Shown here: positions 1 through 64,000 of the stretch, in pieces
Position numbering within the stretch: position 1 is the stretch's first letter
Layout of the letters: every line of letters starts with the position of its first letter
Sequence record: LC765218.1
DNA length: 64,000 nt
From: Pseudomonas phage BRkr
Reading direction: 5' to 3' (one strand)
Notes under the pieces: generated by a model
Databases searched by the model: none
The model's input: the letters and a program-made list of their open reading frames with translations, nothing else
Told to the model about the DNA's origin: nothing
Made by a program: the position numbers and the translations under genes

Positions 1-78
1 GATAGTGCCCATGAGTTAATTTATAACACTCTCCAATTTATCGTTCATCGATCGTTTGAAAAGACAGTCGTAGATCGG

Positions 79-330
79 GTGTCTAAACTTCCACGTCAAG
101 CGTGGAATGATAGCGTGCATAATAACCTAGAGTTCTACAGTTCTCCTATCGACAAAGATATACTGTGGATCCGTCACACTGCCGCCAGATGGCGTCAATG
201 GCCCGTAGAGGTCAATCTTTCAGAAAAGACCGTGACGTTTGATTACTCTACTGAAGAACCTATCCCTACCCGTGCTGGTATCATGCTAGCAATTGAAGCG
301 ATGGAGAAAGTTAATGCAAAGTCCAAATGA
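79..330 (+). CDS. hypothetical protein (GTG start)
   Basis: 83-aa ORF in the + strand gene run; no motif recognised; start codon is GTG, which is less certain. Confidence 0.35.
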   Translation: MSKLPRQAWNDSVHNNLEFYSSPIDKDILWIRHTAARWRQWPVEVNLSEKTVTFDYSTEEPIPTRAGIMLAIEAMEKVNAKSK

Positions 331-592
331 GCAACTCAAAGAAATGATCCGAGAATGGATCGAACTTGAACTCGATGAAACCTGCGTAGCTGGTGATAGC
401 TATACTCGTCTTGCTGTCAAAAAGAAGGGTAATGTAATTACCTTTTCTAGTCGTAGTCGCGGACATACAAAGGAATATCTCACCGCCACTTTGACGGGCG
501 ATGAAATTGAACTCTCGTCTACGCAAGGTGAAGTCCGCCAGTGGATCAGTACGGCACAGTTTTGTATTGGAAAGACACTCCAAAACTACTGA
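293..592 (+). CDS. hypothetical protein
   Basis: 99-aa ORF overlapping the previous gene end out of frame; no motif. Confidence 0.35.
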   Translation: MKRWRKLMQSPNEQLKEMIREWIELELDETCVAGDSYTRLAVKKKGNVITFSSRSRGHTKEYLTATLTGDEIELSSTQGEVRQWISTAQFCIGKTLQNY

Positions 593-618
593 TATGTAAT
601 CACTATAGAGTACTTAGC

Positions 619-1047
619 ATGTCGCAACGTGAACACATCATCGAGATCATGAAAACTTGGGCTACTACCAATAAGTGCCCACCTGAAGAAATGGCCCTAG
701 GTCATCTCAGTGCAATGGTTATTTACAATCTGCGTAAAGAAGTGAATACCATTGATATCTTTCTGACACCTGCTCAATACAATCGCTGGATTGAAGCTGG
801 TAACGAAGAGACAGAAGACGATCAAGGTAAGTTCATTGTCTTCTATGATTTCACCCGTTTGCGCAAAATGACAAAGGAGCAACAAGGACAACTTGTTAAT
901 AGTTACGAGGTCCAAGTTCTCCATCCCCTTCACCTGAAAGAAACGTTTGAAGCCCTTGAGAAGATAGAATCGAGAGACCCTAAAGTACGAGCTAAGGATC
1001 ATCGTGCTGTACAAGATCTCGATGTATTCCTTAGACGTTATTGGTGA
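619..1047 (+). CDS. hypothetical protein
   Basis: ORF 541-1047 trimmed to the in-frame ATG at 619, just after the stop of the upstream ORF. Confidence 0.45.
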   Translation: MSQREHIIEIMKTWATTNKCPPEEMALGHLSAMVIYNLRKEVNTIDIFLTPAQYNRWIEAGNEETEDDQGKFIVFYDFTRLRKMTKEQQGQLVNSYEVQVLHPLHLKETFEALEKIESRDPKVRAKDHRAVQDLDVFLRRYW

Positions 1048-1053
1048 GATAAA

Positions 1054-1461
1054 ATGATAAGTTTGTTTGCGATATTTTTGTCTTTCTTCATCGGTCTTGG
1101 TATTTCCTTTACTATCATTGCGATAGATAAAAAGAAATATAGAGACGATAACAATAACCGTCATCCTGAACTGGAGCTACGTGTTAATCAGTTAGCTAAT
1201 TGGTTGATAACCACGGTTGTTGTATTCATAGCAAGCGTGACGGTTGGCTTCCTTAATAAGAATGTTGATAGCATGTGGATTGGTGCAGGTATTGTTACGC
1301 TTGTAGCGATAATTGCTATTATAGGTAAACTATATTCGATACATGTATTCAACTTAATGGAAGATGTAAAACAGAAATATAAGCCTGCTGCTGTTGAAGC
1401 ATACTTATTTTCTTTCTGGGTTATCTTGTTGTTGGATAAAGCTCTTTTAGTAAACATTTAG
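1054..1461 (+). CDS. small membrane protein (2-3 predicted TM helices)
   Basis: 135 aa, long hydrophobic stretches (MISLFAIFLSFFIGLGISFTIIAI...); followed by terminator 1469-1507. Confidence 0.5.
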   Translation: MISLFAIFLSFFIGLGISFTIIAIDKKKYRDDNNNRHPELELRVNQLANWLITTVVVFIASVTVGFLNKNVDSMWIGAGIVTLVAIIAIIGKLYSIHVFNLMEDVKQKYKPAAVEAYLFSFWVILLLDKALLVNI

Positions 1462-1468
1462 ATACAGG

Positions 1469-1507
1469 CCCACCCTTCGGGGTGGGTTTATTTTGTTTTT
1501 CTTTTTT
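1469..1507 (+). terminator. rho-independent terminator
   Basis: cccaccc-ttcg-gggtggg hairpin, then tttattttgtttttctttttt. Confidence 0.75.
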
Positions 1508-1528
1508 ACATTCAAACCAATTTAAAGG

Positions 1529-1537
1529 CTATATTAC
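1529..1537 (+). promoter_or_regulatory. early-promoter-like motif CTATATTAC
   Basis: ggCTATATTACaaa 34 nt upstream of ATG 1571; the same core recurs upstream of at least six other genes. Confidence 0.5.
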
Positions 1538-1570
1538 AAACGTGATAATAAACCTTAGAGGTATCACGAC

Positions 1571-1795
1571 ATGAATAGCCATGCGTACAAAACCGTAAAG
1601 GTTCTCGGTCGTGATTACCGAGTAACCAGCAATAGTAAATTTGTAACCATTCTTGATGCACGTGGTAACATGTGCTTTAACTTGAATGTAGTTGAACGTA
1701 AAGCTACACAGCCATGCGAATCTTTCCGTCGTTATTGTGCCGGTGTTGGCGTTACTCCGAAAGCAATGATCCTGTCTATTCTTAATAACGTGTAA
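1571..1795 (+). CDS. hypothetical protein
   Basis: 74 aa; preceded by CTATATTAC promoter-like motif at 1529-1537. Confidence 0.5.
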   Translation: MNSHAYKTVKVLGRDYRVTSNSKFVTILDARGNMCFNLNVVERKATQPCESFRRYCAGVGVTPKAMILSILNNV

Positions 1796-1806
1796 GGAGA
1801 TTGATT

Positions 1807-2037
1807 ATGCAAGCTTTCTTTGATAAGGTCCAAGCTGAAGCCAAACGTGTTGTCGAAACTAATCCTCAGGGCCGTTGGACTTATGGGGATTGGGATGTCT
1901 TCGTTCAGGAAGATAAAGTCATCATTAATGATAGTAATCTAGAGCTTGTTGCTGAAGCATCGGCATCGAAACCTGATTTGGTTTGCATGAAATGTGATCC
2001 TGATGACGTTCTGGAATGCTTGGAGCGTTTGTCATAA
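1807..2037 (+). CDS. hypothetical protein
   Basis: ATG at 1807 with AAGGAGA RBS 6 nt upstream; ends at bidirectional terminator. Confidence 0.5.
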   Translation: MQAFFDKVQAEAKRVVETNPQGRWTYGDWDVFVQEDKVIINDSNLELVAEASASKPDLVCMKCDPDDVLECLERLS

Positions 2038-2045
2038 TGGCATAA

Positions 2046-2090
2046 AGCCCCTACCTTCGGGTAGGGGCTATGCTTATTTTTTTTTTATTT
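2046..2090. terminator. bidirectional terminator between convergent genes (CATAAAG + hairpin + T-run)
   Basis: agcccctacc-ttcg-ggtaggggct (24 nt, identical to 12820-12843) followed by tatgcttattttttttt; ggcataaag on the left gives gctttatgcc on the other strand. Confidence 0.75.
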
Positions 2091-3002
2091 TAGATAATAC
2101 ATGGCATTACTAGCAGCGTTGACTGAACTGTTACCAGAACCACCGAAACAATACAACCGTTTTCCATCGGATACAATACTCGAATTGAATACGATATTAG
2201 CTATATTCTTGAACAATACCCATTTATTTTCATCGGGTAAATATTCGTAGATATTTTTATTCGCGTTGTTATTGATTAAGGGTGCACCAGGCATCAGGAA
2301 TATCCGACCATCCATGGTGAAGCCACTACCAACCCAAGTAGTAATTGGGAAATTACTTAGCTGTACCCACGTATTTGTGGATAAAGTATATTCCCAGAAA
2401 TCATTACGATTGCTAACGCCACCGATTAAATAGAATTTACCATTTAGATAAACACTAGCAGACGATGTTCTAGCTGGCGGACGAAGTGTTGGTTGGGTTA
2501 CAGTTTCCCAAGTGTCGGTAGCGATATTATATTTCATTAACACGTCGTTTGACGGCGTGCCACCGTAAGTATAAATAAAGCCCGACTCATAGAACATATG
2601 GAAATCGTAACGAGCCACAGGTGGGGATTTCAAAACCAGTTTTTCTTTTGTTAATGGATCAATCCTAACAAAAGTGCTATTAACAGCATTACCTGGAAAT
2701 GTAGCGCCGCCGAGGTGGTACAGATATGTTCCATCGTTAACGATACCAGAGAAATATACAGACGACGGAACAGTACTGAAGTTTTGATCATACACACCAG
2801 TGGCAAGATCATACGTCATTAACGTCGAAGTGGATACACCATTTGTTCCACCTTGCGTGCCGCCACCAGCAATATATACTTTACCATTGAGTAGGGTTGC
2901 AGATGCACCTACCCTAGTAACAGGCATGTTAGGACCCTGTACAGGGATTCCTTGCCATCCAAGATTAGTTCTGACTAATGTAGCGAGTAAAGACTCGAAC
3001 AT
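2085..3002 (-). CDS. Kelch-repeat beta-propeller protein (6 blades)
   Basis: Six repeats with the Kelch signature hydrophobic-GG ... Y ... W (LNGKVYIAGG, GTYLYHLGG, GFIYTYGG, NGKFYLIGG, DGRIFLMPG, GKRLYCFGG); start chosen at ATG 3002 (MFESLL) with AGGTG RBS, 16 nt after the upstream stop. Confidence 0.65.
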   Translation of the reverse strand: MFESLLATLVRTNLGWQGIPVQGPNMPVTRVGASATLLNGKVYIAGGGTQGGTNGVSTSTLMTYDLATGVYDQNFSTVPSSVYFSGIVNDGTYLYHLGGATFPGNAVNSTFVRIDPLTKEKLVLKSPPVARYDFHMFYESGFIYTYGGTPSNDVLMKYNIATDTWETVTQPTLRPPARTSSASVYLNGKFYLIGGVSNRNDFWEYTLSTNTWVQLSNFPITTWVGSGFTMDGRIFLMPGAPLINNNANKNIYEYLPDENKWVLFKNIANIVFNSSIVSDGKRLYCFGGSGNSSVNAASNAMYYLK

Positions 3003-3018
3003 ATAAACACCTACGCCC

Positions 3019-3831
3019 TTACGGCGCCGCCATGATAGTACGAATATGGTGTCGGTTACCTTCAGGGTCATTGAAGTTCCGGGATACCTTCCGCCACTTC
3101 TTCAGTTGCTCATCATAGAGATCGTTCGCTTCAGACCATTCGTAAACTTTGTCACGGAATACACCAAGCTCTTGACCGCCAGATAACTGAGCTTCACCCA
3201 TATTGATGTAAAGTTCATTATAACAGTAGGCTTTAACAGCATATTCAACTAGTTTAGAGAATACAGGGATAGCCTGAGGACGAATATTAAGTAACTCGTC
3301 ATCATTACCCAAGCGACACGATAAATACGCGGCATGTGAAGGCAAGTAAATAAATCTAACCATTACAGTGTTATGGTTAATCAAGTTAATGTATGCAGTC
3401 TGTGCAACAGGTAGTCTTCGCGCAGAGTCTAATACTTTACGTGATTCAGCACCAATAGTCGATTCATTATAGTGCATTGCATATCCAGAGTTCTGATAAC
3501 CTAGGATACCGAAGTGAATACTAAATACCTGGACGATGGGACGCTGTTGGGTGTATTCATCCGGGATATAGTAAATAACAGTGTACGGATCGACATATTC
3601 AGACTTAACAGGAAAGTCCAGTGGAATATAAGTTTTAGTTCCACCGATCAAGTTCATGTCTGCAAAGACACGTGGTTCTAATACCGCCTCTCGAATTCTA
3701 GTTTCAAGAGAAATGACTTCACCGCAAATAGCTGCATTAGATGCAGCTTCTTGTCCAATGAAAACAGACTCTAGAATCTGACGGGGAATTCGGAAAGGTA
3801 AATCTCGAAGTGCATATTGAATAGCATTCAT
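3019..3831 (-). CDS. hypothetical protein
   Basis: 270-aa ORF; no motif recognised. Confidence 0.55.
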
Positions 3832-3941
3832 GTTTAAACGCCCCTAGGAAGCTCACCAGCGAACGAACACCCATGGAGATAATACCCAGGTGGGGTATCA
3901 TATACAACGGGGGTTCTGTGACGATTTTAAAAGATTTCAAA

Positions 3942-3951
3942 TCTATATCAT
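3942..3951 (+). promoter_or_regulatory. early-promoter-like motif TCTATATCAT
   Basis: atttcaaaTCTATATCATag, identical 20-mer to 13954-13973; 30 nt upstream of ATG 3981. Confidence 0.45.
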
Positions 3952-3980
3952 AGCTCTGAGTGATTTCCGGAATACTAACT

Positions 3981-4373
3981 ATGATTCCTCAAAGACAAGT
4001 TCAACTTCATGCCTTCGAGTTGGCTGGAGTCATAAAGGCCATTACTCAACCACCCTTCATGGCTTTAGTTAAATCTAAAGCAATTGAATCGGTTGACATG
4101 GATACTACTGACTTCTCAGGACTCCTGGTAAAAGCTAAGGAACAGTTAATAGATGATTTCATCCAGAACGCAATAAATTCGTTTCAATGTTGTTTTGTAA
4201 TGGGTTACGCACCATATCGTAACACACAGGCCGAACTGGAATGGATGGCATTTCATAATGAGGCGCGTTCATTACTTTACGACACTCTCAATCTTCCAGT
4301 GGAAGCTTCCGGGATGCATGTTGGTTACAGACGTATTGGTTCTGTTATCTACTTAGCAATACCTATCAATTAA
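3981..4373 (+). CDS. hypothetical protein
   Basis: ORF 3960-4373 trimmed to ATG 3981, downstream of promoter-like motif at 3942-3951. Confidence 0.45.
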   Translation: MIPQRQVQLHAFELAGVIKAITQPPFMALVKSKAIESVDMDTTDFSGLLVKAKEQLIDDFIQNAINSFQCCFVMGYAPYRNTQAELEWMAFHNEARSLLYDTLNLPVEASGMHVGYRRIGSVIYLAIPIN

Positions 4374-4389
4374 TAAATGGAGCAATGCA

Positions 4390-5409
4390 ATGTCGTCCAA
4401 ACGGTTTGTAGTGCTTGAGATTAACCCACAGGTAGATGTCCTGTATACATATCTCGAACACTTTACCAAAAGCAATCCGCATTTGGGTCTACCGCGCCCG
4501 ACTCGTAACACCGCGATTCAACTGGTGTTCCTTACAGTCAAAGAAATCTTGACTAGTCGAAGTGCATTCGAAACAGAGATTGACTATGAGGTACATAAAG
4601 CAGGTGCCCTATTTAATTCTCCTCCAGGCAAATTAGATGAAAAACAACTGGAGGTTTATAAGATCTTTGCTAGTGATGTTATCTGGGAAGGCGTTACGAT
4701 TGAAATCGATAATCAATTGGAACACCACATTGATCGACGCACCTATACCGAATGGAAACCAGTCTGCATTGGTAACCTTATTGGGCTTGCTGAAGGTGAA
4801 GATCATAGAATCCAAGAATACTATCGCCTGACCGATCAGCATAATGATGACAGCCATGCCGAGATTGCATTGAACTGCACTTCTCTAGTGTCGTATCTGC
4901 ATGGTGAATTCATGCGTACATTTGGAGCCGTAATGCGAGATCCAAATACGTTGACCCGTGCAATTGCAATGATGGGTAAACATCGTACACCTGAACGAGT
5001 TCAGAAAGTAATTGATTTCCTGAATAATCCCAACAGGGCCATGGCAGCAGTGTTCTTGGATACACTGACAACTATGTATCCAATGATAACCCTTGATCCC
5101 ATTTGTCCTCAAGTGAACGATGATTTGTTCGCACTTGTTGGTATTGCTAACATGGAGGAATTCAAACAAAATTACGTGCGTAAAGTTATCACGGCTTTCG
5201 GCCTGAGTTACTTCTCGTCGTATGTTAAACGGGATAAGAAATACACGCTTGAATACAGTTCTAGCCACATTCTCGCCATATACGAAATGAAAGGGATCAG
5301 TCGTACGGAGAAAGAAATGATGGAGCTTGTTGCATCGTTCCTTCGTAACGATTATCTTCCCCCAGAACAACGGGCTATTGCAGAACGTTGGTATTTGGAA
5401 AATAACTAA
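4390..5409 (+). CDS. hypothetical protein
   Basis: 339 aa, GGAG RBS 7 nt upstream; ends at hairpin 5416-5431. Confidence 0.6.
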   Translation: MSSKRFVVLEINPQVDVLYTYLEHFTKSNPHLGLPRPTRNTAIQLVFLTVKEILTSRSAFETEIDYEVHKAGALFNSPPGKLDEKQLEVYKIFASDVIWEGVTIEIDNQLEHHIDRRTYTEWKPVCIGNLIGLAEGEDHRIQEYYRLTDQHNDDSHAEIALNCTSLVSYLHGEFMRTFGAVMRDPNTLTRAIAMMGKHRTPERVQKVIDFLNNPNRAMAAVFLDTLTTMYPMITLDPICPQVNDDLFALVGIANMEEFKQNYVRKVITAFGLSYFSSYVKRDKKYTLEYSSSHILAIYEMKGISRTEKEMMELVASFLRNDYLPPEQRAIAERWYLENN

Positions 5410-5415
5410 CATAGG

Positions 5416-5440
5416 GCCTCCGAAAGGAGGCTTTATGCCG
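5416..5440 (+). terminator. hairpin + CTTTATGCCG element
   Basis: gcctcc-gaaa-ggaggc then tttatgccgg; short U-tract. Confidence 0.5.
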
Positions 5441-5451
5441 GAGAGATAAAT

Positions 5452-5844
5452 GTGAAAGAACAATTATTGATAACATTCAAGGCGTCGGATTTCATCGGTA
5501 TGGTCGATGATAAATATTACGATGTAATGCGTAATATCGGACGAGAAGGTCTTGTCGATCTAATTGCCACATCTATTTGCTGGCAGCTTGACTTTGATAA
5601 TGAAGAACATATTGAGCTCTTTGAGAAATCAGTTCTTTTAATCTGCGGATACAAGAAAGAGTCAAATAAATCTAAACCCAAAGACACTCATGACAAGATA
5701 CTCATTGAGTTCGTCATGAATAGGGTTAAGGCACTGGGATATCTTATCCCAGATTGTATCCATCTTGACTACGTAAATAGAAAAGTTTACTTAGACGAGA
5801 AATCAGATACAGTCTACTTAATCGTGGGGTATTACGTTGCGTGA
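5452..5844 (+). CDS. hypothetical protein (GTG start)
   Basis: 130 aa; GGAGAG RBS; first of a chain of short overlapping genes 5452-8184. Confidence 0.5.
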   Translation: MKEQLLITFKASDFIGMVDDKYYDVMRNIGREGLVDLIATSICWQLDFDNEEHIELFEKSVLLICGYKKESNKSKPKDTHDKILIEFVMNRVKALGYLIPDCIHLDYVNRKVYLDEKSDTVYLIVGYYVA

Positions 5845-5866
5845 GACGATATTCGTGAGGCTATCC

Positions 5867-6211
5867 ATGGATGTTCTTTATGGACCTCGTAGTTGGCAAA
5901 TAGAAGCATGGGCAGATTTGGTTGGCTTCACGGTATCCGATATCAACTCATTAGCTATATTGATGGCTGAGGCTGATATAGGTCACGGAACTGATCTCGA
6001 TGACGATGCAATTATCACTGAAGTTTTTATGGATTCAGATATTGGTAAATGTATCGTTAGGACAATCCGACGACAAATAAAAGAGATAATATCATACCTT
6101 CCAACCGACACCATTGAACTTCGTTACTTAAGAACTTATGGAGATGCAGTGTATGTTATCGCCACCCGCGTCCCTAGTCTTCTCAATGGACCTGGGAATA
6201 TTCTTCCCTAA
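5867..6211 (+). CDS. hypothetical protein
   Basis: ORF 5837-6211 trimmed to first ATG (MDVLYG). Confidence 0.4.
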   Translation: MDVLYGPRSWQIEAWADLVGFTVSDINSLAILMAEADIGHGTDLDDDAIITEVFMDSDIGKCIVRTIRRQIKEIISYLPTDTIELRYLRTYGDAVYVIATRVPSLLNGPGNILP

Positions 6212-6623
6212 TTACAACGAGCTTGAAAGATTACATCGAGTGATCTACAAGAAGAAAGAGTTCAAGGGCTACGGTCCAGGAGGAGTATGGGATGACGTTA
6301 TAACTTGGGTACTTAGTGTATCTAAGGCGTTAAATGAAAATCCAGAGGTAATACCAAAGGATGTTACCATACCAAATTTTAGTTATAATGGTAAACTAGC
6401 GGAACGATATCAGGAGTTGTTTCTAGAGCACGCGATCATATTTCTGAAAGCATTACCACGAGGAATTGTTAGTATATTCCCGATAATGTTTAAAGGAACA
6501 GCTGCTAGATTTCTGCTAGAGTACTATGGGAGTAAGTGGCAACAGCATGCGATCGTTACTGGTTTTCGAATCGAAGACTTTAACCGACCAGTTGGTAAAG
6601 GAAGAAAACGCGCTTCTAGTTAA
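6186..6623 (+). CDS. hypothetical protein
   Basis: ORF 6138-6623 trimmed to ATG 6186; overlaps upstream gene end by 26 nt. Confidence 0.4.
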   Translation: MDLGIFFPNYNELERLHRVIYKKKEFKGYGPGGVWDDVITWVLSVSKALNENPEVIPKDVTIPNFSYNGKLAERYQELFLEHAIIFLKALPRGIVSIFPIMFKGTAARFLLEYYGSKWQQHAIVTGFRIEDFNRPVGKGRKRASS

Positions 6624-6978
6624 GCGTGTGCTGGCTTACTTTGCCGACTGTGTTCGGCAGTACATCGGGCACTTAAACCTACCGAGCTGGGATGGCTATT
6701 ATGAGCTCTATCTGGAGGATTCTTATTTATCTCTTATTAGTGAAGATTTTGATGGTCAGGACATCATAAAGACAATTAGCGACGATGGTGAAGCTGTCGA
6801 TTGGCGCCTCCGTTTTCGAGAATTGATGGATGTCTGTGTAAATGCCTATAAGGACGATATGGTATCTACCCTACGTTCGTTCCAGTCAAAATCAGAGATA
6901 ATTTCTACTGTGAACATAGTAGGTTATGACAAATACAAACTCTCAATAATGGTGATCTCCATGGAGGCCCCTAAATGA
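6547..6978 (+). CDS. hypothetical protein
   Basis: ORF 6526-6978; the start is uncertain (large overlap with upstream gene). Confidence 0.4.
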   Translation: MRSLLVFESKTLTDQLVKEENALLVKRVLAYFADCVRQYIGHLNLPSWDGYYELYLEDSYLSLISEDFDGQDIIKTISDDGEAVDWRLRFRELMDVCVNAYKDDMVSTLRSFQSKSEIISTVNIVGYDKYKLSIMVISMEAPK

Positions 6979-7769
6979 ATGTCCAAGAAATGCAACATGT
7001 GATACACGGTGTCTTCAATTCGGATGGCACCGTTGATCTAATTGGTGTTGCTAATAGAACCCATTACATCGCCCCAACCCAGATTCAAGAATCTGCTGGT
7101 CCCCGTACTTGCGGGATCATGATCAACTCTAAAGTGATTGATCGTCAGATTGTTCAGATGACAGATGTTGTCCGGAACAAGATGTTACAGACACATGTAC
7201 CAAAAAACGAAGACGATCATGTAGCAGAAGAAGATTCTGTTATTGCACTCATGCAAGACTGTGTTAACAAACACGTCGAATATATCCTAACTGCCCCAGC
7301 TAAGGAAAACGTAGGTTTTGTACACTACGTAGAAGAATATTTCCCGAGCATTAAGAATGATCTTATTAATGACTCTACAACTATGCTTTATCTTGAAGCT
7401 AAGTTTGCAGAGACAACGGGAATGCTCGGAGAATGTCTTCAACCAGCGATCGCTGATTTGGAAAATAATGGTTGTTTAATCGATAAGATAGAGAACTTTG
7501 CTGTTGGTCAGTACGACAGCTATTATGTTCTGGTCGGTGACAATCCTGACGCTCCATACACAGATGATCCGGCCGATGGTCCACATGTACGTGAACCTTA
7601 CAATCCTAATGACAATCCGTATCGCGAACAAGCTCGTCTTGAACGTGAACAGGAGCTACAGCTTGCAATGCTGCCGCCAGAGGATCGTGAGTCATATTTG
7701 CGTACAATTAATTCACCCCTTAGCGTAACTAAAGAACAAATCGGGTTGGGATTGAACGATGATACATGA
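6975..7769 (+). CDS. hypothetical protein
   Basis: 264 aa; ATGA start/stop overlap with the upstream gene suggests translational coupling. Confidence 0.55.
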   Translation: MNVQEMQHVIHGVFNSDGTVDLIGVANRTHYIAPTQIQESAGPRTCGIMINSKVIDRQIVQMTDVVRNKMLQTHVPKNEDDHVAEEDSVIALMQDCVNKHVEYILTAPAKENVGFVHYVEEYFPSIKNDLINDSTTMLYLEAKFAETTGMLGECLQPAIADLENNGCLIDKIENFAVGQYDSYYVLVGDNPDAPYTDDPADGPHVREPYNPNDNPYREQARLEREQELQLAMLPPEDRESYLRTINSPLSVTKEQIGLGLNDDT

Positions 7770-8184
7770 TCTTGTCATAGCTGGTACAATTGCAGGAGCT
7801 CAGTATGCAGAGAGATTCGGATTGCGGTTCTATCAGGATCGTTGGATGGACGAGCGGGATAAAAAGGAAGTAGATGATTCCCTGGAAGACGAATTAGCTG
7901 CAACTGTAGGTAAAGATATTAAGTTGCCGGTTGATCAAATCCGTAAGCGCGTTCTGTTCTATTTTCAACGAGAAGTAATGAACAATTTCGGGATACATAT
8001 TCTCGAATCAGCCGGCGCTACGGACGATCTGTTAGACGACGATGATATCAACGTGGTTGAGATGTATAAAGTCTTTAAAGAGTTTACACTGAATAACCCG
8101 TTATTAGACGTTCTGTCAATGTGGCCGATTGATATGAATGGATCGTTTGCATTCGTGGTTTCACGCAAACCTATGAGTGCTTAA
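7759..8184 (+). CDS. hypothetical protein
   Basis: 141 aa; 11-nt overlap with upstream gene. Confidence 0.5.
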   Translation: MIHDLVIAGTIAGAQYAERFGLRFYQDRWMDERDKKEVDDSLEDELAATVGKDIKLPVDQIRKRVLFYFQREVMNNFGIHILESAGATDDLLDDDDINVVEMYKVFKEFTLNNPLLDVLSMWPIDMNGSFAFVVSRKPMSA

Positions 8185-8207
8185 CAATCAGTTCAACGGA
8201 GTCAATC

Positions 8208-8615
8208 ATGCCATCCATTCGTGACGTAGCAATTGGCCAGAAAATCAGTTTTGAAGTTTATCCGTCTGCACAATACGGAAACAACTTTAAGAATGTAACA
8301 CTGGCCGCATTCCTAGACGCAAATCTTGTACGTATCCTGGGTTTCGATTTAATCGCCGCTCACCAAAACGTGTATCCGACTCTCCCAGCGGGTACACCAA
8401 ACGATCCATCGCAGTACAGTTATGTACGCGTTGAATTTGAAGGTGGGCAGCACCAGTATATTGGTATTCCATGGATTCGTGAAGGAAGCGTGGTCGTCAA
8501 CAACGGTCAGAAAGCTACCTTAGTATTCCAGAATATCGATCAACGACGTTTGGAACGAATCATCGAAGCTTGCAAGATGAATAACGAAGTTCCAGATTCA
8601 GTTGTCTTGGAATAA
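8208..8615 (+). CDS. hypothetical protein
   Basis: 135 aa; followed by hairpin 8623-8640. Confidence 0.55.
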   Translation: MPSIRDVAIGQKISFEVYPSAQYGNNFKNVTLAAFLDANLVRILGFDLIAAHQNVYPTLPAGTPNDPSQYSYVRVEFEGGQHQYIGIPWIREGSVVVNNGQKATLVFQNIDQRRLERIIEACKMNNEVPDSVVLE

Positions 8616-8622
8616 ACATAGT

Positions 8623-8650
8623 GCCCTCCACTCGGAGGGCATATATGTCG
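8623..8650 (+). terminator. hairpin + ATATATGTCG element
   Basis: gccctcc-actc-ggagggc then atatatgtcg (variant of CTTTATGTCG). Confidence 0.45.
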
Positions 8651-8717
8651 TCGCGAACTTTTACCTTGTGGCACATCAATATGTGAAAGTAATTTGATGT
8701 GCTACCGCTCAATCTTT

Positions 8718-8746
8718 GGACATCCATTGGGTGTCCTAATTTTTTT
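8718..8746 (+). terminator. rho-independent terminator
   Basis: ggacatcc-att-gggtgtcc hairpin followed by taattttttt. Confidence 0.65.
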
Positions 8747-8796
8747 CCGTTTTAGCGTAGCCATCTCTTGAAAGATCAAATTTTAAGAGAGGAAAT

Positions 8797-10947
8797 ATGA
8801 ACCAGTGCAGTATGCCTAACCCGTTCATTCTCCCGGTCGATGAATATGCCCGTGACTTGAACATCATTGAAGGATACCTCAATGATCAGGCTCTTTATAT
8901 CTCGGCAATGACGGGAGATGATTTTGAAACCTGTCTGGAGTTTGTAAAAGAACAATCTCGTCCTCAAGGTCAATTTGCCTTGAATAATCCAAAAACCCTG
9001 GTGGTTGATAAAAACCCCCATGGTGACCGTAGTCTTAAAGAAACCACTTTTATGGGTTTTCTTGGACGCGTAAAAAAACAGAATCTTTTGCTGTCGCCGA
9101 GTATGACTGTGTATCTCCCAGAATCACAGCGACAGTCTACACACTCGCAGTATATTGCTGAAGGTGTTGCTAACCGTAAACGTGTAAAGAAAGAACAAAT
9201 GCGGCTGGAAGGTGAAGGTACTCCTGAAGCAGCAGAACTTGCCCAGGTTCGTAAAGGCGAACAAGAGAACTTCAAAATTAACAATAACTCCTATAGTGGA
9301 GCAACCGTATCAGCTGCAACAATTCTGTATTACAAGTCGACTCACTCCAGTTTGACATCGACCTGCCGTACAGCAACCTCGTATGCTAACGCTAACAACG
9401 AGAAGTTCATCACCGGTAACCGTCACTATTATAGTCCGGAAATCACCAAGGCTAATCTTCTGTCGATTGCTAACAACACCGACATGAAGAAGCTGAAAGA
9501 TTGCATCGAACATTTCAACATGCACTATCCGACTCCGGAAGAAGTGGTTGAGATGGTTCTGTATTCGACTGCGCACTATTGGCAGAACCGTGACTACACC
9601 GAACAGATTCGGATGTTGGTTACTGGCTTCACACCACTACAACGTGCTGCTGTTATGTACGTAGGTGATCTGTATCATACTTACAAACATAACAAAACTT
9701 TGATTCGCGGTTTCCTGACTGAGCTTGCTAAAGTAGGTACCGATGAACAAAAGGTTACCAAAGAAGTTTACAACACTTACGATGGTGACCTCCAACTGTT
9801 GGCTAACTTCATCTGCTTTGACTTGGTTAAAGGTCGTAACTACGACAAGCTGAGTAAAGAGTCTCCTGAAGTATTCGACAAGATCTATGCAACAGGTAAG
9901 AACATCTCTGATACGCTGTGGAAATACAAGCGTCTTATTGATGCACTATTGCTGACCAAGAACGTTCCTTCCAGCATTCATGCTTTCCCAACTGCTTATC
10001 GTCGTGCAGCTGTTATTTCCGATACAGACTCGACCATGTTCACGATGCAGTATTGGGTAGAAGAGTTCTTTGGTAAGATCACTTTCACTGACGAAGCCAA
10101 GCGTCTAGTGTTTGCGTTGGTATTCTTGGTGTCGTGTGTTGTAGCACACATTCTAGCGATTCAATCGGCTAACATGGGCGTATCGAAAGAGAAGCTCCGC
10201 CTGCTCGCTATGAAGAACGAATATTACTTCGCGGTACTTTCCCTGACCACACGTTCAAAACACTATTACGCGTCTCAAGATGCACAAGAGGGTGTTATGT
10301 TTGCTAAAGCACGTATGGAAGTTAAAGGTGTCGGCCTTCGAGATTCTAAAGTTCCACCGAAGATTAACAAGACCGCTAAGCGAATGATGGATGATATTAT
10401 TAAATCCATTAAAGCTGAAACACCTTTAGATCTACCAGCAATGTTGAAAGAAGTAGCAGATCTGGAAAGAGACATTATCGCATCTGTACGTTCTGGTAAA
10501 GCTGAATATCTTACCACTGGTAAGTGTAAGAAAATAGATGCATACAAATCTGAAGATAATGCCACTTATGCCAAACATACTTTCTGGAAAGAAGTATGCA
10601 GTCCATCCTTTGGTGAGATTGAAGAACCACCTTATAGTTTCGTAAAGATTTCTGTAACGGTGGACAACAGAACCCGTTTTAACGAATGGGTTGAATCCAT
10701 CGAAGATAAAGGCTTGGCCATGCGTCTAAAACGCTGGGCTATGGAAAATAAGAAGACTGGTATTACCAACTTCCATGTTCCAATGTCTGTTGTAGAAAAC
10801 CGTGGTATCCCAGATGAGATCACACGTGTAGCGGATGTTCGTACGATCATCTCCAACACGATGGGTGTCTTCTATCTGATCTTTGAATCTTTGGGTATCT
10901 TCCTGATCGATAAAGGTAACACTCGTTTGATTTCCGATTTCTATTAA
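8797..10947 (+). CDS. family B DNA polymerase, palm/thumb part (motif B-like KINNNSYSG, motif C ISDTDS); proposed C-terminal half of a split PolB
   Basis: Diverged KxxxNSxYG-like motif near residue 160; DTDS catalytic motif (AAVISDTDSTMF) near residue 410; possible KKRY-like GKCKKIDAY further on. The N-terminal exonuclease/motif A half is proposed to be the gene at 45929-47872 (-). Codon usage is moderately host-optimised. Confidence 0.5.
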   Translation: MNQCSMPNPFILPVDEYARDLNIIEGYLNDQALYISAMTGDDFETCLEFVKEQSRPQGQFALNNPKTLVVDKNPHGDRSLKETTFMGFLGRVKKQNLLLSPSMTVYLPESQRQSTHSQYIAEGVANRKRVKKEQMRLEGEGTPEAAELAQVRKGEQENFKINNNSYSGATVSAATILYYKSTHSSLTSTCRTATSYANANNEKFITGNRHYYSPEITKANLLSIANNTDMKKLKDCIEHFNMHYPTPEEVVEMVLYSTAHYWQNRDYTEQIRMLVTGFTPLQRAAVMYVGDLYHTYKHNKTLIRGFLTELAKVGTDEQKVTKEVYNTYDGDLQLLANFICFDLVKGRNYDKLSKESPEVFDKIYATGKNISDTLWKYKRLIDALLLTKNVPSSIHAFPTAYRRAAVISDTDSTMFTMQYWVEEFFGKITFTDEAKRLVFALVFLVSCVVAHILAIQSANMGVSKEKLRLLAMKNEYYFAVLSLTTRSKHYYASQDAQEGVMFAKARMEVKGVGLRDSKVPPKINKTAKRMMDDIIKSIKAETPLDLPAMLKEVADLERDIIASVRSGKAEYLTTGKCKKIDAYKSEDNATYAKHTFWKEVCSPSFGEIEEPPYSFVKISVTVDNRTRFNEWVESIEDKGLAMRLKRWAMENKKTGITNFHVPMSVVENRGIPDEITRVADVRTIISNTMGVFYLIFESLGIFLIDKGNTRLISDFY

Positions 10948-10957
10948 GAGGTGAATA

Positions 10958-11122
10958 ATGAGCGATCCTGAATTGAAAATGATCTATGAACGTATGCGTA
11001 AATTCACGTTTAATAAAGATGTGGTTATCGTTACAGCCAAGCAACCATGTAACGACCGCATAGTCCGTAGTGGTATTGAGTTCAAGGGACCGATCATTAT
11101 TGATTACATCGGAAAACTTTAA
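10958..11122 (+). CDS. small hypothetical protein (54 aa; below the ORF-track cutoff)
   Basis: ATG at 10958 with GAGGTG RBS 4 nt upstream; fills the gap between the PolB-part stop and hairpin 11129-11146. Confidence 0.35.
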   Translation: MSDPELKMIYERMRKFTFNKDVVIVTAKQPCNDRIVRSGIEFKGPIIIDYIGKL

Positions 11123-11128
11123 ACCAGA

Positions 11129-11155
11129 GGAGTCCTTCGGGACTCCTTTATGTCG
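11129..11155 (+). terminator. hairpin + CTTTATGTCG element
   Basis: ggagtcc-ttcg-ggactcc then tttatgtcg. Confidence 0.5.
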
Positions 11156-11176
11156 TAAATCCACAGATGAGAAAAT

Positions 11177-12346
11177 ATGATGTATAATTCCAATCCAACG
11201 CAAAATAAAGAAGTTGTATCTTTTCCTTTCGGTACTTACAATGTACTGGATGGTAATCTATGTGGTGAGATTGCTCAACCTGGAGCTAGCCGTTTCGCAA
11301 AGATCTGTACACTTGGCTTAGACTACCCCTATATGGAACAAGCATTACTGTTGGATTACAACATGTACTGCCATTTTGATGTTGCTCTACGTCAGGCATT
11401 CGCTCCGGAAGGCAAACTGATTACAGATTCTTACTCGGGTTATACACTTGCAGGATATCTACCGGATGAACTCCAAGAATTAGATGATCTTATCGCTAAC
11501 TTCATGAAAGAACATGAAGAACTCTCTAAGGATCAACTAGAAACTCTTTGGGCTGGTATGACCCTGGTTCGTCGTAGCTGGGTATTGCATGGTACAAGAT
11601 CGACAACTTCGCAAAGCCAAAGACTATGGACCCAGTACAATAACCTGATCAGCAAAAACGGTGAACTACCTGGTACACGACATGAGGTACTTATGAAAAA
11701 GATACCCACCTACGATACCGAATGTAATGAAATGCCAAAGTTCGATGGTATCGTTACTCCTCCTGAATGGTTGAGTATAAACGACGTTTTCACCAAGGGT
11801 TTCAAACCGGGCGAACTCCAAATCATTTCCTCTCCTGTATTGGACGACATTCCCAAAACGAATAGCCGTCTCTACATGTACAATAAACTTCGTGAACTAG
11901 GACATAACAACATCATGTTGGAATCTACTGATACTGAATCTGAAATGTCTACTGACCTTCTGGAACAACACCTGAGCAAAATGGAAACTGTTGAAGCTGA
12001 GCCGACCGAAATCGATTCGATCGAATCCCGCATGCGCACCCGCCGTAAGAAAAAGAAAGGTGCCAAGCGTTCCAAGCATATCACCAACTGTAAGTCCGGT
12101 ATGGTGAAAGCTTTGATGGGTGGATCTATTTTGGCTAAGCTGAGTCAGATTCAAACTCAGACCCAAGATGGTATTAAACGTGAGATCCTCAAGAACCATA
12201 CCTTGAGTTCTTTCGTTGAAACTGTTTCCGGCGAGGCTATCCCTGAGTATCAGAAACGTCTCCTGGATAAGTTCCAAGAGCGTGCTGATAGTAAACCCCT
12301 GAAACCTGTTGAGGAAGTCTCTGTACAGGACGGTGAACAGGTTTAA
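11177..12346 (+). CDS. hypothetical protein with a basic patch (RTRRKKKKGAKRSKH)
   Basis: 389-aa ORF; lies between a terminator/TTTATG element upstream and another downstream. Confidence 0.55.
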   Translation: MMYNSNPTQNKEVVSFPFGTYNVLDGNLCGEIAQPGASRFAKICTLGLDYPYMEQALLLDYNMYCHFDVALRQAFAPEGKLITDSYSGYTLAGYLPDELQELDDLIANFMKEHEELSKDQLETLWAGMTLVRRSWVLHGTRSTTSQSQRLWTQYNNLISKNGELPGTRHEVLMKKIPTYDTECNEMPKFDGIVTPPEWLSINDVFTKGFKPGELQIISSPVLDDIPKTNSRLYMYNKLRELGHNNIMLESTDTESEMSTDLLEQHLSKMETVEAEPTEIDSIESRMRTRRKKKKGAKRSKHITNCKSGMVKALMGGSILAKLSQIQTQTQDGIKREILKNHTLSSFVETVSGEAIPEYQKRLLDKFQERADSKPLKPVEEVSVQDGEQV

Positions 12347-12353
12347 CTTAAAC

Positions 12354-12380
12354 GCCCAGCTTAAGCTGGGCTTTATGTCG
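12354..12380 (+). terminator. hairpin + CTTTATGTCG element
   Basis: gcccagc-ttaa-gctgggc then tttatgtcg; 9 nt before ATG 12389. Confidence 0.5.
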
Positions 12381-12388
12381 AGGTTAAT

Positions 12389-12811
12389 ATGATCCATAAC
12401 CCAAAAGTTCATGGTCCACTACTCAGGGTTAAGAGTCATTACAATTTATCTTCTAATGACTTCGTTGTGACTGGTATGGCTGCACTAGCTGTATCAGTTA
12501 GACGGCAGATCGACCCACAACACATCTCTATTTCGATAAAGAAAGATGTATGGGATAAGCTGATCGCTAAGTACCCTAACCTAAAAGCCGAAACTGTAAA
12601 GAACAGTATTCGTAATCAGCGTTACATTCGTTTGTTGTCGGATGTATATGCTGAGTGTGAAGACGTTCCATCTAAAGATATCAATTGGTATTCTGGTTAT
12701 CAGTTCCTCAAGGCTAATGTACTGAAGAAAGAACTGATCGGTCTTCGCGCTGAGGCAACTAAGAAGAAGAATCAAGAGTTCTACGATAAACTCTTGGAAC
12801 AATTCAAATAA
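12389..12811 (+). CDS. hypothetical protein
   Basis: 140 aa; GAGGT RBS; ends at bidirectional terminator 12820-12843. Confidence 0.5.
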   Translation: MIHNPKVHGPLLRVKSHYNLSSNDFVVTGMAALAVSVRRQIDPQHISISIKKDVWDKLIAKYPNLKAETVKNSIRNQRYIRLLSDVYAECEDVPSKDINWYSGYQFLKANVLKKELIGLRAEATKKKNQEFYDKLLEQFK

Positions 12812-12819
12812 CGACATAA

Positions 12820-12860
12820 AGCCCCTACCTTCGGGTAGGGGCTGTTTATTATGTTTTTTT
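12820..12860. terminator. bidirectional terminator between convergent genes
   Basis: cgacataaagcccctaccttcgggtaggggctgtttattatgttttttt; same 24-nt hairpin as 2046-2069. Confidence 0.75.
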
Positions 12861-13934
12861 CATTTCTTCAATTAGGATAGCTACATCACGACGTAGCGCT
12901 TTAACCATTTCGGTATTACCAGCGGTTTTGAAGACTTGGTCGTTGGTAGCGTCAATCAGATCGATTAATACTTCGTTCATCTGGGAACGGTCGTAACCTG
13001 GGTTCTTCTTAAGCATGGTTACTAGATACTTAATGTACGGTAGACGTGCTAAAGTGTAAGCCCATTCGTTTTGATACGTGATAGGTTCCCGAGGAATCTC
13101 CATAACTTCGAAAAGATTAGTCTTAACAATAGCAGGAGTAATCCAAGCTAGACCTTCCAGCTCTATGCCTTTAATAGAGTTCTCAAAGTTTACATTCTCT
13201 ACGAGCTTATCAACCCGTGGAGTCATATCGGTTAGATAGAAAGGATGAGATACAGGGAAATTCAAACATTTGATACCCTGTGCTTGTCGAGATAACCTAT
13301 TGAAGTAAGCAACATCTAAATAGCTCTCTACCATGTTGGGGAGGACGATACTCCCAACGAAGCGATAGGCATTCTCTAGTTGTTCTACACCACGTTGTTG
13401 TTGCCAACGTAACCAATAGCGATATTGAACTAACAGCATTGGAATGTTAACTGTGATAACACCGTAACCTTTACCAGCTGTAGTATTATTCATCATTGGA
13501 AGATTCACGTCTGTCCGGGTATGATAAAGATATTTAACTGGAGTCAGATCTCTCCAGCGCTTTCCGAGACCCTCCTTCTCGAACTTCTCATAACTGGCTA
13601 TAGCGACTTCTTCACAGTTGGGACCTAGTGTAATCCCCTTCTCATGAATCTTCCCTCTATTAATAGCTGAGGTAAGACCAAATACGCGTGATAAACCTTT
13701 AGCCTGATCTTCAACCTTCTTTGCCCAAGCGGCATCATCAATCTTCCAGTCGATGATAAAATGTTGAATCATGTTGGCGAAAATATTAGCCGAGCCAACC
13801 GCTTTGGGGGCTCGACGGTAATACGTTTTTACATCATTGATCAGTTCCCGATACGTCCTACGGAGATAGACGATCTTTGGGTCAACTGCTTGCCCTAAGC
13901 GCCGCGCTGGGGCGTCCCGGAATAGCATGTACAT
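12849..13934 (-). CDS. hypothetical protein
   Basis: 361-aa ORF convergent with 12389-12811 across a shared hairpin. Confidence 0.55.
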   Translation of the reverse strand: MYMLFRDAPARRLGQAVDPKIVYLRRTYRELINDVKTYYRRAPKAVGSANIFANMIQHFIIDWKIDDAAWAKKVEDQAKGLSRVFGLTSAINRGKIHEKGITLGPNCEEVAIASYEKFEKEGLGKRWRDLTPVKYLYHTRTDVNLPMMNNTTAGKGYGVITVNIPMLLVQYRYWLRWQQQRGVEQLENAYRFVGSIVLPNMVESYLDVAYFNRLSRQAQGIKCLNFPVSHPFYLTDMTPRVDKLVENVNFENSIKGIELEGLAWITPAIVKTNLFEVMEIPREPITYQNEWAYTLARLPYIKYLVTMLKKNPGYDRSQMNEVLIDLIDATNDQVFKTAGNTEMVKALRRDVAILIEEMKKT

Positions 13935-13963
13935 GGTTTTCGTCCATTAGAAATTATTTCAAA

Positions 13964-13973
13964 TCTATATCAT
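13964..13973 (+). promoter_or_regulatory. early-promoter-like motif TCTATATCAT
   Basis: atttcaaaTCTATATCATag, identical to 3934-3953; 43 nt upstream of ATG 14016. Confidence 0.45.
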
Positions 13974-14015
13974 AGTTTTGATATATTCACCCTAATCAAA
14001 GAAAAGGAAATTGTA

Positions 14016-15641
14016 ATGATAAATAAAGCATTGAACAGCACGTCTTCTTATAAACTTGCTGTTGTCAATAATTCGCTCAGACGTTTCTTCGAGGAAACGA
14101 TGGGTCGAATTAACACGGATCTTTTCGTGATACATAACCCGAAATTTGTTAAAGCCATGTTCGATGAGATTTTGAAAACCCTTCCGGATTTTCATGCACC
14201 CACGGACGTTATTAATAATCACATCCGTATTCAGTTCCTTAATACTGTTTCTGATCGCGTTAAAGCGATGTCTGAAAATTTCAGTATATTTAAAGAAACA
14301 TATCAGAAAAGTAATACTGGTATTCTTTTTGAAGACTGGTATTACGAGAGACAACGCGAAGGTATCATGTTGGCTCAGTCCGGTAAATACGACGAACTTA
14401 TTGACAAAGTGGAGAATAGTGAGATGCAATCCAAAGACAAGAATATTGACATTAATCTTGCCGAAGCCATTACTGACTTCATCGCCAGCGTTATACCTAC
14501 AGAACATCGCATGGATTTCATTGGGTACAACGGCAAGTTCGTTAAAGAACTGGCAGTTAAAGTAGCTATTGATCTGGATATTCGAAACCTGCCTTCGGAC
14601 AAGATCCCAACTGTTGGGGAAGTACTGAACTTCCTTAATTCCAATTATAGCAAAGCTCTCGATGAACGAGCTATCGTTTATGGGAAATATATTAACTTCT
14701 ATAAACGTTGCTGTGAAGCCGGCCAGATGAATGGGATGCTGTTTGAAGATTGGTTGATCTCTACTGGTCGAATGGAGAAAAAGGAAATCAAACACGATAA
14801 CCCGTACATCGTTGGTCAGTATACTTCGAAAGGTCCGATTAGTTACGCGCCCTCCCAGAAAACGAACCAACTCGGTGATGATTTCATTGCTGAAACTCGC
14901 CTTCGTTCCGTGCCTTCTATTTTCCGTGGTGGTAATCGGATCAATACTGGGTTCGAACATGAAACAGTGAAAAGTTCGTCATACCTGCAAAACCCAGGTC
15001 TCACTGATCTCTACTATGCAGAGAGTGATAATAACGATAATGACAAACATGTAGAAGAGAATACGCATACACTTGATCGGATCTCTACTGCTTTCACGAG
15101 TGGTAAACTTTCCCCAGAGGAAGAAGCGCGTGCTGCTATCCATCGTGAATTTTCTGGTCCTTCTATTGCACAACTTCTTGTTGAAGAGGCTCAGCGTATT
15201 AGTGAAACCGCAAATAAAATTAATAAGGAAGGAGGCAATGTAAAATCGATGAAGATTGCGGCACTTTCGGCAGATAGTATTCGCCGGGGTGAGTATTTCC
15301 GTTCTCCGCTGACTATTGTTTTCTCTTCTATCAAAGATAAGAAGGAACGAGACTGGGTATTCTCTATCGTCAAGGCGCATGTTCGGGATTGTGTTAAAAA
15401 CAACACCATCGATCCAGTGACGGCCATTCAAGGTCTTCGCAATTTGCATTCTTCCTTTATTGAAGATGACAATCGTTTTGATGACACGATGCTCACTCAC
15501 ATGAAAGAGTATTCTTCGGCGATTGCGCAATACGCTGATCAACTCAGTAAAGTTGTGAACATTAAGAGTGCGAAGGAAATCTACAGTAAGTTGAAAGACC
15601 ACTTGGATGATCTTGAAGACCTCTTGTCTGACGAGAAATAA
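14016..15641 (+). CDS. hypothetical protein
   Basis: 541 aa; AAAAGGA RBS; promoter-like motif at 13964-13973. Confidence 0.6.
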   Translation: MINKALNSTSSYKLAVVNNSLRRFFEETMGRINTDLFVIHNPKFVKAMFDEILKTLPDFHAPTDVINNHIRIQFLNTVSDRVKAMSENFSIFKETYQKSNTGILFEDWYYERQREGIMLAQSGKYDELIDKVENSEMQSKDKNIDINLAEAITDFIASVIPTEHRMDFIGYNGKFVKELAVKVAIDLDIRNLPSDKIPTVGEVLNFLNSNYSKALDERAIVYGKYINFYKRCCEAGQMNGMLFEDWLISTGRMEKKEIKHDNPYIVGQYTSKGPISYAPSQKTNQLGDDFIAETRLRSVPSIFRGGNRINTGFEHETVKSSSYLQNPGLTDLYYAESDNNDNDKHVEENTHTLDRISTAFTSGKLSPEEEARAAIHREFSGPSIAQLLVEEAQRISETANKINKEGGNVKSMKIAALSADSIRRGEYFRSPLTIVFSSIKDKKERDWVFSIVKAHVRDCVKNNTIDPVTAIQGLRNLHSSFIEDDNRFDDTMLTHMKEYSSAIAQYADQLSKVVNIKSAKEIYSKLKDHLDDLEDLLSDEK

Positions 15642-15824
15642 GAAAAGAAATACTGGGGCTAGTTATTTAATACAGGAAATGACCGTGAGGTCCTGACCTG
15701 CTATTTGAGCTATGCCCCAGATCACTGCATACTGAAGTTTGAATCTTAAGGAAACAAATATGTAATACAGTATGTGAAGACTGAATGTCCTCAAATGACC
15801 TTGCTTTTATAGCGGGTCCTCCGG

Positions 15825-15863
15825 TCTATATTGTATTAAAAAAAATCTGAGATCTATATAACA
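15825..15863 (+). promoter_or_regulatory. tandem early-promoter-like motifs (TCTATATTGT at 15825-15834 and TCTATATAAC at 15854-15863)
   Basis: ggTCTATATTGTattaaaaaaaatctgagaTCTATATAACag ahead of the chmA candidate; the second copy shares the flank aaaaaat(at)ctgagatctatat with 25295-25320. Confidence 0.5.
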
Positions 15864-15931
15864 GTTTTGAATCCAATACACTGTTGGATCTCATTCTTGA
15901 TCAAGAAACGTTACAAACATAGGAACAAATC

Positions 15932-17797
15932 ATGATTCGTGATACCGAAACTCAAAACACTCAAGCTCAAGCCAACAACGCTCCGGCTCAAGCTGCTCCG
16001 CGCGCACAACAGGAAGCTCCTCGTATGCAACAAGCTGCACCTCAAGCTCTGCAAGGCGGTATTTCCGGCCTGCCGAACATGTTTAAACGTTCCGGTCGTA
16101 CTGATGGCGGCGACGCCCGTGCGAGCGAAGCGCTGCAAGTAATGACCCGCGTTGGCAAAGATGCCATCGACCATCAAGACCTGGAAAACGATTTCCAGAT
16201 TCTGCGTTTCGACCGTGATGCCAACCGTGTTGGCTACTCCGCGCTGCTGATCGTCAAGCACGCTGCTGGTGGTAACGGTATCATCGTAGTTCGTCCGCTG
16301 ATCATGCCGAACCCGGCAATCACCCTGCCTCCGCGTCAGGTTACCATTCAGAACGGCATGAGCCACGATCGCTTCGATGTAGACGTCGAAGTACAAGACG
16401 TATTCACCGTTCAGTACTGGAACCGCATCTGCGAATTCGTTCGTCAGACCACCGGTCGTCCGAAGGCTGAAGTACACCCGGCTGGACCGCTGCCGATCCC
16501 GGCTGAATTCGATCTGAAAGACGAAGTCCTGCTGAAAGACATTCTGATCCGTTCCGTCAACCTGTGTGACGACGTTCTGGCTAAGAAAGCTGGCGAGACT
16601 CCGTTCCAGATCGCAATGCTGCGCGGCCAAGATGAAACCCTGGCTGCCAAGATGGACTTCTCCGGTCGTCCGGTAATGGACAGCGTCGGTAACCCGATCA
16701 AGTCCGACATCGTGATCAGCCTGAACCGTACCAAGAAACAAGGTCAACAAGAGAACGAGTTCTACGAAGCAGACACCATGCTTAACCAGGTGTCGGTACA
16801 AGTAACCCTGGAGTACACCCCCACTCCGCAAGCCCAGATGTTCGGTCAACAGACCCAACCGCTGCCGCCGTTCTCCCCGGCGATCCTGGTAACCGACATT
16901 CGTCAGGCCAACTGGATCAAGGCAAACACTCTGGAACTGTACCTCTTCGCTCTGTCGAACGCCTTCCGCGTAACCGCTGGCCAGGCTTGGGCTCGTAAGT
17001 TCCTGCCTCAAGTTGGTAAAGTTAAAGACCTGGGTGACATCGGTGCTCTGGGTTGGCTGTCCAACCTGGGTAAGAAGATCGATACCAAGTCCGATACCTT
17101 CACCGATCAGAACTTCGCTGATCTGATGCTGAGCATGGTTCGTCCGAACCCGTCCTTCCTGATCGATCTGGATCGCATGGGCGACAACGCAGCACTGGAC
17201 GTAATCTTCCTGGATGCCATGGGTGGCCCGAACCAACAGAAAGCTACTGCCGCGATCATTCGCGCTGTACAGAACCTGGTTGGTGGTGGCTTCGAGCGCT
17301 TCTTCGACTTCAACACTCAGCCGATCATTGCATCGACTGGCACTGAAGTGAACAAGGGCTACTACTGGGATGGCGACGAGAAACGTGACCGTCGTGACCT
17401 GGATGCACTGGGTGCACTGAACGCTGCTGAGGGCAACCAACAAGAGTGGATGTCCTGGTACGGTACTCAATGCAACCCGAACATCCATCCGGAACTGCGT
17501 AACAAGCAATCCAAGAACTACGACCGTGCGTTCCTGGGTGCTGTAACCTACACCACTCGTGCACATCGTGGTATCTTCAACCCGAAGTTCATCGAGGGTC
17601 TGGATAAGGCGATTGCTGCTGCTGGTCTGACTGTAGCAATGGACAACGTTGCACAGGTCTTCGGTGCTCAGCGCTTCGTTGGCAACACCATGATCCAAGA
17701 CTTCGCTGTCGGTTCTACCGCACAGGTTGTCAACGGCATGGGCGTTGGTGGCGGCTACCAGATGAACATGGTAGGTTCGGTTGGTACTCTGTACTAA
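15932..17797 (+). CDS. chmA: abundant early protein; candidate chimallin (ChmA) phage-nucleus shell protein; a major capsid protein is the alternative
   Basis: 621 aa with Q/A-rich disordered N-terminus. Codon usage is strikingly different from neighbours (GC-rich third positions: CTG, CGT, AAC, GGT), typical of a very highly expressed gene. Sits directly upstream of the RNAP beta-prime N-terminal gene, which I recall (from memory) as the phiKZ gp54-gp55 arrangement. Tandem early-promoter motifs upstream. Identity rests on size, context and expression signature, not on a recognised motif. Confidence 0.5.
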   Translation: MIRDTETQNTQAQANNAPAQAAPRAQQEAPRMQQAAPQALQGGISGLPNMFKRSGRTDGGDARASEALQVMTRVGKDAIDHQDLENDFQILRFDRDANRVGYSALLIVKHAAGGNGIIVVRPLIMPNPAITLPPRQVTIQNGMSHDRFDVDVEVQDVFTVQYWNRICEFVRQTTGRPKAEVHPAGPLPIPAEFDLKDEVLLKDILIRSVNLCDDVLAKKAGETPFQIAMLRGQDETLAAKMDFSGRPVMDSVGNPIKSDIVISLNRTKKQGQQENEFYEADTMLNQVSVQVTLEYTPTPQAQMFGQQTQPLPPFSPAILVTDIRQANWIKANTLELYLFALSNAFRVTAGQAWARKFLPQVGKVKDLGDIGALGWLSNLGKKIDTKSDTFTDQNFADLMLSMVRPNPSFLIDLDRMGDNAALDVIFLDAMGGPNQQKATAAIIRAVQNLVGGGFERFFDFNTQPIIASTGTEVNKGYYWDGDEKRDRRDLDALGALNAAEGNQQEWMSWYGTQCNPNIHPELRNKQSKNYDRAFLGAVTYTTRAHRGIFNPKFIEGLDKAIAAAGLTVAMDNVAQVFGAQRFVGNTMIQDFAVGSTAQVVNGMGVGGGYQMNMVGSVGTLY

Positions 17798-18128
17798 GAA
17801 ACAACTCCCCCGGTTGATAGGGGTGTCAGAAGGCTGGCATCCCGATTCAAATACTGCGACCCTGGTTCACTTCGGTGATAACGGTTAGGAGTAGGTTCCG
17901 CGAAGTAATCGACTAGTGGGCGTAAAGTCTAGGTCGACCTCTCGCTACACGGGCCGTGAGTGATCACTTAACCGAAAGGAGTTACTCTTGGGTAACGTGT
18001 GATCAAACAACGATGGATGGTAAAAGGTCCTAGTGCCAGAGTGCTACAGAGAAGAGCGGAGGTTAAGCTTTGTAGACGACGCTAGGATCGTGCCAGGCTC
18101 CGTTGGTGGTCCATCGATAGTAGATAAG

Positions 18129-18165
18129 GCGGCTCCTTCGGGAGCCGCTTCTATCTCCTTTTTTT
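18129..18165 (+). terminator. hairpin followed by a T7 run, upstream of the RNAP beta-prime N gene
   Basis: gcggctcc-ttcg-ggagccgc, then ttctatctcc, then ttttttt; the T-run is 10 nt from the stem, so not canonical. Confidence 0.45.
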
Positions 18166-18189
18166 GTCGAGACATAATAGGAAGTAGGT

Positions 18190-19656
18190 ATGGGTCTATA
18201 TGCTCAGGTTGTCAATCATGACGAGATGCTCGCTAACCAAAGAGGTAAAGTAGTATTCGCTAATGACTTTAATACCAGCAATGCTGAACAAAAGGAGGAA
18301 TTCCAACGTTATCTGTTCTCCCATTATCAGGATGCAGATGCGATCGAGAACTCAGCTTCGTGTGACTGTGAGCATATCACAGAAGCATACAAGCTTGGGG
18401 TAATCTGCGATAACTGCGGTACACCAGTAGTAAGCACGAGCAACCGACCCATCGTTCCATCGATGTGGATTCGGGCACCGGAAGGGGTGGATCGTCTGGT
18501 GAGTCCCGAGTTGTGGATTATGCTTTCAGGTTATATGTCGATGAAAGAATTCGACTTCCTGGAGTATCTGACCAACACCCAGTATCAGTACGATTACGAT
18601 ACGATCAGTTCGAAGGAAACAAAACGGAAACTTGACAAGTTGCTGGCTCGCCAGTTCCCGCGTGGACTGAACAACTTCGTTCAGAACTTCGATACGATCT
18701 TCCAGTTCTTGCTCGATAGCAGTATCATCAATACCAACAAAGGTGAGATGGCTGCATTCGTTAACCAGAATAAAGAACATCTGTTCCCGAAGAACATTCC
18801 GATCCCAACTAAACTCTGCTTCGTTGTAGAGTCTACGACCTCGGGTGTTTACATCGATAAGCCGATCGGCGCAGCAATCGATGCGGTACTGACTATTAGT
18901 AGTATCGGTAGTTCGGCAATTCCGCTGAAACCAATCACTGTACAAAACCGTGTAGCTCGTGCATTGAAGCTTCTAGCTATCTTCCACGAGAACTACGACA
19001 AACAACGAATTGCACAGAAACCCGGTTTGGTTCGTCGACATGTACTAGGTGGTCGTCTTAACCTGACTGCACGTGCAGTAATTACTTCTATCAGTGATCC
19101 GCATGATTACGATGAACTTCACATTCCGTGGGGTGTTGGTTGTCAGCTGTTGAAGTATCATCTGATCAACAAGCTCAAACGCAAATTCCGTATGACGACT
19201 CGCCAAGCGAACTCGTTCATTTACGAGAACGTTCTGAAGTACAACGAAGTCATCGATCAACTGTTCAAAGAGATCATCGCGGAATCGAAGTATAAGGGTC
19301 TTCCTTGTGTATTCCACCGCAACCCGACTCTGCAACGTGGTTCGACTCAACAGTTCTTCATCACCGTTATCAAGAATGACATTCGCGATAACTCAATCAG
19401 CATGTCGGTCCTCTGTCTTAAAGCTCCTAATGCTGATTTCGACGGCGATCAGTTGAATTTGACGTTGATGCCCGATAACTATCTGGCTGATGCAACTGAG
19501 CGAATCGCTCCGCATACTTGGGTACTAAGTCCTGATGATCCGCACGAGATCTCGGGTAACTTGGAACTACAAGGTCCGGTAGTAGAGACCATCATCAACT
19601 ATGCTCACGAGGACTATCTTCCGTCCTTGGAAGAATGGTTGGCGAAAGCAGCTTAA
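18190..19656 (+). CDS. multisubunit RNA polymerase beta-prime, N-terminal fragment
   Basis: N-terminal zinc finger (CDCEH...CDNCG), GGRLNLTARAVITS region resembling beta-prime RFSGRSVI, and the catalytic NADFDGD motif (KAPNADFDGDQLNL); 488 aa, ending shortly after the active site, as in split phage RNAPs. Confidence 0.85.
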   Translation: MGLYAQVVNHDEMLANQRGKVVFANDFNTSNAEQKEEFQRYLFSHYQDADAIENSASCDCEHITEAYKLGVICDNCGTPVVSTSNRPIVPSMWIRAPEGVDRLVSPELWIMLSGYMSMKEFDFLEYLTNTQYQYDYDTISSKETKRKLDKLLARQFPRGLNNFVQNFDTIFQFLLDSSIINTNKGEMAAFVNQNKEHLFPKNIPIPTKLCFVVESTTSGVYIDKPIGAAIDAVLTISSIGSSAIPLKPITVQNRVARALKLLAIFHENYDKQRIAQKPGLVRRHVLGGRLNLTARAVITSISDPHDYDELHIPWGVGCQLLKYHLINKLKRKFRMTTRQANSFIYENVLKYNEVIDQLFKEIIAESKYKGLPCVFHRNPTLQRGSTQQFFITVIKNDIRDNSISMSVLCLKAPNADFDGDQLNLTLMPDNYLADATERIAPHTWVLSPDDPHEISGNLELQGPVVETIINYAHEDYLPSLEEWLAKAA

Positions 19657-19676
19657 CGATCCAAGAGGAGTAATCC

Positions 19677-20291
19677 ATGTTACAACAGGCATACGGCGTC
19701 GATCTGATGGACATCGTCGCTGGTGGCCATCTGGATCAAAATACCACGAACTGGTTGGGTGAACGTTCTCAGACACTTCGTAGTAACCTGAGTTCGATGG
19801 CAACTTCGTTCTTCGATCAAGCACAAAATCTTTACCAGATGATCAGTACCAGCACAGCGGTACAGGCGATGCGGAACATTGTTGCTAAAACGGATAACAG
19901 TTGGATGTCTAACAACATTCATGGACTGTATACGTTAGAGCAATTGCAAACCGCAAATCCGATCATGCAACGATACATCATGGCACAAGAACGCCTGCGT
20001 GGTATGTATCTGAACAACATGGTTGAAGGTTATGCTGATTCGTATGTAAACCATCATGGTGATCGTGTTGGCGAACGCCATTACGATTATCGTCGTGTGA
20101 TGGACGAAGTACTGGTTGTCAATGATGACCACACCGTAGTCAAGCAGTTCTACGAAGAAATCCCAGAAGGTGATAAAGAGCTTTCTCTCTACGAGAAGGT
20201 TGATATTCTCCGTTCATGGAATCTTGTGAATGTTGCTCTAGATGAAAACGAAATGGATCCAACCAGTCCTGTAGGGAACTTGTTGGGTTAA
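19677..20291 (+). CDS. hypothetical protein
   Basis: 204 aa; AGAGGAG RBS; ends at a hairpin+TTTATAACG element. Confidence 0.55.
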   Translation: MLQQAYGVDLMDIVAGGHLDQNTTNWLGERSQTLRSNLSSMATSFFDQAQNLYQMISTSTAVQAMRNIVAKTDNSWMSNNIHGLYTLEQLQTANPIMQRYIMAQERLRGMYLNNMVEGYADSYVNHHGDRVGERHYDYRRVMDEVLVVNDDHTVVKQFYEEIPEGDKELSLYEKVDILRSWNLVNVALDENEMDPTSPVGNLLG

Positions 20292-20301
20292 CAACATAAA
20301 C

Positions 20302-20330
20302 GGAGTCCCTTAGGGGACTCCTTTATAACG
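20302..20330 (+). terminator. hairpin + CTTTATAACG element (aacataaa left flank)
   Basis: acaacataaac-ggagtccc-ttag-gggactcc-tttataacg. Confidence 0.5.
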
Positions 20331-20349
20331 AGGATATAAGGAATTTAGT

Positions 20350-20772
20350 ATGATCGAACCGGTGTCGTTTAAGGCCGATCCTAATAAAGCACGTCGCCCT
20401 ATTCTCGATAGTTACGCTCAAAAAATACAAGCTCAAAAAGGGCGTATGAATGTAGTAACTTACTGTGCCAATAACCCCGATAAGATGGTTAAGATACATC
20501 GCGACGGTAATAAATGGTATTGTTGTATTGAACGTGATGGCGTCGAAGTAATTGACAAAAATGAAATAATTGTCATGGGTCCCCCTGGATTCCCAGATAC
20601 GATTCAATTACAGATTTCCAATGACCCTAATGATAAAGTACATTTCGTGGAAATTCATGATGGTCGTATTTGGGAAGCAATCAACGCTATCGGTGGCGGC
20701 TATACCCGAAAAAGGATTGAGTTGCCATTCGGACATCCTTTCTTAGACTTCCTTTTCGTGGAGTCCGATTGA
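20350..20772 (+). CDS. hypothetical protein
   Basis: 140 aa; AAGGAA RBS. Confidence 0.5.
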   Translation: MIEPVSFKADPNKARRPILDSYAQKIQAQKGRMNVVTYCANNPDKMVKIHRDGNKWYCCIERDGVEVIDKNEIIVMGPPGFPDTIQLQISNDPNDKVHFVEIHDGRIWEAINAIGGGYTRKRIELPFGHPFLDFLFVESD

Positions 20773-20789
20773 GTCCAATGATGTAGTTA

Positions 20790-20832
20790 GCGGAGTCTTA
20801 GGACTCCGCATACTTTCCTATTATTTTTTTTT
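20790..20832 (+). terminator. rho-independent terminator
   Basis: gcggagtc-ttag-gactccgc, 11-nt spacer, then ttatttttttttt. Confidence 0.55.
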
Positions 20833-20841
20833 GGAGTTGCC

Positions 20842-21246
20842 ATGACAGTCTCTCTCCCAACACTAGGTACTGATGGTTGGATTACCTCAATGGAATCCAA
20901 AGCAGACTACATCATCTCTACTTTCCTTACAACAAATAGGTCCATGTCAACGTTACATAGGACACAAAATACTTCGCTTCAATATCTACTGAAGGAATAT
21001 GCTAACGATATCCTTAATCTGGAAATTCAGCTTCGTGATGTACTAACAAATAAACTACGAACCGTGTTTGGTGAATCAGCTCAGGCTTTGGTTAGTATTG
21101 TTCCAGCGAGTCCAGATAATCCGGATGCATTCTCCATTCAGTTTACAGGTATAGTCACTGATGGTACTAAAGAGTATACAGTGGGTAAACTGGTTCAATT
21201 CCAAAATTCACACATTGTGAATATTGCTAATATCAACAACGGGTAA
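20842..21246 (+). CDS. hypothetical protein
   Basis: 134 aa; GGAG RBS. Confidence 0.5.
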   Translation: MTVSLPTLGTDGWITSMESKADYIISTFLTTNRSMSTLHRTQNTSLQYLLKEYANDILNLEIQLRDVLTNKLRTVFGESAQALVSIVPASPDNPDAFSIQFTGIVTDGTKEYTVGKLVQFQNSHIVNIANINNG

Positions 21247-21250
21247 ATAT

Positions 21251-21841
21251 ATGTCGAATCTTGATTCTCAAATGGAAGAAGCACAGGTACTGGTCGATGG
21301 GGAATCAGATGTTAAATCTGCTCCTGACCTTAATGAAACAGATGCACTCATTCAACGAGTGGAACATCTTAATCGCACGGTAGAACGGCTGAGCGAAAGG
21401 CTTCATGTTTCTGAAAAGGCTATTAAACAAATTTTGGAAGCACTGACCCAATCGGAAGATCTACATGAACTCCGTGTCATTAAGATTCTCTCTAGTTTCT
21501 TTGGTGGGTTGAATAATAGCCTTCGTGAAAGTCTTGAGCATATGACTCAAGAAGTATCCACACGTCGTTATGGTTTTACTATTGAAGTTGTTGATGGTGT
21601 TAACGTAACGGCACACGAGAATAGTGTAATTGCAACCAAACGAGAAGATGGTGGTATTGATTTCGCATCTATTAATACCCCCGATCAAATCCAAAACCAT
21701 GGAACCGAACCATTCGTTCAATACCTGAAGCAACATGATGAACTGTTTGAAGGTCAGAATGCAATCGTCATTAATATCCTTGCTTCTAAAGATGCACTTG
21801 AAAAAGTACAAGGAGAATTGAATGAGCCAGTATCAAACTGA
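21251..21841 (+). CDS. hypothetical protein
   Basis: ORF 21224-21841 trimmed to ATG 21251, just after the upstream stop. Confidence 0.5.
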   Translation: MSNLDSQMEEAQVLVDGESDVKSAPDLNETDALIQRVEHLNRTVERLSERLHVSEKAIKQILEALTQSEDLHELRVIKILSSFFGGLNNSLRESLEHMTQEVSTRRYGFTIEVVDGVNVTAHENSVIATKREDGGIDFASINTPDQIQNHGTEPFVQYLKQHDELFEGQNAIVINILASKDALEKVQGELNEPVSN

Positions 21842-22433
21842 TACAGCTGAAGAAATCCGCGCACGTCATGTAACGCGTGGAATCGATGATTGTCTGAATA
21901 CAATCATCGCAAACGACGAGATGCAGTTGCCCATTATCCTGGAAGACAGGTTTGTGAAAGAGGTCTTACCCCTACTAGTAAGACCATGGGATACTGATAA
22001 CTTAACCCGTTATCGGAAATACGTACTAGAATTGACAAATCCTCTGCGTGTAGCTTCTAATGAAGCAGAGCCGAAGATTCTTTTTACGGTACCAGCTTTG
22101 TATCCCAGGCCAGCTACCTCATGGGCAGCCGATGCTACAACTGCATCTATTTCACATGTAGTAGATTACATTGCTATTGAACGTGAACGGTCTCTGCAAG
22201 ATCTTGAACCGTATATCACGGAATTCTTAAGTAGTGTATCTATTACTACAACCGTGGACAAAAGTGTTCTCATTCCTTTAGCTAACATCCTGGCGATGTA
22301 CAACCGCACTTTCGAAGATGAAAGTGGGAATCCATTGTACACCCTCGCCGGGGGTGTTCCCGTTAAAGGGTCTAATGGTAGTGTACGTCAACAGGCTGAT
22401 ACAAGCTCATTTGACGACGATTATGAAGACTGA
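21822..22433 (+). CDS. hypothetical protein
   Basis: 203 aa; AAGGAGAA RBS. Confidence 0.5.
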   Translation: MSQYQTDTAEEIRARHVTRGIDDCLNTIIANDEMQLPIILEDRFVKEVLPLLVRPWDTDNLTRYRKYVLELTNPLRVASNEAEPKILFTVPALYPRPATSWAADATTASISHVVDYIAIERERSLQDLEPYITEFLSSVSITTTVDKSVLIPLANILAMYNRTFEDESGNPLYTLAGGVPVKGSNGSVRQQADTSSFDDDYED

Positions 22434-23568
22434 TAAAACAAAGTTCCCCGGTACATTTCGATATATAAGCCTAGGTGATATTCACCTAGGTCATCGGACA
22501 ACTCCTACCTCTCATATTCTGTTAAACTTAGATAAAGTTATTACAGATAAGATGTTAAAGGAACTCGATATGGTCATTATTACTGGTGACCTATTCGACC
22601 GACAGCTTAACTACGGTGATGAATCTGTACATCAGATAAACCGTTGGGCAACAACGTTCATGATGCGCTGCGCTGCAAATAACGTGATGCTCAGAATAGT
22701 TGAAGGTACACCTAGCCATGATAGGGAACAAACCCAGTTCTTTGTAGAGCAAAAAGTAAACGTAAATATTCCAGTCGATCTCCATTACTCTAAGACACTG
22801 TCAATTGAGTATATTGAGAAGCTCGATGCACATTTTCTTTATGTCCCAGATAAATGGCATCCATCAACAGCTGTTACTTTATCGCAGGTAAAAGAACAGA
22901 TGGCTTCACTGGGCATAGAGAAGGTTGACTTTGCTATTATGCATGGTGCATTTAGTTATCAGCTACCTTCCATTGTAGAAGAACCAACTCACGATGAAGA
23001 AGAATACTTAGCTTTAGTAAAACATCAGATCTTAATTGGTCATGTCCACAACATGACTATTAATGATAGAATTTACGCAGCTGGTTCTTTCGATCGAATC
23101 TGTCATGGCGATGAGATCGATAAAGGGTTGTTTCATTTTATCGTTCGTGAGGATGGTAATTTCACGGCGACATTTATAAAGAACAAGAATGCTAAGAAGT
23201 ATGTTACTTTAGAAGTTCACGGTTATGATACTAAACAACTTCTTAATAAAGTAAAAGAAACCTTAGCAGAACTACCCAAGTATTCTGCTATACGACTGCG
23301 TTGTGACCCAATGGACGTAGCTAACGGCGATATCGAAACATTTCGAGTTGAGTATCCTAACTACGAATGGTCTGTCTTGGTGGAAAAAGCTACTAAGAAA
23401 AAGAATAGTGTAGCGACAAGTCTAAAAGAATTTGACATGTCTAAGTTTATCGCTATTACACCAGAGACAATTAGTGATCTTCTTAAAGAAGAGATTTCAA
23501 AAGTCACTGATGATCAGACCATACAAGTCCGTTGTCTTGAAAGGTTGGCACAGTTCGTTAGGAATTAA
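22423..23568 (+). CDS. Mre11/SbcD-like calcineurin-family metallophosphoesterase (putative recombination nuclease)
   Basis: Phosphoesterase motifs in order: GDIHLG (I), ITGDLFD (II), GTPSHD (III), AIMHGAF (IV), IGHVHN (V); start taken at ATG 22423 (MKTDKTK), overlapping the upstream stop. Confidence 0.65.
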   Translation: MKTDKTKFPGTFRYISLGDIHLGHRTTPTSHILLNLDKVITDKMLKELDMVIITGDLFDRQLNYGDESVHQINRWATTFMMRCAANNVMLRIVEGTPSHDREQTQFFVEQKVNVNIPVDLHYSKTLSIEYIEKLDAHFLYVPDKWHPSTAVTLSQVKEQMASLGIEKVDFAIMHGAFSYQLPSIVEEPTHDEEEYLALVKHQILIGHVHNMTINDRIYAAGSFDRICHGDEIDKGLFHFIVREDGNFTATFIKNKNAKKYVTLEVHGYDTKQLLNKVKETLAELPKYSAIRLRCDPMDVANGDIETFRVEYPNYEWSVLVEKATKKKNSVATSLKEFDMSKFIAITPETISDLLKEEISKVTDDQTIQVRCLERLAQFVRN

Positions 23569-23570
23569 AT

Positions 23571-24398
23571 ATGGAACTCATTGAAAGAGATGTCGGACAG
23601 CTTCCAGTTAGTATCGGTACTTCTCTTGCCTTTGAGGGATTCTTAGGAATTCACCCGAATCAACCTAAGCATCCGATTGACGTTAAATCGGTAAAAGAGA
23701 TATGGGTCAATCTTCGAACATTGGCCCGTAATCTTAATTCAGCTGTAGCTACGGATAAAGTCCATGGCATTAATCCAGCTGATGCTGTTACAATCCTAAT
23801 GCAGGAAATACAGACAATTCCGGTTGCACTGGGGCAACATGGATCGAAAGTCAAGGTGCGTTGGTATATCGCATCTAAAGACGCGGTCAAGTGGGAATAC
23901 CCCAAGGCTATTTATAAAGAAGCCAAAACGCCAAAACAAATGGCATATGAAGTATACGAACGTTACGCGGCAATTGAACTTCTGCATCAAATGAAAGATG
24001 CAGGAATAGAAGTGATGGAGATCGATAAAGCTCCAGTAAGGACCCAAGGTACGATCGCTTTGGTTACCCATTTTCCACATGAGCTATTGTGGAAACAATA
24101 TTTCGATCGTCTTCTTTTGTTGGAATCCCACACTGGGAAAATAAAACCGTACAACTTGTGGTACACCAAGCTTAACGGCATAAAAGAGGATACGCCCATC
24201 CCATTCACTAAATTCACTCTACAAGTGTTTGGCGATAGCGTTGTTTTCGATGCACAACCAAAAGCTATTAAGGCCCAACTGAAACAGTTAGCTGCTTCGA
24301 GACGTTGGTCGCCTGTAACTACACAAGACAAAATCTATCATGACATTACAACTCATGGCAGTAAAGAACTTAAAGAATGTTACGCGCTATTACGCTGA
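23571..24398 (+). CDS. hypothetical protein
   Basis: 275 aa; AGGAA RBS; no Rad50/SbcC Walker A motif seen. Confidence 0.55.
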   Translation: MELIERDVGQLPVSIGTSLAFEGFLGIHPNQPKHPIDVKSVKEIWVNLRTLARNLNSAVATDKVHGINPADAVTILMQEIQTIPVALGQHGSKVKVRWYIASKDAVKWEYPKAIYKEAKTPKQMAYEVYERYAAIELLHQMKDAGIEVMEIDKAPVRTQGTIALVTHFPHELLWKQYFDRLLLLESHTGKIKPYNLWYTKLNGIKEDTPIPFTKFTLQVFGDSVVFDAQPKAIKAQLKQLAASRRWSPVTTQDKIYHDITTHGSKELKECYALLR

Positions 24399-24483
24399 TT
24401 AGAAAGAATACTCTTCATCGATATAGTACGTAGAAACACTTTCGCGAAGTGTAAAAAATTAATCCAATTGGAGCTAACACATC

Positions 24484-25230
24484 ATGTCTCAACAATCCCA
24501 AGGCCCTGCCCTCTCTCCGTTCTCTGTAATGTCCACTTGGCTACATGCTGATCCGGTAGAAGGTTCTCAGAAACGTCCTAACCTGCGTTTCGGTGTCTTT
24601 GGTAACGTACCTCGCCTGACCGTACGTACTAACGTTCAAGGTGATCTGAATAACGGTAAGATTGAATTCAAAACTGACCTGGCTACTTTTGCAGCTGCAA
24701 TGAAGTATGCACGGGATCTTGTCGATGGTAAAGATGTTCCTCAAGAACGTAAGTTTGTTCACCAAGATGACTTTGTTGGCGGTAAAAAGATCGATAAGAT
24801 CATTCCGATCACCACACTGGTAATCGGCCGCGAACAGAACTCTGGTCGTATTTACATTGCTCTTATCTCTTCTCAGCAACAGCGCCCGCGTATTCGGTTC
24901 TTCTTCGGTCCGTCGAAATATCACACCATCCTGAATGGTGATGGTTCCCCCATCTCTCCGAAAGAGATGTCCGAAGCTTACGCTACCGGTTTCCTGGAAC
25001 CGGCCACTGCAATCATTTACCAGATGATGGTAAGCAGTTTTGACCAGAACGCTAAGAACGTAGCCAACCCAGCTAACTTTGGTAACGGTGGCGGCGGTGG
25101 TCAACGTCAAGGTGGCTATAATGGCGGCAACCGTGGTGGTAATAGCGGTGGTGCTCCTCAAGGTTACAATCGTCCGTCCTCCGGTGGTTTCCAGGACAAT
25201 GGCTTTGACGATTCCATTCCTGACTTCTAA
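24484..25230 (+). CDS. single-stranded DNA-binding-like protein (Gly/Asn/Gln-rich linker, acidic C-terminal tip DDSIPDF)
   Basis: C-terminus GGGGGQRQGGYNGGNRGG...FDDSIPDF mirrors the SSB tail (E. coli ends DFDDDIPF); N-terminal 170 aa not recognisably a classical OB fold by eye; host-like codon usage; followed by a 12-bp stem-loop. Confidence 0.5.
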   Translation: MSQQSQGPALSPFSVMSTWLHADPVEGSQKRPNLRFGVFGNVPRLTVRTNVQGDLNNGKIEFKTDLATFAAAMKYARDLVDGKDVPQERKFVHQDDFVGGKKIDKIIPITTLVIGREQNSGRIYIALISSQQQRPRIRFFFGPSKYHTILNGDGSPISPKEMSEAYATGFLEPATAIIYQMMVSSFDQNAKNVANPANFGNGGGGGQRQGGYNGGNRGGNSGGAPQGYNRPSSGGFQDNGFDDSIPDF

Positions 25231-25237
25231 ATAAATC

Positions 25238-25274
25238 TACAGCATCTCTTTGGTAAACACCGAGAGATGCTGTA
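25238..25274 (+). terminator. 12-bp stem-loop after the SSB-like gene
   Basis: tacagcatctct / agagatgctgta with a 13-nt loop; no strong U-tract. Confidence 0.35.
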
Positions 25275-25310
25275 TGCCCTCTATTTCCTGACATTAAAAA
25301 ATATCTCAGA

Positions 25311-25320
25311 TCTATATTAC
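25311..25320 (+). promoter_or_regulatory. early-promoter-like motif TCTATATTAC
   Basis: aaaaaatatctcagaTCTATATTACaactgtg, 33 nt upstream of ATG 25353. Confidence 0.5.
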
Positions 25321-25352
25321 AACTGTGCATCACCAGAACTAAAGAGGTATAA

Positions 25353-26930
25353 ATGCGCATCGACGTTACTGGGGTACAAGGCAACGGCTTTGTGGAAGTA
25401 ACCACTAGCCATAAAGGAAACGAAATCAAGTGGAGTACAAGGGCTTATAGCAAAGTAAAACTCAATGATCCAACTCGTGTTTTCAAGGAATTTAATGATT
25501 ACCTAGAAAGCTGCGATGAGGCTGATCAAGATCGTATCTGGAACAGCTATGTCAAAATCAACGATCTGTTCAAGATGGACTTCGAACCGGCGCACATCTC
25601 CAGTACGCTGATCCATTACATCCATGAACTGTACTCAGCTCTGCCAATGAACAAACTCCGTCGTTGGCTGTTGACTATTGGTAATCTGCATATTCCACCA
25701 GAGATCCAGAAAACGATCACTGATGAATCGCGCTACACCAAGCGTGAGCAGACTTATCTTCAACATGACTACATCAACCTCGCTACTGTGGCACTTGGTC
25801 TTCGACCGATGGTTCCGATTTGGGGAGAATACATTGATTCGGGTACGGATCAAGAACTCCACAAAGAAAACGAAGTTGTTGGTTTGATTAGCCGTTGTGA
25901 AATTGCTAACTGGCCGCTACTTGAAAAAGATGAAGTGGGTGAAGATGTAGATACTGCATTTGACAAACTGGAAGGGTACGTCAAATTCTGCGTTGAAGAT
26001 GAACCGACTACTTTGGGTAGCCTTTGGCGTGGTATGAGTTCAGTTGAAATTCCAGTACATCTTCGTTCGAAGGTTCTGGTTCGCCGACTGACAATCGTTC
26101 CTCTGAACGATCCAATGTCCCACTCTATCGTAGCTAACACGTTCCGTTACGTACGTAGCAATCTCAATCCTGCCGAGCGTAGTCCAACTGATCGCGTTAA
26201 TGAAAAGCGTCCAGAAGGCGGCGGTGGTGACGACGAAGATAAAACTTCGTTTATTGAGGCACACAAGACGAAAGGTCGAGTTAGCCCAGGTGACATTGAG
26301 GCATACAACATCGATGCGATGGATTATGAGCTACTGGCACAAACGGTAGATCCTACTATCGACATGGAGAAACTGAGAAAATGTATTAGTTGCGTGAGTC
26401 AGGTCGCGAACTTTGAGATCCGTCCTCACCAAGTACTACTGGCACAATGGGTAATGGCAAAAGCTTTCCCGGCGCGTGCTTTCTATCATATCTCCAAACT
26501 GCCAGTCAATACACTGTTGGCAACTACCCAGGCTCTACTGTGGCATTGGGGTTACCTTGATGTAGCTGTGTTCCTACAAGTCGAACCTGTTTATCACGGT
26601 GAACATGGATCGACTAATCAGCTTAGTAATACCCGAAGTGGTTCGAGAATTGCTCAGAAGTATAAGGCACAGCTCGATGAACTCTATCCGCATATGAAAC
26701 TCGCTAAGGTCCCCCAATCGGGAGAGATTCCTAAGCCAGATAACATGGCGGGTATTGCAGTGAATAACTGTAACCAGTCCATCCGCTCCTCTACTTGGAT
26801 CTATCATGGTCCACCTGAGCTGTTCAAGCTTTCTGGACAGATTGCTCAGAACAACATTCTGATTCCACCTCCAAATATCAAGCACACGATCACCGAAGTG
26901 GTTCTACACCTCGCTCAGATCAACCAGTAA
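25353..26930 (+). CDS. hypothetical protein
   Basis: 525 aa; AGAGG RBS; promoter-like motif 25311-25320; first gene of a block ending with the RNAP beta and beta-prime parts. Confidence 0.6.
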   Translation: MRIDVTGVQGNGFVEVTTSHKGNEIKWSTRAYSKVKLNDPTRVFKEFNDYLESCDEADQDRIWNSYVKINDLFKMDFEPAHISSTLIHYIHELYSALPMNKLRRWLLTIGNLHIPPEIQKTITDESRYTKREQTYLQHDYINLATVALGLRPMVPIWGEYIDSGTDQELHKENEVVGLISRCEIANWPLLEKDEVGEDVDTAFDKLEGYVKFCVEDEPTTLGSLWRGMSSVEIPVHLRSKVLVRRLTIVPLNDPMSHSIVANTFRYVRSNLNPAERSPTDRVNEKRPEGGGGDDEDKTSFIEAHKTKGRVSPGDIEAYNIDAMDYELLAQTVDPTIDMEKLRKCISCVSQVANFEIRPHQVLLAQWVMAKAFPARAFYHISKLPVNTLLATTQALLWHWGYLDVAVFLQVEPVYHGEHGSTNQLSNTRSGSRIAQKYKAQLDELYPHMKLAKVPQSGEIPKPDNMAGIAVNNCNQSIRSSTWIYHGPPELFKLSGQIAQNNILIPPPNIKHTITEVVLHLAQINQ

Positions 26931-26949
26931 AATTCAAGAGGTAAATTAC

Positions 26950-28584
26950 ATGCACGGAATCAACATGGGCATTTCCGCTGGTGCAGCTGTCAACTCGAAG
27001 TTGTCCGTACAGAACTTTGTTCTGGTGGAAACCGGCACCTATCAAGAACAGCACATTCGACCTTTCTCGATTAATGCTAACCAAGAAGTAGCTCGTCAAC
27101 TGGAACAAGCTACAAATGGTGGCATGAACCTTCGGGTAAGTGCTGTACAAGAAGTAGCTTCTTCGGTTATCACTCCCCAAGCATCGGTAGAAGGTAGTGT
27201 CGGTATTGCACATGGCTGGCGTTCTCGCCGGTTCCGCTTCTTGATGAAAGTGAATGAGCAACATCCATTCATTGCGGGAACGCTGACTCAACGTATCTTC
27301 TTTGGCTATAGTGACCACGCTGATGCATCTCAGAATTATCTGCCGGATGACATGCGTATCTACTTCAACTCCGAAACTATCATTGCTCAAGCTATTCAAC
27401 AAACCATTCATGGTCCCCAACACGTTGCATCGATCGTAGGTTCCAACCAGATCGTTTCTCCTGTTGACATGATGGGTGGAATGAATGGAATGTTCTCTCG
27501 TGCAACTGCTCACCTGATCCGTCCTGAAGATATCTTTAGTATTGGTCAAACAGCGCATGTGGCACAGAAACTGCAAAGCTCTGGTTTGTTTGACGGAATG
27601 ATCAATCGGTCCATCGACCATCGCACGATGGTTGGTGAAGGAGGAGCATACAAGTATAGCCAACGTCGAGATACCTCTCCAACTCGTTATCTGTCGAATA
27701 CTCTTGGCGCATACCAACATGCTGTCAAAGAGAATGCAATGGAGAACCAAGGGGATGATCTGTTCGGGGCTCCTGATAAAGATGTAATGTTTGGTGAAGC
27801 TGCTGCCCAGTGCAGGAATCAGCAGATCCATACTAACACCTTCTTGGCTGTTCTTAAAGATCATGCCGGGTATATGGAGAATGGCTATATCACTTTCCGT
27901 GATCTCAAGCGGCTCTTCCCTGAATGCGGCACCCAACAGGTTACTCAGTTCTCCATGAACGATGGCCGTTCAATCCGTCGTATTTCTCAGGCAGAAGACT
28001 CCGAAGTTTGGAGCGGTGCAGACTATACCTCCATTGGTGCAAGTCTGTTGGCACAGACCATTCCGTCGATCATGATGGATACCTTCCTCCGCACTTGCTC
28101 GTTTGCTGTAACTAATGGTACTGGTCCGAATAACTATTCGTTCGAGTTCCATCCGCAGAACTCTAAGGCTATCATTGATAACCTGGACATGCGTCAATAC
28201 ATTCTGGAATTCGAACGCCGCCTGGCTATCGATATCCTGAACAACATCACCCGTGGTAACCAGCTGCCGTTCCGTATCTCGATGCATTCGGACTTGGCTG
28301 GTGACTCGATCATCGATATTGCCATCGGTGGTCAGTCGCTGACTCGTTTCATTGCACCGACCTTTACGGATAGTCTGTTCTCCCCGATGATTACCCGTAA
28401 CGAGCAACACCCGACTAACCTGTCTGGTGATATGCTGTGGCTGGTACAAGAAGTAATTCCCAATCCGACTCAACATCAGGCTCTTCAGTCTGTCGGTTAC
28501 CAACATCCGGTAGCTGCACCCATCATGATGCCTAACGCTATTAACCAAGGAGCAAGCAATGTCGTTGATCTTGGACTCGTATAA
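26950..28584 (+). CDS. hypothetical protein
   Basis: 544 aa; AGAGGT RBS; host-like codon usage. Confidence 0.6.
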   Translation: MHGINMGISAGAAVNSKLSVQNFVLVETGTYQEQHIRPFSINANQEVARQLEQATNGGMNLRVSAVQEVASSVITPQASVEGSVGIAHGWRSRRFRFLMKVNEQHPFIAGTLTQRIFFGYSDHADASQNYLPDDMRIYFNSETIIAQAIQQTIHGPQHVASIVGSNQIVSPVDMMGGMNGMFSRATAHLIRPEDIFSIGQTAHVAQKLQSSGLFDGMINRSIDHRTMVGEGGAYKYSQRRDTSPTRYLSNTLGAYQHAVKENAMENQGDDLFGAPDKDVMFGEAAAQCRNQQIHTNTFLAVLKDHAGYMENGYITFRDLKRLFPECGTQQVTQFSMNDGRSIRRISQAEDSEVWSGADYTSIGASLLAQTIPSIMMDTFLRTCSFAVTNGTGPNNYSFEFHPQNSKAIIDNLDMRQYILEFERRLAIDILNNITRGNQLPFRISMHSDLAGDSIIDIAIGGQSLTRFIAPTFTDSLFSPMITRNEQHPTNLSGDMLWLVQEVIPNPTQHQALQSVGYQHPVAAPIMMPNAINQGASNVVDLGLV

Positions 28585-29878
28585 GTCTGTACTCCCCTCG
28601 TTCGCCTGCGAGTTCGATGAAGAAGGTTATATCAGCCTCCGCAATCCGGTAGGTACTGCTTCTCCTTCGACCGTAGACGGTAAACGTCTTGTAATCCCAA
28701 CCGATAAGTTCCTTCGCAAGGGATTCGGTGAAGACTTCCAGCCGTTCCACCCGCTGAGTGAAGCATTGAGTCGCCGGGGTACTTCCCCGGTGATTCAGTA
28801 TCTGCAACGCGCAGCAAAAGCACACATTAGTTTCGTCGTCCACAAAATGGCCGAACAACTTCTGACCATCGCAGCGGACAAGTCGTCCCACAAGGACCTG
28901 CCACCGGATGCAACTGACTTCCTGAAGAAACTGGCAGATGCGGATAAAGCAACTGTCGGTCTGTTCGAGAAACTGATGCCTGCTGCTACTAAGAAGAACC
29001 GACTGGTTGCAGTTTACTTGAAGAATGGCGGTACTTTCGATGGTAAGAAAGTAAACCGTATGGCGATCATTCGCTTCCCGATCCTGGAAGATCTTCAGGC
29101 TGAAACTGATGATGTTCTTGGTATCAAGATGGCGAAGAAACAACGTAAGGTTCTCACTGCGCTGTTCAAACTGATCGTTCCGTTTGGTGACAATCCGGAA
29201 GAGTATGCCTTTGGTACTACCAGCCGTGTTGCACCTTATTACACCAGTCTTCTGACAGCGTATCACAAAGTAATCGTGATGCTCAATCAGCTGATTAACC
29301 GGTACGCGATCCCACTGCAAATCCCCGTCAATCTTATTCCTGTGTTTGATCTGGATCTGATCGACGAGTTCCCGAAGATCTATAACCTTATCCCTCCGCT
29401 GAATGGCAACCTCGGTGGTCGTGATGAGGATACTCCGGAAACTGCCGAAGCTGTACAAACCCAGCAACAAGCACCGAGCGTTACTGCTCCACAAGCCAGT
29501 ACTCCTCAGCTGACTCGTCCCGCCGCAGTTGTTAGCAAACCTGTAGAAAAAGATACTGTCTCCATGAGCGAATTCATGGCCGCACAGAATCCCCAACCGC
29601 AGATGATGCAGCAGCAAATGGGAATGATGATGCCGATGAATAACGGCATGATGATGCCAGGCAATGGCATGATGCAGATGAATGGCATGGGTGGGATGAT
29701 GCAACCTATGCAAATGGGTAACATGCAGCCCCAGGGTATCCAAGCGAACGCACCCATTCCCGCGTGGATGGGTGGCCAACAACAGGGCACGATGATGATG
29801 GGTAACGGTCAACCGGCTAACCCGTACATGCAGGCTGTGGCTGGCATGCGTCAAACCAATGGTCTTGGATTGGTGTAA
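28559..29878 (+). CDS. hypothetical protein with a C-terminal Met/Gln/Gly/Asn-rich low-complexity tail
   Basis: 439 aa; AAGGAG RBS; last ~110 aa are MMQQQMGMMMPMNNGMMMPGNGMMQMNGMGGMMQPMQMGNMQPQG... Confidence 0.6.
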   Translation: MSLILDSYKSVLPSFACEFDEEGYISLRNPVGTASPSTVDGKRLVIPTDKFLRKGFGEDFQPFHPLSEALSRRGTSPVIQYLQRAAKAHISFVVHKMAEQLLTIAADKSSHKDLPPDATDFLKKLADADKATVGLFEKLMPAATKKNRLVAVYLKNGGTFDGKKVNRMAIIRFPILEDLQAETDDVLGIKMAKKQRKVLTALFKLIVPFGDNPEEYAFGTTSRVAPYYTSLLTAYHKVIVMLNQLINRYAIPLQIPVNLIPVFDLDLIDEFPKIYNLIPPLNGNLGGRDEDTPETAEAVQTQQQAPSVTAPQASTPQLTRPAAVVSKPVEKDTVSMSEFMAAQNPQPQMMQQQMGMMMPMNNGMMMPGNGMMQMNGMGGMMQPMQMGNMQPQGIQANAPIPAWMGGQQQGTMMMGNGQPANPYMQAVAGMRQTNGLGLV

Positions 29879-29888
29879 GACGGCATAA

Positions 29889-29914
29889 AGCAGGGGGCCT
29901 TAGGGTCCCCTGCT
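29889..29914. terminator. bidirectional hairpin between convergent genes (gacggcataaag flank)
   Basis: gacggcataaa-gcaggggg-ccttagggt-cccctgc-tgttgctttaaaatttt. Confidence 0.6.
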
Positions 29915-29920
29915 GTTGCT

Positions 29921-30283
29921 TTAAAATTTTCGACTAGTGTAGAACTGTTGTAATGCACCGATCTCGTTGTTAGATGGCTTGATCAAGATATTGTTGTACA
30001 CTTTGTCTAAAGGGTTACGGACATCTGCTGCAAACTGGTTTGGATTTTCCATGCCATTAACACGCAAATAAATCCAATGGAGTTCAGGCTCAATACCGAT
30101 CTCTGTTAAATACCCATAAAAGTTTCCTTCGTATTGCCAGTACAACTCATTCGGAATCTCTACTCTAACCGAGTTGATATTACGGAGAATGTTGATATGT
30201 GTTTCGACAATTAAACGGAAAGCTGGATCATAAAACATTGATGCTCCACCGTCACCGGTTTGTTCCATAATTGTAAATGCCAT
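29921..30283 (-). CDS. hypothetical protein
   Basis: 120-aa ORF convergent with the upstream + genes across hairpin 29889-29914; weak RBS. Confidence 0.45.
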   Translation of the reverse strand: MAFTIMEQTGDGGASMFYDPAFRLIVETHINILRNINSVRVEIPNELYWQYEGNFYGYLTEIGIEPELHWIYLRVNGMENPNQFAADVRNPLDKVYNNILIKPSNNEIGALQQFYTSRKF

Positions 30284-30314
30284 AGAGGAATCCTACAAAA
30301 AAATAATTTTCACA

Positions 30315-30324
30315 TCTATATAAT
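30315..30324 (+). promoter_or_regulatory. early-promoter-like motif TCTATATAAT
   Basis: aaaaaaataattttcacaTCTATATAATcattctg, 33 nt upstream of the RNAP beta gene (30357). Confidence 0.5.
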
Positions 30325-30356
30325 CATTCTGCACCAACGATCAACAGGAGTTATAG

Positions 30357-32468
30357 ATGCAAAGTCTACCAAATGCCATCCGTGAAATTAACCTGCGTTT
30401 GCTCGGTCACGCGGCAATTGATCCATATTACGGAACAACCTCCGCGGCACGCGGTGCCATGTTGCTGTCACATATTGGACAATCGCCAGTAGTGGAAGGG
30501 AACGAGCCACGTCGGGTAATGGCGGGTATCGAAATGCGTTATGCTGAACATACCTTCGATATTCGTTTCCCAACGGATTGCGTTGTTCTGAATATTATCC
30601 GTAAGTATCCCACTGGTGTGGGTCGTGGATCTATTCGACATAACCCCGTAACTACGATCGTGTATGAGGAGTATTACGACGAGTTTAAACGAATCGGTGT
30701 TATCCATGTACCAGAGTACCTAAGCTTTCACCAGGACTTTGGATTCAAACTTGAGAAGCAGAAAGATGTATGGAATAACCTTGCCGTTGGTGAGATGTTT
30801 GCCAAAGATACGGTTATTGCACAATCCACAACTGTAAAAGAAAATGGTCTTCTGGGCATGGGCGTTAACGCCACCGTGATGTTCGGTTCTATGCCTGGTA
30901 CTATTGAGGATGGTTTCGTATTCTGCGATGAGTTCCTTCGGGAGAAGATGGCTCCTCGTACTTATACAACCGCTACTGGCGGAGCTGGTAAGAAAGCATT
31001 CTTCCTCAATATGTACGGTGACGATAAAAACATCAAGCTCTTCCCTGATATCGGTGAACGTATTCGTGATGATGGTGTTATCTTCGCTGTTCGAGACCTT
31101 GATGACGATCTCTCGCCAGCTGAAATGACTCCACGTGCATTGCGCACCCTCGATCGTACGTTTGACCGTGCCGTAATTGGTGATCCGGGCGCAATCATTA
31201 AAGACATCAAAGTGTATTGGGATGATCGTCAAAATCCATCTTATACTCCGAGTGGTATGGATGGACAACTGCGGAAGTACTATGACGCACTGGCGTCGTA
31301 TTACCGTGAGATCATCAAGGTATATAAAGGTCTGTCTGCCCGCCGTAAAGATCGCCTCCATATGACCGAGGAATTTCGTCAACTTGTAGTAGAAGCGATG
31401 ATCTATCTGCCTCAAGCCGAAGGTCAACGTAAGCTGACCCGTATGTATCGACTGGATCAACTTGATGAATGGCGTGTTGAAATCACCTATGAATCGATTA
31501 AAGAACCGGGCGGTGCATATAAAGCCACTGATTTCCATGGCGGCAAAGGTGTCGTTTGTAAGATCATGAAGCGAGCAGATATGCCTCGTGACGTGAATGG
31601 TAACGTTGCAGATGTTGTTATCTTTGGCGGCTCGACTATGCGTCGTTCTAACTATGGTCGTATCTATGAACATGGTTTCGGTGCAGCATCTCGCGATCTG
31701 GCTCAACGTCTCCGAGTTGAATGTGGGCTAGAGCGTCATGGTTCCTATGAACTTGACGACGTTGTAAACCATATCAGAAACAATCCTGACTTTATCAAGT
31801 ATGCCTTTAATGAGCTGCTTGATTTCTATGCAATCGTTACTCCGACAATGCATGGAATGGTTAAGGATCACCCGAATCCGATTCAACATGTATCGCATGT
31901 ATTGAGAGATGGTTTTGCGTACTTGTATTCCCCGGTTGATGACCCCGTACATTTGCCGACAGCAAGTAACCAAATCCTTAATTCTCGCTTCTGTCCAACA
32001 TATGCACCGGTGACATATCGAGATCAAACAGGTAAAGAAGTAACGACAAAAGACCCAATGTTGCTTGGCCCGCTATACATGATGCTGCTCGAAAAGATCG
32101 GTGAAGACTGGTCGGCCGTAGCATCGGTGAAGACTCAACAGTTTGGTCTACCATCGAAACTGAATAACTCCGATCGGTCCAGTACACCTGGTCGAGAAAG
32201 CGCTATTCGTTCGTTTGGTGAATCTGAGACTCGATCTTACAACTGTACGGTCGGTGCACTACCCACGGTAGAACTGTTGGATCAAACCAATAACCCCGAA
32301 GCACACATTGCTGTGATCAACTCTATCCTCACTGCGGATAAACCGTCCAACATTGAGAAAGCAGTTGATCGTTCCAAAATCCCATTCGGTAACTCCCGAC
32401 CAGTTGGACTTCTGTCGCACTTGTTGGAATGCCGTGGATTGCAGTTCAAGTACGCGCCCGGTGTTTAA
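30357..32468 (+). CDS. multisubunit RNA polymerase beta, C-terminal fragment
   Basis: DFHGGKGVVCKI...ADMPRDVNGNVADVVIFGGSTMRRSNYGRIYEHGFGAAS aligns with E. coli beta RHGNKGVISKI...EDMPY...[29 protein letters not shown]; later GRESAIRSFGESETRSYNCTVGA resembles GGQRFGEMEVWALEAYGA; AGGAG RBS; promoter-like motif 30315-30324. Confidence 0.85.
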   Translation: MQSLPNAIREINLRLLGHAAIDPYYGTTSAARGAMLLSHIGQSPVVEGNEPRRVMAGIEMRYAEHTFDIRFPTDCVVLNIIRKYPTGVGRGSIRHNPVTTIVYEEYYDEFKRIGVIHVPEYLSFHQDFGFKLEKQKDVWNNLAVGEMFAKDTVIAQSTTVKENGLLGMGVNATVMFGSMPGTIEDGFVFCDEFLREKMAPRTYTTATGGAGKKAFFLNMYGDDKNIKLFPDIGERIRDDGVIFAVRDLDDDLSPAEMTPRALRTLDRTFDRAVIGDPGAIIKDIKVYWDDRQNPSYTPSGMDGQLRKYYDALASYYREIIKVYKGLSARRKDRLHMTEEFRQLVVEAMIYLPQAEGQRKLTRMYRLDQLDEWRVEITYESIKEPGGAYKATDFHGGKGVVCKIMKRADMPRDVNGNVADVVIFGGSTMRRSNYGRIYEHGFGAASRDLAQRLRVECGLERHGSYELDDVVNHIRNNPDFIKYAFNELLDFYAIVTPTMHGMVKDHPNPIQHVSHVLRDGFAYLYSPVDDPVHLPTASNQILNSRFCPTYAPVTYRDQTGKEVTTKDPMLLGPLYMMLLEKIGEDWSAVASVKTQQFGLPSKLNNSDRSSTPGRESAIRSFGESETRSYNCTVGALPTVELLDQTNNPEAHIAVINSILTADKPSNIEKAVDRSKIPFGNSRPVGLLSHLLECRGLQFKYAPGV

Positions 32469-32494
32469 CCGGGCTGCATGCCAAGAGGTAAATA

Positions 32495-34468
32495 ATGAAT
32501 CAGTATAAAGCACGTGATCTTCTCAATATGAGTTACGATGAACTCTGGGCGATTCCAAGTGAATGGCATGAGATCATCTTTGATGACGGGGAGAAACTCT
32601 ATGCAAAAGATCGGATCACCAAGCTGTCGGTTCTGCTCTGGTATCCACTGAAAGCTTTCCCTGATGCCCCGGTTCTGAAAGATTACCATCTGGCATCTAC
32701 TCGGGTTACCTCTAAATCTCTTGTGAAATACCTTAACAAAGTTATTTGGGGTATTCATGCATGGAGTGGTGAACAGATCGATCCAGAGGTTTTGGCTAAA
32801 CTGGCTATTGAAGGAAAGAATTGGCTTTATAATGAAACCACGACTCGACTGAGTGCTTACATTGCAACCCTGTCGATCTTTGACATTATGGAAGTGTACA
32901 ATCACCCGGCAGTTAGAAAGGCTAACCAAGATGTACAACCTACTACGTACGGGATTGAAAACATTTCTTACGGGATGATCAAAGAAGCATTCAACGACGA
33001 AACACAGTTCCGTGGTAACAGCATCATTGAGGGCCTGCGCTCGGGTACGCAGAAAATGGAGCAATTGCTTCAGGCATACGGACCACGTGGTTTCCCGACA
33101 GACATTAACTCTGATATTTTCAGTGAGCCGTGTACCACTGGTTACATTGATGGTATTTGGGGTTTGTATGAAAACATGATCGAATCCCGATCGGGTACCA
33201 AAGCTCTGTTGTATAACAAAGAGCTACTGCGTGTAACCGAGTATTTCAACCGGAAGTCTCAGTTGATTGCTCAGTATGTACAGAACCTACACACTGGTGA
33301 TTGTAATGGTCACTTGATCGACTTCCCTGTAATGCAGGGTACGTTGAAAGCTCTTCGTGGCAAGTACTATCTGAACGAACAGACAGGTCAACTGGACTGG
33401 CTGAAAGGGGATGAGAAACATCTTATCGGTAAAAAGATTAAGATGCGTTCTATTTTGGGATGTGTGCATCCGGATCCTCAGGGTGTATGTTCGCGGTGTT
33501 ATGGGCGACTAAGTTTCTCTATTCCAAAAGGAACTGTCATTGGTCAGGTATCGGCTGTATCCATGGGTGACAAAATCACTTCTGCGGTATTGTCGACAAA
33601 ACACACTGATGCAACCTCGGCTGTAGAACAGTATCAGATTGGTGGCGTCGAAGCTAAGTACCTGCGAACTGGATCTGCGGCTGAAACTCTTTATCTGAAG
33701 AAAGAACTCTCGGGTAAAGGTTTCCGCTTGATGATCGGTCGTAACGAAGCCCAGAACCTGGCTGATATTCTGATGATCGATGACCTTAGTGCATATCCAG
33801 CACCGAGTGCTTCTGAACTGACCCGTATTGGTTTGGTACGGACGGTTGATGGAGTAGACGAAGGCGATGTATTGACGGTGTCGCTGTATAACCGTCGAGC
33901 TAGTCTATCGACTGAAATGCTGCAACATATCAAACGTGTACGTTGGGAACTTGACGCTCGTGATAATATCGTGATCGATATGGCCGGGTTTGACTTTGCC
34001 CTGCCGTTCCTGACGTTGCCTAATAAGCACGTAAACATGTACGAAGTGATGAAGCGTATTCAGTCATTCCTGCACTCTGGTAGTGATACTGAAGGGTCTA
34101 AACTGAGCTCAGATAAGGTAGGTTTTACTAGCAAGACTTATCTTAAGAACTACAAAGACCCAGTTGATGCTTTGGCAGCCACTGTGTCGCTGTTGAATGA
34201 GAAGTTCTCTTTGAATGCCGTTCACTGTGAGGTTCTGGTTTATGCTATGATGGTGCGCTCTATCGCTGAACGCGATTATCGTCTGCCTAAGCCGGGTATT
34301 ACGGGTCAGTTTGAAAAATACAACAAACTGATGATGTCCCGTTCTCTTGCTGGTGCGATGTCGTTTGAGAAGCAACATGAGCCGTTGAACAATCCTGGCA
34401 GTTTCCTCTACACACTGAGGAATGACCATCCCTACGATCTTGCGGTCATGGGAGGTAAGCTGCTCTAA
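32495..34468 (+). CDS. multisubunit RNA polymerase beta-prime, C-terminal fragment
   Basis: GCVHPDPQGVCSRCYGRLSF...GTVIGQVSAVSMGDKITSAVLSTKH resembles the E. coli beta-prime Zn-II/trigger-loop region GVCAHCYGRDLARG...[31 protein letters not shown] RBS; immediately follows the beta part. Confidence 0.7.
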   Translation: MNQYKARDLLNMSYDELWAIPSEWHEIIFDDGEKLYAKDRITKLSVLLWYPLKAFPDAPVLKDYHLASTRVTSKSLVKYLNKVIWGIHAWSGEQIDPEVLAKLAIEGKNWLYNETTTRLSAYIATLSIFDIMEVYNHPAVRKANQDVQPTTYGIENISYGMIKEAFNDETQFRGNSIIEGLRSGTQKMEQLLQAYGPRGFPTDINSDIFSEPCTTGYIDGIWGLYENMIESRSGTKALLYNKELLRVTEYFNRKSQLIAQYVQNLHTGDCNGHLIDFPVMQGTLKALRGKYYLNEQTGQLDWLKGDEKHLIGKKIKMRSILGCVHPDPQGVCSRCYGRLSFSIPKGTVIGQVSAVSMGDKITSAVLSTKHTDATSAVEQYQIGGVEAKYLRTGSAAETLYLKKELSGKGFRLMIGRNEAQNLADILMIDDLSAYPAPSASELTRIGLVRTVDGVDEGDVLTVSLYNRRASLSTEMLQHIKRVRWELDARDNIVIDMAGFDFALPFLTLPNKHVNMYEVMKRIQSFLHSGSDTEGSKLSSDKVGFTSKTYLKNYKDPVDALAATVSLLNEKFSLNAVHCEVLVYAMMVRSIAERDYRLPKPGITGQFEKYNKLMMSRSLAGAMSFEKQHEPLNNPGSFLYTLRNDHPYDLAVMGGKLL

Positions 34469-34483
34469 GATGGAGGTCGAGGT

Positions 34484-34524
34484 AGGGAGGGCTTTGGCTC
34501 TCCCTTTCCCCTCGTTAATTTTTT
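34484..34524 (+). terminator. imperfect hairpin + T-run after the RNAP beta-prime C gene
   Basis: agggagggc-tttg-gctctccct then ttcccctcgttaattttttATG. Confidence 0.5.
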
Positions 34525-36059
34525 ATGCTACCGATACTCAAGGCTGAGCGCTATACGCATGGTGTCCGACTATCTGGGTATACTCGGGAAACGTTCGCTA
34601 AGATGCAGGGGTTTCTTGAAGGGCTTTCTTTGAAAGAACCTAAGAAAATCCCTGGTAATCGAATCATCATGGAACTCAAGAAAAAGTACTATGGTTGTTT
34701 CGAAGATCTATCAGAGACTTATATCCACCGAAATTCACTAGAAGACCTGATCGGTTATCTGGAGAACAAAGGTATCCCAAGAGAACGAGTCGAGATTGAG
34801 GATATCCCTGTCCCTAAAGCAGCAACTGCTGTTTACGAAATGTACGAGAAATACGTACTCCGGGATTATCAGGAAATCATCCGTGAAGATATTTTGCGTG
34901 ATTGGTTACATTCTGCACGGGTAGACTTGCAAACGGGAAAGGGAAAACCCTCACGAGCCTAGCGTCCTTGGCTTCGATGGGGGTAAGATGTGTTGTGATG
35001 GTTCCTCCCAAGTATTTTGGTATTTGGATTGAGGCTCTTCAGAACACTTACAAGGACATTGCCCAGAGATACATTACCATCTCGGGTTCCGCAGAACTCC
35101 AAAAACTAATAGATCGCGGCGTCGAAAACGATCTTGAAGGGATTGACGTTATTGTAATCTCTTCTACTACCTACCGGGCATATCTAGATAACTTTGAGAA
35201 GTATGGTAACCGACTCCATGAGCTCGGATACAATGTACCTCCACCCCGGTTCCACGAAGCAATACAAGCAGGACTGCAAATTAACGACGAGATTCAAGAA
35301 GATCCAGGACTAACCTTCCGTATCGATATTTACTCTAACATTAATAAGCAGATCTATTTGTCGGCTACTCCCTACACAGGGAACGCCTACGTGACGAAGA
35401 TGATTGACAAGATGTTGCCAGCAGAGACCATGTGTCGCCTGCCCAACTACGATGTCTACATCAACTGCATGGGGCTACTCTACACTGAACCAAAGATCAA
35501 ACCGAAGGATTATCTTACACCGTTTAAGAATACGTATAACCATGCGCGTTACGAAACGGTAATGATGAAAGATCCTAAACGGATGGATGACTATTTCAGG
35601 ATGGTCGGTCGTATTGCTGAGGGCGTGTATGTGAAAGATCGGTTACCTGGTCAGAAACTACTCCTCCTTTGTGCAACGGTCGCCTTTATTGAAAAACTGG
35701 TTAAATATCTGAAGACTAAGTTCCCTGACCTTGTGGTTAACGGACATGTCTCAGGTTGCAGTTATGAACAGTTACTTAAGAACGACATTACGGTGTCCAC
35801 TATTAAGTCATCTGGTACAGGTGTAGACATCCCTAATCTTCGTGAGGTAGTATTGTTACAAGCTACCGATTCCAAGAAAGATAACATTCAAATTCTGGGT
35901 CGTCTCCGTAAACTGAAAGACTTCCAAGATGTGGTACCTAGGTTGACCTACCTAGTGTGTGAAAACATACCGCACCACGTGAGATATGCTCGGAATAAAA
36001 GTGAGCATTTCGCCGGTAAAACTCTTTCAATGGTACTCAGACGGATAGCCATGCACTAA
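34525..36059 (+). CDS. SF2 (UvsW/DEAD-like) helicase, interrupted by a -1 frame change inside Walker A (ORFs 34525-34962 and 34902-36059)
   Basis: Frame 1 gives ...LRDYQEIIREDILRDWLHSARVDLQTGKGK then stops; the -1 frame continues TLTSLASLA..., restoring a textbook motif I (TGKGKT). Downstream motifs: SAT (YLSATPYTG), QxxGRxxR (IQILGRLRK). The second ORF has no ATG/RBS of its own (TTG artefact start). The junction is at G_GGA_AAA_C (34941-34948). Confidence 0.6.
34941..34948 (+). other. frame-change site inside the helicase gene: slippery-type heptamer G_GGA_AAA in an A4 run
   Basis: 0-frame codons aag gga aaa ccc; a -1 shift (or a fifth A) continues as acc ctc acg = TLT and restores Walker A. 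Confidence 0.55.
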
Positions 36060-36063
36060 TAAC

Positions 36064-36091
36064 AGCCCACCTTCGGGTGGGCTTTATACCG
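36064..36091 (+). terminator. hairpin + CTTTATACCG element
   Basis: agcccacc-ttcg-ggtgggct then ttataccg. Confidence 0.55.
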
Positions 36092-36106
36092 TTAAGAGGA
36101 ATAGAA

Positions 36107-36379
36107 ATGTCACCTGTGATCCTACTTATTGTTTCACCGATATTAACCGTCGTGATGTATGTATTGGAACTGAAGCTCCGTGAGGAGTACAGAACGGCGC
36201 ACTATAAACACTTGTTACGTTTAGCCGGACAGAACATCAAACCGAAGTTAATAAAGCAGTCTATAGAGTATTCTGAGATTGCATTGACCCGATTGATCCA
36301 TACGTTCGTAAAGAAATGTTACTTGGTATTAGCTTACTTTACGCTGACCATGTTCGTAATCGCTGCATCCCACATCTAA
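36107..36379 (+). CDS. small membrane protein 1 of 6 (TM at N- and C-terminus)
   Basis: ORF 36077-36379 trimmed to ATG 36107 with AAGAGGA RBS; hydrophobic N- and C-terminal stretches. Confidence 0.5.
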   Translation: MSPVILLIVSPILTVVMYVLELKLREEYRTAHYKHLLRLAGQNIKPKLIKQSIEYSEIALTRLIHTFVKKCYLVLAYFTLTMFVIAASHI

Positions 36380-36389
36380 GGAAATACAA

Positions 36390-36692
36390 ATGAAAACATC
36401 TCCCTCTGCTCTCCCTTTCCCCAACCTAATGTTCCTCCTTCTGGTAATTGTTATAGCAATTCCCGTTGTGGCATACATCTATCTACCTTATGCTGCACTG
36501 GCTATTTCAACAGGTGTACTAGCTGCATGTACCTGTGTTTTAGGTATCGGTAATGCACTAGTTGATCCAAATGCCTACGATACACCTAAACACTGGAGAG
36601 AGTATCGTTATTATCTAATCACTGGATTTGGGTTCTTCACTGTTGCTATGTTCGCAGCAGCTAATCTCAAATATGCATTTAAGTTCATTTAA
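36390..36692 (+). CDS. small membrane protein 2 of 6 (about 3 TM)
   Basis: 100 aa; AAGGAAA RBS; MFLLLVIVIAIPVVAYIYL..., GVLAACTCVLGIG..., ITGFGFFTVAMFAAA. Confidence 0.55.
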   Translation: MKTSPSALPFPNLMFLLLVIVIAIPVVAYIYLPYAALAISTGVLAACTCVLGIGNALVDPNAYDTPKHWREYRYYLITGFGFFTVAMFAAANLKYAFKFI

Positions 36693-36695
36693 AGC

Positions 36696-36704
36696 CTATA
36701 TTAC
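36696..36704 (+). promoter_or_regulatory. early-promoter-like motif CTATATTAC
   Basis: aaagcCTATATTACaactgtg (the same acaactgtg tail as at 25321), inside the small-membrane-protein array, 36 nt upstream of ATG 36740. Confidence 0.5.
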
Positions 36705-36739
36705 AACTGTGAATATACACCCACATAAAGGACAATGTA

Positions 36740-36949
36740 ATGGCTATTATCACCAATGTATTTGCTTTCGCTATCATCACTCTGTTCATCGTCTTTTTCC
36801 TGAAACAGGGACTTGCGGTCATGGGTGTCAAAACGAACCACCTGCCGATTAAACTGGCTAAAGCTTTCAATGCATCTGGTCCTTTGGCAGCAATCCTTCT
36901 TGCCGTATACTTGATCATGGCAACCTTTTATAACATCTTTCTGAGTTGA
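36740..36949 (+). CDS. small membrane protein 3 of 6 (2 TM)
   Basis: 69 aa; AAAGGA RBS; preceded by CTATATTAC motif at 36696-36704. Confidence 0.5.
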   Translation: MAIITNVFAFAIITLFIVFFLKQGLAVMGVKTNHLPIKLAKAFNASGPLAAILLAVYLIMATFYNIFLS

Positions 36950-36953
36950 TACC

Positions 36954-37142
36954 ATGGGATGGATTGTACTGATACTCACCTTCTTCGCTTCTCTTACGGT
37001 TGGAGGTGTAATGACTTTCTATGGCTTGGTAGCTAGCAGTAAAACCTTTTCAGATAGAATCTCTATGGTTCTATTTGGTGTAGTTATTATTGCTATCACC
37101 GGCTATAGTGGATATCATTTATTCGACATGCTTCCAAAATAG
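36954..37142 (+). CDS. small membrane protein 4 of 6 (2 TM)
   Basis: 62 aa; weak RBS; hydrophobic throughout. Confidence 0.45.
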   Translation: MGWIVLILTFFASLTVGGVMTFYGLVASSKTFSDRISMVLFGVVIIAITGYSGYHLFDMLPK

Positions 37143-37150
37143 GAGTTAAC

Positions 37151-37411
37151 ATGGATTTGATGTTTACTAACCCAATAGCGTTTATTTACGGGACACTTAG
37201 CCTTCCTGGACTATTGATCATGACTGGCTATGCTGTATCGTGGTTGTTCGTAATGGGTGTATGCAAGTGGCTTCCTAATTGGAAGTACCTCTGCATGTTC
37301 CTCTGCGTCAGTTGGGCAATTAGCTTTGCGATTTATCTAGTAATGATCATTACGGCCCTGGTTAGCGTGTATACCCCTCTCCAGTTACCGCCGTGGACGC
37401 TCATGAACTAA
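37151..37411 (+). CDS. small membrane protein 5 of 6 (about 3 TM)
   Basis: 86 aa; AGGAG RBS. Confidence 0.55.
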   Translation: MDLMFTNPIAFIYGTLSLPGLLIMTGYAVSWLFVMGVCKWLPNWKYLCMFLCVSWAISFAIYLVMIITALVSVYTPLQLPPWTLMN

Positions 37412-37424
37412 CAAGGAGTTAATC

Positions 37425-37664
37425 ATGGAAACCATCATGCTGATCTGGTGGATCTCTATTTCGATTATCGCTGGGTCCCTGTTCGTAGCAAAACTGGTAA
37501 AAGATAACGATGATGTTCGTCGAACTCGTTTACCAAAGAAAGATATCATCATGCTCGACCGCATTAATATGATTTGCACTGCTCTCATATGGGGAGCTGC
37601 TATCGTAGCGCTGATCACTCTCTTCTTGGGTGGTCTTTTCATGATGATTGAAGCACAAGTGTAA
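37425..37664 (+). CDS. small membrane protein 6 of 6 (2 TM)
   Basis: 79 aa; AAGGAG RBS; followed by bidirectional terminator. Confidence 0.55.
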   Translation: METIMLIWWISISIIAGSLFVAKLVKDNDDVRRTRLPKKDIIMLDRINMICTALIWGAAIVALITLFLGGLFMMIEAQV

Positions 37665-37674
37665 GACGGCATAA

Positions 37675-37720
37675 AGCTCCTACCTTCGGGTAGGAGCTAT
37701 GCTTTATTTTTTTTTATTTT
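37675..37720. terminator. bidirectional terminator between convergent genes (gacggcataaag flank)
   Basis: agctcctacc-ttcg-ggtaggagct (2 nt different from the 2046 and 12820 hairpins) then atgctttatttttttttatttt. Confidence 0.75.
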
Positions 37721-38136
37721 AATCCAAGATCTTTCTCGATTTGTCTAGCTTGCGATGTACTTTGAATAGCCTTCGACTCTGCAAGTTCAATCATGAACAA
37801 ACAATCATTAAAGGGTAGTTCAAAGAACTCTAGTAAAGATAAACCATAAATGTCATTGATCTTGTAATTGACAAACTTCCGTATCCAAGTTCTTTCAGGT
37901 CCACCTTCTACGACGTTTTCCTTAGGATGCATTCTAACCAGATCTAAAGGATCAGCCTCTGGTGAATCATGATCGAAAATACCGTAGTCTTTATGGTAGG
38001 CCTTCCTGGTCAACATTTCGGCAATAGCTGGCCTTACGGCATCTAGCGTTCGCACGAGTTCATCGAATGCACTCTTACCATTAACAGTCTTGCGACCGAA
38101 AGAGTTCATTGTAACGTGCCCGTTGTCGTCCTCCAA
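37714..38136 (-). CDS. hypothetical protein
   Basis: 140-aa ORF, last gene of a leftward three-gene operon. Confidence 0.55.
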   Translation of the reverse strand: MEDDNGHVTMNSFGRKTVNGKSAFDELVRTLDAVRPAIAEMLTRKAYHKDYGIFDHDSPEADPLDLVRMHPKENVVEGGPERTWIRKFVNYKINDIYGLSLLEFFELPFNDCLFMIELAESKAIQSTSQARQIEKDLGLK

Positions 38137-38174
38137 ATTAATTGTTAGACGACTATGCCGGGGGTCCTCGTTGA

Positions 38175-39776
38175 TTACTCCAGGTGCTTGGCTTTCTGGC
38201 CCGCCAACGTGAAAAATATTGCCATCATGTCTAGCGGTACAAGGTGCGGGAAACGTTCGTTGAATGCTTGGCCCTGAGGACCTTTACATTCTTTGCAGTT
38301 ATGCGATGGAAGAGCTACCACAGCCAGTACACAAGAGTTAGTATACTCATGTACGGTATCAAAGAACTGCTCCGCGTACTGCGGATCACTCAGAGTGTTC
38401 GCCAGATAATCACTAATGATTTCCTGATCGTCGGAAAGCAGTTGATCTTCGAAGTCTTCTACATCGTCGTCCTTTTCATAGATACCATCTACCCAATGAG
38501 CATACTGCATGGCGATAGTAGCTTTACTCAGTTTATCAATGTACGCTGAACGTTGAACACCATGTGGCGGTTCGTTAAATGTACCTTGAGACATTTCGAT
38601 CAATGTCTGAGACCACTGAGAAGCAGCCATCTTACGTTGAGCGATAGTCGGGATAGCAAGACGAACACCAATATCACCAAACCAGAATACTTTCTTACCG
38701 CCAATACCGAAACCTTCACGGTAAGCTTTGAAGTCTTCATCCGTAGCAGGTGCAAATTTCTTAGCGATAAATTTACGCTGATCATTACTGAATACAGTGT
38801 TGTCAAACCAAACGATAGACGACATGTTAAGTTTTGCAGTGATACGAGCCGTACAGTTGTCCGGGTCTGCAATACATGGAACGTCGTAGTTGAATCCATC
38901 AATGTACATTGTAGAAGCTAGGGCATGATGCAGGATAGCTTCATCAAAGATCGATAGTTCATGTTCCAGGTCACTTGGAGTAATGAAGGACTTGTTCGAT
39001 GCAATAACACAAGACAGAGCCAGGTCAGTCATCGCGTTCATCATTACGGAACCAGCGTTAGAGAACGACATACCTTTGGTTTGCATTCCCAGCCGTAGCT
39101 TGATCTGCTGCATTTCTGTTTGCAATGCGACTACTTCAGTAAGTGTCGGAGCACGCAGGCGAAGCCAGATACCCGAACGAGGCATAAACGTTTCGTATGT
39201 CGCACCAAGACCAGATTTCTTGGAGAGGTATGCCAACAGTTCTTCTTTACTGTGTCGTTTATTACGATCGATCTTTTGAGAAGGGCGGCCTGGTCGAATA
39301 AGGTTACCGTTATCATGACCAGTAATACCTTGTTGCCATACAGAACCTTCACGTTCCGTCCCACCGATAGGAGTGGGGTCAAGGTTAGTATGGTTCATAC
39401 CAGCTACTAGAGAAATCAACCAATCTCGGTCACTGCTAGTAGTAGTGAGATCACCTTGGTGCATTCCATTCAATAGCGCCGAGTGACGTTCCAATACCTG
39501 GTTAAAGGTCTTGGGGTTTTCTAGAATGAAACTCATCAAAGAGGTCATACCAGGAATAGCTTCACTAGAACAAGAACGTGTCTCAGTGAAGTTAACTGGT
39601 TTCTGGTCAATTACCAGAGGAGGTAGTTCAGCAGCAGGCGAAGAAGATACTTCTTCCGCAGGTGCGTCCGGTAGAGTGGGACCCGTGGGCCCCTGTTCTA
39701 CTTCTGCATCAGCTTGCTGTTCCCAATTACCCTCAGCAGGATAATTGTCTTCTTTATCCATATCAAGCTCTTGCAT
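38175..39776 (-). CDS. hypothetical protein with an acidic, Pro/Ala-rich disordered N-terminus
   Basis: 533-aa ORF; no Walker or nuclease motif recognised. Confidence 0.6.
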   Translation of the reverse strand: MQELDMDKEDNYPAEGNWEQQADAEVEQGPTGPTLPDAPAEEVSSSPAAELPPLVIDQKPVNFTETRSCSSEAIPGMTSLMSFILENPKTFNQVLERHSALLNGMHQGDLTTTSSDRDWLISLVAGMNHTNLDPTPIGGTEREGSVWQQGITGHDNGNLIRPGRPSQKIDRNKRHSKEELLAYLSKKSGLGATYETFMPRSGIWLRLRAPTLTEVVALQTEMQQIKLRLGMQTKGMSFSNAGSVMMNAMTDLALSCVIASNKSFITPSDLEHELSIFDEAILHHALASTMYIDGFNYDVPCIADPDNCTARITAKLNMSSIVWFDNTVFSNDQRKFIAKKFAPATDEDFKAYREGFGIGGKKVFWFGDIGVRLAIPTIAQRKMAASQWSQTLIEMSQGTFNEPPHGVQRSAYIDKLSKATIAMQYAHWVDGIYEKDDDVEDFEDQLLSDDQEIISDYLANTLSDPQYAEQFFDTVHEYTNSCVLAVVALPSHNCKECKGPQGQAFNERFPHLVPLDMMAIFFTLAGQKAKHLE

Positions 39777-39787
39777 TTTGTATTACC

Positions 39788-40384
39788 TTATTTCACGAAG
39801 GAAACAGTATCAACACCAGCTTCTTGCATCTTAGCAATGAGACCCATCAGCAGTGGTTGAACAGCTGTTTCTACTTTATGTTGGAGATTTGCGTAACCCA
39901 AAGTCAGCTTACCGATTTGATCGAGATCAGCCAGATCAGGTGTACCAGTTTTGTTTACGTGAAGAATACTAAGAGCTTCCAGAGCACTGATCATCTGTTC
40001 AATATCAGACATGCAGTTTTGCAGATCTTTAGAGAAACCTTCAGGATCACTGAGTTTACTCAGAATTTCTTCACGACGCTCCAGCGCCGGAATGATAACA
40101 ATGGAAGTAGCATTAAGAGCAGCAGCTGTAGTGCGATACAATTCGCGAAGAATGGCCCAGCCATCTTCTTTAATGAGTTGTTGTGCTGCTACAGCAGAAA
40201 CTTCTACAGCTTGGTCCAGTTGTTCTTTCGGGGACAGTGCGGTCATTTGATTGTGCTCCAATTTTGGATTATGGGGGAATATTTTATCAAGGGCTTCAGA
40301 GAGCCGTTTTTCATCTTCAGGAGTTGGTTTTGGATGGTGTATTGTATCCATCAAATTAAACGGCAGCTCACTAAACTTACTCAT
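39788..40384 (-). CDS. hypothetical protein
   Basis: 198 aa; GGAG RBS on the minus strand; first gene of the leftward operon. Confidence 0.55.
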   Translation of the reverse strand: MSKFSELPFNLMDTIHHPKPTPEDEKRLSEALDKIFPHNPKLEHNQMTALSPKEQLDQAVEVSAVAAQQLIKEDGWAILRELYRTTAAALNATSIVIIPALERREEILSKLSDPEGFSKDLQNCMSDIEQMISALEALSILHVNKTGTPDLADLDQIGKLTLGYANLQHKVETAVQPLLMGLIAKMQEAGVDTVSFVK

Positions 40385-40408
40385 TGAAGCTCCTAATGGA
40401 ATAGTGTA

Positions 40409-40450
40409 GTAACATAGATGTTACAGGAAACGTAACTTTTCACATATTAC
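40409..40450. promoter_or_regulatory. divergent promoter region: palindrome gtaacatagatgttac (minus strand reads atctatgttac) plus CACATATTAC on the + strand
   Basis: Lies between the minus operon starting at 40384 and the + gene at 40509; both are one-mismatch variants of the TCTATATTAC core, in the correct orientation for each gene. Confidence 0.35.
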
Positions 40451-40508
40451 GAAGACATACCTGCAACATAACCGTATGTTAGATATTCATTTATACAGGA
40501 TAATTCCA

Positions 40509-41360
40509 ATGAAAGAAATGCTAGATAGTATCCTCACTCCCCTAGTGATGGAAGAACGAAAAGAAATCATGCTTGAATGCGTAGCTTCCCTAGAGGAAAT
40601 GGATTACTCGGCAGCTCTTGATGAACTGCATACCGTTTGCTCTATTGCTGATGACAATGCAGACACTATGATGTTGCTTGGCCGTATCGACGATATTATC
40701 CGTGTGGCCCATGATCAGGTTCTAGCTGCACACGAAGTTAAAGTATCGGATGAGGCGACACAAGAGCAACGGCTTGCAATTGTCCATACTATTTTAGGTT
40801 TGCCAAATTATATTCTTCCTGACCAGATTGAGTTGATTCTACAAGGCGATTTCGATAATGAGGAAATTCTTGCTCATCTGGTACCTATGTTTGAACGCCT
40901 TTCTTTCGACGAAGTGTGGCCTTTAATTAATGAAGTATCTGTTTCTTTCATCGATGCTTTAAAAGCGATGGTGCAAGACACTATGATGACGCGTGGTCAC
41001 ATCGACGAATACATCGCTCCTGTATCCCGTATCCGTGTTCTTAATCGATTGATGAATACCATAGGTCGAGATAAGTTTAGTATGGTTCTCGAACTGTCTA
41101 ATTCTGGTATGCGAGTCGGACATGACTGGTTAGAACTCCTTTCTAATAGTCTTGAAAGCCTGGACAATAAGAACGCTCAAGATGCGGCTTATGAAATGGT
41201 AGGTCTTGCATTCTTCTCTAATCTTCACCTCGATAGTATCTATAGCACTGTTAAAGTTTCTATCGATGAATACACAGAGAACGAGATGGAACGTAATATC
41301 ATGGAACGGGTGATCGACGAGATCAAGCGTAAAATGGGAAAGCTCTATGAAACTGCGTGA
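40509..41360 (+). CDS. hypothetical protein
   Basis: ORF 40476-41360 trimmed to ATG 40509 (AGGA RBS). Upstream CACATATTAC motif at 40441-40450. Confidence 0.5.
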   Translation: MKEMLDSILTPLVMEERKEIMLECVASLEEMDYSAALDELHTVCSIADDNADTMMLLGRIDDIIRVAHDQVLAAHEVKVSDEATQEQRLAIVHTILGLPNYILPDQIELILQGDFDNEEILAHLVPMFERLSFDEVWPLINEVSVSFIDALKAMVQDTMMTRGHIDEYIAPVSRIRVLNRLMNTIGRDKFSMVLELSNSGMRVGHDWLELLSNSLESLDNKNAQDAAYEMVGLAFFSNLHLDSIYSTVKVSIDEYTENEMERNIMERVIDEIKRKMGKLYETA

Positions 41361-42690
41361 TTATTTCCTTTTAGGAATTAAAGCTGGTCTATGTAAAAAA
41401 CGTGCATGGATGAACAGTCTGTTCAACATCGTTTATAATAACGATGATATTCCTAACATGCCTTATAAGCCACATTTTGGTGAAGGCCGAATGTGGTTCT
41501 ACATGCCGAATGGCGATGAGAAAATTTTCATCGATGATTACATCGAAGGTCGAGCTCCTTTACACTTCCGTGATGAATTCATTTTACAACCGGGTGAAAT
41601 AGAAAACTACAAAGGTACTGAACCGTTACGTACTACGTATGGTAATGTATTCGTTAACTACCTCTGTCTGGTCCTTCCGTTCGGGGATATCTTCCCATTT
41701 CAGACAGGATATTTCTCACCTGCTAAAATTGAGAATGAGCTGCTAGATAGACTGATTGACGACCGTGAAGATGGTAACGTCACTGAACGAGCACCGGATG
41801 GTAAGATCTACGTTTGGCAATATCTAATGTTTGCGGATCATTGTCTAGCTATTCCCGCTTACGCAGATAGCCTTGTTACTTCTGTTACACGTAAATCGAT
41901 GACTGCTCACCCAGACAGAGATAAAGTACGTACAGCTCTTTTGGAACAATATAAAGATCAATTAACTGACCCAGCTATTGTTGCAAAAATAGGTAACGAA
42001 CTTATTAAGATGGATGAAGAGTATCTATCTGACGATGAGTCGTATGAGTTCTATGATGCAAAACATGCTAAGCTATTCGGCGGTGTTCGTAAGAAAGTTC
42101 ACTATCTATTTGGTGGTGAATCTCCGTTCTCGGATGGTACGTCGGTTGAACTTATCTCTAAGTCACTTGAAGAAGGCATTGATACAGATCACATGCCTGT
42201 GATGAACAACTCTCTTCGTTATGGTTCTTATAACCGTGGTGCTCAGACTGCATTGGGTGGCGAGTCCACCAAGACTATTTATCGAATGGTCGGTACAGTC
42301 CGAATTATAGAACCTGACTGTAAAACACATATTGGTGTTCCAACGCGAGTAGATAAGTTTAATGCTAAAGAACTCGTTGGTTACACTATGGTTAAGGATG
42401 GAGAATCCATTCTTATTACCTCTGAAAACATTGATGGACTCATGGGTCAAATTATCGATGTACGCGGTCCAATGACGTGTAAGTCTGGACGTGACATTGA
42501 AAAGGGTATCCTTGGACGAGATAAGAATATCTGTGCTACTTGTGCGGGTAAAGCTCTTGCTGAGAACCCCAACGGTATTCCTGCTGCGGCAGCTGGTGTG
42601 GGTGGACGCTTCTTGAGTATCTTCATGTCGAAGATGCACAGTGCTACTCTGAAGACTGTTAAATGGGACCCGGTCCGTCGTCTTTCTTAA
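41347..42690 (+). CDS. second RNA polymerase beta-prime-like segment (bridge helix + Zn-II, ending at the start of the trigger loop)
   Basis: [24 protein letters not shown] resembles the bridge helix [86 protein letters not shown] parallels VRSVVSC...GVCAHCYGRDLARG...[25 protein letters not shown]. Distinct from 32495-34468, implying a second RNAP set. Confidence 0.6.
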   Translation: [447 protein letters not shown]

Positions 42691-42695
42691 GACAA

Positions 42696-42718
42696 AGGGG
42701 AATCTTACCAATTCCCCT
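42696..42718 (+). terminator. stem-loop after the second beta-prime-like gene
   Basis: aggggaat-cttacca-attcccct; weak U-tract. Confidence 0.4.
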
Positions 42719-42752
42719 AATTCTTTGACTATTCACAAACTAGGAAATCCCC

Positions 42753-44183
42753 ATGGCTAAAAATCGAAATCGTGGTTTCTCTATTCCTACCGTAGCTAAA
42801 CTGGTAGAACCTGTTACTCCCGTTATTCCGGAAACTCCCCAAGAGACACCGGTTGAATACGGTCCCCTTTCTATTGAAGAACTACAAGCTGCTTTCGAAG
42901 GTCATGATGACAACGAAGTAGCAGCACTCGTAGCTCCTGTTCTAGCTGCACTTCATCGTGATGCGTTCTATGATGACGATGGTCGGATGCTGACTTGCGG
43001 TGAAGTTGTTGATAAGTTCGATACCGATGTTGAATCTGAAGCCGAAGCTGAAGACAGTGGTGACCCTAAAGGAGAAGAAGAAAGTGATCTCGAAGAGACT
43101 ACTGATCTTCCTCCGGAAGGTGAAACCGAAGAAGAGCTGGCTGATCCAGAACCTACCCCCGCTCTGGTCGATCTGCTTCGAGAAGAAGCTACCGCAGCTA
43201 TTTCTGAACCTGAAGTAGTTGAGGAAGTCAAGCCTCTCGTTGATACTCCTGTATCGGGTTGGACTAAAGAAGAACTCGAACTGTATATCAAAGGCGAGCT
43301 TGTTGAAGATGTTCGTTACAATGTTCTGAAGGAAGCTATTGTTGAACATCAACGCCGTGAAGCTACTCTTGATCTAGCCTGGAATCCACAGCAATGTAAA
43401 GAGTTCCTTGTCAGTGGTATTGTTCCTGACAAAACTTCTAAAGGTGCTTGGAAATCCGACATCACTCGTTTTGCACGTAAAGCAACTCAATGGACCACAC
43501 AAGAACTTGAAAGCTGGGCTCTTGGTGAGATTCGCCCAGAGGGTTCTACCAGTGAACCCGCACTGGCCGTTGAACTGAAAGAACGTTTGATGTTGGTTAG
43601 TAAGAGCAATGCTCCTGAAGATGTCATCCTGGCTTATAAAGCTCAAACCGGACAGACAACTCAGACTACCCATTTGACCGGAACTATTCCGACTGCGGCT
43701 GCTCCGAAAGTAGATGTCGAAGCTGTTCGTATCCAACTCTCCTACGAAGGACTTACCGAAGTGAACCAAACTTACATTGAAGAAACTCTCAAGAAATACA
43801 AAGAAATTTGTGCTCCGGGTAAACCACTGACTCCGCAAACTGGTGTCATGGCGCAGAAACAACTGGATAACGTTATTCGTTATGTTATCAATCTCGAAGA
43901 TCCAGTTGGCTTTAAGAACGGTATGGAAATTATTCGGAAATTCATCACCGAAAACCGTAAGTCTCCTGGCCTGTTCGATGATAGCCATGCATTCCGTTTC
44001 ACTGATGGTTTGAGTGTTCAAGGTGGTGTACAAGAATCGCACATTCAGATCCTGACTCTGTTCTTCATCTTCGCCGATGAGAACAAAGAAGCGCGGACCC
44101 AGTACGATGTTCCTAGTCTGGTATCCCTCTTCCCGACTAAGCGTCAACCTCTCCTGCTTCAGTACTTCCAACAAGTACAGTAA
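42753..44183 (+). CDS. hypothetical protein with an acidic low-complexity N-terminal region
   Basis: 476 aa; AGGAAA RBS; acidic Glu/Asp/Pro-rich region (residues ~75-130). Confidence 0.6.
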   Translation: MAKNRNRGFSIPTVAKLVEPVTPVIPETPQETPVEYGPLSIEELQAAFEGHDDNEVAALVAPVLAALHRDAFYDDDGRMLTCGEVVDKFDTDVESEAEAEDSGDPKGEEESDLEETTDLPPEGETEEELADPEPTPALVDLLREEATAAISEPEVVEEVKPLVDTPVSGWTKEELELYIKGELVEDVRYNVLKEAIVEHQRREATLDLAWNPQQCKEFLVSGIVPDKTSKGAWKSDITRFARKATQWTTQELESWALGEIRPEGSTSEPALAVELKERLMLVSKSNAPEDVILAYKAQTGQTTQTTHLTGTIPTAAAPKVDVEAVRIQLSYEGLTEVNQTYIEETLKKYKEICAPGKPLTPQTGVMAQKQLDNVIRYVINLEDPVGFKNGMEIIRKFITENRKSPGLFDDSHAFRFTDGLSVQGGVQESHIQILTLFFIFADENKEARTQYDVPSLVSLFPTKRQPLLLQYFQQVQ

Positions 44184-44190
44184 ACATAAC

Positions 44191-44220
44191 GCCCTCCCTT
44201 CAGGGAGGGCTTTATGCCGG
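44191..44220 (+). terminator. hairpin + CTTTATGCCGG element
   Basis: gccctccc-ttca-gggagggc then tttatgccgg. Confidence 0.5.
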
Positions 44221-44256
44221 CAATGGTATAGGTTTTAAGAAAGAACAGGATTACAT

Positions 44257-45525
44257 ATGTTCGAATCATTATTAGCAGTTCTTAATAAGTACGATGATAC
44301 ATTTCCACCAGGATCACAAATTCCAATTGCTGGTAGTGATTACTTTAGTTATTTCGGTGGGTTTAAAGCAGGCCTACCACAACCTGAAGCATTCTCTAAT
44401 CTAGTTGGTTTCACAGAGGGTACATTACACACTAGTGAAACAACTTGGTTTAAATACAAAGAGAATAACAGACTTATTTATTTACCGAAAACACCTTTTA
44501 GACGAGGCGCTGCTAGATCGATTATAGAGAACCATGGACTCATCGATGGTAAGGAAATACAGATCGGTAGACATAAGTTCCTATGTCGTGTTATGACGGG
44601 TATTGATAACCCTGGTGCCAGTGCAACTGGTGGCGGCGAATATAACCGTTTGGTTTATTCGATGGTAATACCCAGACAATCTGGTGCAGCGGCATTTGAG
44701 TCATTCTCAACAAGTGACTTTGGTTTAGCTAGTACCGGTGGGGCTAATTGGGTACGTGAAGTCCAAACTACTGGTACTGACGTAGGTAAAGGCTTCTATC
44801 GTGGTTTTAATTCAATCAGCTATGTGGGTAGAGAAGTAGCTGGTTCAAATATGAATAACTACGGATGGCGTCCAATTCTAATTTGGATTGACCCGGACAT
44901 TATTCCATCGAAAGGACCTGGTACTGAATCACTTATAGCCGGTAATGACGATATAGGTTACTTTGGTCGTGTCCCATCTAGTGAATTAATTACAGCATCT
45001 GCGTTAGCTACCTTAGTTGGTTTGAGCGAGGGGACTGTTCTTAATGAGGCACCGGACTGGTTTAAGTTCTCTCACAGAAGTACCATTCTTTATATCCCAC
45101 AAAAACCACTCAAAAACAACATGACATGGAATTCTCTGGCAAGTGCTGGATTGAATGGTAGGGGTAAACGAATCACTATCGGTGACAACGTATACCAGTG
45201 TCGATTGATGTATATTGGCGCTACCGATACAGGTATAACCAATAACGCTGCTCCAGGAAGAGAATGGCGTGATCTAATGTATAACGTCCATGGAACTGTA
45301 ACCGGTACAAAGGCATGGGAAAACTTAACCAACGCTGATCTCGGGGTAGGTGGACAAGGAGCCGGTAGTTATAGCTGGGGTCAGGAAACTGGCTTAGTCG
45401 ATGGTAAAACAGCATATGCCGGTATCGGTTATAGTAACATGTCCCAGTTGAATATTAACGTACCCACCAATACGGGTGCACATATGGGTTGGCGTCCTGT
45501 TCTAGAGTTGATTGGTAAAGCTTAA
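44257..45525 (+). CDS. hypothetical protein built from two tandem ~210-aa repeats (possible fibre/receptor-binding or other structural protein)
   Basis: Halves align: EAFSNLVGFTEGTLHTSETTWFKYKENNRLIYLPKTPF...GWRPILIWIDPD versus ASALATLVGLSEGTVLNEAPDWFKFSHRSTILYIPQKPL...GWRPVLELIGKA. Confidence 0.6.
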   Translation: MFESLLAVLNKYDDTFPPGSQIPIAGSDYFSYFGGFKAGLPQPEAFSNLVGFTEGTLHTSETTWFKYKENNRLIYLPKTPFRRGAARSIIENHGLIDGKEIQIGRHKFLCRVMTGIDNPGASATGGGEYNRLVYSMVIPRQSGAAAFESFSTSDFGLASTGGANWVREVQTTGTDVGKGFYRGFNSISYVGREVAGSNMNNYGWRPILIWIDPDIIPSKGPGTESLIAGNDDIGYFGRVPSSELITASALATLVGLSEGTVLNEAPDWFKFSHRSTILYIPQKPLKNNMTWNSLASAGLNGRGKRITIGDNVYQCRLMYIGATDTGITNNAAPGREWRDLMYNVHGTVTGTKAWENLTNADLGVGGQGAGSYSWGQETGLVDGKTAYAGIGYSNMSQLNINVPTNTGAHMGWRPVLELIGKA

Positions 45526-45534
45526 CGGCATAAA

Positions 45535-45554
45535 GCCACACCTAATGGTGGGGC
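45535..45554. terminator. bidirectional imperfect hairpin between convergent genes (aacggcataaag flank)
   Basis: gccacacc-taat-ggtggggc with one mismatch. Confidence 0.4.
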
Positions 45555-45563
45555 AATATGTTG

Positions 45564-45932
45564 TCAATACCCTTTATTCAAGAGTTCTGCTAAAGCGCGT
45601 GCTTGTGAGATATTAGTCGATGCAAAGACATCAGAAAGATATCCTTCGTTTGCTTCAGCTCCTTTACGAAGTTCTTTCATCAGGTCAGGATTCGCCTTTG
45701 CCCATGTTTCCCATAGAGCTAAATATGCATCCCATGAGTTTATAGGACTCAACGGAGGCTTGCCTTTACCGAGCTTCCAATTAGTACCACCAACATCATA
45801 ACCTTTAACATCGCATTGGTAGTGCATCTCAATAGTTCGGCCATCGGGCATTACAGCATTTAAGGCGGAGAACCTTTTATCGCCAACGGAGGAACATTCG
45901 TATCCTCCGCGACGTTTCCATCGATATATCAC
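45564..45932 (-). CDS. hypothetical protein
   Basis: 122-aa ORF; 4-nt overlap with the upstream minus gene. Confidence 0.5.
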   Translation of the reverse strand: MIYRWKRRGGYECSSVGDKRFSALNAVMPDGRTIEMHYQCDVKGYDVGGTNWKLGKGKPPLSPINSWDAYLALWETWAKANPDLMKELRKGAEANEGYLSDVFASTNISQARALAELLNKGY

Positions 45933-47872
45933 TTTGGGGAGTTAGCCTTCTTATCCAAATAAAGCTTCAGCATCTCATCCAGCTTCGGAGCCTTCATGAT
46001 TTTCTGACAGATCTCAATGGCATTAACACGTCCACCTGTCAAGTTCACACCTACTTCTCGACGATGATGTTCGGAGATATCTTTCATCATGGAGAATTCC
46101 ATGACAGTTGTTTCCCGAGCGATATTGAGAATCTGACTAACGTTCGGATAAGTCGAAACGATGTCAAGGTCAGCTACGTGACTAAAGATCAAAGTCTTGT
46201 AATCAGGTAAGTCCTTAACACACTTCAACCCATTTGGACCAGCCATATAGGACGGCAGTGTAACAATCCAGCTATCATGACCTACAACGTATTGATCTAG
46301 CTCGTGAACCATCTGGTCGGAGCTAGTGCCAATTACGCATGGCTCAGGACGGTTCAGATACCAGAAGTGCATGTCATCACAGAGACGCTTCGGGTTAGAG
46401 CTGAAGTTCTTATAGTCAGAAGACTTAGAGAACAGAGTAATCGAACTAGCAAGGTCGTTGATCTTTTCATCCAGTTGTTCCAGACGAATGGAGTCAATGA
46501 TGTTGTAAAGACCATAACGAACCTTGTGGTTCTTCTGCATCTCAATGTGCCATTCGATACCACCAAGGTGATCAGTTTCAGCAAACTTAAGTTTACCAAA
46601 GTTCATTGTGTAACGAACATGGTTACCTAGGTGCACAGTTTCACCCCAAGTGAAATGCTCTACCGGTGTCCAATCATCCTCTTTACCGCTATAGTTAACA
46701 AACAGATACGGATAACTACCAGGACGTTCTACCAGAAGTTTATCAAGACTCTTCTTGAATTTAATCAGATCTTCTTCACCAAGAATCTCTGTCTCTTCAT
46801 CAACGTTTAGCTCCTTCTTAAGAATATAGTCGAGAGCATACGAAGGCTCTTTACCTTTAGCAAGACGAGTTACCCGATACGTAGACATCGCATCAATGGG
46901 TTGGAAAGAGGCAGGACATGTAATCCAATGCCACTGATCTTCAGGTCCCTTAGATTTAGTAACACCAGAAGCGGTAGTTGTCATCGCCTGGTCTTGGCGG
47001 AAATGGAAATACTTGTAATTATTAGGAACAGACGGATCGCTAAATACAAGTGCCGGATCAACTCCTGCATCTTCCAGGGTCTTCAAGATTCGACTCATGT
47101 CGAAGCTGATGTTCCAGAAAGAGAAGAAGTCTGGTTTCCATTCGTGTAGCCGCTTAATACAGTTAATGACAATGTGAACTGGTTGATCAACCACTTCGAT
47201 TTCTATTTTAAGATTACGGCCATTACGAAGTGCAACCAATTCAGGAATACGTTCTAGTTCCTCGAACGTTTCTTTCACGGGGTCTTTAAGATCACTAACC
47301 CAATGTTTAAGATAGGCAAGATAAACGTTTTCTTTATGGCTTACGGACATACAGATAATCTGTCCGTCTTTTCCATCTTCGTAAACGTTGGTCTCAATAT
47401 CACCACCTGCTACCGTGTTACGAGAAATGAGATCAGGTGCAGCAGTTCGATAATCGTTCTTCAAGCAGCATACAGAACTAACGTCCGCACCATACAGGTA
47501 AGGACTTCGACTCAGTTGACGAAGCCTAGGGTTAGGTCCCATGCTGTAATCACCCAGAGCTTTAGCAATCGCATGCGGCATGTTAATCTGGGTAGACTTA
47601 CGTTTAATAAGCTTACTAGCGTACTCATAGTCTTTCTTCTCATGATAAGTACGCTGGCTTTCTTTTTTATTTGCTTCAGGATCCAGCCACCATGGCCGTT
47701 CATAATCCTCAATAAACCTCAGTCGTGGAATCCTGCGTTTATCTTTAAGATGCACGACTTCTTTAACAACATGTAAGTCATGCTTACGGTGATTCCTATC
47801 GGTGACGTATGTAATATGTTTAGCCTCGACACCGATTACATCTTCTTTACTGAAAGAAATATTATCACTCAT
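45929..47872 (-). CDS. family B DNA polymerase, N-terminal part (3'-5' exonuclease motifs I-III plus polymerase motif A)
   Basis: Exo I VAGGDIETNV, Exo II WNISFDMSRIL (YxxxFD type), Exo III YGLYNIIDSI, and motif A HVADLDIVSTYPNV (DxxSxYPS); the protein ends ~100 aa after motif A with no motif B/C, which are found in 8797-10947 (+). Confidence 0.65.
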   Translation of the reverse strand: MSDNISFSKEDVIGVEAKHITYVTDRNHRKHDLHVVKEVVHLKDKRRIPRLRFIEDYERPWWLDPEANKKESQRTYHEKKDYEYASKLIKRKSTQINMPHAIAKALGDYSMGPNPRLRQLSRSPYLYGADVSSVCCLKNDYRTAAPDLISRNTVAGGDIETNVYEDGKDGQIICMSVSHKENVYLAYLKHWVSDLKDPVKETFEELERIPELVALRNGRNLKIEIEVVDQPVHIVINCIKRLHEWKPDFFSFWNISFDMSRILKTLEDAGVDPALVFSDPSVPNNYKYFHFRQDQAMTTTASGVTKSKGPEDQWHWITCPASFQPIDAMSTYRVTRLAKGKEPSYALDYILKKELNVDEETEILGEEDLIKFKKSLDKLLVERPGSYPYLFVNYSGKEDDWTPVEHFTWGETVHLGNHVRYTMNFGKLKFAETDHLGGIEWHIEMQKNHKVRYGLYNIIDSIRLEQLDEKINDLASSITLFSKSSDYKNFSSNPKRLCDDMHFWYLNRPEPCVIGTSSDQMVHELDQYVVGHDSWIVTLPSYMAGPNGLKCVKDLPDYKTLIFSHVADLDIVSTYPNVSQILNIARETTVMEFSMMKDISEHHRREVGVNLTGGRVNAIEICQKIMKAPKLDEMLKLYLDKKANSPK

Positions 47873-47980
47873 TTTTGAGCTTCCTTTTTAAAACTTAAAT
47901 CACGTAGTATTAATCACCAGAGTAATCTCTCATTCGAGCTTTACTTTATGATTAATAAAACTGACGAGTAGGCCACTCTC

Positions 47981-49228
47981 ATGTATAACCGATACACTAT
48001 CTCTCAAGAGATGTTAGTAGTTGGAGCTAAATCCAACATTGGACCGATCACTGAAAAATACGTTACTCTTATCAGAGAAGCGTATAAAAAGGACAAGATC
48101 ATTCCCGTTAGTTTGTTTACTGATTTTGCAAAAGAATTAAAAGTTGAAACCGGTATTAATTACGAGTTTACTGTCAGTGGTGACTCCGGATTAGACGCCG
48201 GCGTTAGCCTAGAAATGATGGCGTTGGGTCATAGCGGTACTTGGTATAATGCACATAAGTGGCTTCGAGCAGAGAACAGCTATAACGATCCGCGGAAACT
48301 TGAAACCATTATCGATGTTAAGAACGTTCGTGTTAAAGGTGGTCTCGCCGATGAACTGAAGTTTAAGATGTATATCTCTCTTGGGTTCATTAGTGAGAAA
48401 CTAGGTTTCACCATTCGTGAAGTAACTGCTGCTCTTGTTCACGAAATAGGACACACCTTTAACGTCTTTATGTACATGGGCGACTACGTATGGCTTAACT
48501 ATTATCTTACAGATGGAATTGAAATTCTACAAGGTAAGAAAAACAACGTATTCAAGCTTGAGGTTCTCACCGATAAATGGTTGAAGGAAAACCTTAAAGA
48601 AGAAGAATACCAGGCCTACATTAATGACCGCTCTGATATCGGTAACGTTCGCCGTGCTATTCTATCTGCTTATAAAAAGGCACCACGACACCATTTGATG
48701 AATAACCCCGTTACAGCAATGCGACGTGAAGAGCAGATGGCAGATATGTTTGCCTCTCGTTTGGGTTATGGTCGTGATCTAGCGACATGCCTCCATAAGT
48801 TCGATAAATACTACGGAATGGAGTACCAAGAGTCTGGGTACATCATGTTGATTATCCATGCCTTGGCCATGCTTTGGTTCTCACCATTAGTCATGTTGGT
48901 TATTCTTACAAATAGCGAAGTAGATGAATTCAATTTCTCTGCACGTTACGATGACCCACGTGAACGAATCATGAAAGTCCGTCGAGATCTTATTGCTCAA
49001 CTACGTAGAACTGATACAGTTAAAGATAAAGCTTCGATGAGTGATGATGTTAAAGCTATCGATGACATTATTCGAGACTTTTCTAATAACCGTAATTTGT
49101 TCGATACCGTCCTAGAATTCTTCCGTCCAGCTCGTCGTAAAGAAACTCAGTATAAACGAACTGAAGAGAATCTTGAGACATTGCTGAACAATGATTTGTT
49201 CTTACAAGCTTTCCGCTTAACTCAATAA
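47981..49228 (+). CDS. putative zinc metallopeptidase (HExxH)
   Basis: LVHEIGHTFNV contains the HExxH zinc-binding motif; 415 aa; otherwise unrecognised. Confidence 0.5.
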   Translation: MYNRYTISQEMLVVGAKSNIGPITEKYVTLIREAYKKDKIIPVSLFTDFAKELKVETGINYEFTVSGDSGLDAGVSLEMMALGHSGTWYNAHKWLRAENSYNDPRKLETIIDVKNVRVKGGLADELKFKMYISLGFISEKLGFTIREVTAALVHEIGHTFNVFMYMGDYVWLNYYLTDGIEILQGKKNNVFKLEVLTDKWLKENLKEEEYQAYINDRSDIGNVRRAILSAYKKAPRHHLMNNPVTAMRREEQMADMFASRLGYGRDLATCLHKFDKYYGMEYQESGYIMLIIHALAMLWFSPLVMLVILTNSEVDEFNFSARYDDPRERIMKVRRDLIAQLRRTDTVKDKASMSDDVKAIDDIIRDFSNNRNLFDTVLEFFRPARRKETQYKRTEENLETLLNNDLFLQAFRLTQ

Positions 49229-49243
49229 ACAAGGTAGACCGAA

Positions 49244-49684
49244 ATGCGTACTGGTTTTGAAATTGCCCGTATCCTGAAAGAAATTAAATCCCCGACCAAC
49301 AATGATCGTCAAGCTCGCGCCATGTTTGTAGCTAACGCTGTTGGTTTCTTTGTCCAGCTTGATCCATCTCTTTCTTGTGAAGAGTTGATTGATGCACACA
49401 TGCCTATGTTGAAGAAGGTAGCTGGCCAGGTTAACGAGAATATTGCTCTCGACCTGAATCTGACTCGTGAACTCTTTAAACAAGTCATCCGTATCCGATT
49501 GGAACTGATTAACTGTGTTAGCGATCCAGCTATCATTGAAGCTGCAATGAAATCCGTTACAGCAGAAGATTATCAGACAATCGATGAAACCGCTACCGCT
49601 AACATGCTTGCCAGTCGTTTTGATTTCGCTAAGAGTCAAAATGCTATAGCCAGTGTTCTGCGTCAGCTTGAAGTAGAAGGCTAA
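49244..49684 (+). CDS. hypothetical protein
   Basis: 146-aa ORF. Confidence 0.5.
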   Translation: MRTGFEIARILKEIKSPTNNDRQARAMFVANAVGFFVQLDPSLSCEELIDAHMPMLKKVAGQVNENIALDLNLTRELFKQVIRIRLELINCVSDPAIIEAAMKSVTAEDYQTIDETATANMLASRFDFAKSQNAIASVLRQLEVEG

Positions 49685-49701
49685 TTCAGGGAGGGGTCGT
49701 C

Positions 49702-50004
49702 ATGATCGACCATACCCATGATGACTTAGTTCACCCGCGTATTACAAAAGCATACGCAAAGTCATTAATCGTAAAAGAGAAGATCATCTCTGACCCTGAA
49801 ATGTTGGTGACAGTCTGCATTACTAAATTACGTAATGGCCATCGGATTGTCACCGATGCAATTGTAGCGAATAAAGCAGCATTTGATTCTAAGCGTGGAG
49901 TTGTAGTAGCCAGGCGAAAAGCAATTGAAGAAATTATTCGTTTAGAATTGTACCTCTTACGTGACAAGCTTTACGAGCATTCTAAAGGTAATGAAAATGC
50001 ATGA
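49702..50004 (+). CDS. hypothetical protein
   Basis: 100-aa ORF; GAGGGG RBS. Confidence 0.45.
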   Translation: MIDHTHDDLVHPRITKAYAKSLIVKEKIISDPEMLVTVCITKLRNGHRIVTDAIVANKAAFDSKRGVVVARRKAIEEIIRLELYLLRDKLYEHSKGNENA

Positions 50005-51235
50005 ACACGATAACGTTCTTATTGAAGGACAACGACAGTTAGGTGAAGAGCTTGAAGCAGCTCCCGTCCGTGGAGTTCAGCTCGATCCAAATCTGCAAGA
50101 AAAGCTACATGCTGCATTGGAGCATATTAGCACGCTAGACGATCTACGTTCTACTATCCGTGCCGAAGGTGTTAGTTCGCATGATATCACAGCTCTTCGT
50201 GGTATCCATAGTTCCATGGAAGCTATTGGTTTGAATGTGCCAGTACTACCATCTCTGGAAAACTATAACGCTCTATTCACGCCCACACGTACTAGCTTGA
50301 ATCTAAAGGTTTCTAATGAAGCTATTGGTTCGGCTATTATGGCTACCATTAAAGAATGGTTCCATGTACTGGTTGACTTTATTGTAAAGACAATCCGTTG
50401 GGTTAAGTCAGTTGAGATGAATGACGAAGTGATCCAAGGTAGGATCGTTTCTATTAACGAAAAAATCGTTAAATTAGAATCCAACTGGAAAGAGATGCAA
50501 GCTTTGAACCGTTTGGGTAATCGTAATCTTGATCGTAAGTATTACGAAGCTGCCGAAGTGGTTCTACTTGATCCTAAGCTACCCCGCTCCGATATCGGCC
50601 TGTTGGCTTTTGGTGTAGATGATGATCTTCGTCGAATCCGAAATATCCAACAAGAAGCACAAAAATTTGGTGCACAACTGCTGGAGCAAATTCGACAGCT
50701 TCGTCAAGTAATGGACCGCTCTCGTTTAGAACTTGGCTTTGAATCTCATATTGGACCACGACTACAGTCTCTGGCAGAAACGCTGAAGAACATGGATAGT
50801 CAGTCTGACGATCCTAACTTCTATATCAAACACAAACGAGTTGGTATTCGTTTCTTTGAAGATACTAAACGCATGTTAAAGCGTGAGCCAATTACATATA
50901 AGTTCATCTATGAGCTCTATGGTAAATGTGCAGACGAACTGCGTAAAGTGAATCGATTTGATCTAGAAGAATCTGTTGTACCACTTCCTAAACTTCAGGC
51001 TGTTATTGCCAACGTTAACGCTGGTATTGAAGCACTGAATGACATGGTTAAGGTATTCAGCCGTATTCCTCTTTATCAGTACAAAGCTGGTGCAACATAT
51101 GCCAACTTCTTCATCAAGGCGCACGACATCGTTCGTGAGGATTTCTATGCTCATGTCGCAAGTGACGTAGCTAATGCCGCCTGGGATAAACTGATTAAGC
51201 GTTTTGAAGATATCAAACGTGAGCTTGGTATTTGA
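49991..51235 (+). CDS. member of a paralogous protein family (inner-body-like), see 59296 and 62010
   Basis: ORF 49961-51235 trimmed to ATG 49991; RTSLNLKVSNEAIGSAIMATIKEWFHVLVDFIVKTIRWV block resembles RTFNLKVKATGLEAF...AVYKKIQELLAKLIEYIKNF of 59296. Confidence 0.5.
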   Translation: MKMHEHDNVLIEGQRQLGEELEAAPVRGVQLDPNLQEKLHAALEHISTLDDLRSTIRAEGVSSHDITALRGIHSSMEAIGLNVPVLPSLENYNALFTPTRTSLNLKVSNEAIGSAIMATIKEWFHVLVDFIVKTIRWVKSVEMNDEVIQGRIVSINEKIVKLESNWKEMQALNRLGNRNLDRKYYEAAEVVLLDPKLPRSDIGLLAFGVDDDLRRIRNIQQEAQKFGAQLLEQIRQLRQVMDRSRLELGFESHIGPRLQSLAETLKNMDSQSDDPNFYIKHKRVGIRFFEDTKRMLKREPITYKFIYELYGKCADELRKVNRFDLEESVVPLPKLQAVIANVNAGIEALNDMVKVFSRIPLYQYKAGATYANFFIKAHDIVREDFYAHVASDVANAAWDKLIKRFEDIKRELGI

Positions 51236-51237
51236 CA

Positions 51238-51270
51238 ACATAAAGCCCGGCATTGAGCCGGGCTTTATGT
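51238..51270. terminator. perfect palindromic bidirectional element acataaagcccggc-attga-gccgggctttatgt
   Basis: 14-bp stem including the CATAAAG/CTTTATG arms, between convergent genes 49991-51235 and 51274-54189. Confidence 0.65.
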
Positions 51271-51273
51271 CGT

Positions 51274-54189
51274 TTAGTTATTCAGTACTTCGTGTTTAAG
51301 GAAGTTGAATTGAACGTCGTCTTCTACAGTTAACTCTTGGTTAGCAAGAACAACAAGCTTCTTACGAATCGCGAGGCGAACAGCATCATCTTCAACTGTA
51401 AGAATGGCGTAGTTATTAGTGCCACCCAAACCGAATACCTCAAGTGCCTGTACCCCGTCACCAGACGTCGCTTCAAGTTGAGCAACTGTATCAGACATCG
51501 ATACAGTCTTACGACTGATGTATTCATTAAGTACAGACTTACCGTTAGCCATAAGGCTAGGTCGAATTGTAGTATTGGTATATTCAGCTGGTTTCAGATA
51601 GAAACTAAGAGTGAATGCTTGATCGACGGAGATGGTAGCTTTCTGACCTTCACGTACGGTAACAGTAGTATCACCATAAGTGGTAGTCGGATAGAGATAC
51701 ATCTCACACATTTCAAGTAACTGTGCATCGAGGATACTGATGTCATTCTCAAGCCATGTAACGAATTCCATCGGAATTTCGACTTTGTAGTCAAGTGCCG
51801 ATTTTTCATTGGCAAAGTAGAATAGTCCATCAACCATCATTAAAGTAATTTCACGTAGACGCTTACGCGGTGCAACCAAAATAGGTTTACCGTTTGAGTC
51901 TAACATTACATCGCCTTTCTGGTGCTTGCGAACCTGATTACCTTGTGCATCCAATACCGGATCACCTTTACGATGAAGTATCTCATAATCGAGAGTACCA
52001 TCAGGTTTAATCGTTACAATGATGTTACCTGCTTCATCGCGTTTATATTCGTTTTCCTCATAGAACCACATTACATCATGTTCCCAGTGCTGATAAGACT
52101 CATCACCAAGTACAGTACGACTACGTCGCCACATTTTGGTCATGTCATAACCAAGTGTTGTAACTAGACGTTCACGGTTGACAACCATGAATTGTTGTGG
52201 CAATAGGTGGGCTTGAACCATTTCATCGATCTGGTTAGGTTGATAACCAGGTGTACTCGTATTAACAACAAGGATAGTGATATCAAACATGTTATTTAGA
52301 GTACTCGCGAAATTGTTTTGCACCTCGGAGAACATCGACATGTTAGTCGTGTAGAGCTCGTTCTTGGAATTGATGTCATGATTAGTTTTGATATCAAAAG
52401 TAAATACGCGCTCACCGTCTTCGATACCAATGAACTTACCATTAACAGAAGCCCAGCGTACTTCACCAGCTGGCTGATAGCCAATTTGAAGTACAACTTG
52501 TTCATCAGCTAGTTTCTTGAACTGCTCACCAGATTCTAAACGAACTGTAATTCGATAACCTTCATCCGTTTTAACTATATCAAAGACATCGATAGCAGCT
52601 TGTAAATTAGCTGTGTCGTTCTCACCAACAAAAATCTTTTCGGTGATTGTTGGATTGTCTAAATAGTAGGGACGAACCTCAAAATTCTCACGCGATGCAT
52701 CTAGTACGTTATGGAAAGGAGAATACACGTAACGGCCATTGTTCATCTCACGTGCAATCTGTTCGGCAGTGCTGCCTTTTAGACGAGCAATCTCAGCATC
52801 AGCAACGGTGTTAACACGACCATTATTGAACGTGTAGAGCATACTAGGTTTGATCGTTAATCGATCACCATTGTCCGCTACATGTATAGAGCCCGCCAAA
52901 GACTCCATATCGACTTTAAGTTGCGACATGGCTACACCAGCACCAGAAATAACATCAAGCGACCTCGGAGCTCCTAGACGCCTTGAAGCGAGGAACTGTC
53001 TATTCGTAATGTTATCGATATTGGATACGAGTGTATAACCACGCCGATTAACAGCGTCAGTAATTTGAACGTTAGTAATAGGTACTTGGTTTGCACCGAG
53101 TGTATTATTAATAACCTGATTACGGAGTACGTTAAAATCAACCGAATTCGCACCTCCTTCTACTCGACCACGTGCCAGAGATTGAATGAGGTTAAACGTT
53201 GTCAATGGAGACACATACGAGCTATCGTCATCAATAGAGTTCAGATAGAACTTAAACTGGTTTGCTTTATAAGCACCTAGATCGCGATCCATCTTTCCTT
53301 GGGTAGTATAGATATCGATACGGATATCACCCTGTGCCATTCGTGTGTTTGTATAGATAGTTGGAATACTCACTTGGAGTTTATTACCAATAACTTTAAA
53401 CACAACGGTCAGTTCCATTGGGTCATAGACTAAAGCCGAGTGAGTCGTTTTAAGTTCCACCCAATTATCATCTTCAGTACGGCTGATGTACGCCCGCGCA
53501 TAGAAGAACTGATCGGTGAATGTATACGATTCTTGGAAAAGACTAGATGGGTTAAGAGATTCGGTATGTGTCTTTACTGCGAACTGATAGACCGGGATGC
53601 TAAGAGAAATAACCTTACGTCGATCAATGACGAGCATAGACCATGGTACAATGTTCGTCGATAGGGTTTCCACAGGTGACTTTTTATCGAGGACATATTC
53701 GATAGTAATACCACCGTGACGCATAACCCGAATTTCAATTGGGTACTGCATCGTGAATTTAATACCAGCTGCATCAAATTCCGTTAAGCGCGGTATAACT
53801 AGTTTCTTGATACCTGTATCTCCGACGGCCACTGCTTTAGCAATAACTTCATCGTAGGCAATCAAGAAATTGAAGGTTGTTCTAGCAGGAGAAGCAAAGC
53901 GTCCAATATAGTCATCATCTGACATGTGTTTATAGAGCTCTTCACTACCCAGCGAAAGACGTGGATACAGCTGACGTCCCAATGCCTCCATTTCACCAAT
54001 TGCCATCGCGGTTTCCATGGAACCGATCTCAAGCGAGAATACAAAAGGGATAGATGCATCTGGAATATCAGCAATGACGGCTCCATTACTAGAGCCGTTC
54101 ATTTGTGTATCCAGTTCATTAAGAGCGATGGTTTGCATCAACGCTGGATTACGTCGAGCACTATACATCCGTTCTTTAAACTGACTCAT
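51274..54189 (-). CDS. large hypothetical protein (971 aa; possibly virion structural)
   Basis: Long uninterrupted ORF, translationally coupled to the upstream minus gene (10-nt spacer with GGAAA); no Walker A or polymerase motifs. Confidence 0.6.
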   Translation of the reverse strand: MSQFKERMYSARRNPALMQTIALNELDTQMNGSSNGAVIADIPDASIPFVFSLEIGSMETAMAIGEMEALGRQLYPRLSLGSEELYKHMSDDDYIGRFASPARTTFNFLIAYDEVIAKAVAVGDTGIKKLVIPRLTEFDAAGIKFTMQYPIEIRVMRHGGITIEYVLDKKSPVETLSTNIVPWSMLVIDRRKVISLSIPVYQFAVKTHTESLNPSSLFQESYTFTDQFFYARAYISRTEDDNWVELKTTHSALVYDPMELTVVFKVIGNKLQVSIPTIYTNTRMAQGDIRIDIYTTQGKMDRDLGAYKANQFKFYLNSIDDDSSYVSPLTTFNLIQSLARGRVEGGANSVDFNVLRNQVINNTLGANQVPITNVQITDAVNRRGYTLVSNIDNITNRQFLASRRLGAPRSLDVISGAGVAMSQLKVDMESLAGSIHVADNGDRLTIKPSMLYTFNNGRVNTVADAEIARLKGSTAEQIAREMNNGRYVYSPFHNVLDASRENFEVRPYYLDNPTITEKIFVGENDTANLQAAIDVFDIVKTDEGYRITVRLESGEQFKKLADEQVVLQIGYQPAGEVRWASVNGKFIGIEDGERVFTFDIKTNHDINSKNELYTTNMSMFSEVQNNFASTLNNMFDITILVVNTSTPGYQPNQIDEMVQAHLLPQQFMVVNRERLVTTLGYDMTKMWRRSRTVLGDESYQHWEHDVMWFYEENEYKRDEAGNIIVTIKPDGTLDYEILHRKGDPVLDAQGNQVRKHQKGDVMLDSNGKPILVAPRKRLREITLMMVDGLFYFANEKSALDYKVEIPMEFVTWLENDISILDAQLLEMCEMYLYPTTTYGDTTVTVREGQKATISVDQAFTLSFYLKPAEYTNTTIRPSLMANGKSVLNEYISRKTVSMSDTVAQLEATSGDGVQALEVFGLGGTNNYAILTVEDDAVRLAIRKKLVVLANQELTVEDDVQFNFLKHEVLNN

Positions 54190-54199
54190 TAAAATTTCC

Positions 54200-55243
54200 T
54201 CAACTTGGATTGTATCCGCGTGTTAGGTTACCGCCGGCCATTTGGTCGTAGATAGACTTAGGTACGTGCCATTCTAATTCCATATTCGCACTATTAATGT
54301 ACGGGTAGGCCTGGAAGTTAAACCATTTCTTTTCATGCTGTCGTAACTTTTGTGTCAAACGCCCACGGTTGTTATCTCGCATCAGCGGGTTAAATGTTTC
54401 AACAAGATCATTAAACTCATAGATCAAGATATGATCGTAAATTGTCATTCCCATGCAACGGAAACTAAAGTTGAGTTGATCACTTGCAGTTTGGAACGGT
54501 GTCTCTGCTCCATCACCAGTAAAGTTAATAATTTGACCAGTTGGAGCATTCATTGGTAAAGCAGCACCACATGCAGCAATACGGGTTACAAATGTTTTAG
54601 TGGAGTCCATTACCAGGCGATAGATACGCGTGTTGGCATCGTATTCATTAAGCATCAATAAATCGGGATAGGGTAGGATACGACCTTCTCTATTAAGTCC
54701 CATATAGACTAGCCAGATCTTGAACATCCATGTTATAGGATCTCCAGCAATATTGCGGAATGTCGCCTGTAAATCGTAGGTGTTGTACTGATATGGCACG
54801 TCGTCCACATAGGACATTACGTCACGGTAAACACCGGGTGTTGTGGTACCGAGATTAATAGTAAAATCTTCCCAACCAGTAAGACTAATCAAGTTGTTAC
54901 TAAGAAGGGGGATAAACGGGTTAAGAGGATCTACTCCACCGCACCATGCTGTGCCACCTTCACTATGTGCTCTCGGATCCAAATATGCCCTAACCATACG
55001 CTCGATACTCTGTGGGTTAGGATTCAGGATCATGGACAGTCGCCTGTCCACCATGCAGTTATCTTCAGCCAGGTTCAGTAATGGACGGGTAAAGAAAGTA
55101 TAACCATGGTTTTCTGTATTTAACGAAATCGCATTGTTACGACCTGTGATGTTCAGGCCTTTGAATGAATCTTCAATGGAACGATCACGCGGCGACATCC
55201 CAATGTTTTGTGTAATTTGCGTTAGATAATCACTTAATGCCAT
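54200..55243 (-). CDS. hypothetical protein
   Basis: 347 aa; first gene of a leftward two-gene operon. Confidence 0.55.
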   Translation of the reverse strand: MALSDYLTQITQNIGMSPRDRSIEDSFKGLNITGRNNAISLNTENHGYTFFTRPLLNLAEDNCMVDRRLSMILNPNPQSIERMVRAYLDPRAHSEGGTAWCGGVDPLNPFIPLLSNNLISLTGWEDFTINLGTTTPGVYRDVMSYVDDVPYQYNTYDLQATFRNIAGDPITWMFKIWLVYMGLNREGRILPYPDLLMLNEYDANTRIYRLVMDSTKTFVTRIAACGAALPMNAPTGQIINFTGDGAETPFQTASDQLNFSFRCMGMTIYDHILIYEFNDLVETFNPLMRDNNRGRLTQKLRQHEKKWFNFQAYPYINSANMELEWHVPKSIYDQMAGGNLTRGYNPS

Positions 55244-55245
55244 TT

Positions 55246-55260
55246 TTCAAATCTCTGTGA
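55246..55260 (+). promoter_or_regulatory. possible promoter variant ttcaaatctctgtga
   Basis: Resembles the ttcaaatctatatcat flank of the 3934 and 13954 motifs; 20 nt upstream of ATG 55281 in a divergent intergenic region. Confidence 0.25.
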
Positions 55261-55280
55261 ACAAATGAAGGAAGAGAACG

Positions 55281-56465
55281 ATGCCACTACCAATCGTAGC
55301 TAGTGCTATGGCTGGCGCAGCAGGCGCTGCTGCCGGTAGCCAAGCTTTTAAAGGTCTTATGACCACAGTCCTTAATGCGACCAAAAATAGCATGGAGATT
55401 AACTCCCTTGCAGATTTGACTCGCCCATGTCGAGTTGAACCACTTGCTATTATTGATAGCGTTCTGGTCGACCAACCTTACATGCAAGATATCCTTAAAA
55501 TGGCACTTAGCCAATTCGCCGGATATTATCTGCAAGCTGTTAATATGGTTCTTGGTGTAGGCAAAATCGATACTCTCAAAGTATTCGATAGCCTGAACCC
55601 GTACCGTTCTATTGGTGCTGATGTTAGTGGCGCTGTCTTCTCGAAAGAAAATTACATGAACGGTTTCCCGTCCCTCGAAGCGTTCAACCAAAAGATCCGT
55701 CCTGAACTGATTGCTGAATACTCTCAAGAAGCGTATGAGCAATCAAAAGACGATGATCGTAAGAAGGGTGATAGGGAAAAGAAAGAAGCTGCACCACGGA
55801 TGTCTTCGGGTGATACTCAGAAAGTATACGAAACCGAAAACCTCGCTGTGGGTAAACTACTGAACGTTGAAATTACCGATGGTGATGCTAAGGCTAAACT
55901 GCCTGTACTCATCCGTCTCATTCCGGCAGCAGTTCCGTCGCAGACTCTTACTCATATCTTTAGTGCCGGCGGACGTGATACTTGGAGCCATCGTCTGTTC
56001 CTGGTTAAAACTGGACAGATTCGTTTCTGGCGCGACTTCGTTCTTGGACAGGATATGATTGATGCACACTTTGCAGCTCTGATTTCCGATAAGTCCGGCG
56101 TTTACAAAGAGATCACTGATCGTCGTCGTAATAACCTGAGCAAGTCTGTTCAGACTGGTCGTGTTTCTATGGCAGATGCTTCTAACATTGCTGTCGTTTC
56201 GTCTACCACGATGAAAACAACTGCCAATGCTCTTTACGGTAAACTAGAAGATCCGAATACCCGTCGTAAGATCTTCGATAATAGCTATCTACTCATGTTG
56301 ATCGTTGTTGATGAACGTTGGCAGCGTGTTACTATTTATCACCGTGGTGTGGATATTGCATCTAGCTTCCGCATCGATGAAGTGAAGATGGCTGAGAAAT
56401 CTAAAGGTCAAGACATCACTGAAATCTTTAAGATGTTCAGCAAACAGATGCAAACCAACATTTAA
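55281..56465 (+). CDS. hypothetical protein
   Basis: 394 aa; GAAGGAAG RBS. Confidence 0.55.
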   Translation: MPLPIVASAMAGAAGAAAGSQAFKGLMTTVLNATKNSMEINSLADLTRPCRVEPLAIIDSVLVDQPYMQDILKMALSQFAGYYLQAVNMVLGVGKIDTLKVFDSLNPYRSIGADVSGAVFSKENYMNGFPSLEAFNQKIRPELIAEYSQEAYEQSKDDDRKKGDREKKEAAPRMSSGDTQKVYETENLAVGKLLNVEITDGDAKAKLPVLIRLIPAAVPSQTLTHIFSAGGRDTWSHRLFLVKTGQIRFWRDFVLGQDMIDAHFAALISDKSGVYKEITDRRRNNLSKSVQTGRVSMADASNIAVVSSTTMKTTANALYGKLEDPNTRRKIFDNSYLLMLIVVDERWQRVTIYHRGVDIASSFRIDEVKMAEKSKGQDITEIFKMFSKQMQTNI

Positions 56466-56480
56466 CCAAGGACATGACCA

Positions 56481-57374
56481 ATGAGTATTCTTAACTATGT
56501 CCAGCAGCTTGCACCTGTAATGGAGCGCCGTCAACTGCTGAACGTTCTGGATCAACTCCAGACCGAATATGACGATACCCTTGCCCCGATTGTTTCTGAT
56601 GTTCGGGAAGCTTTCCAAGGTATCCCGCTGAAGTCTAACCTCGCCAAACGAATGGAAAACGTTCTTCGTCGTGGTATTACTTTTAACCAGCCGGCTATCG
56701 ATCTGATGCTGGGTTCTCTCGATAACATCCGTGGTAACTTCGAAGTTATTCGTAAAGAAATCCGTAGTCTATTCTCGATCCAATTCACTAATACAAACCT
56801 GACATTCGATCGAGCTAACATGCTCAAGTTCATCGAAGGTCTGGCTTTCTATATTCGATTTGGCCGTAAATATCTACTGTTCCTTGTTGCCCAAGAAGCT
56901 GCCCTACATGGGAAGGCTACCCGCGCTGCATGGACGTCGGCTGAGTCCGATTGGATCGATACCAACATGGAACAGTTCGCTGCACTGTATCCGGCGATGA
57001 CTCTTCAACCTCAAGCACTGAAGCAAAAGCTTAATGCTGCTTCTAATGCTACAGTTGACGAATCGACTTTCCAAGTTGCACAGCAGAATCTTGGACTTAC
57101 CAAAACTGATCCTCTGGGTATGGCTGGTTTCTCTCCTCGTCAGAATCCCTTCTTGATCATCGGTAAGCTGATTGCAGAGATGCAGGCTGAGCGATATAAC
57201 GTGGCACAAGAAGAGTACTATGGTCTTCAACTTCGGTTGGAAGAACTACGTGCACTTCTAGCTAAAGAACCGACCAGCCCTGTTCTGCAAAAACAGATCG
57301 AAGCTTACGAGCGTCGTATCTCCGCGTATGAATACGAGATCAATAAGATCGAAGAACGCGCTGGCGTACAATAA
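56481..57374 (+). CDS. hypothetical protein
   Basis: 297 aa; AAGGA RBS. Confidence 0.55.
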   Translation: MSILNYVQQLAPVMERRQLLNVLDQLQTEYDDTLAPIVSDVREAFQGIPLKSNLAKRMENVLRRGITFNQPAIDLMLGSLDNIRGNFEVIRKEIRSLFSIQFTNTNLTFDRANMLKFIEGLAFYIRFGRKYLLFLVAQEAALHGKATRAAWTSAESDWIDTNMEQFAALYPAMTLQPQALKQKLNAASNATVDESTFQVAQQNLGLTKTDPLGMAGFSPRQNPFLIIGKLIAEMQAERYNVAQEEYYGLQLRLEELRALLAKEPTSPVLQKQIEAYERRISAYEYEINKIEERAGVQ

Positions 57375-57384
57375 GGAGTTGACA

Positions 57385-57918
57385 ATGCCTACTAATGCAG
57401 TCAAACCTTTCGATGCTAATCGTGAGTATTCTGGCGGTCAAGCTAAAGCTCAACAACGTTTCACTATGCGCCAAGGTGATCCGCGTGTTGTTGAACTTAT
57501 GGTTGAATATACCAACTTTCCTCGCCGCGCTGTGTATTGGGAATTCCGTAAACGTGTAATTGATCTCGCTCTTATTAAATTCTCGGGTAACTATAACTGG
57601 TTTATCCGTCAAGATAATAATGCCATGATTGCTGATCACAATTACGCATTCCTGCAAGATACTGTACGGTTTATTGCCACAGGTAAACGTCGAGTGAATA
57701 TCCATGCATGGCCAATGCTACTTACAGCAGAACCGCCAGCGGGTGTTCAACTAATCGAAGATCGTCGGGATATCGCTGAACTTTTCTTAAGCTACAATCT
57801 TTCTCCGAACGAGAACGACATGCTTCAGGAATGGCTCAAGAAGAAAGGTGGCTTCGATGATCTCATGTACACAATGAACATGTTGTTTGGTAGTGTACCT
57901 GAAAAAATCAATAAGTAA
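57385..57918 (+). CDS. hypothetical protein
   Basis: ORF 57328-57918 trimmed to ATG 57385 with AAGGAG RBS. Confidence 0.5.
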   Translation: MPTNAVKPFDANREYSGGQAKAQQRFTMRQGDPRVVELMVEYTNFPRRAVYWEFRKRVIDLALIKFSGNYNWFIRQDNNAMIADHNYAFLQDTVRFIATGKRRVNIHAWPMLLTAEPPAGVQLIEDRRDIAELFLSYNLSPNENDMLQEWLKKKGGFDDLMYTMNMLFGSVPEKINK

Positions 57919-57928
57919 GGAGGGGTCC

Positions 57929-59227
57929 ATGGTTGACTCAGTTAACCATTCCCAACCTAACGCAGTCGACGGGGTAACACCCGTCGATCTGTCCGTCTCG
58001 ATTGAAGATGAATTCAACGAGTTCGATGCTTGTGCTGAAAAACTTGATAAGTTAATGATGGGGATGGAAACCATAGAGCGACTCGATACATTTATCCAGT
58101 CTAACTATGACACAGCCAGTCCTGAGATGTTAGCTTATGCTGTTGAGAAATTCGGTCTCACTGACGTTGTCTCTACAGAAGACATTAGTGATTCGAGCAT
58201 GCAGGTTTGGGAACGTACTAAGTTAGAAATAAAGAGAGCGAATAGTGACCTATATGGCTACGCTAAAGTACTGATGGCTGGTATAGATCGTACTGTAGAA
58301 CGAATCACTATGCTTTATGAGATGGCTTCGAACTTAAATGGAACTAAACCATTTAAATCGGAGATTGAACTGAGAAAGGCAAAAAAGTTTAATATCAATG
58401 GCGAGTTTAAACCATTGGATATTCGACCTGTTCTGGAACAAACACAAAACACCATTGATTTCTATGATAAGGTGTTCATGCCTTATCTCACTGCGATCGA
58501 CAAAACATTCAATAATCTTACCCTTGATCAAGAGTGGACAGATGACTCCACTATTCGGTTTGAAATATTCAATGCGAAACGTTGGATGAAGGGGGCTATT
58601 GAAGTCGACCAAGACGACAGGTTTAGAGTCAATGCTACTTTGTTCCGTTCTGAGTTAACTCAGGGTAATAAGGCTCTTTATTTCTCTGGTCCGAGTGAAA
58701 CTAAGACTGAGCAACTTAAAGATTGGCAGTTTATGGTAAACTCCATTCGGGACTTCCGTTTTAAGTATTACACTGTACCAGAACAGAAACCATTAAATGA
58801 GCAAGATAACAAAGTTGAAGTGTCGAATATAAACGCTGTTCGTCAGCGTTTAGGAGTACTACTTGGGTTAGCTAAACGCTTACAATCGCGCAAAGGCTAT
58901 GACCAAAAGATCTCTGCTCAACTTCGTAAACTTGAACAATCCGCTGAAAAGATTAGAGTAAAAGCTGGACAACTTCGCCAAAGTCAAGGTCGTAAAAAAC
59001 CTGGCGCTGAGGAAAGAGATGAAGCCCGGCCATCCGTATCTAATGTCGTTAACGATCTAACAATGATCCTTAATAATGTCATGCGGATGATCATTGACTA
59101 TAACAACACTCTCGCTGGTATGATTCGCTTAATTGCAGGTTTGGCTATGGTAGCCGACCTTGAACTTAAGGCGTATCAGGCTCCTCTTCGCAAACCTACG
59201 GAAGAAGAACAGAAGCGTTTGGGTTGA
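57929..59227 (+). CDS. hypothetical protein, possible distant member of the paralogous family
   Basis: ORF 57887-59227 trimmed to ATG 57929 with AAGGAGGGG RBS; acidic N-terminal segment. Confidence 0.5.
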   Translation: MVDSVNHSQPNAVDGVTPVDLSVSIEDEFNEFDACAEKLDKLMMGMETIERLDTFIQSNYDTASPEMLAYAVEKFGLTDVVSTEDISDSSMQVWERTKLEIKRANSDLYGYAKVLMAGIDRTVERITMLYEMASNLNGTKPFKSEIELRKAKKFNINGEFKPLDIRPVLEQTQNTIDFYDKVFMPYLTAIDKTFNNLTLDQEWTDDSTIRFEIFNAKRWMKGAIEVDQDDRFRVNATLFRSELTQGNKALYFSGPSETKTEQLKDWQFMVNSIRDFRFKYYTVPEQKPLNEQDNKVEVSNINAVRQRLGVLLGLAKRLQSRKGYDQKISAQLRKLEQSAEKIRVKAGQLRQSQGRKKPGAEERDEARPSVSNVVNDLTMILNNVMRMIIDYNNTLAGMIRLIAGLAMVADLELKAYQAPLRKPTEEEQKRLG

Positions 59228-59236
59228 TGACATATT

Positions 59237-59267
59237 GGGGAACCACACGGTTCCCCTTTATGCTATG
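59237..59267 (+). terminator. hairpin + CTTTATGCTATG element
   Basis: ggggaacc-acac-ggttcccc then tttatgctatg; the same 13-mer ccctttatgctatgt recurs at 61970. Confidence 0.5.
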
Positions 59268-59295
59268 TTATCTATTCACATGTCAGAGAATCGAA

Positions 59296-61950
59296 ATGAC
59301 TATTCACAATCTGAACAAACATCTTGGTGGTGGTAAAGCCACCTCCTCAAACGAAGCTATTGCTGATGGCGTAGCTCGCGAAGTACCAGTTGATACAGTT
59401 GATACTTCTGTAAAAGCCTTGGCCACTACCAAAGATCTACCAGAAAATCCAGAAGAAGGTGCTGTTTATCACGTTAACGGTGTTGACTGGGTATTCGTTA
59501 AAGGTGAATGGGTCACGCGTCAAGGTATTTATGGCCACGAAGATTTTGGCGATGCGCATGAACCTCTGTGGGATGGTACTGGTGAGAAACCTAATATCGA
59601 AACACAGAGAGCAGAATCTGAAGTTGTCCGAGAAAATAGTGATGAACCTGCAATCACTCCTGAGGGTACCAATGAGTCCACGGAACAGGTTGTAAGTGAA
59701 ACTGAACAAGTTGAAGAAGTAGTTGAAGAAAACGTTACTCCTGAACCTATCGTTAATCCAGCCTCTCCTAGTGAGACTATGGAAGAAGCTACTTCTGAAA
59801 CGGAAGCCGAGAGTGAGTCAGTGGTTGAACCCACCGTACATGAACAGGTAGAAGCCCATGAAGCAGCAGCTAACCCCATCGAAGAGATTGAGGAAAGCGA
59901 GACCCAGGAAGAAGAGAAACCCTCGACAGAAAACGTTGACGGGGAACCTCTAGCTCATCCCGTTGAAGAAGATAAGCCTGTTGAAGTAATGGAACCTTCT
60001 GATGTGGGTATGTGTGAAGAAACTATGTTGGCACATGATCGCATCGGTCAAGTGGCGAATAGTATCGATCAGTTGCATACAGCACAGACTGCTCTAGAAG
60101 CTTATCACGATGTCGTTAAGACTGGTCGTGTATCTAAGCAATCTGCCGCAGTACTTCATAAAGGTCTTGTTCATATTGATCGGACTTTTAATCTCAAGGT
60201 CAAAGCAACAGGACTTGAGGCATTCGATACTACTCCTCGTTCGGCAATGGAATCTGTCGATATTGATGGTGAGACTATCACTGGACGAATGAAGCAGATC
60301 GGTGGGGCAGTCTACAAAAAGATTCAAGAACTTCTCGCCAAGCTGATCGAATACATTAAGAACTTTGATCTAAAGCGTAAACAATCTGAAGCTAAAGTAG
60401 ACAAGCTGCTTTCTCAGATCAGTGATGTACCGCGCAACGCGATTCCTGAAAACGAAAAGATTAAAGTATCGAAAGCTAAGTTCTTCTATGCTGGCGGTAA
60501 ATTCGTTGGCACTGATACAAGTGCAGAAGTAGCTGTTATTGATCTAGCTGTATCTGCTGCCATGGCAATGCAGTCTAACGTTGTATTCCTTGGTCAACAA
60601 CTTGCTAAGATGGAAGCGACTAGTGATGGTGTGAACGAGTTCAGAAATGTTATTGAAACACGGCTGAGTCAGAACCGTGATCACGTTGAGAAAGATCTTC
60701 CAGGTGGTGGTAAAATCATTCGAGAAGGCCATGCCCTTATTCTTGAGCGTGGTGAAGATGAACATGCAGGTGAAGAACTAGATGCTCTTTCTCGTACTGA
60801 TATCGAGAAAGCTTTGAAGTCACTTCAGAAGTTCTATCAGAATGCAGGTAAGTCTGACCGTATTTCTCGAATTGTAGATTCTGCTCGTACTAAGTCACAA
60901 GAAGCAATTAAAGCTGCACGTACTGGTGGTGATGAACGTTATGTTCAAGAGCTACAACAACTTTACGTTACAGCTGTAGCAGATATGATCAAAGAGATGA
61001 ATCTCCAGATGGTAACTGCTCTTGTTACTTATACGTCTTCTGGTAAAGCCATGTATCTTGAAGCATGCCTTGAGAACCTTAAAGTGCAAGGTGCTGGCAT
61101 GGAGTCTCACGATCCGTTCGTATTCTCTAATGAAGGCCTCTTTACCGAAATCGGTCACTTCTTCAACGCTATGATTCATGGGCGTAAAGAAGATCTTAAG
61201 CCAGAGCAGTACAATGCGGTTAAGAGCAAGATCTCTAAAACGTTTGGTGATCCGAATTGGCTGAAGAATCGTCGTTTCATTGAAGGCGATATTAAGTTCA
61301 AAGGAGATCCTTCTCTTGGGGATAACTTCAAACAAGTAATCGCTAAGGCAGTTGGTCAACTTAACCAGGCTGCCCGTGGTAACGCAGCTGTGTTTACCCG
61401 AGCTGCTAACTCCGTTAAGCCATATACTGACTTCCTAATCAAGATGGAATATCGTAACCATCCTGAGAAGACTCAGAAAATGTACGACGGCATGCCAAGC
61501 TTTGATAAGAATAAGTTCAAACCCGTTAAATATAACAGTGGTATGGCACATTCTTACGTAGACGTTACTCTTCCTGCAATGACTCCAGAACAGGTAGCCT
61601 CAGCCGCAGATGAGATCATTAAAGCTATTGATTATATCACTGGCTATTGGAAAACATCTATGGGCAAAGAGTGGTGGGATACTTTCAACGTTGAGAATGA
61701 GTACGGTCTATTTGGTCGATTTATTCCAGCGCACATGGAAGGTTCCGGTAAGTACACGGATGTTATCCGTAACATTGCTACGTACACTAAAGGTGAAGAC
61801 CAGAAATGGTGTGTTAAGCTTGCCAGTAAGATTGCTGAATTCGCTGATGATGGCGAAGCCACATTCTTCAAAGAAGGCGGTGGTCAGTGGGAATTCTATT
61901 TCACTTACATCCGCGGTCTAATCAACTGGATGGATGCTTCCACCCGTTAA
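59296..61950 (+). CDS. paralogous-family protein with a long acidic Glu/Thr/Pro-rich N-terminal region (inner-body-like)
   Basis: In-frame ATG 59296 chosen over 59224 because a terminator hairpin and TTTATG element lie between them; residues ~130-260 are about 35 percent Glu; conserved block SAAVLHKGLVHIDRTFNLKVKATGLEAF. Confidence 0.55.
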   Translation: MTIHNLNKHLGGGKATSSNEAIADGVAREVPVDTVDTSVKALATTKDLPENPEEGAVYHVNGVDWVFVKGEWVTRQGIYGHEDFGDAHEPLWDGTGEKPNIETQRAESEVVRENSDEPAITPEGTNESTEQVVSETEQVEEVVEENVTPEPIVNPASPSETMEEATSETEAESESVVEPTVHEQVEAHEAAANPIEEIEESETQEEEKPSTENVDGEPLAHPVEEDKPVEVMEPSDVGMCEETMLAHDRIGQVANSIDQLHTAQTALEAYHDVVKTGRVSKQSAAVLHKGLVHIDRTFNLKVKATGLEAFDTTPRSAMESVDIDGETITGRMKQIGGAVYKKIQELLAKLIEYIKNFDLKRKQSEAKVDKLLSQISDVPRNAIPENEKIKVSKAKFFYAGGKFVGTDTSAEVAVIDLAVSAAMAMQSNVVFLGQQLAKMEATSDGVNEFRNVIETRLSQNRDHVEKDLPGGGKIIREGHALILERGEDEHAGEELDALSRTDIEKALKSLQKFYQNAGKSDRISRIVDSARTKSQEAIKAARTGGDERYVQELQQLYVTAVADMIKEMNLQMVTALVTYTSSGKAMYLEACLENLKVQGAGMESHDPFVFSNEGLFTEIGHFFNAMIHGRKEDLKPEQYNAVKSKISKTFGDPNWLKNRRFIEGDIKFKGDPSLGDNFKQVIAKAVGQLNQAARGNAAVFTRAANSVKPYTDFLIKMEYRNHPEKTQKMYDGMPSFDKNKFKPVKYNSGMAHSYVDVTLPAMTPEQVASAADEIIKAIDYITGYWKTSMGKEWWDTFNVENEYGLFGRFIPAHMEGSGKYTDVIRNIATYTKGEDQKWCVKLASKIAEFADDGEATFFKEGGGQWEFYFTYIRGLINWMDASTR

Positions 61951-61955
61951 AGCAT

Positions 61956-61983
61956 GGGGAGCTTCGGCTCCCTTTATGCTATG
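61956..61983 (+). terminator. hairpin + CTTTATGCTATG element
   Basis: ggggagc-ttcg-gctcccc (6 bp plus one G:T wobble) then tttatgctatg. Confidence 0.5.
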
Positions 61984-62009
61984 TAAACTAATTCTATTTC
62001 GAGGCTAAC

Positions 62010-63272
62010 ATGCTTGACACTGAAATGCCCTGTACTGTAAATACAGAACCTGCTGAAACAATCATCGAACCAGCGGAAGATATCCAGGTAGAGATTGAAG
62101 ACGTATCTGATTTCCAAAACGATGTAGCTGAACAAGAAGTTGTAGAATCCGAAGACCTCGAAGGTGTCGCTGAATCTCTAGAAGCTTATTCTCAACTCCT
62201 TAAACAAGCTGGTGACAAAGGTATCACTAAACAATCTGCTGCAATGATGCGAATTGGCATGAAACAGATTGATGCGCGGCTCAATATCAAACGAGAAGCA
62301 CTTAGCCTGGAAGGCTTTAAAACGTGCACTATGCGCGATGGACTACAAACCACTACTGTTTCCATGGAAGATGTCAAAGAGCGCGTTAAAGAGCTTGGTA
62401 AGCGCATTGTAGAGTTCATTGCTAGGCTGATTGAACGAGCGAAGGCGATTTACCAAAAACTGGCTGGTCCTAAAGTTAAAACACAAAAGGCAGCACAACA
62501 ACTAATTGCTGCTTCTCGTGCCTTCCCTGCTTATCCTGGCGGTAAGATGCGTGGCTCTGTTCCAGAAAATGTTTCGGAAGATCTTAAGAAGAAAGCTGCT
62601 GAGATTAAAGAGCGTAAAGGTGATATCGACGAAGAATCTAAGAAGATTCGTATTGAAGATACCACTAACATTGTTGCCGATGGAGAGAACACTTACGACA
62701 CCATCGCAACTGAAAAGGCTTACGCTGTATTCCTCTACGATCGTCTTCCCAAAGCACTAATGTCCGTGATGAAATTTGCCAAAGATAATGTTGGTAAAGG
62801 CGATGCTTCTGAATATATTGAAAGTGTTCTAGATCACACCCACAGTGAAATGACAAAAGTTGTTCAAGCCTCTATCGGTCAAGATTTCCTACCCGGTAGT
62901 ATCCGTCTTTCGTGGGATATGGAAAACCTAGGCTTTAAGATTATTCATGGTACTGACTCGAATGGACCTATTGAGGTTGATCTCCGTCCAGCAAGTGCTA
63001 TCACTAAATTTGCTCAGGAATGTGAAACTGTTCTAGCTGTCATGACCGATGATGCATCTGTAAATCGGCACAATGGTGAACTTCAACAGCTATCGGACTC
63101 CCTCGGTGCAAAACTAGTGACTGAGCTGGACGACCCAGCTGTATTTGGTGCCATCACAAGTCTAATCACTAAGATCCGTTCTCTCGATGTTCTTGCTCAA
63201 GTTGAACGTCAGATTGTTACCTCTGTTTTTGCGAAACTAGCTATCGCTAAACACGAGCTAACTAAGTACTAA
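62010..63272 (+). CDS. paralogous-family protein (inner-body-like)
   Basis: GAGG RBS; acidic N-terminus; SAAMMRIGMKQIDARLNIKREALSLEGF...RVKELGKRIVEFIARLIERAK parallels the 59296 block. Confidence 0.55.
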   Translation: MLDTEMPCTVNTEPAETIIEPAEDIQVEIEDVSDFQNDVAEQEVVESEDLEGVAESLEAYSQLLKQAGDKGITKQSAAMMRIGMKQIDARLNIKREALSLEGFKTCTMRDGLQTTTVSMEDVKERVKELGKRIVEFIARLIERAKAIYQKLAGPKVKTQKAAQQLIAASRAFPAYPGGKMRGSVPENVSEDLKKKAAEIKERKGDIDEESKKIRIEDTTNIVADGENTYDTIATEKAYAVFLYDRLPKALMSVMKFAKDNVGKGDASEYIESVLDHTHSEMTKVVQASIGQDFLPGSIRLSWDMENLGFKIIHGTDSNGPIEVDLRPASAITKFAQECETVLAVMTDDASVNRHNGELQQLSDSLGAKLVTELDDPAVFGAITSLITKIRSLDVLAQVERQIVTSVFAKLAIAKHELTKY

Positions 63273-63279
63273 CATAAAT

Positions 63280-63312
63280 GCCCTCCCTATGGAGGGCTTT
63301 ATGACTGCTATG
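63280..63312 (+). terminator. hairpin + CTTTATGACTGCTATG element (aacataaa left flank)
   Basis: aacataaat-gccctcc-ctat-ggagggc-tttatgactgctatg. Confidence 0.5.
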
Positions 63313-63346
63313 CCAAATTCTATGTTTAACATAACGAGAAATCAAA

Positions 63347-64000
63347 ATGGACACTCGTCAGAATCCAGCAAATCGCCCGCAATTAAAAGATAGTCCTCAG
63401 GAAGAACTTCCGGATATGATCGTCAATGATCATGAACAAGAATTCAAAGATTTGTTTGAAGCCCATATCGCTATTGAAGCTTATCTTGATCAATTAACTG
63501 ATGCAGGTCGAGATGGCCTAAGTTTACAAACTCGTAAGTTCATGGCTATTGGTCTTGAGCATATAGACCGTATTCTTGGTAAACAAGAACGTGTATCGAT
63601 TGAAGCACTTCTTACTGATCCAACTATTTCACAAGAGTCACTAGTTGATCGTTTAAAAGAGGTGGGTAGAAAAATCCTTGAGCTCATCGAAAAGATAATC
63701 GATGAAGCTAAACTACTCGCGCAACGTGTTATCTCTGGTATCAGCTCAACTGAAAAGAAAACAGAAGAGCTTCTTAAGTTAGCTCAACAGAGCAGCAATA
63801 AGAAAGCCAGTATGGAATTCCATGACAACGGTACAACTATCACTGTTAATGGAGCTTCCAAGCTTTTTGCAGGCTCTGAGTTCTGCCTGGATGATTTCAA
63901 AGCTGAAACCACTGTAATGAAGTTCTTCATTAATACTTACCCGAAGTACCTTGTCGATAATATTAATCGGCTATGTAAGTCCATTAAGAGTTACGATGTA
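63347..64000 (+). CDS. paralogous-family protein, 5' partial (runs off the window end)
   Basis: ATG 63347; FKDLFEAHIAIEAYLDQL...LQTRKFMAIGLEHIDRILGKQERVSIEAL...RLKEVGRKILELIEKIIDEAK parallels the blocks of 62010 and 59296; no stop within the window. Confidence 0.45.
   Translation, partial: MDTRQNPANRPQLKDSPQEELPDMIVNDHEQEFKDLFEAHIAIEAYLDQLTDAGRDGLSLQTRKFMAIGLEHIDRILGKQERVSIEALLTDPTISQESLVDRLKEVGRKILELIEKIIDEAKLLAQRVISGISSTEKKTEELLKLAQQSSNKKASMEFHDNGTTITVNGASKLFAGSEFCLDDFKAETTVMKFFINTYPKYLVDNINRLCKSIKSYDV

Follow-up and report, generated by a model that had tools for sequence, protein, structure and literature searches.

The stretch of DNA analysed here (64 kb, hereafter the window) is almost certainly a piece of a phiKZ-like, nucleus-forming Pseudomonas aeruginosa jumbo phage (Chimalliviridae, PA1C/PS119XW group) with two multisubunit RNAPs (RNA polymerases) in which both β and β' are split. 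It was 99.6–99.8% identical to Pseudomonas phage PA1C (Chimalliviridae, Pawinskivirus group), with 99.8% over 4.1 kb and 99.6–99.7% over positions 10352–64000, the part compared. By homology, four of the five genes of the nvRNAP (non-virion RNAP) lie in the window, together with one of the five of the vRNAP (virion RNAP):

18190–19656, + strand: nvRNAP β' N-terminal subunit, phiKZ gp55 (+gp56.1) orthologue (phmmer, Pfam, motifs)
25353–26930, + strand: nvRNAP fifth subunit, phiKZ gp68 orthologue (phmmer, tblastn)
30357–32468, + strand: nvRNAP β C-terminal subunit, phiKZ gp71/73 orthologue (phmmer, Pfam, motifs)
32495–34468, + strand: nvRNAP β' C-terminal subunit, phiKZ gp74 orthologue (phmmer, alignment, motifs)
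41347–42690, + strand: vRNAP Mid-β' subunit, phiKZ gp80 orthologue (identity, PHROG, profile, fold)

The four RNAP ORFs named in the original prediction were all found where it had placed them, on the + strand and with every motif quoted for them, although its tally missed the gp68 orthologue at 25353–26930, a fifth RNAP gene inside the range that it covered. Profile searches and a comparison with phiKZ, which it had proposed as checks, assigned all four ORFs to RNAP families (PHROGs, E 1e-157 to 1e-230). The RNAP motifs in these ORFs are not a product of chance. The central claim of the prediction, that two different β' C-type genes point to partial gene sets for two RNAPs, one virion and one non-virion, on the phiKZ model, was borne out by the gp74 orthologue at 32495–34468 and the gp80 orthologue at 41347–42690, and we saw no sequence evidence against the two-RNAP explanation within the window.

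Subunits gp55, gp71/73 and gp74 belong to the solved phiKZ non-virion RNAP (PDB 7OGP; PMC8287921), and each has a full-length counterpart here. The product of 18190–19656, proposed to be a β' N piece bearing NADFDGD and a zinc finger, matched 7ogp_A over aa 1–485 (phmmer against PDB, E 1.8e-239) and the Pfam family RNA_pol_Rpb1_2 (E 5.7e-10). Both motifs were located, the catalytic NADFDGD at aa 414–420 (nt 19429–19449) and the zinc finger as C58-x-C60...C73-x2-C76 (nt 18361–18417); aa 58–86 and 274–424 aligned to E. coli β' 70–98 and 331–468 respectively, and the protein ends after the catalytic double-psi β-barrel. The gene is continuous, whereas phiKZ gp55 is split by an intron/HNH gene after KAPN of NADFDGD, as seen by comparing the junctions. 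ΦKZ055 and ΦKZ068 are essential (PMC12571901).

The β C piece at 30357–32468 matched 7ogp_C with an E of 0 over aa 9–701 (phmmer against PDB) and RNA_pol_Rpb2_6 (Pfam, E 3.3e-6), and the predicted series of motifs was recovered, with HGGKGVVCKI, which holds the conserved active-site lysine motif HGGKGVV, at aa 394 (nt 31536–31565), DMP at aa 408 and GRIYEHGFGAAS at aa 434, in a segment (aa 383–454) that aligned to E. coli β 1061–1130. This gene is also continuous here, whereas phiKZ gp71/73 is split by the gp72 ORF after FHGG of HGGKGV. The product of 32495–34468 matched 7ogp_D (phmmer, E 0 over aa 1–656) and the AR9 nvRNAP chain 7s00_D (E 4e-13). As predicted for this β' C piece, the zinc site CSRCYGR was present at aa 332 (nt 33488–33508) and the trigger-loop-like GTVIGQVSAVSMG at aa 346; the piece also has a bridge helix and a trigger loop, aa 313–375 aligned to E. 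coli β' 878–941 including H936, and the first trigger helix carries His370. By homology, the gp74-like protein is predicted to have the trigger-loop insertion domain, which in gp74 spans residues 396–533 (PMC7618050).

The large ORFs 25353–26930 and 26950–28584 had been put forward as the missing β N-terminal parts, for which their sizes and location upstream of the β C gene were the sole support. Neither had a Pfam match or a meaningful phmmer match to E. coli RpoB, and no similarity to RpoB/RpoC, or to phiKZ gp123 or gp178, was found for either. The former instead aligned along its whole length with gp68 in the solved nvRNAP (phmmer against 7ogp_B, E 4.4e-204 over aa 1–525) and was 57% identical to phiKZ gp68 (tblastn), a σ-like subunit that is embedded in the core and required for assembly and promoter binding (PMC8287921); it belongs to the fifth, σ-like family and is not β-like. 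The latter was 49% identical to phiKZ gp69, which is the nuclear-import factor PicA/Imp1 (PMC11087766; bioRxiv 10.1101/2024.03.27.586873). With the gp123 orthologue, the β N piece, located elsewhere in PA1C, we rejected both candidates, and the proposal is close to impossible.

The nvRNAP region as a whole resembled that of phiKZ (gp55, gp68, gp71–73, gp74 and gp123; PDB 7OGP, 7OGR, 8QUE and 9RJS), with four of the five subunits present as full-length orthologues of 57–71% identity, the same catalytic and zinc motifs, the same gene order and shared neighbours (chmA, Imp6, PicA/Imp1 and a gp70-like gene). Only a gp123-like gene was absent from the window.

The virion enzyme is represented by 41347–42690, which was 70.4% identical to phiKZ 75025–76371; its product was 70% identical and equal in length to gp80. 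It belongs to PHROG 2962 (E 8.9e-157) and, like phiKZ gp80, overlaps the start of its gene by 14 nt with an upstream gp79-like head gene and has a gp81-like gene downstream. The bridge-helix-like stretch and the CATCAGK zinc site of the original prediction were located at aa 298 (nt 42238–42300) and aa 396 respectively. The trigger-loop start that the prediction gave as the end of the product also agreed with our alignments, as H431 aligned via gp74-like H370 to E. coli β' H936 and only 16 residues follow H431. The second cut of the virion β' is inside the trigger loop, at a site that bears insertion domains in E. coli β' and in the non-virion β' C piece, which accounts for the 'middle'-fragment appearance of the gp80-like protein. 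The earlier label 'middle segment' fits the published N-/Mid-/C-β' scheme of virion RNAPs (PMC7598289, PMC5105663), in which this protein, with its bridge helix, zinc site and trigger-loop end, falls into the Mid-β' family of gp80 and SPN3US gp42.

Could 41347–42690 instead encode a structural protein of the head that has no relation to RNAP, its bridge-helix-like and zinc motifs arising by chance? It had no Pfam match and no PDB match by single-sequence search, it is annotated as a hypothetical protein in PA1C, and it lies among orthologues of phiKZ head/virion proteins, including gp79 and gp81. However, the profile of the gp80-like family matched phiKZ gp74 (E 1.9e-4) and bacterial β' residues 748–904 (E 1.4e-3), as well as E. 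coli β' 751–904, in register over the bridge helix and zinc site, and its PHROG showed a cross-match to the gp74 family (E 8.7e-8). An AlphaFold (AF2) model of the protein (pLDDT 77.5) retrieved almost exclusively RNAP β' or β'-C chains among the best 50 Foldseek matches listed (E 2.4e-9 to 5e-7). The product is thus RpoC-like by both family profile and predicted fold, as had been claimed, and a head protein with motifs of chance origin is vanishingly improbable.

A different proposal is that there is one functional RNAP and that 41347–42690 is a decaying or redundant β' C duplicate without an enzyme of its own. The gp80-like protein indeed has nothing past the first trigger helix, and its direct similarity to the gp74-like protein is weak (BLASTP E 0.02); because of this weakness, the paralogy of the two proteins rests on the profile and fold evidence. 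Against decay, the family is conserved at full length in 302 phage records with 33 invariant columns, among them the four zinc-site cysteines (C325, C378, C396 and C399) and His431 of the first trigger helix (nt 42637–42639). Moreover, PA1C encodes four more partner pieces, including a gp176-like C-β', and phiKZ gp178, gp80 and gp149 co-immunoprecipitate with gp180, with gp80 found in virions (PMC10612078). A redundant duplicate is therefore very improbable and effectively already refuted, and we retain the assignment of 41347–42690 as the Mid-β' subunit of a second, virion enzyme.

The phiKZ vRNAP consists of gp178, gp149, gp180, gp80 and gp176 (SPN3US gp241, gp218, gp240, gp42 and gp244), of which one is encoded in the window; neither the gp123 orthologue nor any of the virion partner pieces N-β', C-β', N-β and C-β (gp180, gp176, gp178 and gp149 families) was found within its 64 kb. 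All five were seen in PA1C only, the near-identical genome in which both RNAP sets are complete:

PA1C 118893–120518: gp123-like gene, nvRNAP β N piece, 70% identity to gp123
PA1C 153265–153903: gp149-like gene, vRNAP
PA1C 180291–181013: gp176-like gene, vRNAP C-β'
PA1C 182980–187341: gp178-like gene, vRNAP
PA1C 187344–188996: gp180-like gene, vRNAP

The gp176-like piece supplies the C-terminus missing from the gp80-like protein. The gp180-like gene adjoins the gp178-like gene in PA1C, without the gp179-like gene between them.

The nvRNAP of Bacillus phage AR9 (PDB 7S00, 7S01, 7UM0 and 7UM1) has the same split β/β' architecture. It was the best structural match of the gp80-like model (E 2.4e-9) and gave sequence matches to the gp55-, gp71/73- and gp74-like proteins, although it is very distant from the proteins of the window in sequence. 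AR9 has no counterpart of the zinc domain at the β' N-terminus seen here, and it relies on uracil in DNA to recognise promoters (PMC7618050). In cyanobacteria, the split β' (γ/β') is cut after the catalytic double-psi β-barrel, in the same place as the phage β' (PMC7598289). By comparison with the literature on these enzymes, the phage RNAPs also split β and lack α and ω, and the virion enzyme has the second β' cut inside the trigger loop.

An early-promoter-like motif, an A-run followed by ATCTATATAA, matched exactly three sites in the 64 kb, where 0.42 would be expected, and each site is intergenic and lies on the + strand, 34–71 nt 5' of an early gene; the motif was spotted by eye from three exact copies only, and 3 of 100 shuffles reached three matches with position ignored. 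The motifs and two terminator-like hairpins are:

15836–15861, + strand: early-promoter-like motif; chmA-like start codon 71 nt downstream
25294–25319, + strand: early-promoter-like motif; gp68-like start codon 34 nt downstream
29889–29914, + strand: strong terminator-like hairpin of 11 pairs (8 G-C), after the gp70-like gene
30298–30323, + strand: early-promoter-like motif; gp71/73-like start codon 34 nt downstream
42696–42718, + strand: terminator-like hairpin directly 3' of the gp80-like stop codon

The phiKZ counterparts are ATTTATATTA at the site orthologous to 15836 (L002 1566–1575), ATCTATATTA 35 nt before gp68 (L002 13982–13991) and ATCTATATCA upstream of gp70.1/gp71 (L002 19061–19070), and an early-promoter pTSS has been reported for PHIKZ054 (PMC8244752). 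The motif at 30298 would serve the pair of gp71/73-like and gp74-like genes, and the hairpin at 29889–29914 divides the gp67–70-like block from this gp71/73–74-like block. No such motif was present at the gp80-like gene, and GC3 was split between early and virion genes.

The gp55-like gene also had no early-promoter-like motif of its own, and the motif at 15836 is the likely source of a transcript that must also reach it. Between the nuclear-shell gene (chmA) and the gp55-like gene, at 17798–18189 on the + strand, we observed a single-copy, strongly structured non-coding element of ~390 nt, which ends in an invariant terminator and is ~84% identical to phiKZ, compared with 57–68% for the coding DNA compared; it matched no Rfam family. 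With its own motif absent, the gp55-like gene therefore probably depends on transcripts that start at the chmA promoter and read through this element. The element is the sole part here that may be undescribed. It is conceivable, if somewhat doubtful, that it is a functional RNA specific to P. aeruginosa jumbo phages, acting as an attenuator/processing module or as an ncRNA in its own right, and that it links shell protein to nvRNAP or fixes the ratio between them.

The two-RNAP layout itself is the well-described phiKZ arrangement, the biology of which is already known, and the finding is therefore ordinary. Functional statements about the phage of the window are carried over from phiKZ, SPN3US and AR9, with subunit assignments and functions as published (PMC8287921, PMC7598289, PMC5105663). 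Rifampicin-resistant, host-independent middle and late transcription in the phage nucleus is known for phiKZ only (PMC8287921, PMC10612078), and the vRNAP uses AT-rich early promoters (PMC10914365). The early-promoter-like motif shared by the gp68-like, gp71/73-like and chmA-like genes, and the motif-free gp80-like gene among virion-gene orthologues, support the same scheme here. By analogy with phiKZ, the virion enzyme would be packed in the capsid, enter the cell with the injected DNA and transcribe early genes from AT-rich promoters, including those for the nuclear shell and the non-virion RNAP. Within the phage nucleus, the non-virion enzyme would then transcribe the middle and late genes, and the virion-RNAP genes would be among its targets, their products being packaged into the progeny.

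The four open reading frames read from the sequence as RNA polymerase (RNAP) pieces were all present as described on the + strand, and the peptide motifs quoted for them were found where expected and not by chance. Each fell into an RNAP family of PHROGs (E 1e-157 to 1e-230), and Pfam gave RNA_pol_Rpb1_2 (E 5.7e-10) for 18190-19656 and RNA_pol_Rpb2_6 (E 3.3e-6) for 30357-32468. A search against solved structures matched 18190-19656, 30357-32468 and 32495-34468 full-length to phiKZ gp55, gp71/73 and gp74 (E 1.8e-239 down to 0), which are chains A, C and D of the phiKZ non-virion RNAP (nvRNAP; PDB 7OGP), and tblastn with the phiKZ proteins showed 65-71% identity for these three. Genes are named below after their phiKZ orthologues.

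RNAP genes and intervening nuclear-import genes
18190-19656, + strand: gp55-like gene, with an uninterrupted NADFDGD site at 19429-19449
24484-25230, + strand: gp67/Imp6 orthologue (53% identity; phiKZ nuclear-import protein)
25353-26930, + strand: gp68-like gene
26950-28584, + strand: gp69 (PicA/Imp1) orthologue (49% identity; phiKZ nuclear-import protein)
30357-32468, + strand: gp71/73-like gene, with an uninterrupted HGGKGV site at 31536-31565
32495-34468, + strand: gp74-like gene
41347-42690, + strand: gp80-like gene

The original prediction had proposed 25353-26930 and 26950-28584 as the β N-terminal parts, and both proposals were wrong. The product of 25353-26930 matched chain B of 7OGP (gp68) along its full length (aa 1-525, E 4.4e-204), that of 26950-28584 is the gp69 orthologue, and neither of these nor 24484-25230 is RpoB- or RpoC-like. 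Since 25353-26930 is a gp68 orthologue, the range 18190-42690 holds five RNAP genes rather than four. The phiKZ nvRNAP consists of gp55, gp68, gp71-73, gp74 and gp123, with gp68 as a σ-like fifth subunit required for assembly and promoter binding (PMC8287921).

The phage belongs with Pseudomonas phage PA1C, to which positions 10352-64000 are 99.6-99.7% identical. Identity over the RNAP region 30357-34468 was 99.8% to PA1C and 99.5-99.7% to PS119XW, phiLBG22, phiHQ and HHBS36_1; all of these belong to the Chimalliviridae (Pawinskivirus group), a family of phiKZ-like jumbo phages that form a nucleus. The Imp6-like and PicA/Imp1-like genes are interspersed among the nvRNAP genes, and both, like the gp68- and gp80-like genes, are labelled only 'hypothetical protein' in PA1C, the gp68-like entry carrying a note that points to PHIKZ068. 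These labels show that public annotation is incomplete, and the present check is of some use there. The gp69- and gp70-like proteins share the C-terminal residues LGLV (VVDLGLV, 28564-28584, and TNGLGLV, 29858-29878, + strand), whereas their phiKZ orthologues end in FQVL and GRLL; a long low-complexity tail rich in Q, M and G is a further feature of the gp70-like protein.

Both catalytic-motif sites in the list lie inside motifs that are broken in phiKZ. There, gp55 is interrupted after the 'KAPN' of NADFDGD, with an HNH endonuclease gene (gp56) at the site, and gp71/73 after the 'FHGG' of HGGKGV, with the gp72 ORF at the site, whereas both genes are continuous here, so that the exact protein sequence after splicing can be read across each of the phiKZ insertion sites. 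A separate irregularity was seen in the gp75-like helicase gene (34489-36059, + strand), which occupies two frames overlapping near 34926-34947 at an A/G-rich run, GGGAAAGGGAAAACCC. The phiKZ gp75 is a single 537-aa ORF, whereas two CDS are annotated in PA1C as well; the gene may be frameshifted or genuinely split, or the records may share a sequencing artefact.

No Pfam match at all was obtained for the gp74-, gp68- and gp80-like proteins, and the last, as a single sequence, found no PDB match either; a family profile and structure prediction were therefore needed for it. The gp80-like protein is 70.4% identical to phiKZ gp80 and 100% identical to a protein of Pseudomonas phage BRkr, and its family is present in 302 phage records. 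A profile of 29 homologues matched phiKZ gp74 (E 1.9e-4) and bacterial β' residues 748-904 (E 1.4e-3), running in register with E. coli β' 751-904 across the bridge helix and zinc site. For the AlphaFold model (mean pLDDT 77.5), the top 50 Foldseek hits listed were almost entirely RNAP β' chains: AR9 nvRNAP β' C ranked first (E 2.4e-9), ahead of β' from bacteria and plastids. Profile search and Foldseek thus agree with the reading of 41347-42690 as RpoC-like. The family-invariant residues include C325, which aligns directly with E. coli C814, and C378, C396 and C399, which the profile places at C888/C895/C898 (second zinc site); invariant H431 corresponds, by way of the gp74-like protein, to E. 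coli His936 in the trigger loop. As the protein stops 16 residues past H431, it was accurate to describe it as a middle piece of β' that breaks off where the trigger loop begins.

A review puts the number of polypeptides in the core of the virion-packaged RNAP (vRNAP) at five or more: N-β', Mid-β', C-β', N-β and C-β (PMC7598289). The missing C-β' was identified genetically in SPN3US as gp244, the phiKZ homologue being gp176 (PMC5105663), and the gp80-like protein is therefore Mid-β'. In gp74, the nvRNAP β' C piece, a 138-residue insertion domain (residues 396-533) occupies the trigger loop where E. coli has SI3 (PMC7618050). We infer that the cut in the vRNAP β' sits at this same permissive site, so that the trigger-loop insertion point, also the second cut of the vRNAP β', would be a site tolerating both insertions and breaks. 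The gp81-like ORF (42753-44183) was considered as the missing β' C-terminus and rejected, as it has no RpoC similarity and that role is given to gp176/SPN3US gp244 (PMC5105663). The gp79-like head-protein gene runs 14 nt into the gp80-like gene (41347-41360, + strand), exactly as in phiKZ, which suggests coupled expression. This conserved overlap prompted consideration of the gp79-like protein as a vRNAP partner; the proteins reported to co-purify with gp180 do not include gp79 (PMC10612078).

The phiKZ vRNAP consists of gp178, gp149, gp180 and gp80 (PMC8287921), and immunoprecipitation of gp180 brings along gp80, gp149 and gp178 (PMC10612078). Within the 64-kb window no orthologue of gp123, gp149, gp176, gp178 or gp180 was found; all five are present in the near-identical PA1C genome.

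Remaining RNAP subunit genes (PA1C coordinates)
118893-120518: gp123-like
153265-153903: gp149-like
180291-181013: gp176-like
182980-187341: gp178-like
187344-188996: gp180-like

Two coherent RNAP sets therefore exist, not one, and the core of the original prediction stands without its β N-terminal candidates. This two-polymerase system is already known and so of little interest in itself: the phiKZ-like system has been known since the mid-2010s, the nvRNAP has been solved by cryo-EM and the phage group is in GenBank, leaving small discovery value.

By analogy with phiKZ, the packaged vRNAP would transcribe early genes, those of the nvRNAP among them, and the nvRNAP would next transcribe middle and late genes, including those of the vRNAP; the homology is shown directly, and the cascade is carried over from phiKZ. 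The vRNAP uses AT-rich early promoters (PMC10914365). The window itself lends the cascade some support. Reading of upstream regions revealed the motif ATCTATAT(A/T)A with an A-run in front of it, which occurs exactly three times in the 64 kb (0.42 expected), always intergenic and on the + strand; k-mer enrichment gave no useful promoter motif.

Copies of the ATCTATAT(A/T)A motif
15836-15861, + strand: 71 nt upstream of the start codon of the chmA-like (nuclear-shell) gene
25294-25319, + strand: 34 nt upstream of the gp68-like start codon
30298-30323, + strand: 34 nt upstream of the gp71/73-like start codon

The orthologous phiKZ sites carry an identical or one-mismatch version, and an early-type primary TSS has been reported for PHIKZ054 (PMC8244752). 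The motif is probably the early promoter used by the vRNAP. It is absent from the gp79-/gp80-like pair, whose neighbours are orthologous to head and virion proteins of phiKZ. GC3 was 0.35-0.39 for the gp79-, gp80- and gp81-like virion genes compared with 0.42-0.62 for early genes (early and nvRNAP genes 0.42-0.55; chmA-like 0.62). The chmA-like gene (chimallin, gp54-like; 15932-17797, + strand) is far GC-richer than the rest (GC 0.55, against 0.44 for the window). Terminator-like hairpins lie 3' of the gp70-like and gp80-like genes. A scan for σ70-type promoters, irrelevant to the phage polymerases, showed only depletion across 15500-35400 (15 sites compared with 32.5 ± 6.7 in shuffles), consistent with independence from host RNAP. 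The gp55-like gene also has no early motif and, because of this, probably depends on read-through of the spacer upstream of it.

17798-18189, + strand: non-coding spacer of 392 nt between the chmA-like and gp55-like genes

This spacer is ~84% identical to its phiKZ counterpart, compared with 57-68% for the coding genes compared, both flanking genes included, and 45-63% for other spacers. Its indels are not multiples of three in length, and its folding was strongly strand-specific, giving z = -4.9 relative to shuffles on the + strand and -1.3 on the - strand. RNAalifold found compensatory changes, across three genera, at 14 pairs, and the 71 pairs common to the minimum-free-energy folds of the window and phiKZ spacers were 99.2% paired in nine distinct sequences. 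Double changes occurred at five pairs and no shuffle reached the observed covariation score, in a test of limited power because the nine sequences are closely related. The 3' end is an invariant hairpin plus T7 (about 18128-18165), and in the region 18166-18192 (+ strand) a CUCCU in the terminator tail is predicted to pair with the gp55-like Shine-Dalgarno AGGAAG. The potential to pair is conserved in phiKZ (AGGAG) and PhiPA3 (GGAGG) and may mask translation in read-through transcripts.

The spacer is single-copy and occurs in Phikzvirus and the PA1C group, and also, with insertions, in PhiPA3. Four relatives lack it and have unrelated spacers, though their gp55 is closer to that of the window. 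Neither plasmid BLAST nor pattern scans over viral, metagenome and genome collections found it outside known phages, and Rfam searches (gathering and E-value) returned only terminator-hairpin noise, with no family. Most records leave it unannotated, and a few draw short hypothetical ORFs across it. A term search of the main text of phiKZ transcriptome papers did not turn it up; the element may already figure on the list of phiKZ ncRNA candidates. It may act as a functional RNA, and of everything described here only this conserved structured spacer might be worth following up at the bench.

Follow-up and report, generated by a model that had tools for sequence, protein, structure and literature searches.

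A probable programmed −1 ribosomal frameshift within the P-loop of an XPB-like helicase gene in Pseudomonas phage BRkr and divergent relatives

In IS3-family elements such as IS911 and IS150, frame 0 encodes a short protein, and the catalytic fusion is produced when ribosomes shift to −1 at an A_AAG-type heptamer that precedes a structure. E. coli dnaX, which yields tau and gamma, has an X_XXA_AAG-type heptamer and, about 6 nt beyond it, a stimulatory hairpin. The lambda G/GT site is not known to require a downstream structure. There the heptamer is G_GGA_AAG, which encodes Gly-Lys in both frames, and a −1 shift extends a short product to a fusion, the frame-0 stop following soon after (PMC3296357, PMC5009743). 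About 4% of ribosomes shift at this site (PMC3296357), and in E. coli G_GGA_AAG counts as highly shift-prone (PMC5009743). A different situation is that of herpes simplex thymidine kinase G-run indel mutants, in which low-level frameshifting at a shift-prone run gives enough enzyme for viability (PMC5009743).

We analysed a 64,000-nucleotide stretch of Pseudomonas phage BRkr (LC765218.1), hereafter the window, in which a helicase gene is interrupted by a change of frame in its P-loop. The locus resembles lambda G/GT in its heptamer, in the Gly-Lys dipeptide read in both frames, in the short product that a −1 shift would extend and in its nearby frame-0 stop. However, lambda G/GT needs both products in a fixed ratio and its arrangement is conserved in most tailed phages, whereas the helicase site has a predicted hairpin, splits an enzyme in its catalytic P-loop and has close relatives in which the gene is uninterrupted. 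As in dnaX, a replication- or repair-type ATPase gene would give a long and a short product, but in dnaX the shift generates the short gamma and frame 0 the full-length protein, whereas here the shift would be needed for full length; dnaX also has an upstream Shine-Dalgarno stimulator, and none is demonstrable at the helicase site. The orfA–orfAB logic of IS3-family elements is the same as that of helicase ORF1 and a putative ORF1–ORF2 fusion. In the IS elements, however, the two-ORF layout is ancestral and family-wide and the short product is a regulator, whereas the helicase layout is scattered among in-frame relatives and its junction falls inside a catalytic motif. Compensatory frameshifting of the thymidine kinase type likewise offsets a genomic indel during translation, but such cases are recent, unstimulated and unconserved; at the helicase site, divergent lineages have kept a dedicated hairpin, which suggests a transition from a ‘tolerated’ to a ‘programmed’ shift.

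The gene is the PS119XW-lineage orthologue of the Chimalliviridae XPB/RAD25-like SF2 helicase cg17 (PhiKZ gp075, PhiPA3 gp068, RAY gp250), a family-wide core gene described as nuclear, with the cg15–cg17 block given in the supplement of the same work (PMC10299810). It adjoins the phage RNA polymerase genes, standing immediately downstream of the beta-subunit gene, an order shared by PhiPA3, HPP-Temi, PA1C and the metagenomic loci. The fused product contains RDYQ (Q motif), QTGKGKT (I), DEIQ (II), SAT (III) and QILGRLRK (VI), and residues T137, G138, G140, K141, D255, E256, Q456, G459 and R460 are invariant in 34 homologues. Pfam matches to ResIII, Helicase_C and DEAD fell below the curated cut-offs, the PHROG 16 DNA helicase profile matched at 2e-43 and a sequence match to RAD25 2fwr was found at E=0.007. 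An AF2 model of the fused product (pLDDT 90.8) is that of a complete XPB-like helicase, with an N-terminal domain and two RecA-like domains resembling XPB; the best Foldseek PDB matches were human and yeast TFIIH XPB/Ssl2 and archaeal XPB, with E values of about 1e-14 to 1e-12. On this model and the invariant residues, the fused product looks functional. An initial, sequence-only reading of this DNA had called it an essential replication helicase, a label that does not hold, as chimalliviruses have a separate DnaB-like replicative helicase (PMC10299810, PMC12571901).

All features described here lie on the plus strand. ORF1 (34525–34962, frame 0) starts at an ATG and encodes 145 aa with the C-terminus ...RVDLQTGKGKPSRA; on evidence that includes the AF2 model, it comprises an N-terminal alpha/beta domain, the Q-motif helix (RDYQ), strand beta1 and the first half of the P-loop (QTGKGK), shortly after which it ends in PSRA and the stop TAG at 34960–34962, within the apical part of the predicted hairpin. 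From 34902 the −1 frame stays open until its stop at 36059, reading ...LANGKGKTLTSLASLASMGVRC...; its helicase part, 34941–36059, carries the GKT of motif I and motifs II (DEIQ), III (SAT) and VI (QILGRLRK) before that stop. These coordinates confirm a P-loop broken by a −1 frame change and a −1 frame that continues through motifs III and VI, both as first read from the sequence. Because the last −1 frame stop upstream of the P-loop (TGA, 34899–34901, the 5′ limit of the shift window) closes that frame, and the TAG closes frame 0, any shift must fall within 34902–34959. The correct annotation would be one recoded CDS, join(34525..34941,34941..36059), with ribosomal_slippage: a 511-aa product of ~58 kDa in which base 34941 is read twice and the final 370 codons stand in the −1 frame.

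Against in-frame orthologues, the first Gly codon of the P-loop (Walker A) has lost its third base, a 1-nt deletion by which ACN GGN AAA GGN has become ACG GG- AAA GGN. HPP-Temi (97% aa identity, 511 aa) and PhiPA3 (85% aa, 510 aa) encode the helicase in single uninterrupted ORFs, with P-loop codons ACA GGT AAA GGA AAG ACC and ACA GGA AAA GGG AAA ACG, respectively. The same deletion is present in PS119XW, PA1C, phiHQ, phiLBG22 and HHBS36_1, each of which has SNPs elsewhere relative to the window, while the slip site and the hairpin are identical across all six of these PS119XW-like GenBank genomes, the window included. Seven further divergent metagenomic lineages (L028/29, L030, L031, L033, L034, L035 and L036/37) break frame at the same codon. 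These came only from a protein search with an ORF1 profile: a strict DNA pattern scan of IMG/VR, JGI metagenomes and GTDB genomes found nothing new, recovering L031's contig only, and a relaxed scan gave chance matches apart from L033's contig. The frameshifted lineages are 57–79% aa identical to one another, and each is nested among in-frame relatives (for example, L031–P0033 at 94% and L036–P0095 at 92%).

The frame-0 codons at the P-loop of the window, ACG GGA AAG GGA AAA CCC, contain two slippery heptamers inside the 34902–34959 ORF overlap, both phased with the upstream frame: G_GGA_AAG at 34935–34941 and, 6 nt further on, G_GGA_AAA at 34941–34947. The sequence-only reading had singled out the latter, and several of its observations stand. 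G_GGA_AAA is in phase, a −1 slip there gives ...DLQTGKGKTLTSL..., and the shifted product has the wild-type motif I (QTGKGKT); the orthologues to which it looked for a single ORF have one in HPP-Temi and PhiPA3, and a stem-loop of the kind it envisaged is predicted 5–6 nt past G_GGA_AAG. Its choice of slip site and its suggestion of a base missing from the A4 run fare less well: the orthologues place the loss at the Gly codon, and G_GGA_AAA is confined to the PS119XW-like lineage, where it meets the hairpin with no spacer. The conserved and best-placed site is G_GGA_AAG, our proposed main shift site, which is in phase in 8/8 frameshifted lineages and identical to the lambda G/GT heptamer. A slip at either heptamer would yield one and the same protein, GGGAAAGGGAAA being translated as GKGK in either frame. 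The seven metagenomic lineages all read CAR ACG GGA AAG G, with ACG GGA AAG in all eight frameshifted lineages, whereas G_GGA_AAR was found at the P-loop position in 0/21 in-frame loci, where the corresponding Gly codon is GGY in 19/21 and Thr is encoded by ACG in only 3/21. GGGAAAG is not rare by itself (9 copies in the window versus 5.7 expected); the significance of the heptamer rests on position, phase and cross-lineage conservation rather than on the heptamer alone. The heptamer is of a kind that is experimentally shift-prone in bacteria, the evidence for slipperiness being that from E. coli and lambda. In E. coli, having tRNA-Lys(UUU) as the only tRNA-Lys makes A_AAG slippery. No tRNA genes, and hence no candidate phage tRNA helper, were found in the window. 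GG-rich Arg-Val codons (CGG GTA, AGG GTG) ~12–15 nt upstream are a candidate stimulator, but the same codons occur in in-frame relatives, and no specific upstream Shine-Dalgarno-like stimulator, expected 10–14 nt before the heptamer, could be distinguished from coding constraint.

Downstream of the first heptamer, a 5-nt spacer (34942–34946; 6 nt to the first G–C pair) leads to a predicted stimulatory hairpin at 34947–34984, with a 5′ arm at 34947–34959, a 3′ arm at 34970–34984 and a free energy of about −19 kcal/mol. In 8/8 frameshifted lineages a helix is predicted to start at +6/+7 after the heptamer, as a compact hairpin in seven and as a long-range stem in L036. The helix pairs differ by lineage yet stay complementary (C–G/U–A, U–G/U–A/A–U, C–G/A–U/U–A/G–U and others), and the 3′ arm occupies different codon phases in different lineages. 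Mean predicted folding energy over +6..+50 was −18.4 kcal/mol in frameshifted lineages (n=8) versus −11.1 in in-frame loci (n=21; Mann–Whitney p=0.005) at equal GC content (0.55 versus 0.56, the latter for the first 17 controls). Dinucleotide-shuffle z-scores for the window's own hairpin were not significant (−0.06 to −0.57), and we turned instead to resampling of synonymous codons and to in-frame controls. Resampling gave a mean z of −2.19 for frameshifted lineages versus 0.01 for in-frame loci (p=0.001), with Fisher combined p values of 1.5e-7 and, for the 21 in-frame controls, 0.39. Thus, codon choice is biased towards a hairpin only in the frameshifted lineages, and the structural signal stems from the contrast with in-frame relatives and from synonymous resampling.

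The L035 hairpin (−31 kcal/mol, z=−5.6) is made of intein-coding sequence, whereas L025, a homologous in-frame intein allele, has no hairpin (z=+0.7); as a counter-example, the in-frame intein allele L041 has a comparable one (z=−3.2). Taken alone, L028 (z −0.4 to −0.9) and L036 do not reach significance over the short interval, the latter having only a long-range structure with z=−2.4 on 99 nt. A covariance model built from six hairpins scored frameshifted loci at 61–72 bits and in-frame loci at no more than 31 bits, but it missed two intein-context hairpins held out of training (19–21 bits); it is thus mostly a sequence model and adds little. Rfam gave no match to a known frameshift element or other family.

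The best explanation for these observations is that the full-length helicase is made by programmed −1 ribosomal frameshifting, which we consider probable. Actual shifting of ribosomes at this site, its efficiency and any role of the short product are inferences. At G_GGA_AAG (34935–34941), the P-site tRNA-Gly, paired with GGA, and the A-site tRNA-Lys, paired with AAG, would both move one base backwards, to GGG and AAA respectively, a slip promoted by the hairpin that starts 5–6 nt downstream. Because Gly-Lys-Gly-Lys is encoded in both frames, the shifted product would keep motif I unaltered. Unshifted ribosomes would stop at the TAG at 34960, releasing the N-terminal protein of ORF1. Either a programmed shift or slippage had been proposed from the outset, and the recurrence of the break, selection on the gene, the heptamer and the predicted hairpin support the frameshift.

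Alternatively, ORF1 and an ORF2 that starts at ATG 34977 could be made independently through re-initiation or coupling, with the hairpin regulating coupling rather than frameshifting. GenBank annotators did call two CDSs (five of the six records examined list two unrelated or ‘hypothetical’ CDSs, the sixth being unannotated) and chose ATG 34977, which lies under the 3′ arm of the hairpin; a TTG or ATG is found near the equivalent place in several lineages. The −1 frame of the window also has a TTG at 34902, so that the initial view of a second ORF with no ATG of its own was only partly correct. Other lineages conserve neither start, and ATG 34977 comes after the P-loop. Candidate starts vary in position and type, the first in L033 being the Met of VVMVAPKYFG. 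Begun past the slip site, ORF2 would lack the Walker A GK(T/S) and ORF1 everything after it, and ATP binding is not expected of a P-loop divided at its centre; motifs II, III and VI are nonetheless under strong selection. Coupling also leaves the in-phase heptamer of all eight lineages unexplained. A start at TTG 34902, which would give ORF2 its own ANGKGKT P-loop, was rejected, having no Shine-Dalgarno sequence. It was also rejected on the evidence of L030, L031 and L035, where a −1 frame stop lies 4–6 codons before GKGK with no start codon between, so that a P-loop-containing product there could not arise by separate initiation. We regard separate synthesis of the two ORFs as improbable. The peptide TLTSLASLASMGVR, in the −1 frame and encoded upstream of ATG 34977, would mark translation that has crossed the junction.

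The frame could also be restored in the mRNA, if the phage or host RNA polymerase slipped or added one nucleotide within the GGGAAAGGGAAAA tract. The break does fall in short purine runs, and the phage has multisubunit RNA polymerases of its own, which might be slippage-prone. Known productive transcriptional slippage, however, needs much longer homopolymers, about 7–10 or more A or T (reviewed in PMC5009743), and the longest runs at the site are G3, A3, G3 and A4. An in-phase X_XXA_AAG heptamer with a hairpin 5–6 nt downstream is instead the signature of ribosomal −1 shifting, and we give transcriptional slippage very little credence.

A recent pseudogene, as initially entertained, would be a tolerated loss-of-function allele of a dispensable helicase, its heptamer a by-product of base loss from GGN AAA GGN. 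Indeed, one-base loss from ACG GGN AAA G automatically yields ACGGGAAAG, and the six SNPs in the gene within the PS119XW clade comprise three synonymous and three non-synonymous changes. Antisense (ASO) knock-down of the PhiKZ orthologue PhiKZ075 did not reduce plaque or colony counts (PMC12571901), so laboratory growth may tolerate loss of the protein or its expression at a very low level. Against this, each of the eight divergent lineages has exactly one lesion, at the same codon, with none elsewhere in about 1.5 kb, and every catalytic motif of this family-wide core gene is intact. Relative to the nearest in-frame sister, dN/dS is 0.02–0.05 for the downstream part and 0.05–0.08 for the upstream part; purifying selection acts on both halves of the gene. 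A hairpin at the canonical distance, kept by compensatory changes and by codon choice seen only in frameshifted lineages, likewise speaks against a pseudogene, and pseudogenisation strikes us as highly improbable. Although the break falls in a G3A3G3A4 tract, a sequencing or assembly error hiding an intact ORF, another early suggestion, can be set aside almost entirely, given runs of just 3–4 nt, an identical break in the window and five independently deposited genomes with their own SNPs (from different submitters and, where stated, countries), and the same break with different flanks in seven unrelated metagenome assemblies.

More tentatively, the frameshifted state may have evolved repeatedly and been maintained by selection as another route to expression of a core helicase, rather than being a one-off rescued mutation, a possibility that we consider less likely than not. 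Since GGN AAR GGN AAR codes for the P-loop Gly-Lys-Gly-Lys, one inserted or deleted base can toggle between an in-frame gene and a lambda-type −1 site with the same protein. Recurrent evolution would entail at least eight crossings or many reversions, each building or losing its own hairpin, and its pay-off might be a fixed low dose of the XPB-like translocase together with an excess of free N-terminal domain protein. A less likely pay-off would be shielding of the P-loop target from an intein's homing endonuclease. An intein occupies this exact P-loop site in about a third of homologues (39/120 proteins >650 aa among the homologues listed) and is present in 2/8 frameshifted lineages; with similar shares in the two groups, such protection is unsupported.

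Full-text literature searches found no earlier report of such a frameshift for nucleus-forming jumbo phages. The helicase gene would extend the short list of programmed −1 frameshifts in bacteriophage non-structural genes by a well-supported case. It also provides an unusually clear natural experiment in the evolution of recoding: close relatives (97% and 94% protein identity) are distinguished only by whether they carry an in-frame gene or a frameshift cassette, and in eight lineages the shared heptamer is followed at a constant distance by predicted hairpins that are not identical, one of which is built from intein-coding sequence. For the phages themselves, frameshifting would imply that the XPB-like helicase is needed in small amounts only, or together with its free N-terminal domain.

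A Pseudomonas jumbo phage of the PS119XW type (Pawinskivirus, in the nucleus-forming Chimalliviridae) is the source of the window. Across a 1.8-kb region, identity is 99.8-99.9% to PS119XW, PA1C, phiHQ, phiLBG22 and HHBS36_1, 89% to HPP-Temi and 78% to PhiPA3. Alignment to uninterrupted helicase orthologues, whose P-loop codons read ACA GGT AAA GGA AAG ACC in HPP-Temi and ACA GGA AAA GGG AAA ACG in PhiPA3, identifies the base missing from the window as position 3 of the first Gly codon. This deletion is shared by all five close relatives, each of which departs from the window elsewhere in the 2.8 kb compared (at position 34647, for instance, the window has A where all five have G); they are therefore independent genomes rather than copies of one assembly error. 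This argues against the sequencing error that a sequence-only reading had allowed for and indicates that the frame break is genuine. Annotated GenBank records of the close relatives enter the gene as two separate CDSs. Compared with the window and the remaining close genomes, PA1C lacks one base in each of two intergenic homopolymer runs, at window 34519 (the T-run before the ATG at 34525) and 36072; these deletions are the sole length differences in the 2.8 kb, and its annotation starts the N-terminal ORF (ORF1) 55 nt further upstream.

ORF1 (34525-34962, plus strand) encodes 145 aa ending in RVDLQTGKGKPSRA, and the -1 frame, open from 34902 to 36059 on the plus strand, reads LANGKGKTLTSLASLASMGVRC and on to the helicase C-terminus. 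Frame-0 codons across the P-loop are ACG GGA AAG GGA AAA CCC, so the heptamer G_GGA_AAA (34941-34947) singled out by the sequence-only reading is real and in phase; an additional in-phase heptamer, G_GGA_AAG, lies just 5' at 34935-34941. Because GGGAAAGGGAAA encodes Gly-Lys-Gly-Lys in either frame, slipping back one base on either heptamer leads to one and the same 511-aa product, whose motif I, QTGKGKT, is perfect. The shift is bounded by a -1-frame stop on the 5' side (TGA, 34899-34901) and the frame-0 stop on the 3' side (TAG, 34960-34962).

A protein search with the fused helicase sequence returned ~200 homologues, the majority single ORFs of ~510 aa and a few C-terminal fragments of ~350 aa. 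By following up these fragments, and then searching with a profile of the short ORF1 proteins, we located seven more frameshifted lineages (loci L028/L029, L030, L031, L033, L034, L035 and L036/L037), in which an ORF1 of 128-145 aa ends just past QTGK and the helicase remainder follows in the -1 frame. All eight have the sequence CAR ACG GGA AAG G, which places an in-phase G_GGA_AAG at the same codon in each; G_GGA_AAA is confined to the lineage of the window. No slippery heptamer occurs at the P-loop Gly codon in any of 21 in-frame loci; this codon is GGT or GGC in 19 of them, and the preceding Thr is ACG in just 3. In L030, L031 and L035 a -1-frame stop lies 4-6 codons 5' of GKGK with no start codon between, which excludes separate initiation of a P-loop-containing product. 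Three helicase N-terminal domain fragments (60-63% identity) labelled 'Klebsiella pneumoniae' partial proteins (P0125, P0126 and P0127; contigs of 259-377 bp) are probably jumbo-phage reads within bacterial assemblies.

A stem-loop 3' of the slip site, raised earlier as a check, is predicted past G_GGA_AAG in all eight frameshifted lineages, its helix starting at +6/+7 after a 5-6-nt spacer. In seven it is compact (34-44 nt, -12 to -31 kcal/mol); the L036 structure is longer, with closing pairs CCCUG/UAGGG. The apical part of the window hairpin (34947-34984, plus strand, ~-19 kcal/mol) contains the frame-0 stop. Across lineages the helix begins with pairs C-G, C-G (U-A in L028) and C-G, whereas inner pairs vary by lineage yet stay complementary (U-G/U-A/A-U; C-G/A-U/U-A/G-U; A-U/U-A/C-G; others), and the G-rich 3' arm lies in differing codon phase, encoding different amino acids (SMG, ELG, RKG, LRV, LGQ). 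RNAalifold on six ungapped sequences gave 14 pairs, 7 with compensatory double changes. Over a fixed stretch (+6..+50), mean folding energy was -18.4 kcal/mol in frameshifted (n = 8) versus -11.1 in in-frame loci (n = 21; Mann-Whitney P = 0.005), and mean z relative to 1000 synonymous-codon resamples of the protein that each sequence encodes was -2.19 versus 0.01 (Mann-Whitney P = 0.001; Fisher combined P = 1.5e-7 and 0.39), at equal GC content (0.55 versus 0.56, first 17 in-frame controls). The in-frame sisters HPP-Temi (-4.9 kcal/mol over +6..+50) and L038 (-6.6 kcal/mol over +6..+46) lack the hairpin. As a group property, the predicted hairpin is thus specific to frameshifted alleles; individually, the window hairpin is unexceptional against dinucleotide shuffles, and L028 and L036 are non-significant in the short stretch. 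The L035 hairpin (-31 kcal/mol, dinucleotide-shuffle z = -5.6) is made of the first codons of an intein, and L025, an in-frame allele with a homologous intein, has no such hairpin (z = +0.7). L041, also in-frame with an intein, has a comparable hairpin in the same place, +6..+50 past the P-loop Lys codon (-17 kcal/mol, synonymous-resampling z = -3.2); recent reversion, chance or a different role of the structure could account for it.

The eight frameshifted lineages share 57-79% pairwise identity (C-terminal 350 residues), and each has in-frame nearest neighbours: HPP-Temi for the window (97%), P0033 for L031 (94%), P0095 for L036 (92%) and P0100 for L035 (85%). The frameshifted state is therefore polyphyletic, whether gained repeatedly, reverted repeatedly or both; a single base separates in-frame alleles such as L038 (ACG GGT AAA G) from the frameshifted form. 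Pseudogenisation, which had been offered as an option, is untenable: every frameshifted lineage has the P-loop break as its single lesion, dN/dS values relative to the closest in-frame sister are 0.02-0.05 in the downstream and 0.05-0.08 in the upstream part, and catalytic residues invariant in 34 homologues are present in the window.

An X_XXA_AAG heptamer, 5-6-nt spacer, predicted hairpin and nearby frame-0 stop make up the layout of a canonical bacterial -1 frameshift cassette. G_GGA_AAG is described as highly shift-prone in E. coli (PMC5009743); in lambda G/GT it serves as the slippery sequence, with ~4% of ribosomes shifting (PMC3296357). On these grounds we propose that tRNA-Gly and tRNA-Lys slip in tandem at 34935-34941, from GGA AAG to GGG AAA, which would yield full-length helicase; ribosomes that do not shift would stop at 34960 and release a free 145-aa N-terminal protein. 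G_GGA_AAA may contribute but is unlikely to be the main site, because the hairpin follows it without a spacer and it lacks conservation. The conserved heptamer, predicted hairpin and selection make programmed -1 ribosomal frameshifting, among the options first listed, highly probable. The modest remainder is shared by mRNA-level correction, tolerated loss of function, error and a split-gene or re-initiation arrangement, although neither of two polypeptides would keep a complete Walker A loop. Frame restoration through transcriptional slippage is unlikely, as runs here are merely 3-4 nt.

Among the 120 homologues listed, 39 (about a third) are 650-880 aa long, many with LAGLIDADG or Hom_end domains, and in every long homologue with DNA read the extra sequence is an intein exactly past GKGK (L025, L026 ORF 4-2601; L035 825-2912; L036, L037 ~2913-4638; L040; L041). 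Intein and -1 frameshift occur together in two lineages, L035 and L036/37. Proteins of the long type include P0013, P0030 and P0034; the first intein residue is Ala (L025, L035, L041), Ser (L036) or Cys (L040), and some are mini-inteins.

The gene had been labelled a replication helicase, but chimalliviruses encode a separate DnaB-like helicase (PMC10299810), which rules it out as the replicative one. The present gene is core gene cg17 (PhiKZ gp075, PhiPA3 gp068, RAY gp250), and RAY gp250 localises within the phage nucleus (PMC10299810 and supplement). A confident AlphaFold2 model of the fused product (m3befdc2a6e70, pLDDT 90.8) comprises an N-terminal alpha/beta domain (residues 1-95), Q-motif helix, strand beta1, P-loop (135-141) and a pair of RecA-like domains; structurally, the model matches XPB/Ssl2/RAD25 of TFIIH and archaeal XPB best, in agreement with a weak sequence match to RAD25. 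Antisense knock-down of PhiKZ075 left plaque and colony counts unchanged and reduced ChmA accumulation (PMC12571901); essentiality is therefore not to be assumed, and the outcome fits a protein required at low amounts.

By predicted structure the helicase resembles the promoter-opening translocase of TFIIH, and it lies directly 3' of a 657-aa ORF (32495-34468), annotated as RNA polymerase beta subunit in related GenBank records, within a conserved core block. The helicase may act in phage transcription instead of replication. HPP-Temi has a 657-aa ORF in the matching place, and in PhiPA3 the beta-subunit gene 5' of the helicase (gene 065, record 53811-58420; L002 1-869) is annotated merely as a 4.6-kb 'fragment' misc_feature, which suggests interruption by an intron, homing-endonuclease insertion or frameshift. 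Directly 3' of the helicase, six small tandem ORFs of 62-100 aa (36077-36379, 36390-36692, 36740-36949, 36954-37142, 37151-37411 and 37425-37664; together 36077-37664) are mostly or all strongly hydrophobic and membrane-protein-like, and several within-clade SNPs cluster at 36384-36405.

Full-text literature searches turned up no account of frameshifting for this helicase gene or for PhiKZ-like phages, and Rfam holds no element matching the cassette. Programmed -1 frameshifting is a mechanism of known kind; this case is new in that the shift site falls within the catalytic P-loop, close relatives have either the cassette or an uninterrupted gene and, for the cassette in two lineages, an intein is present at the same site.
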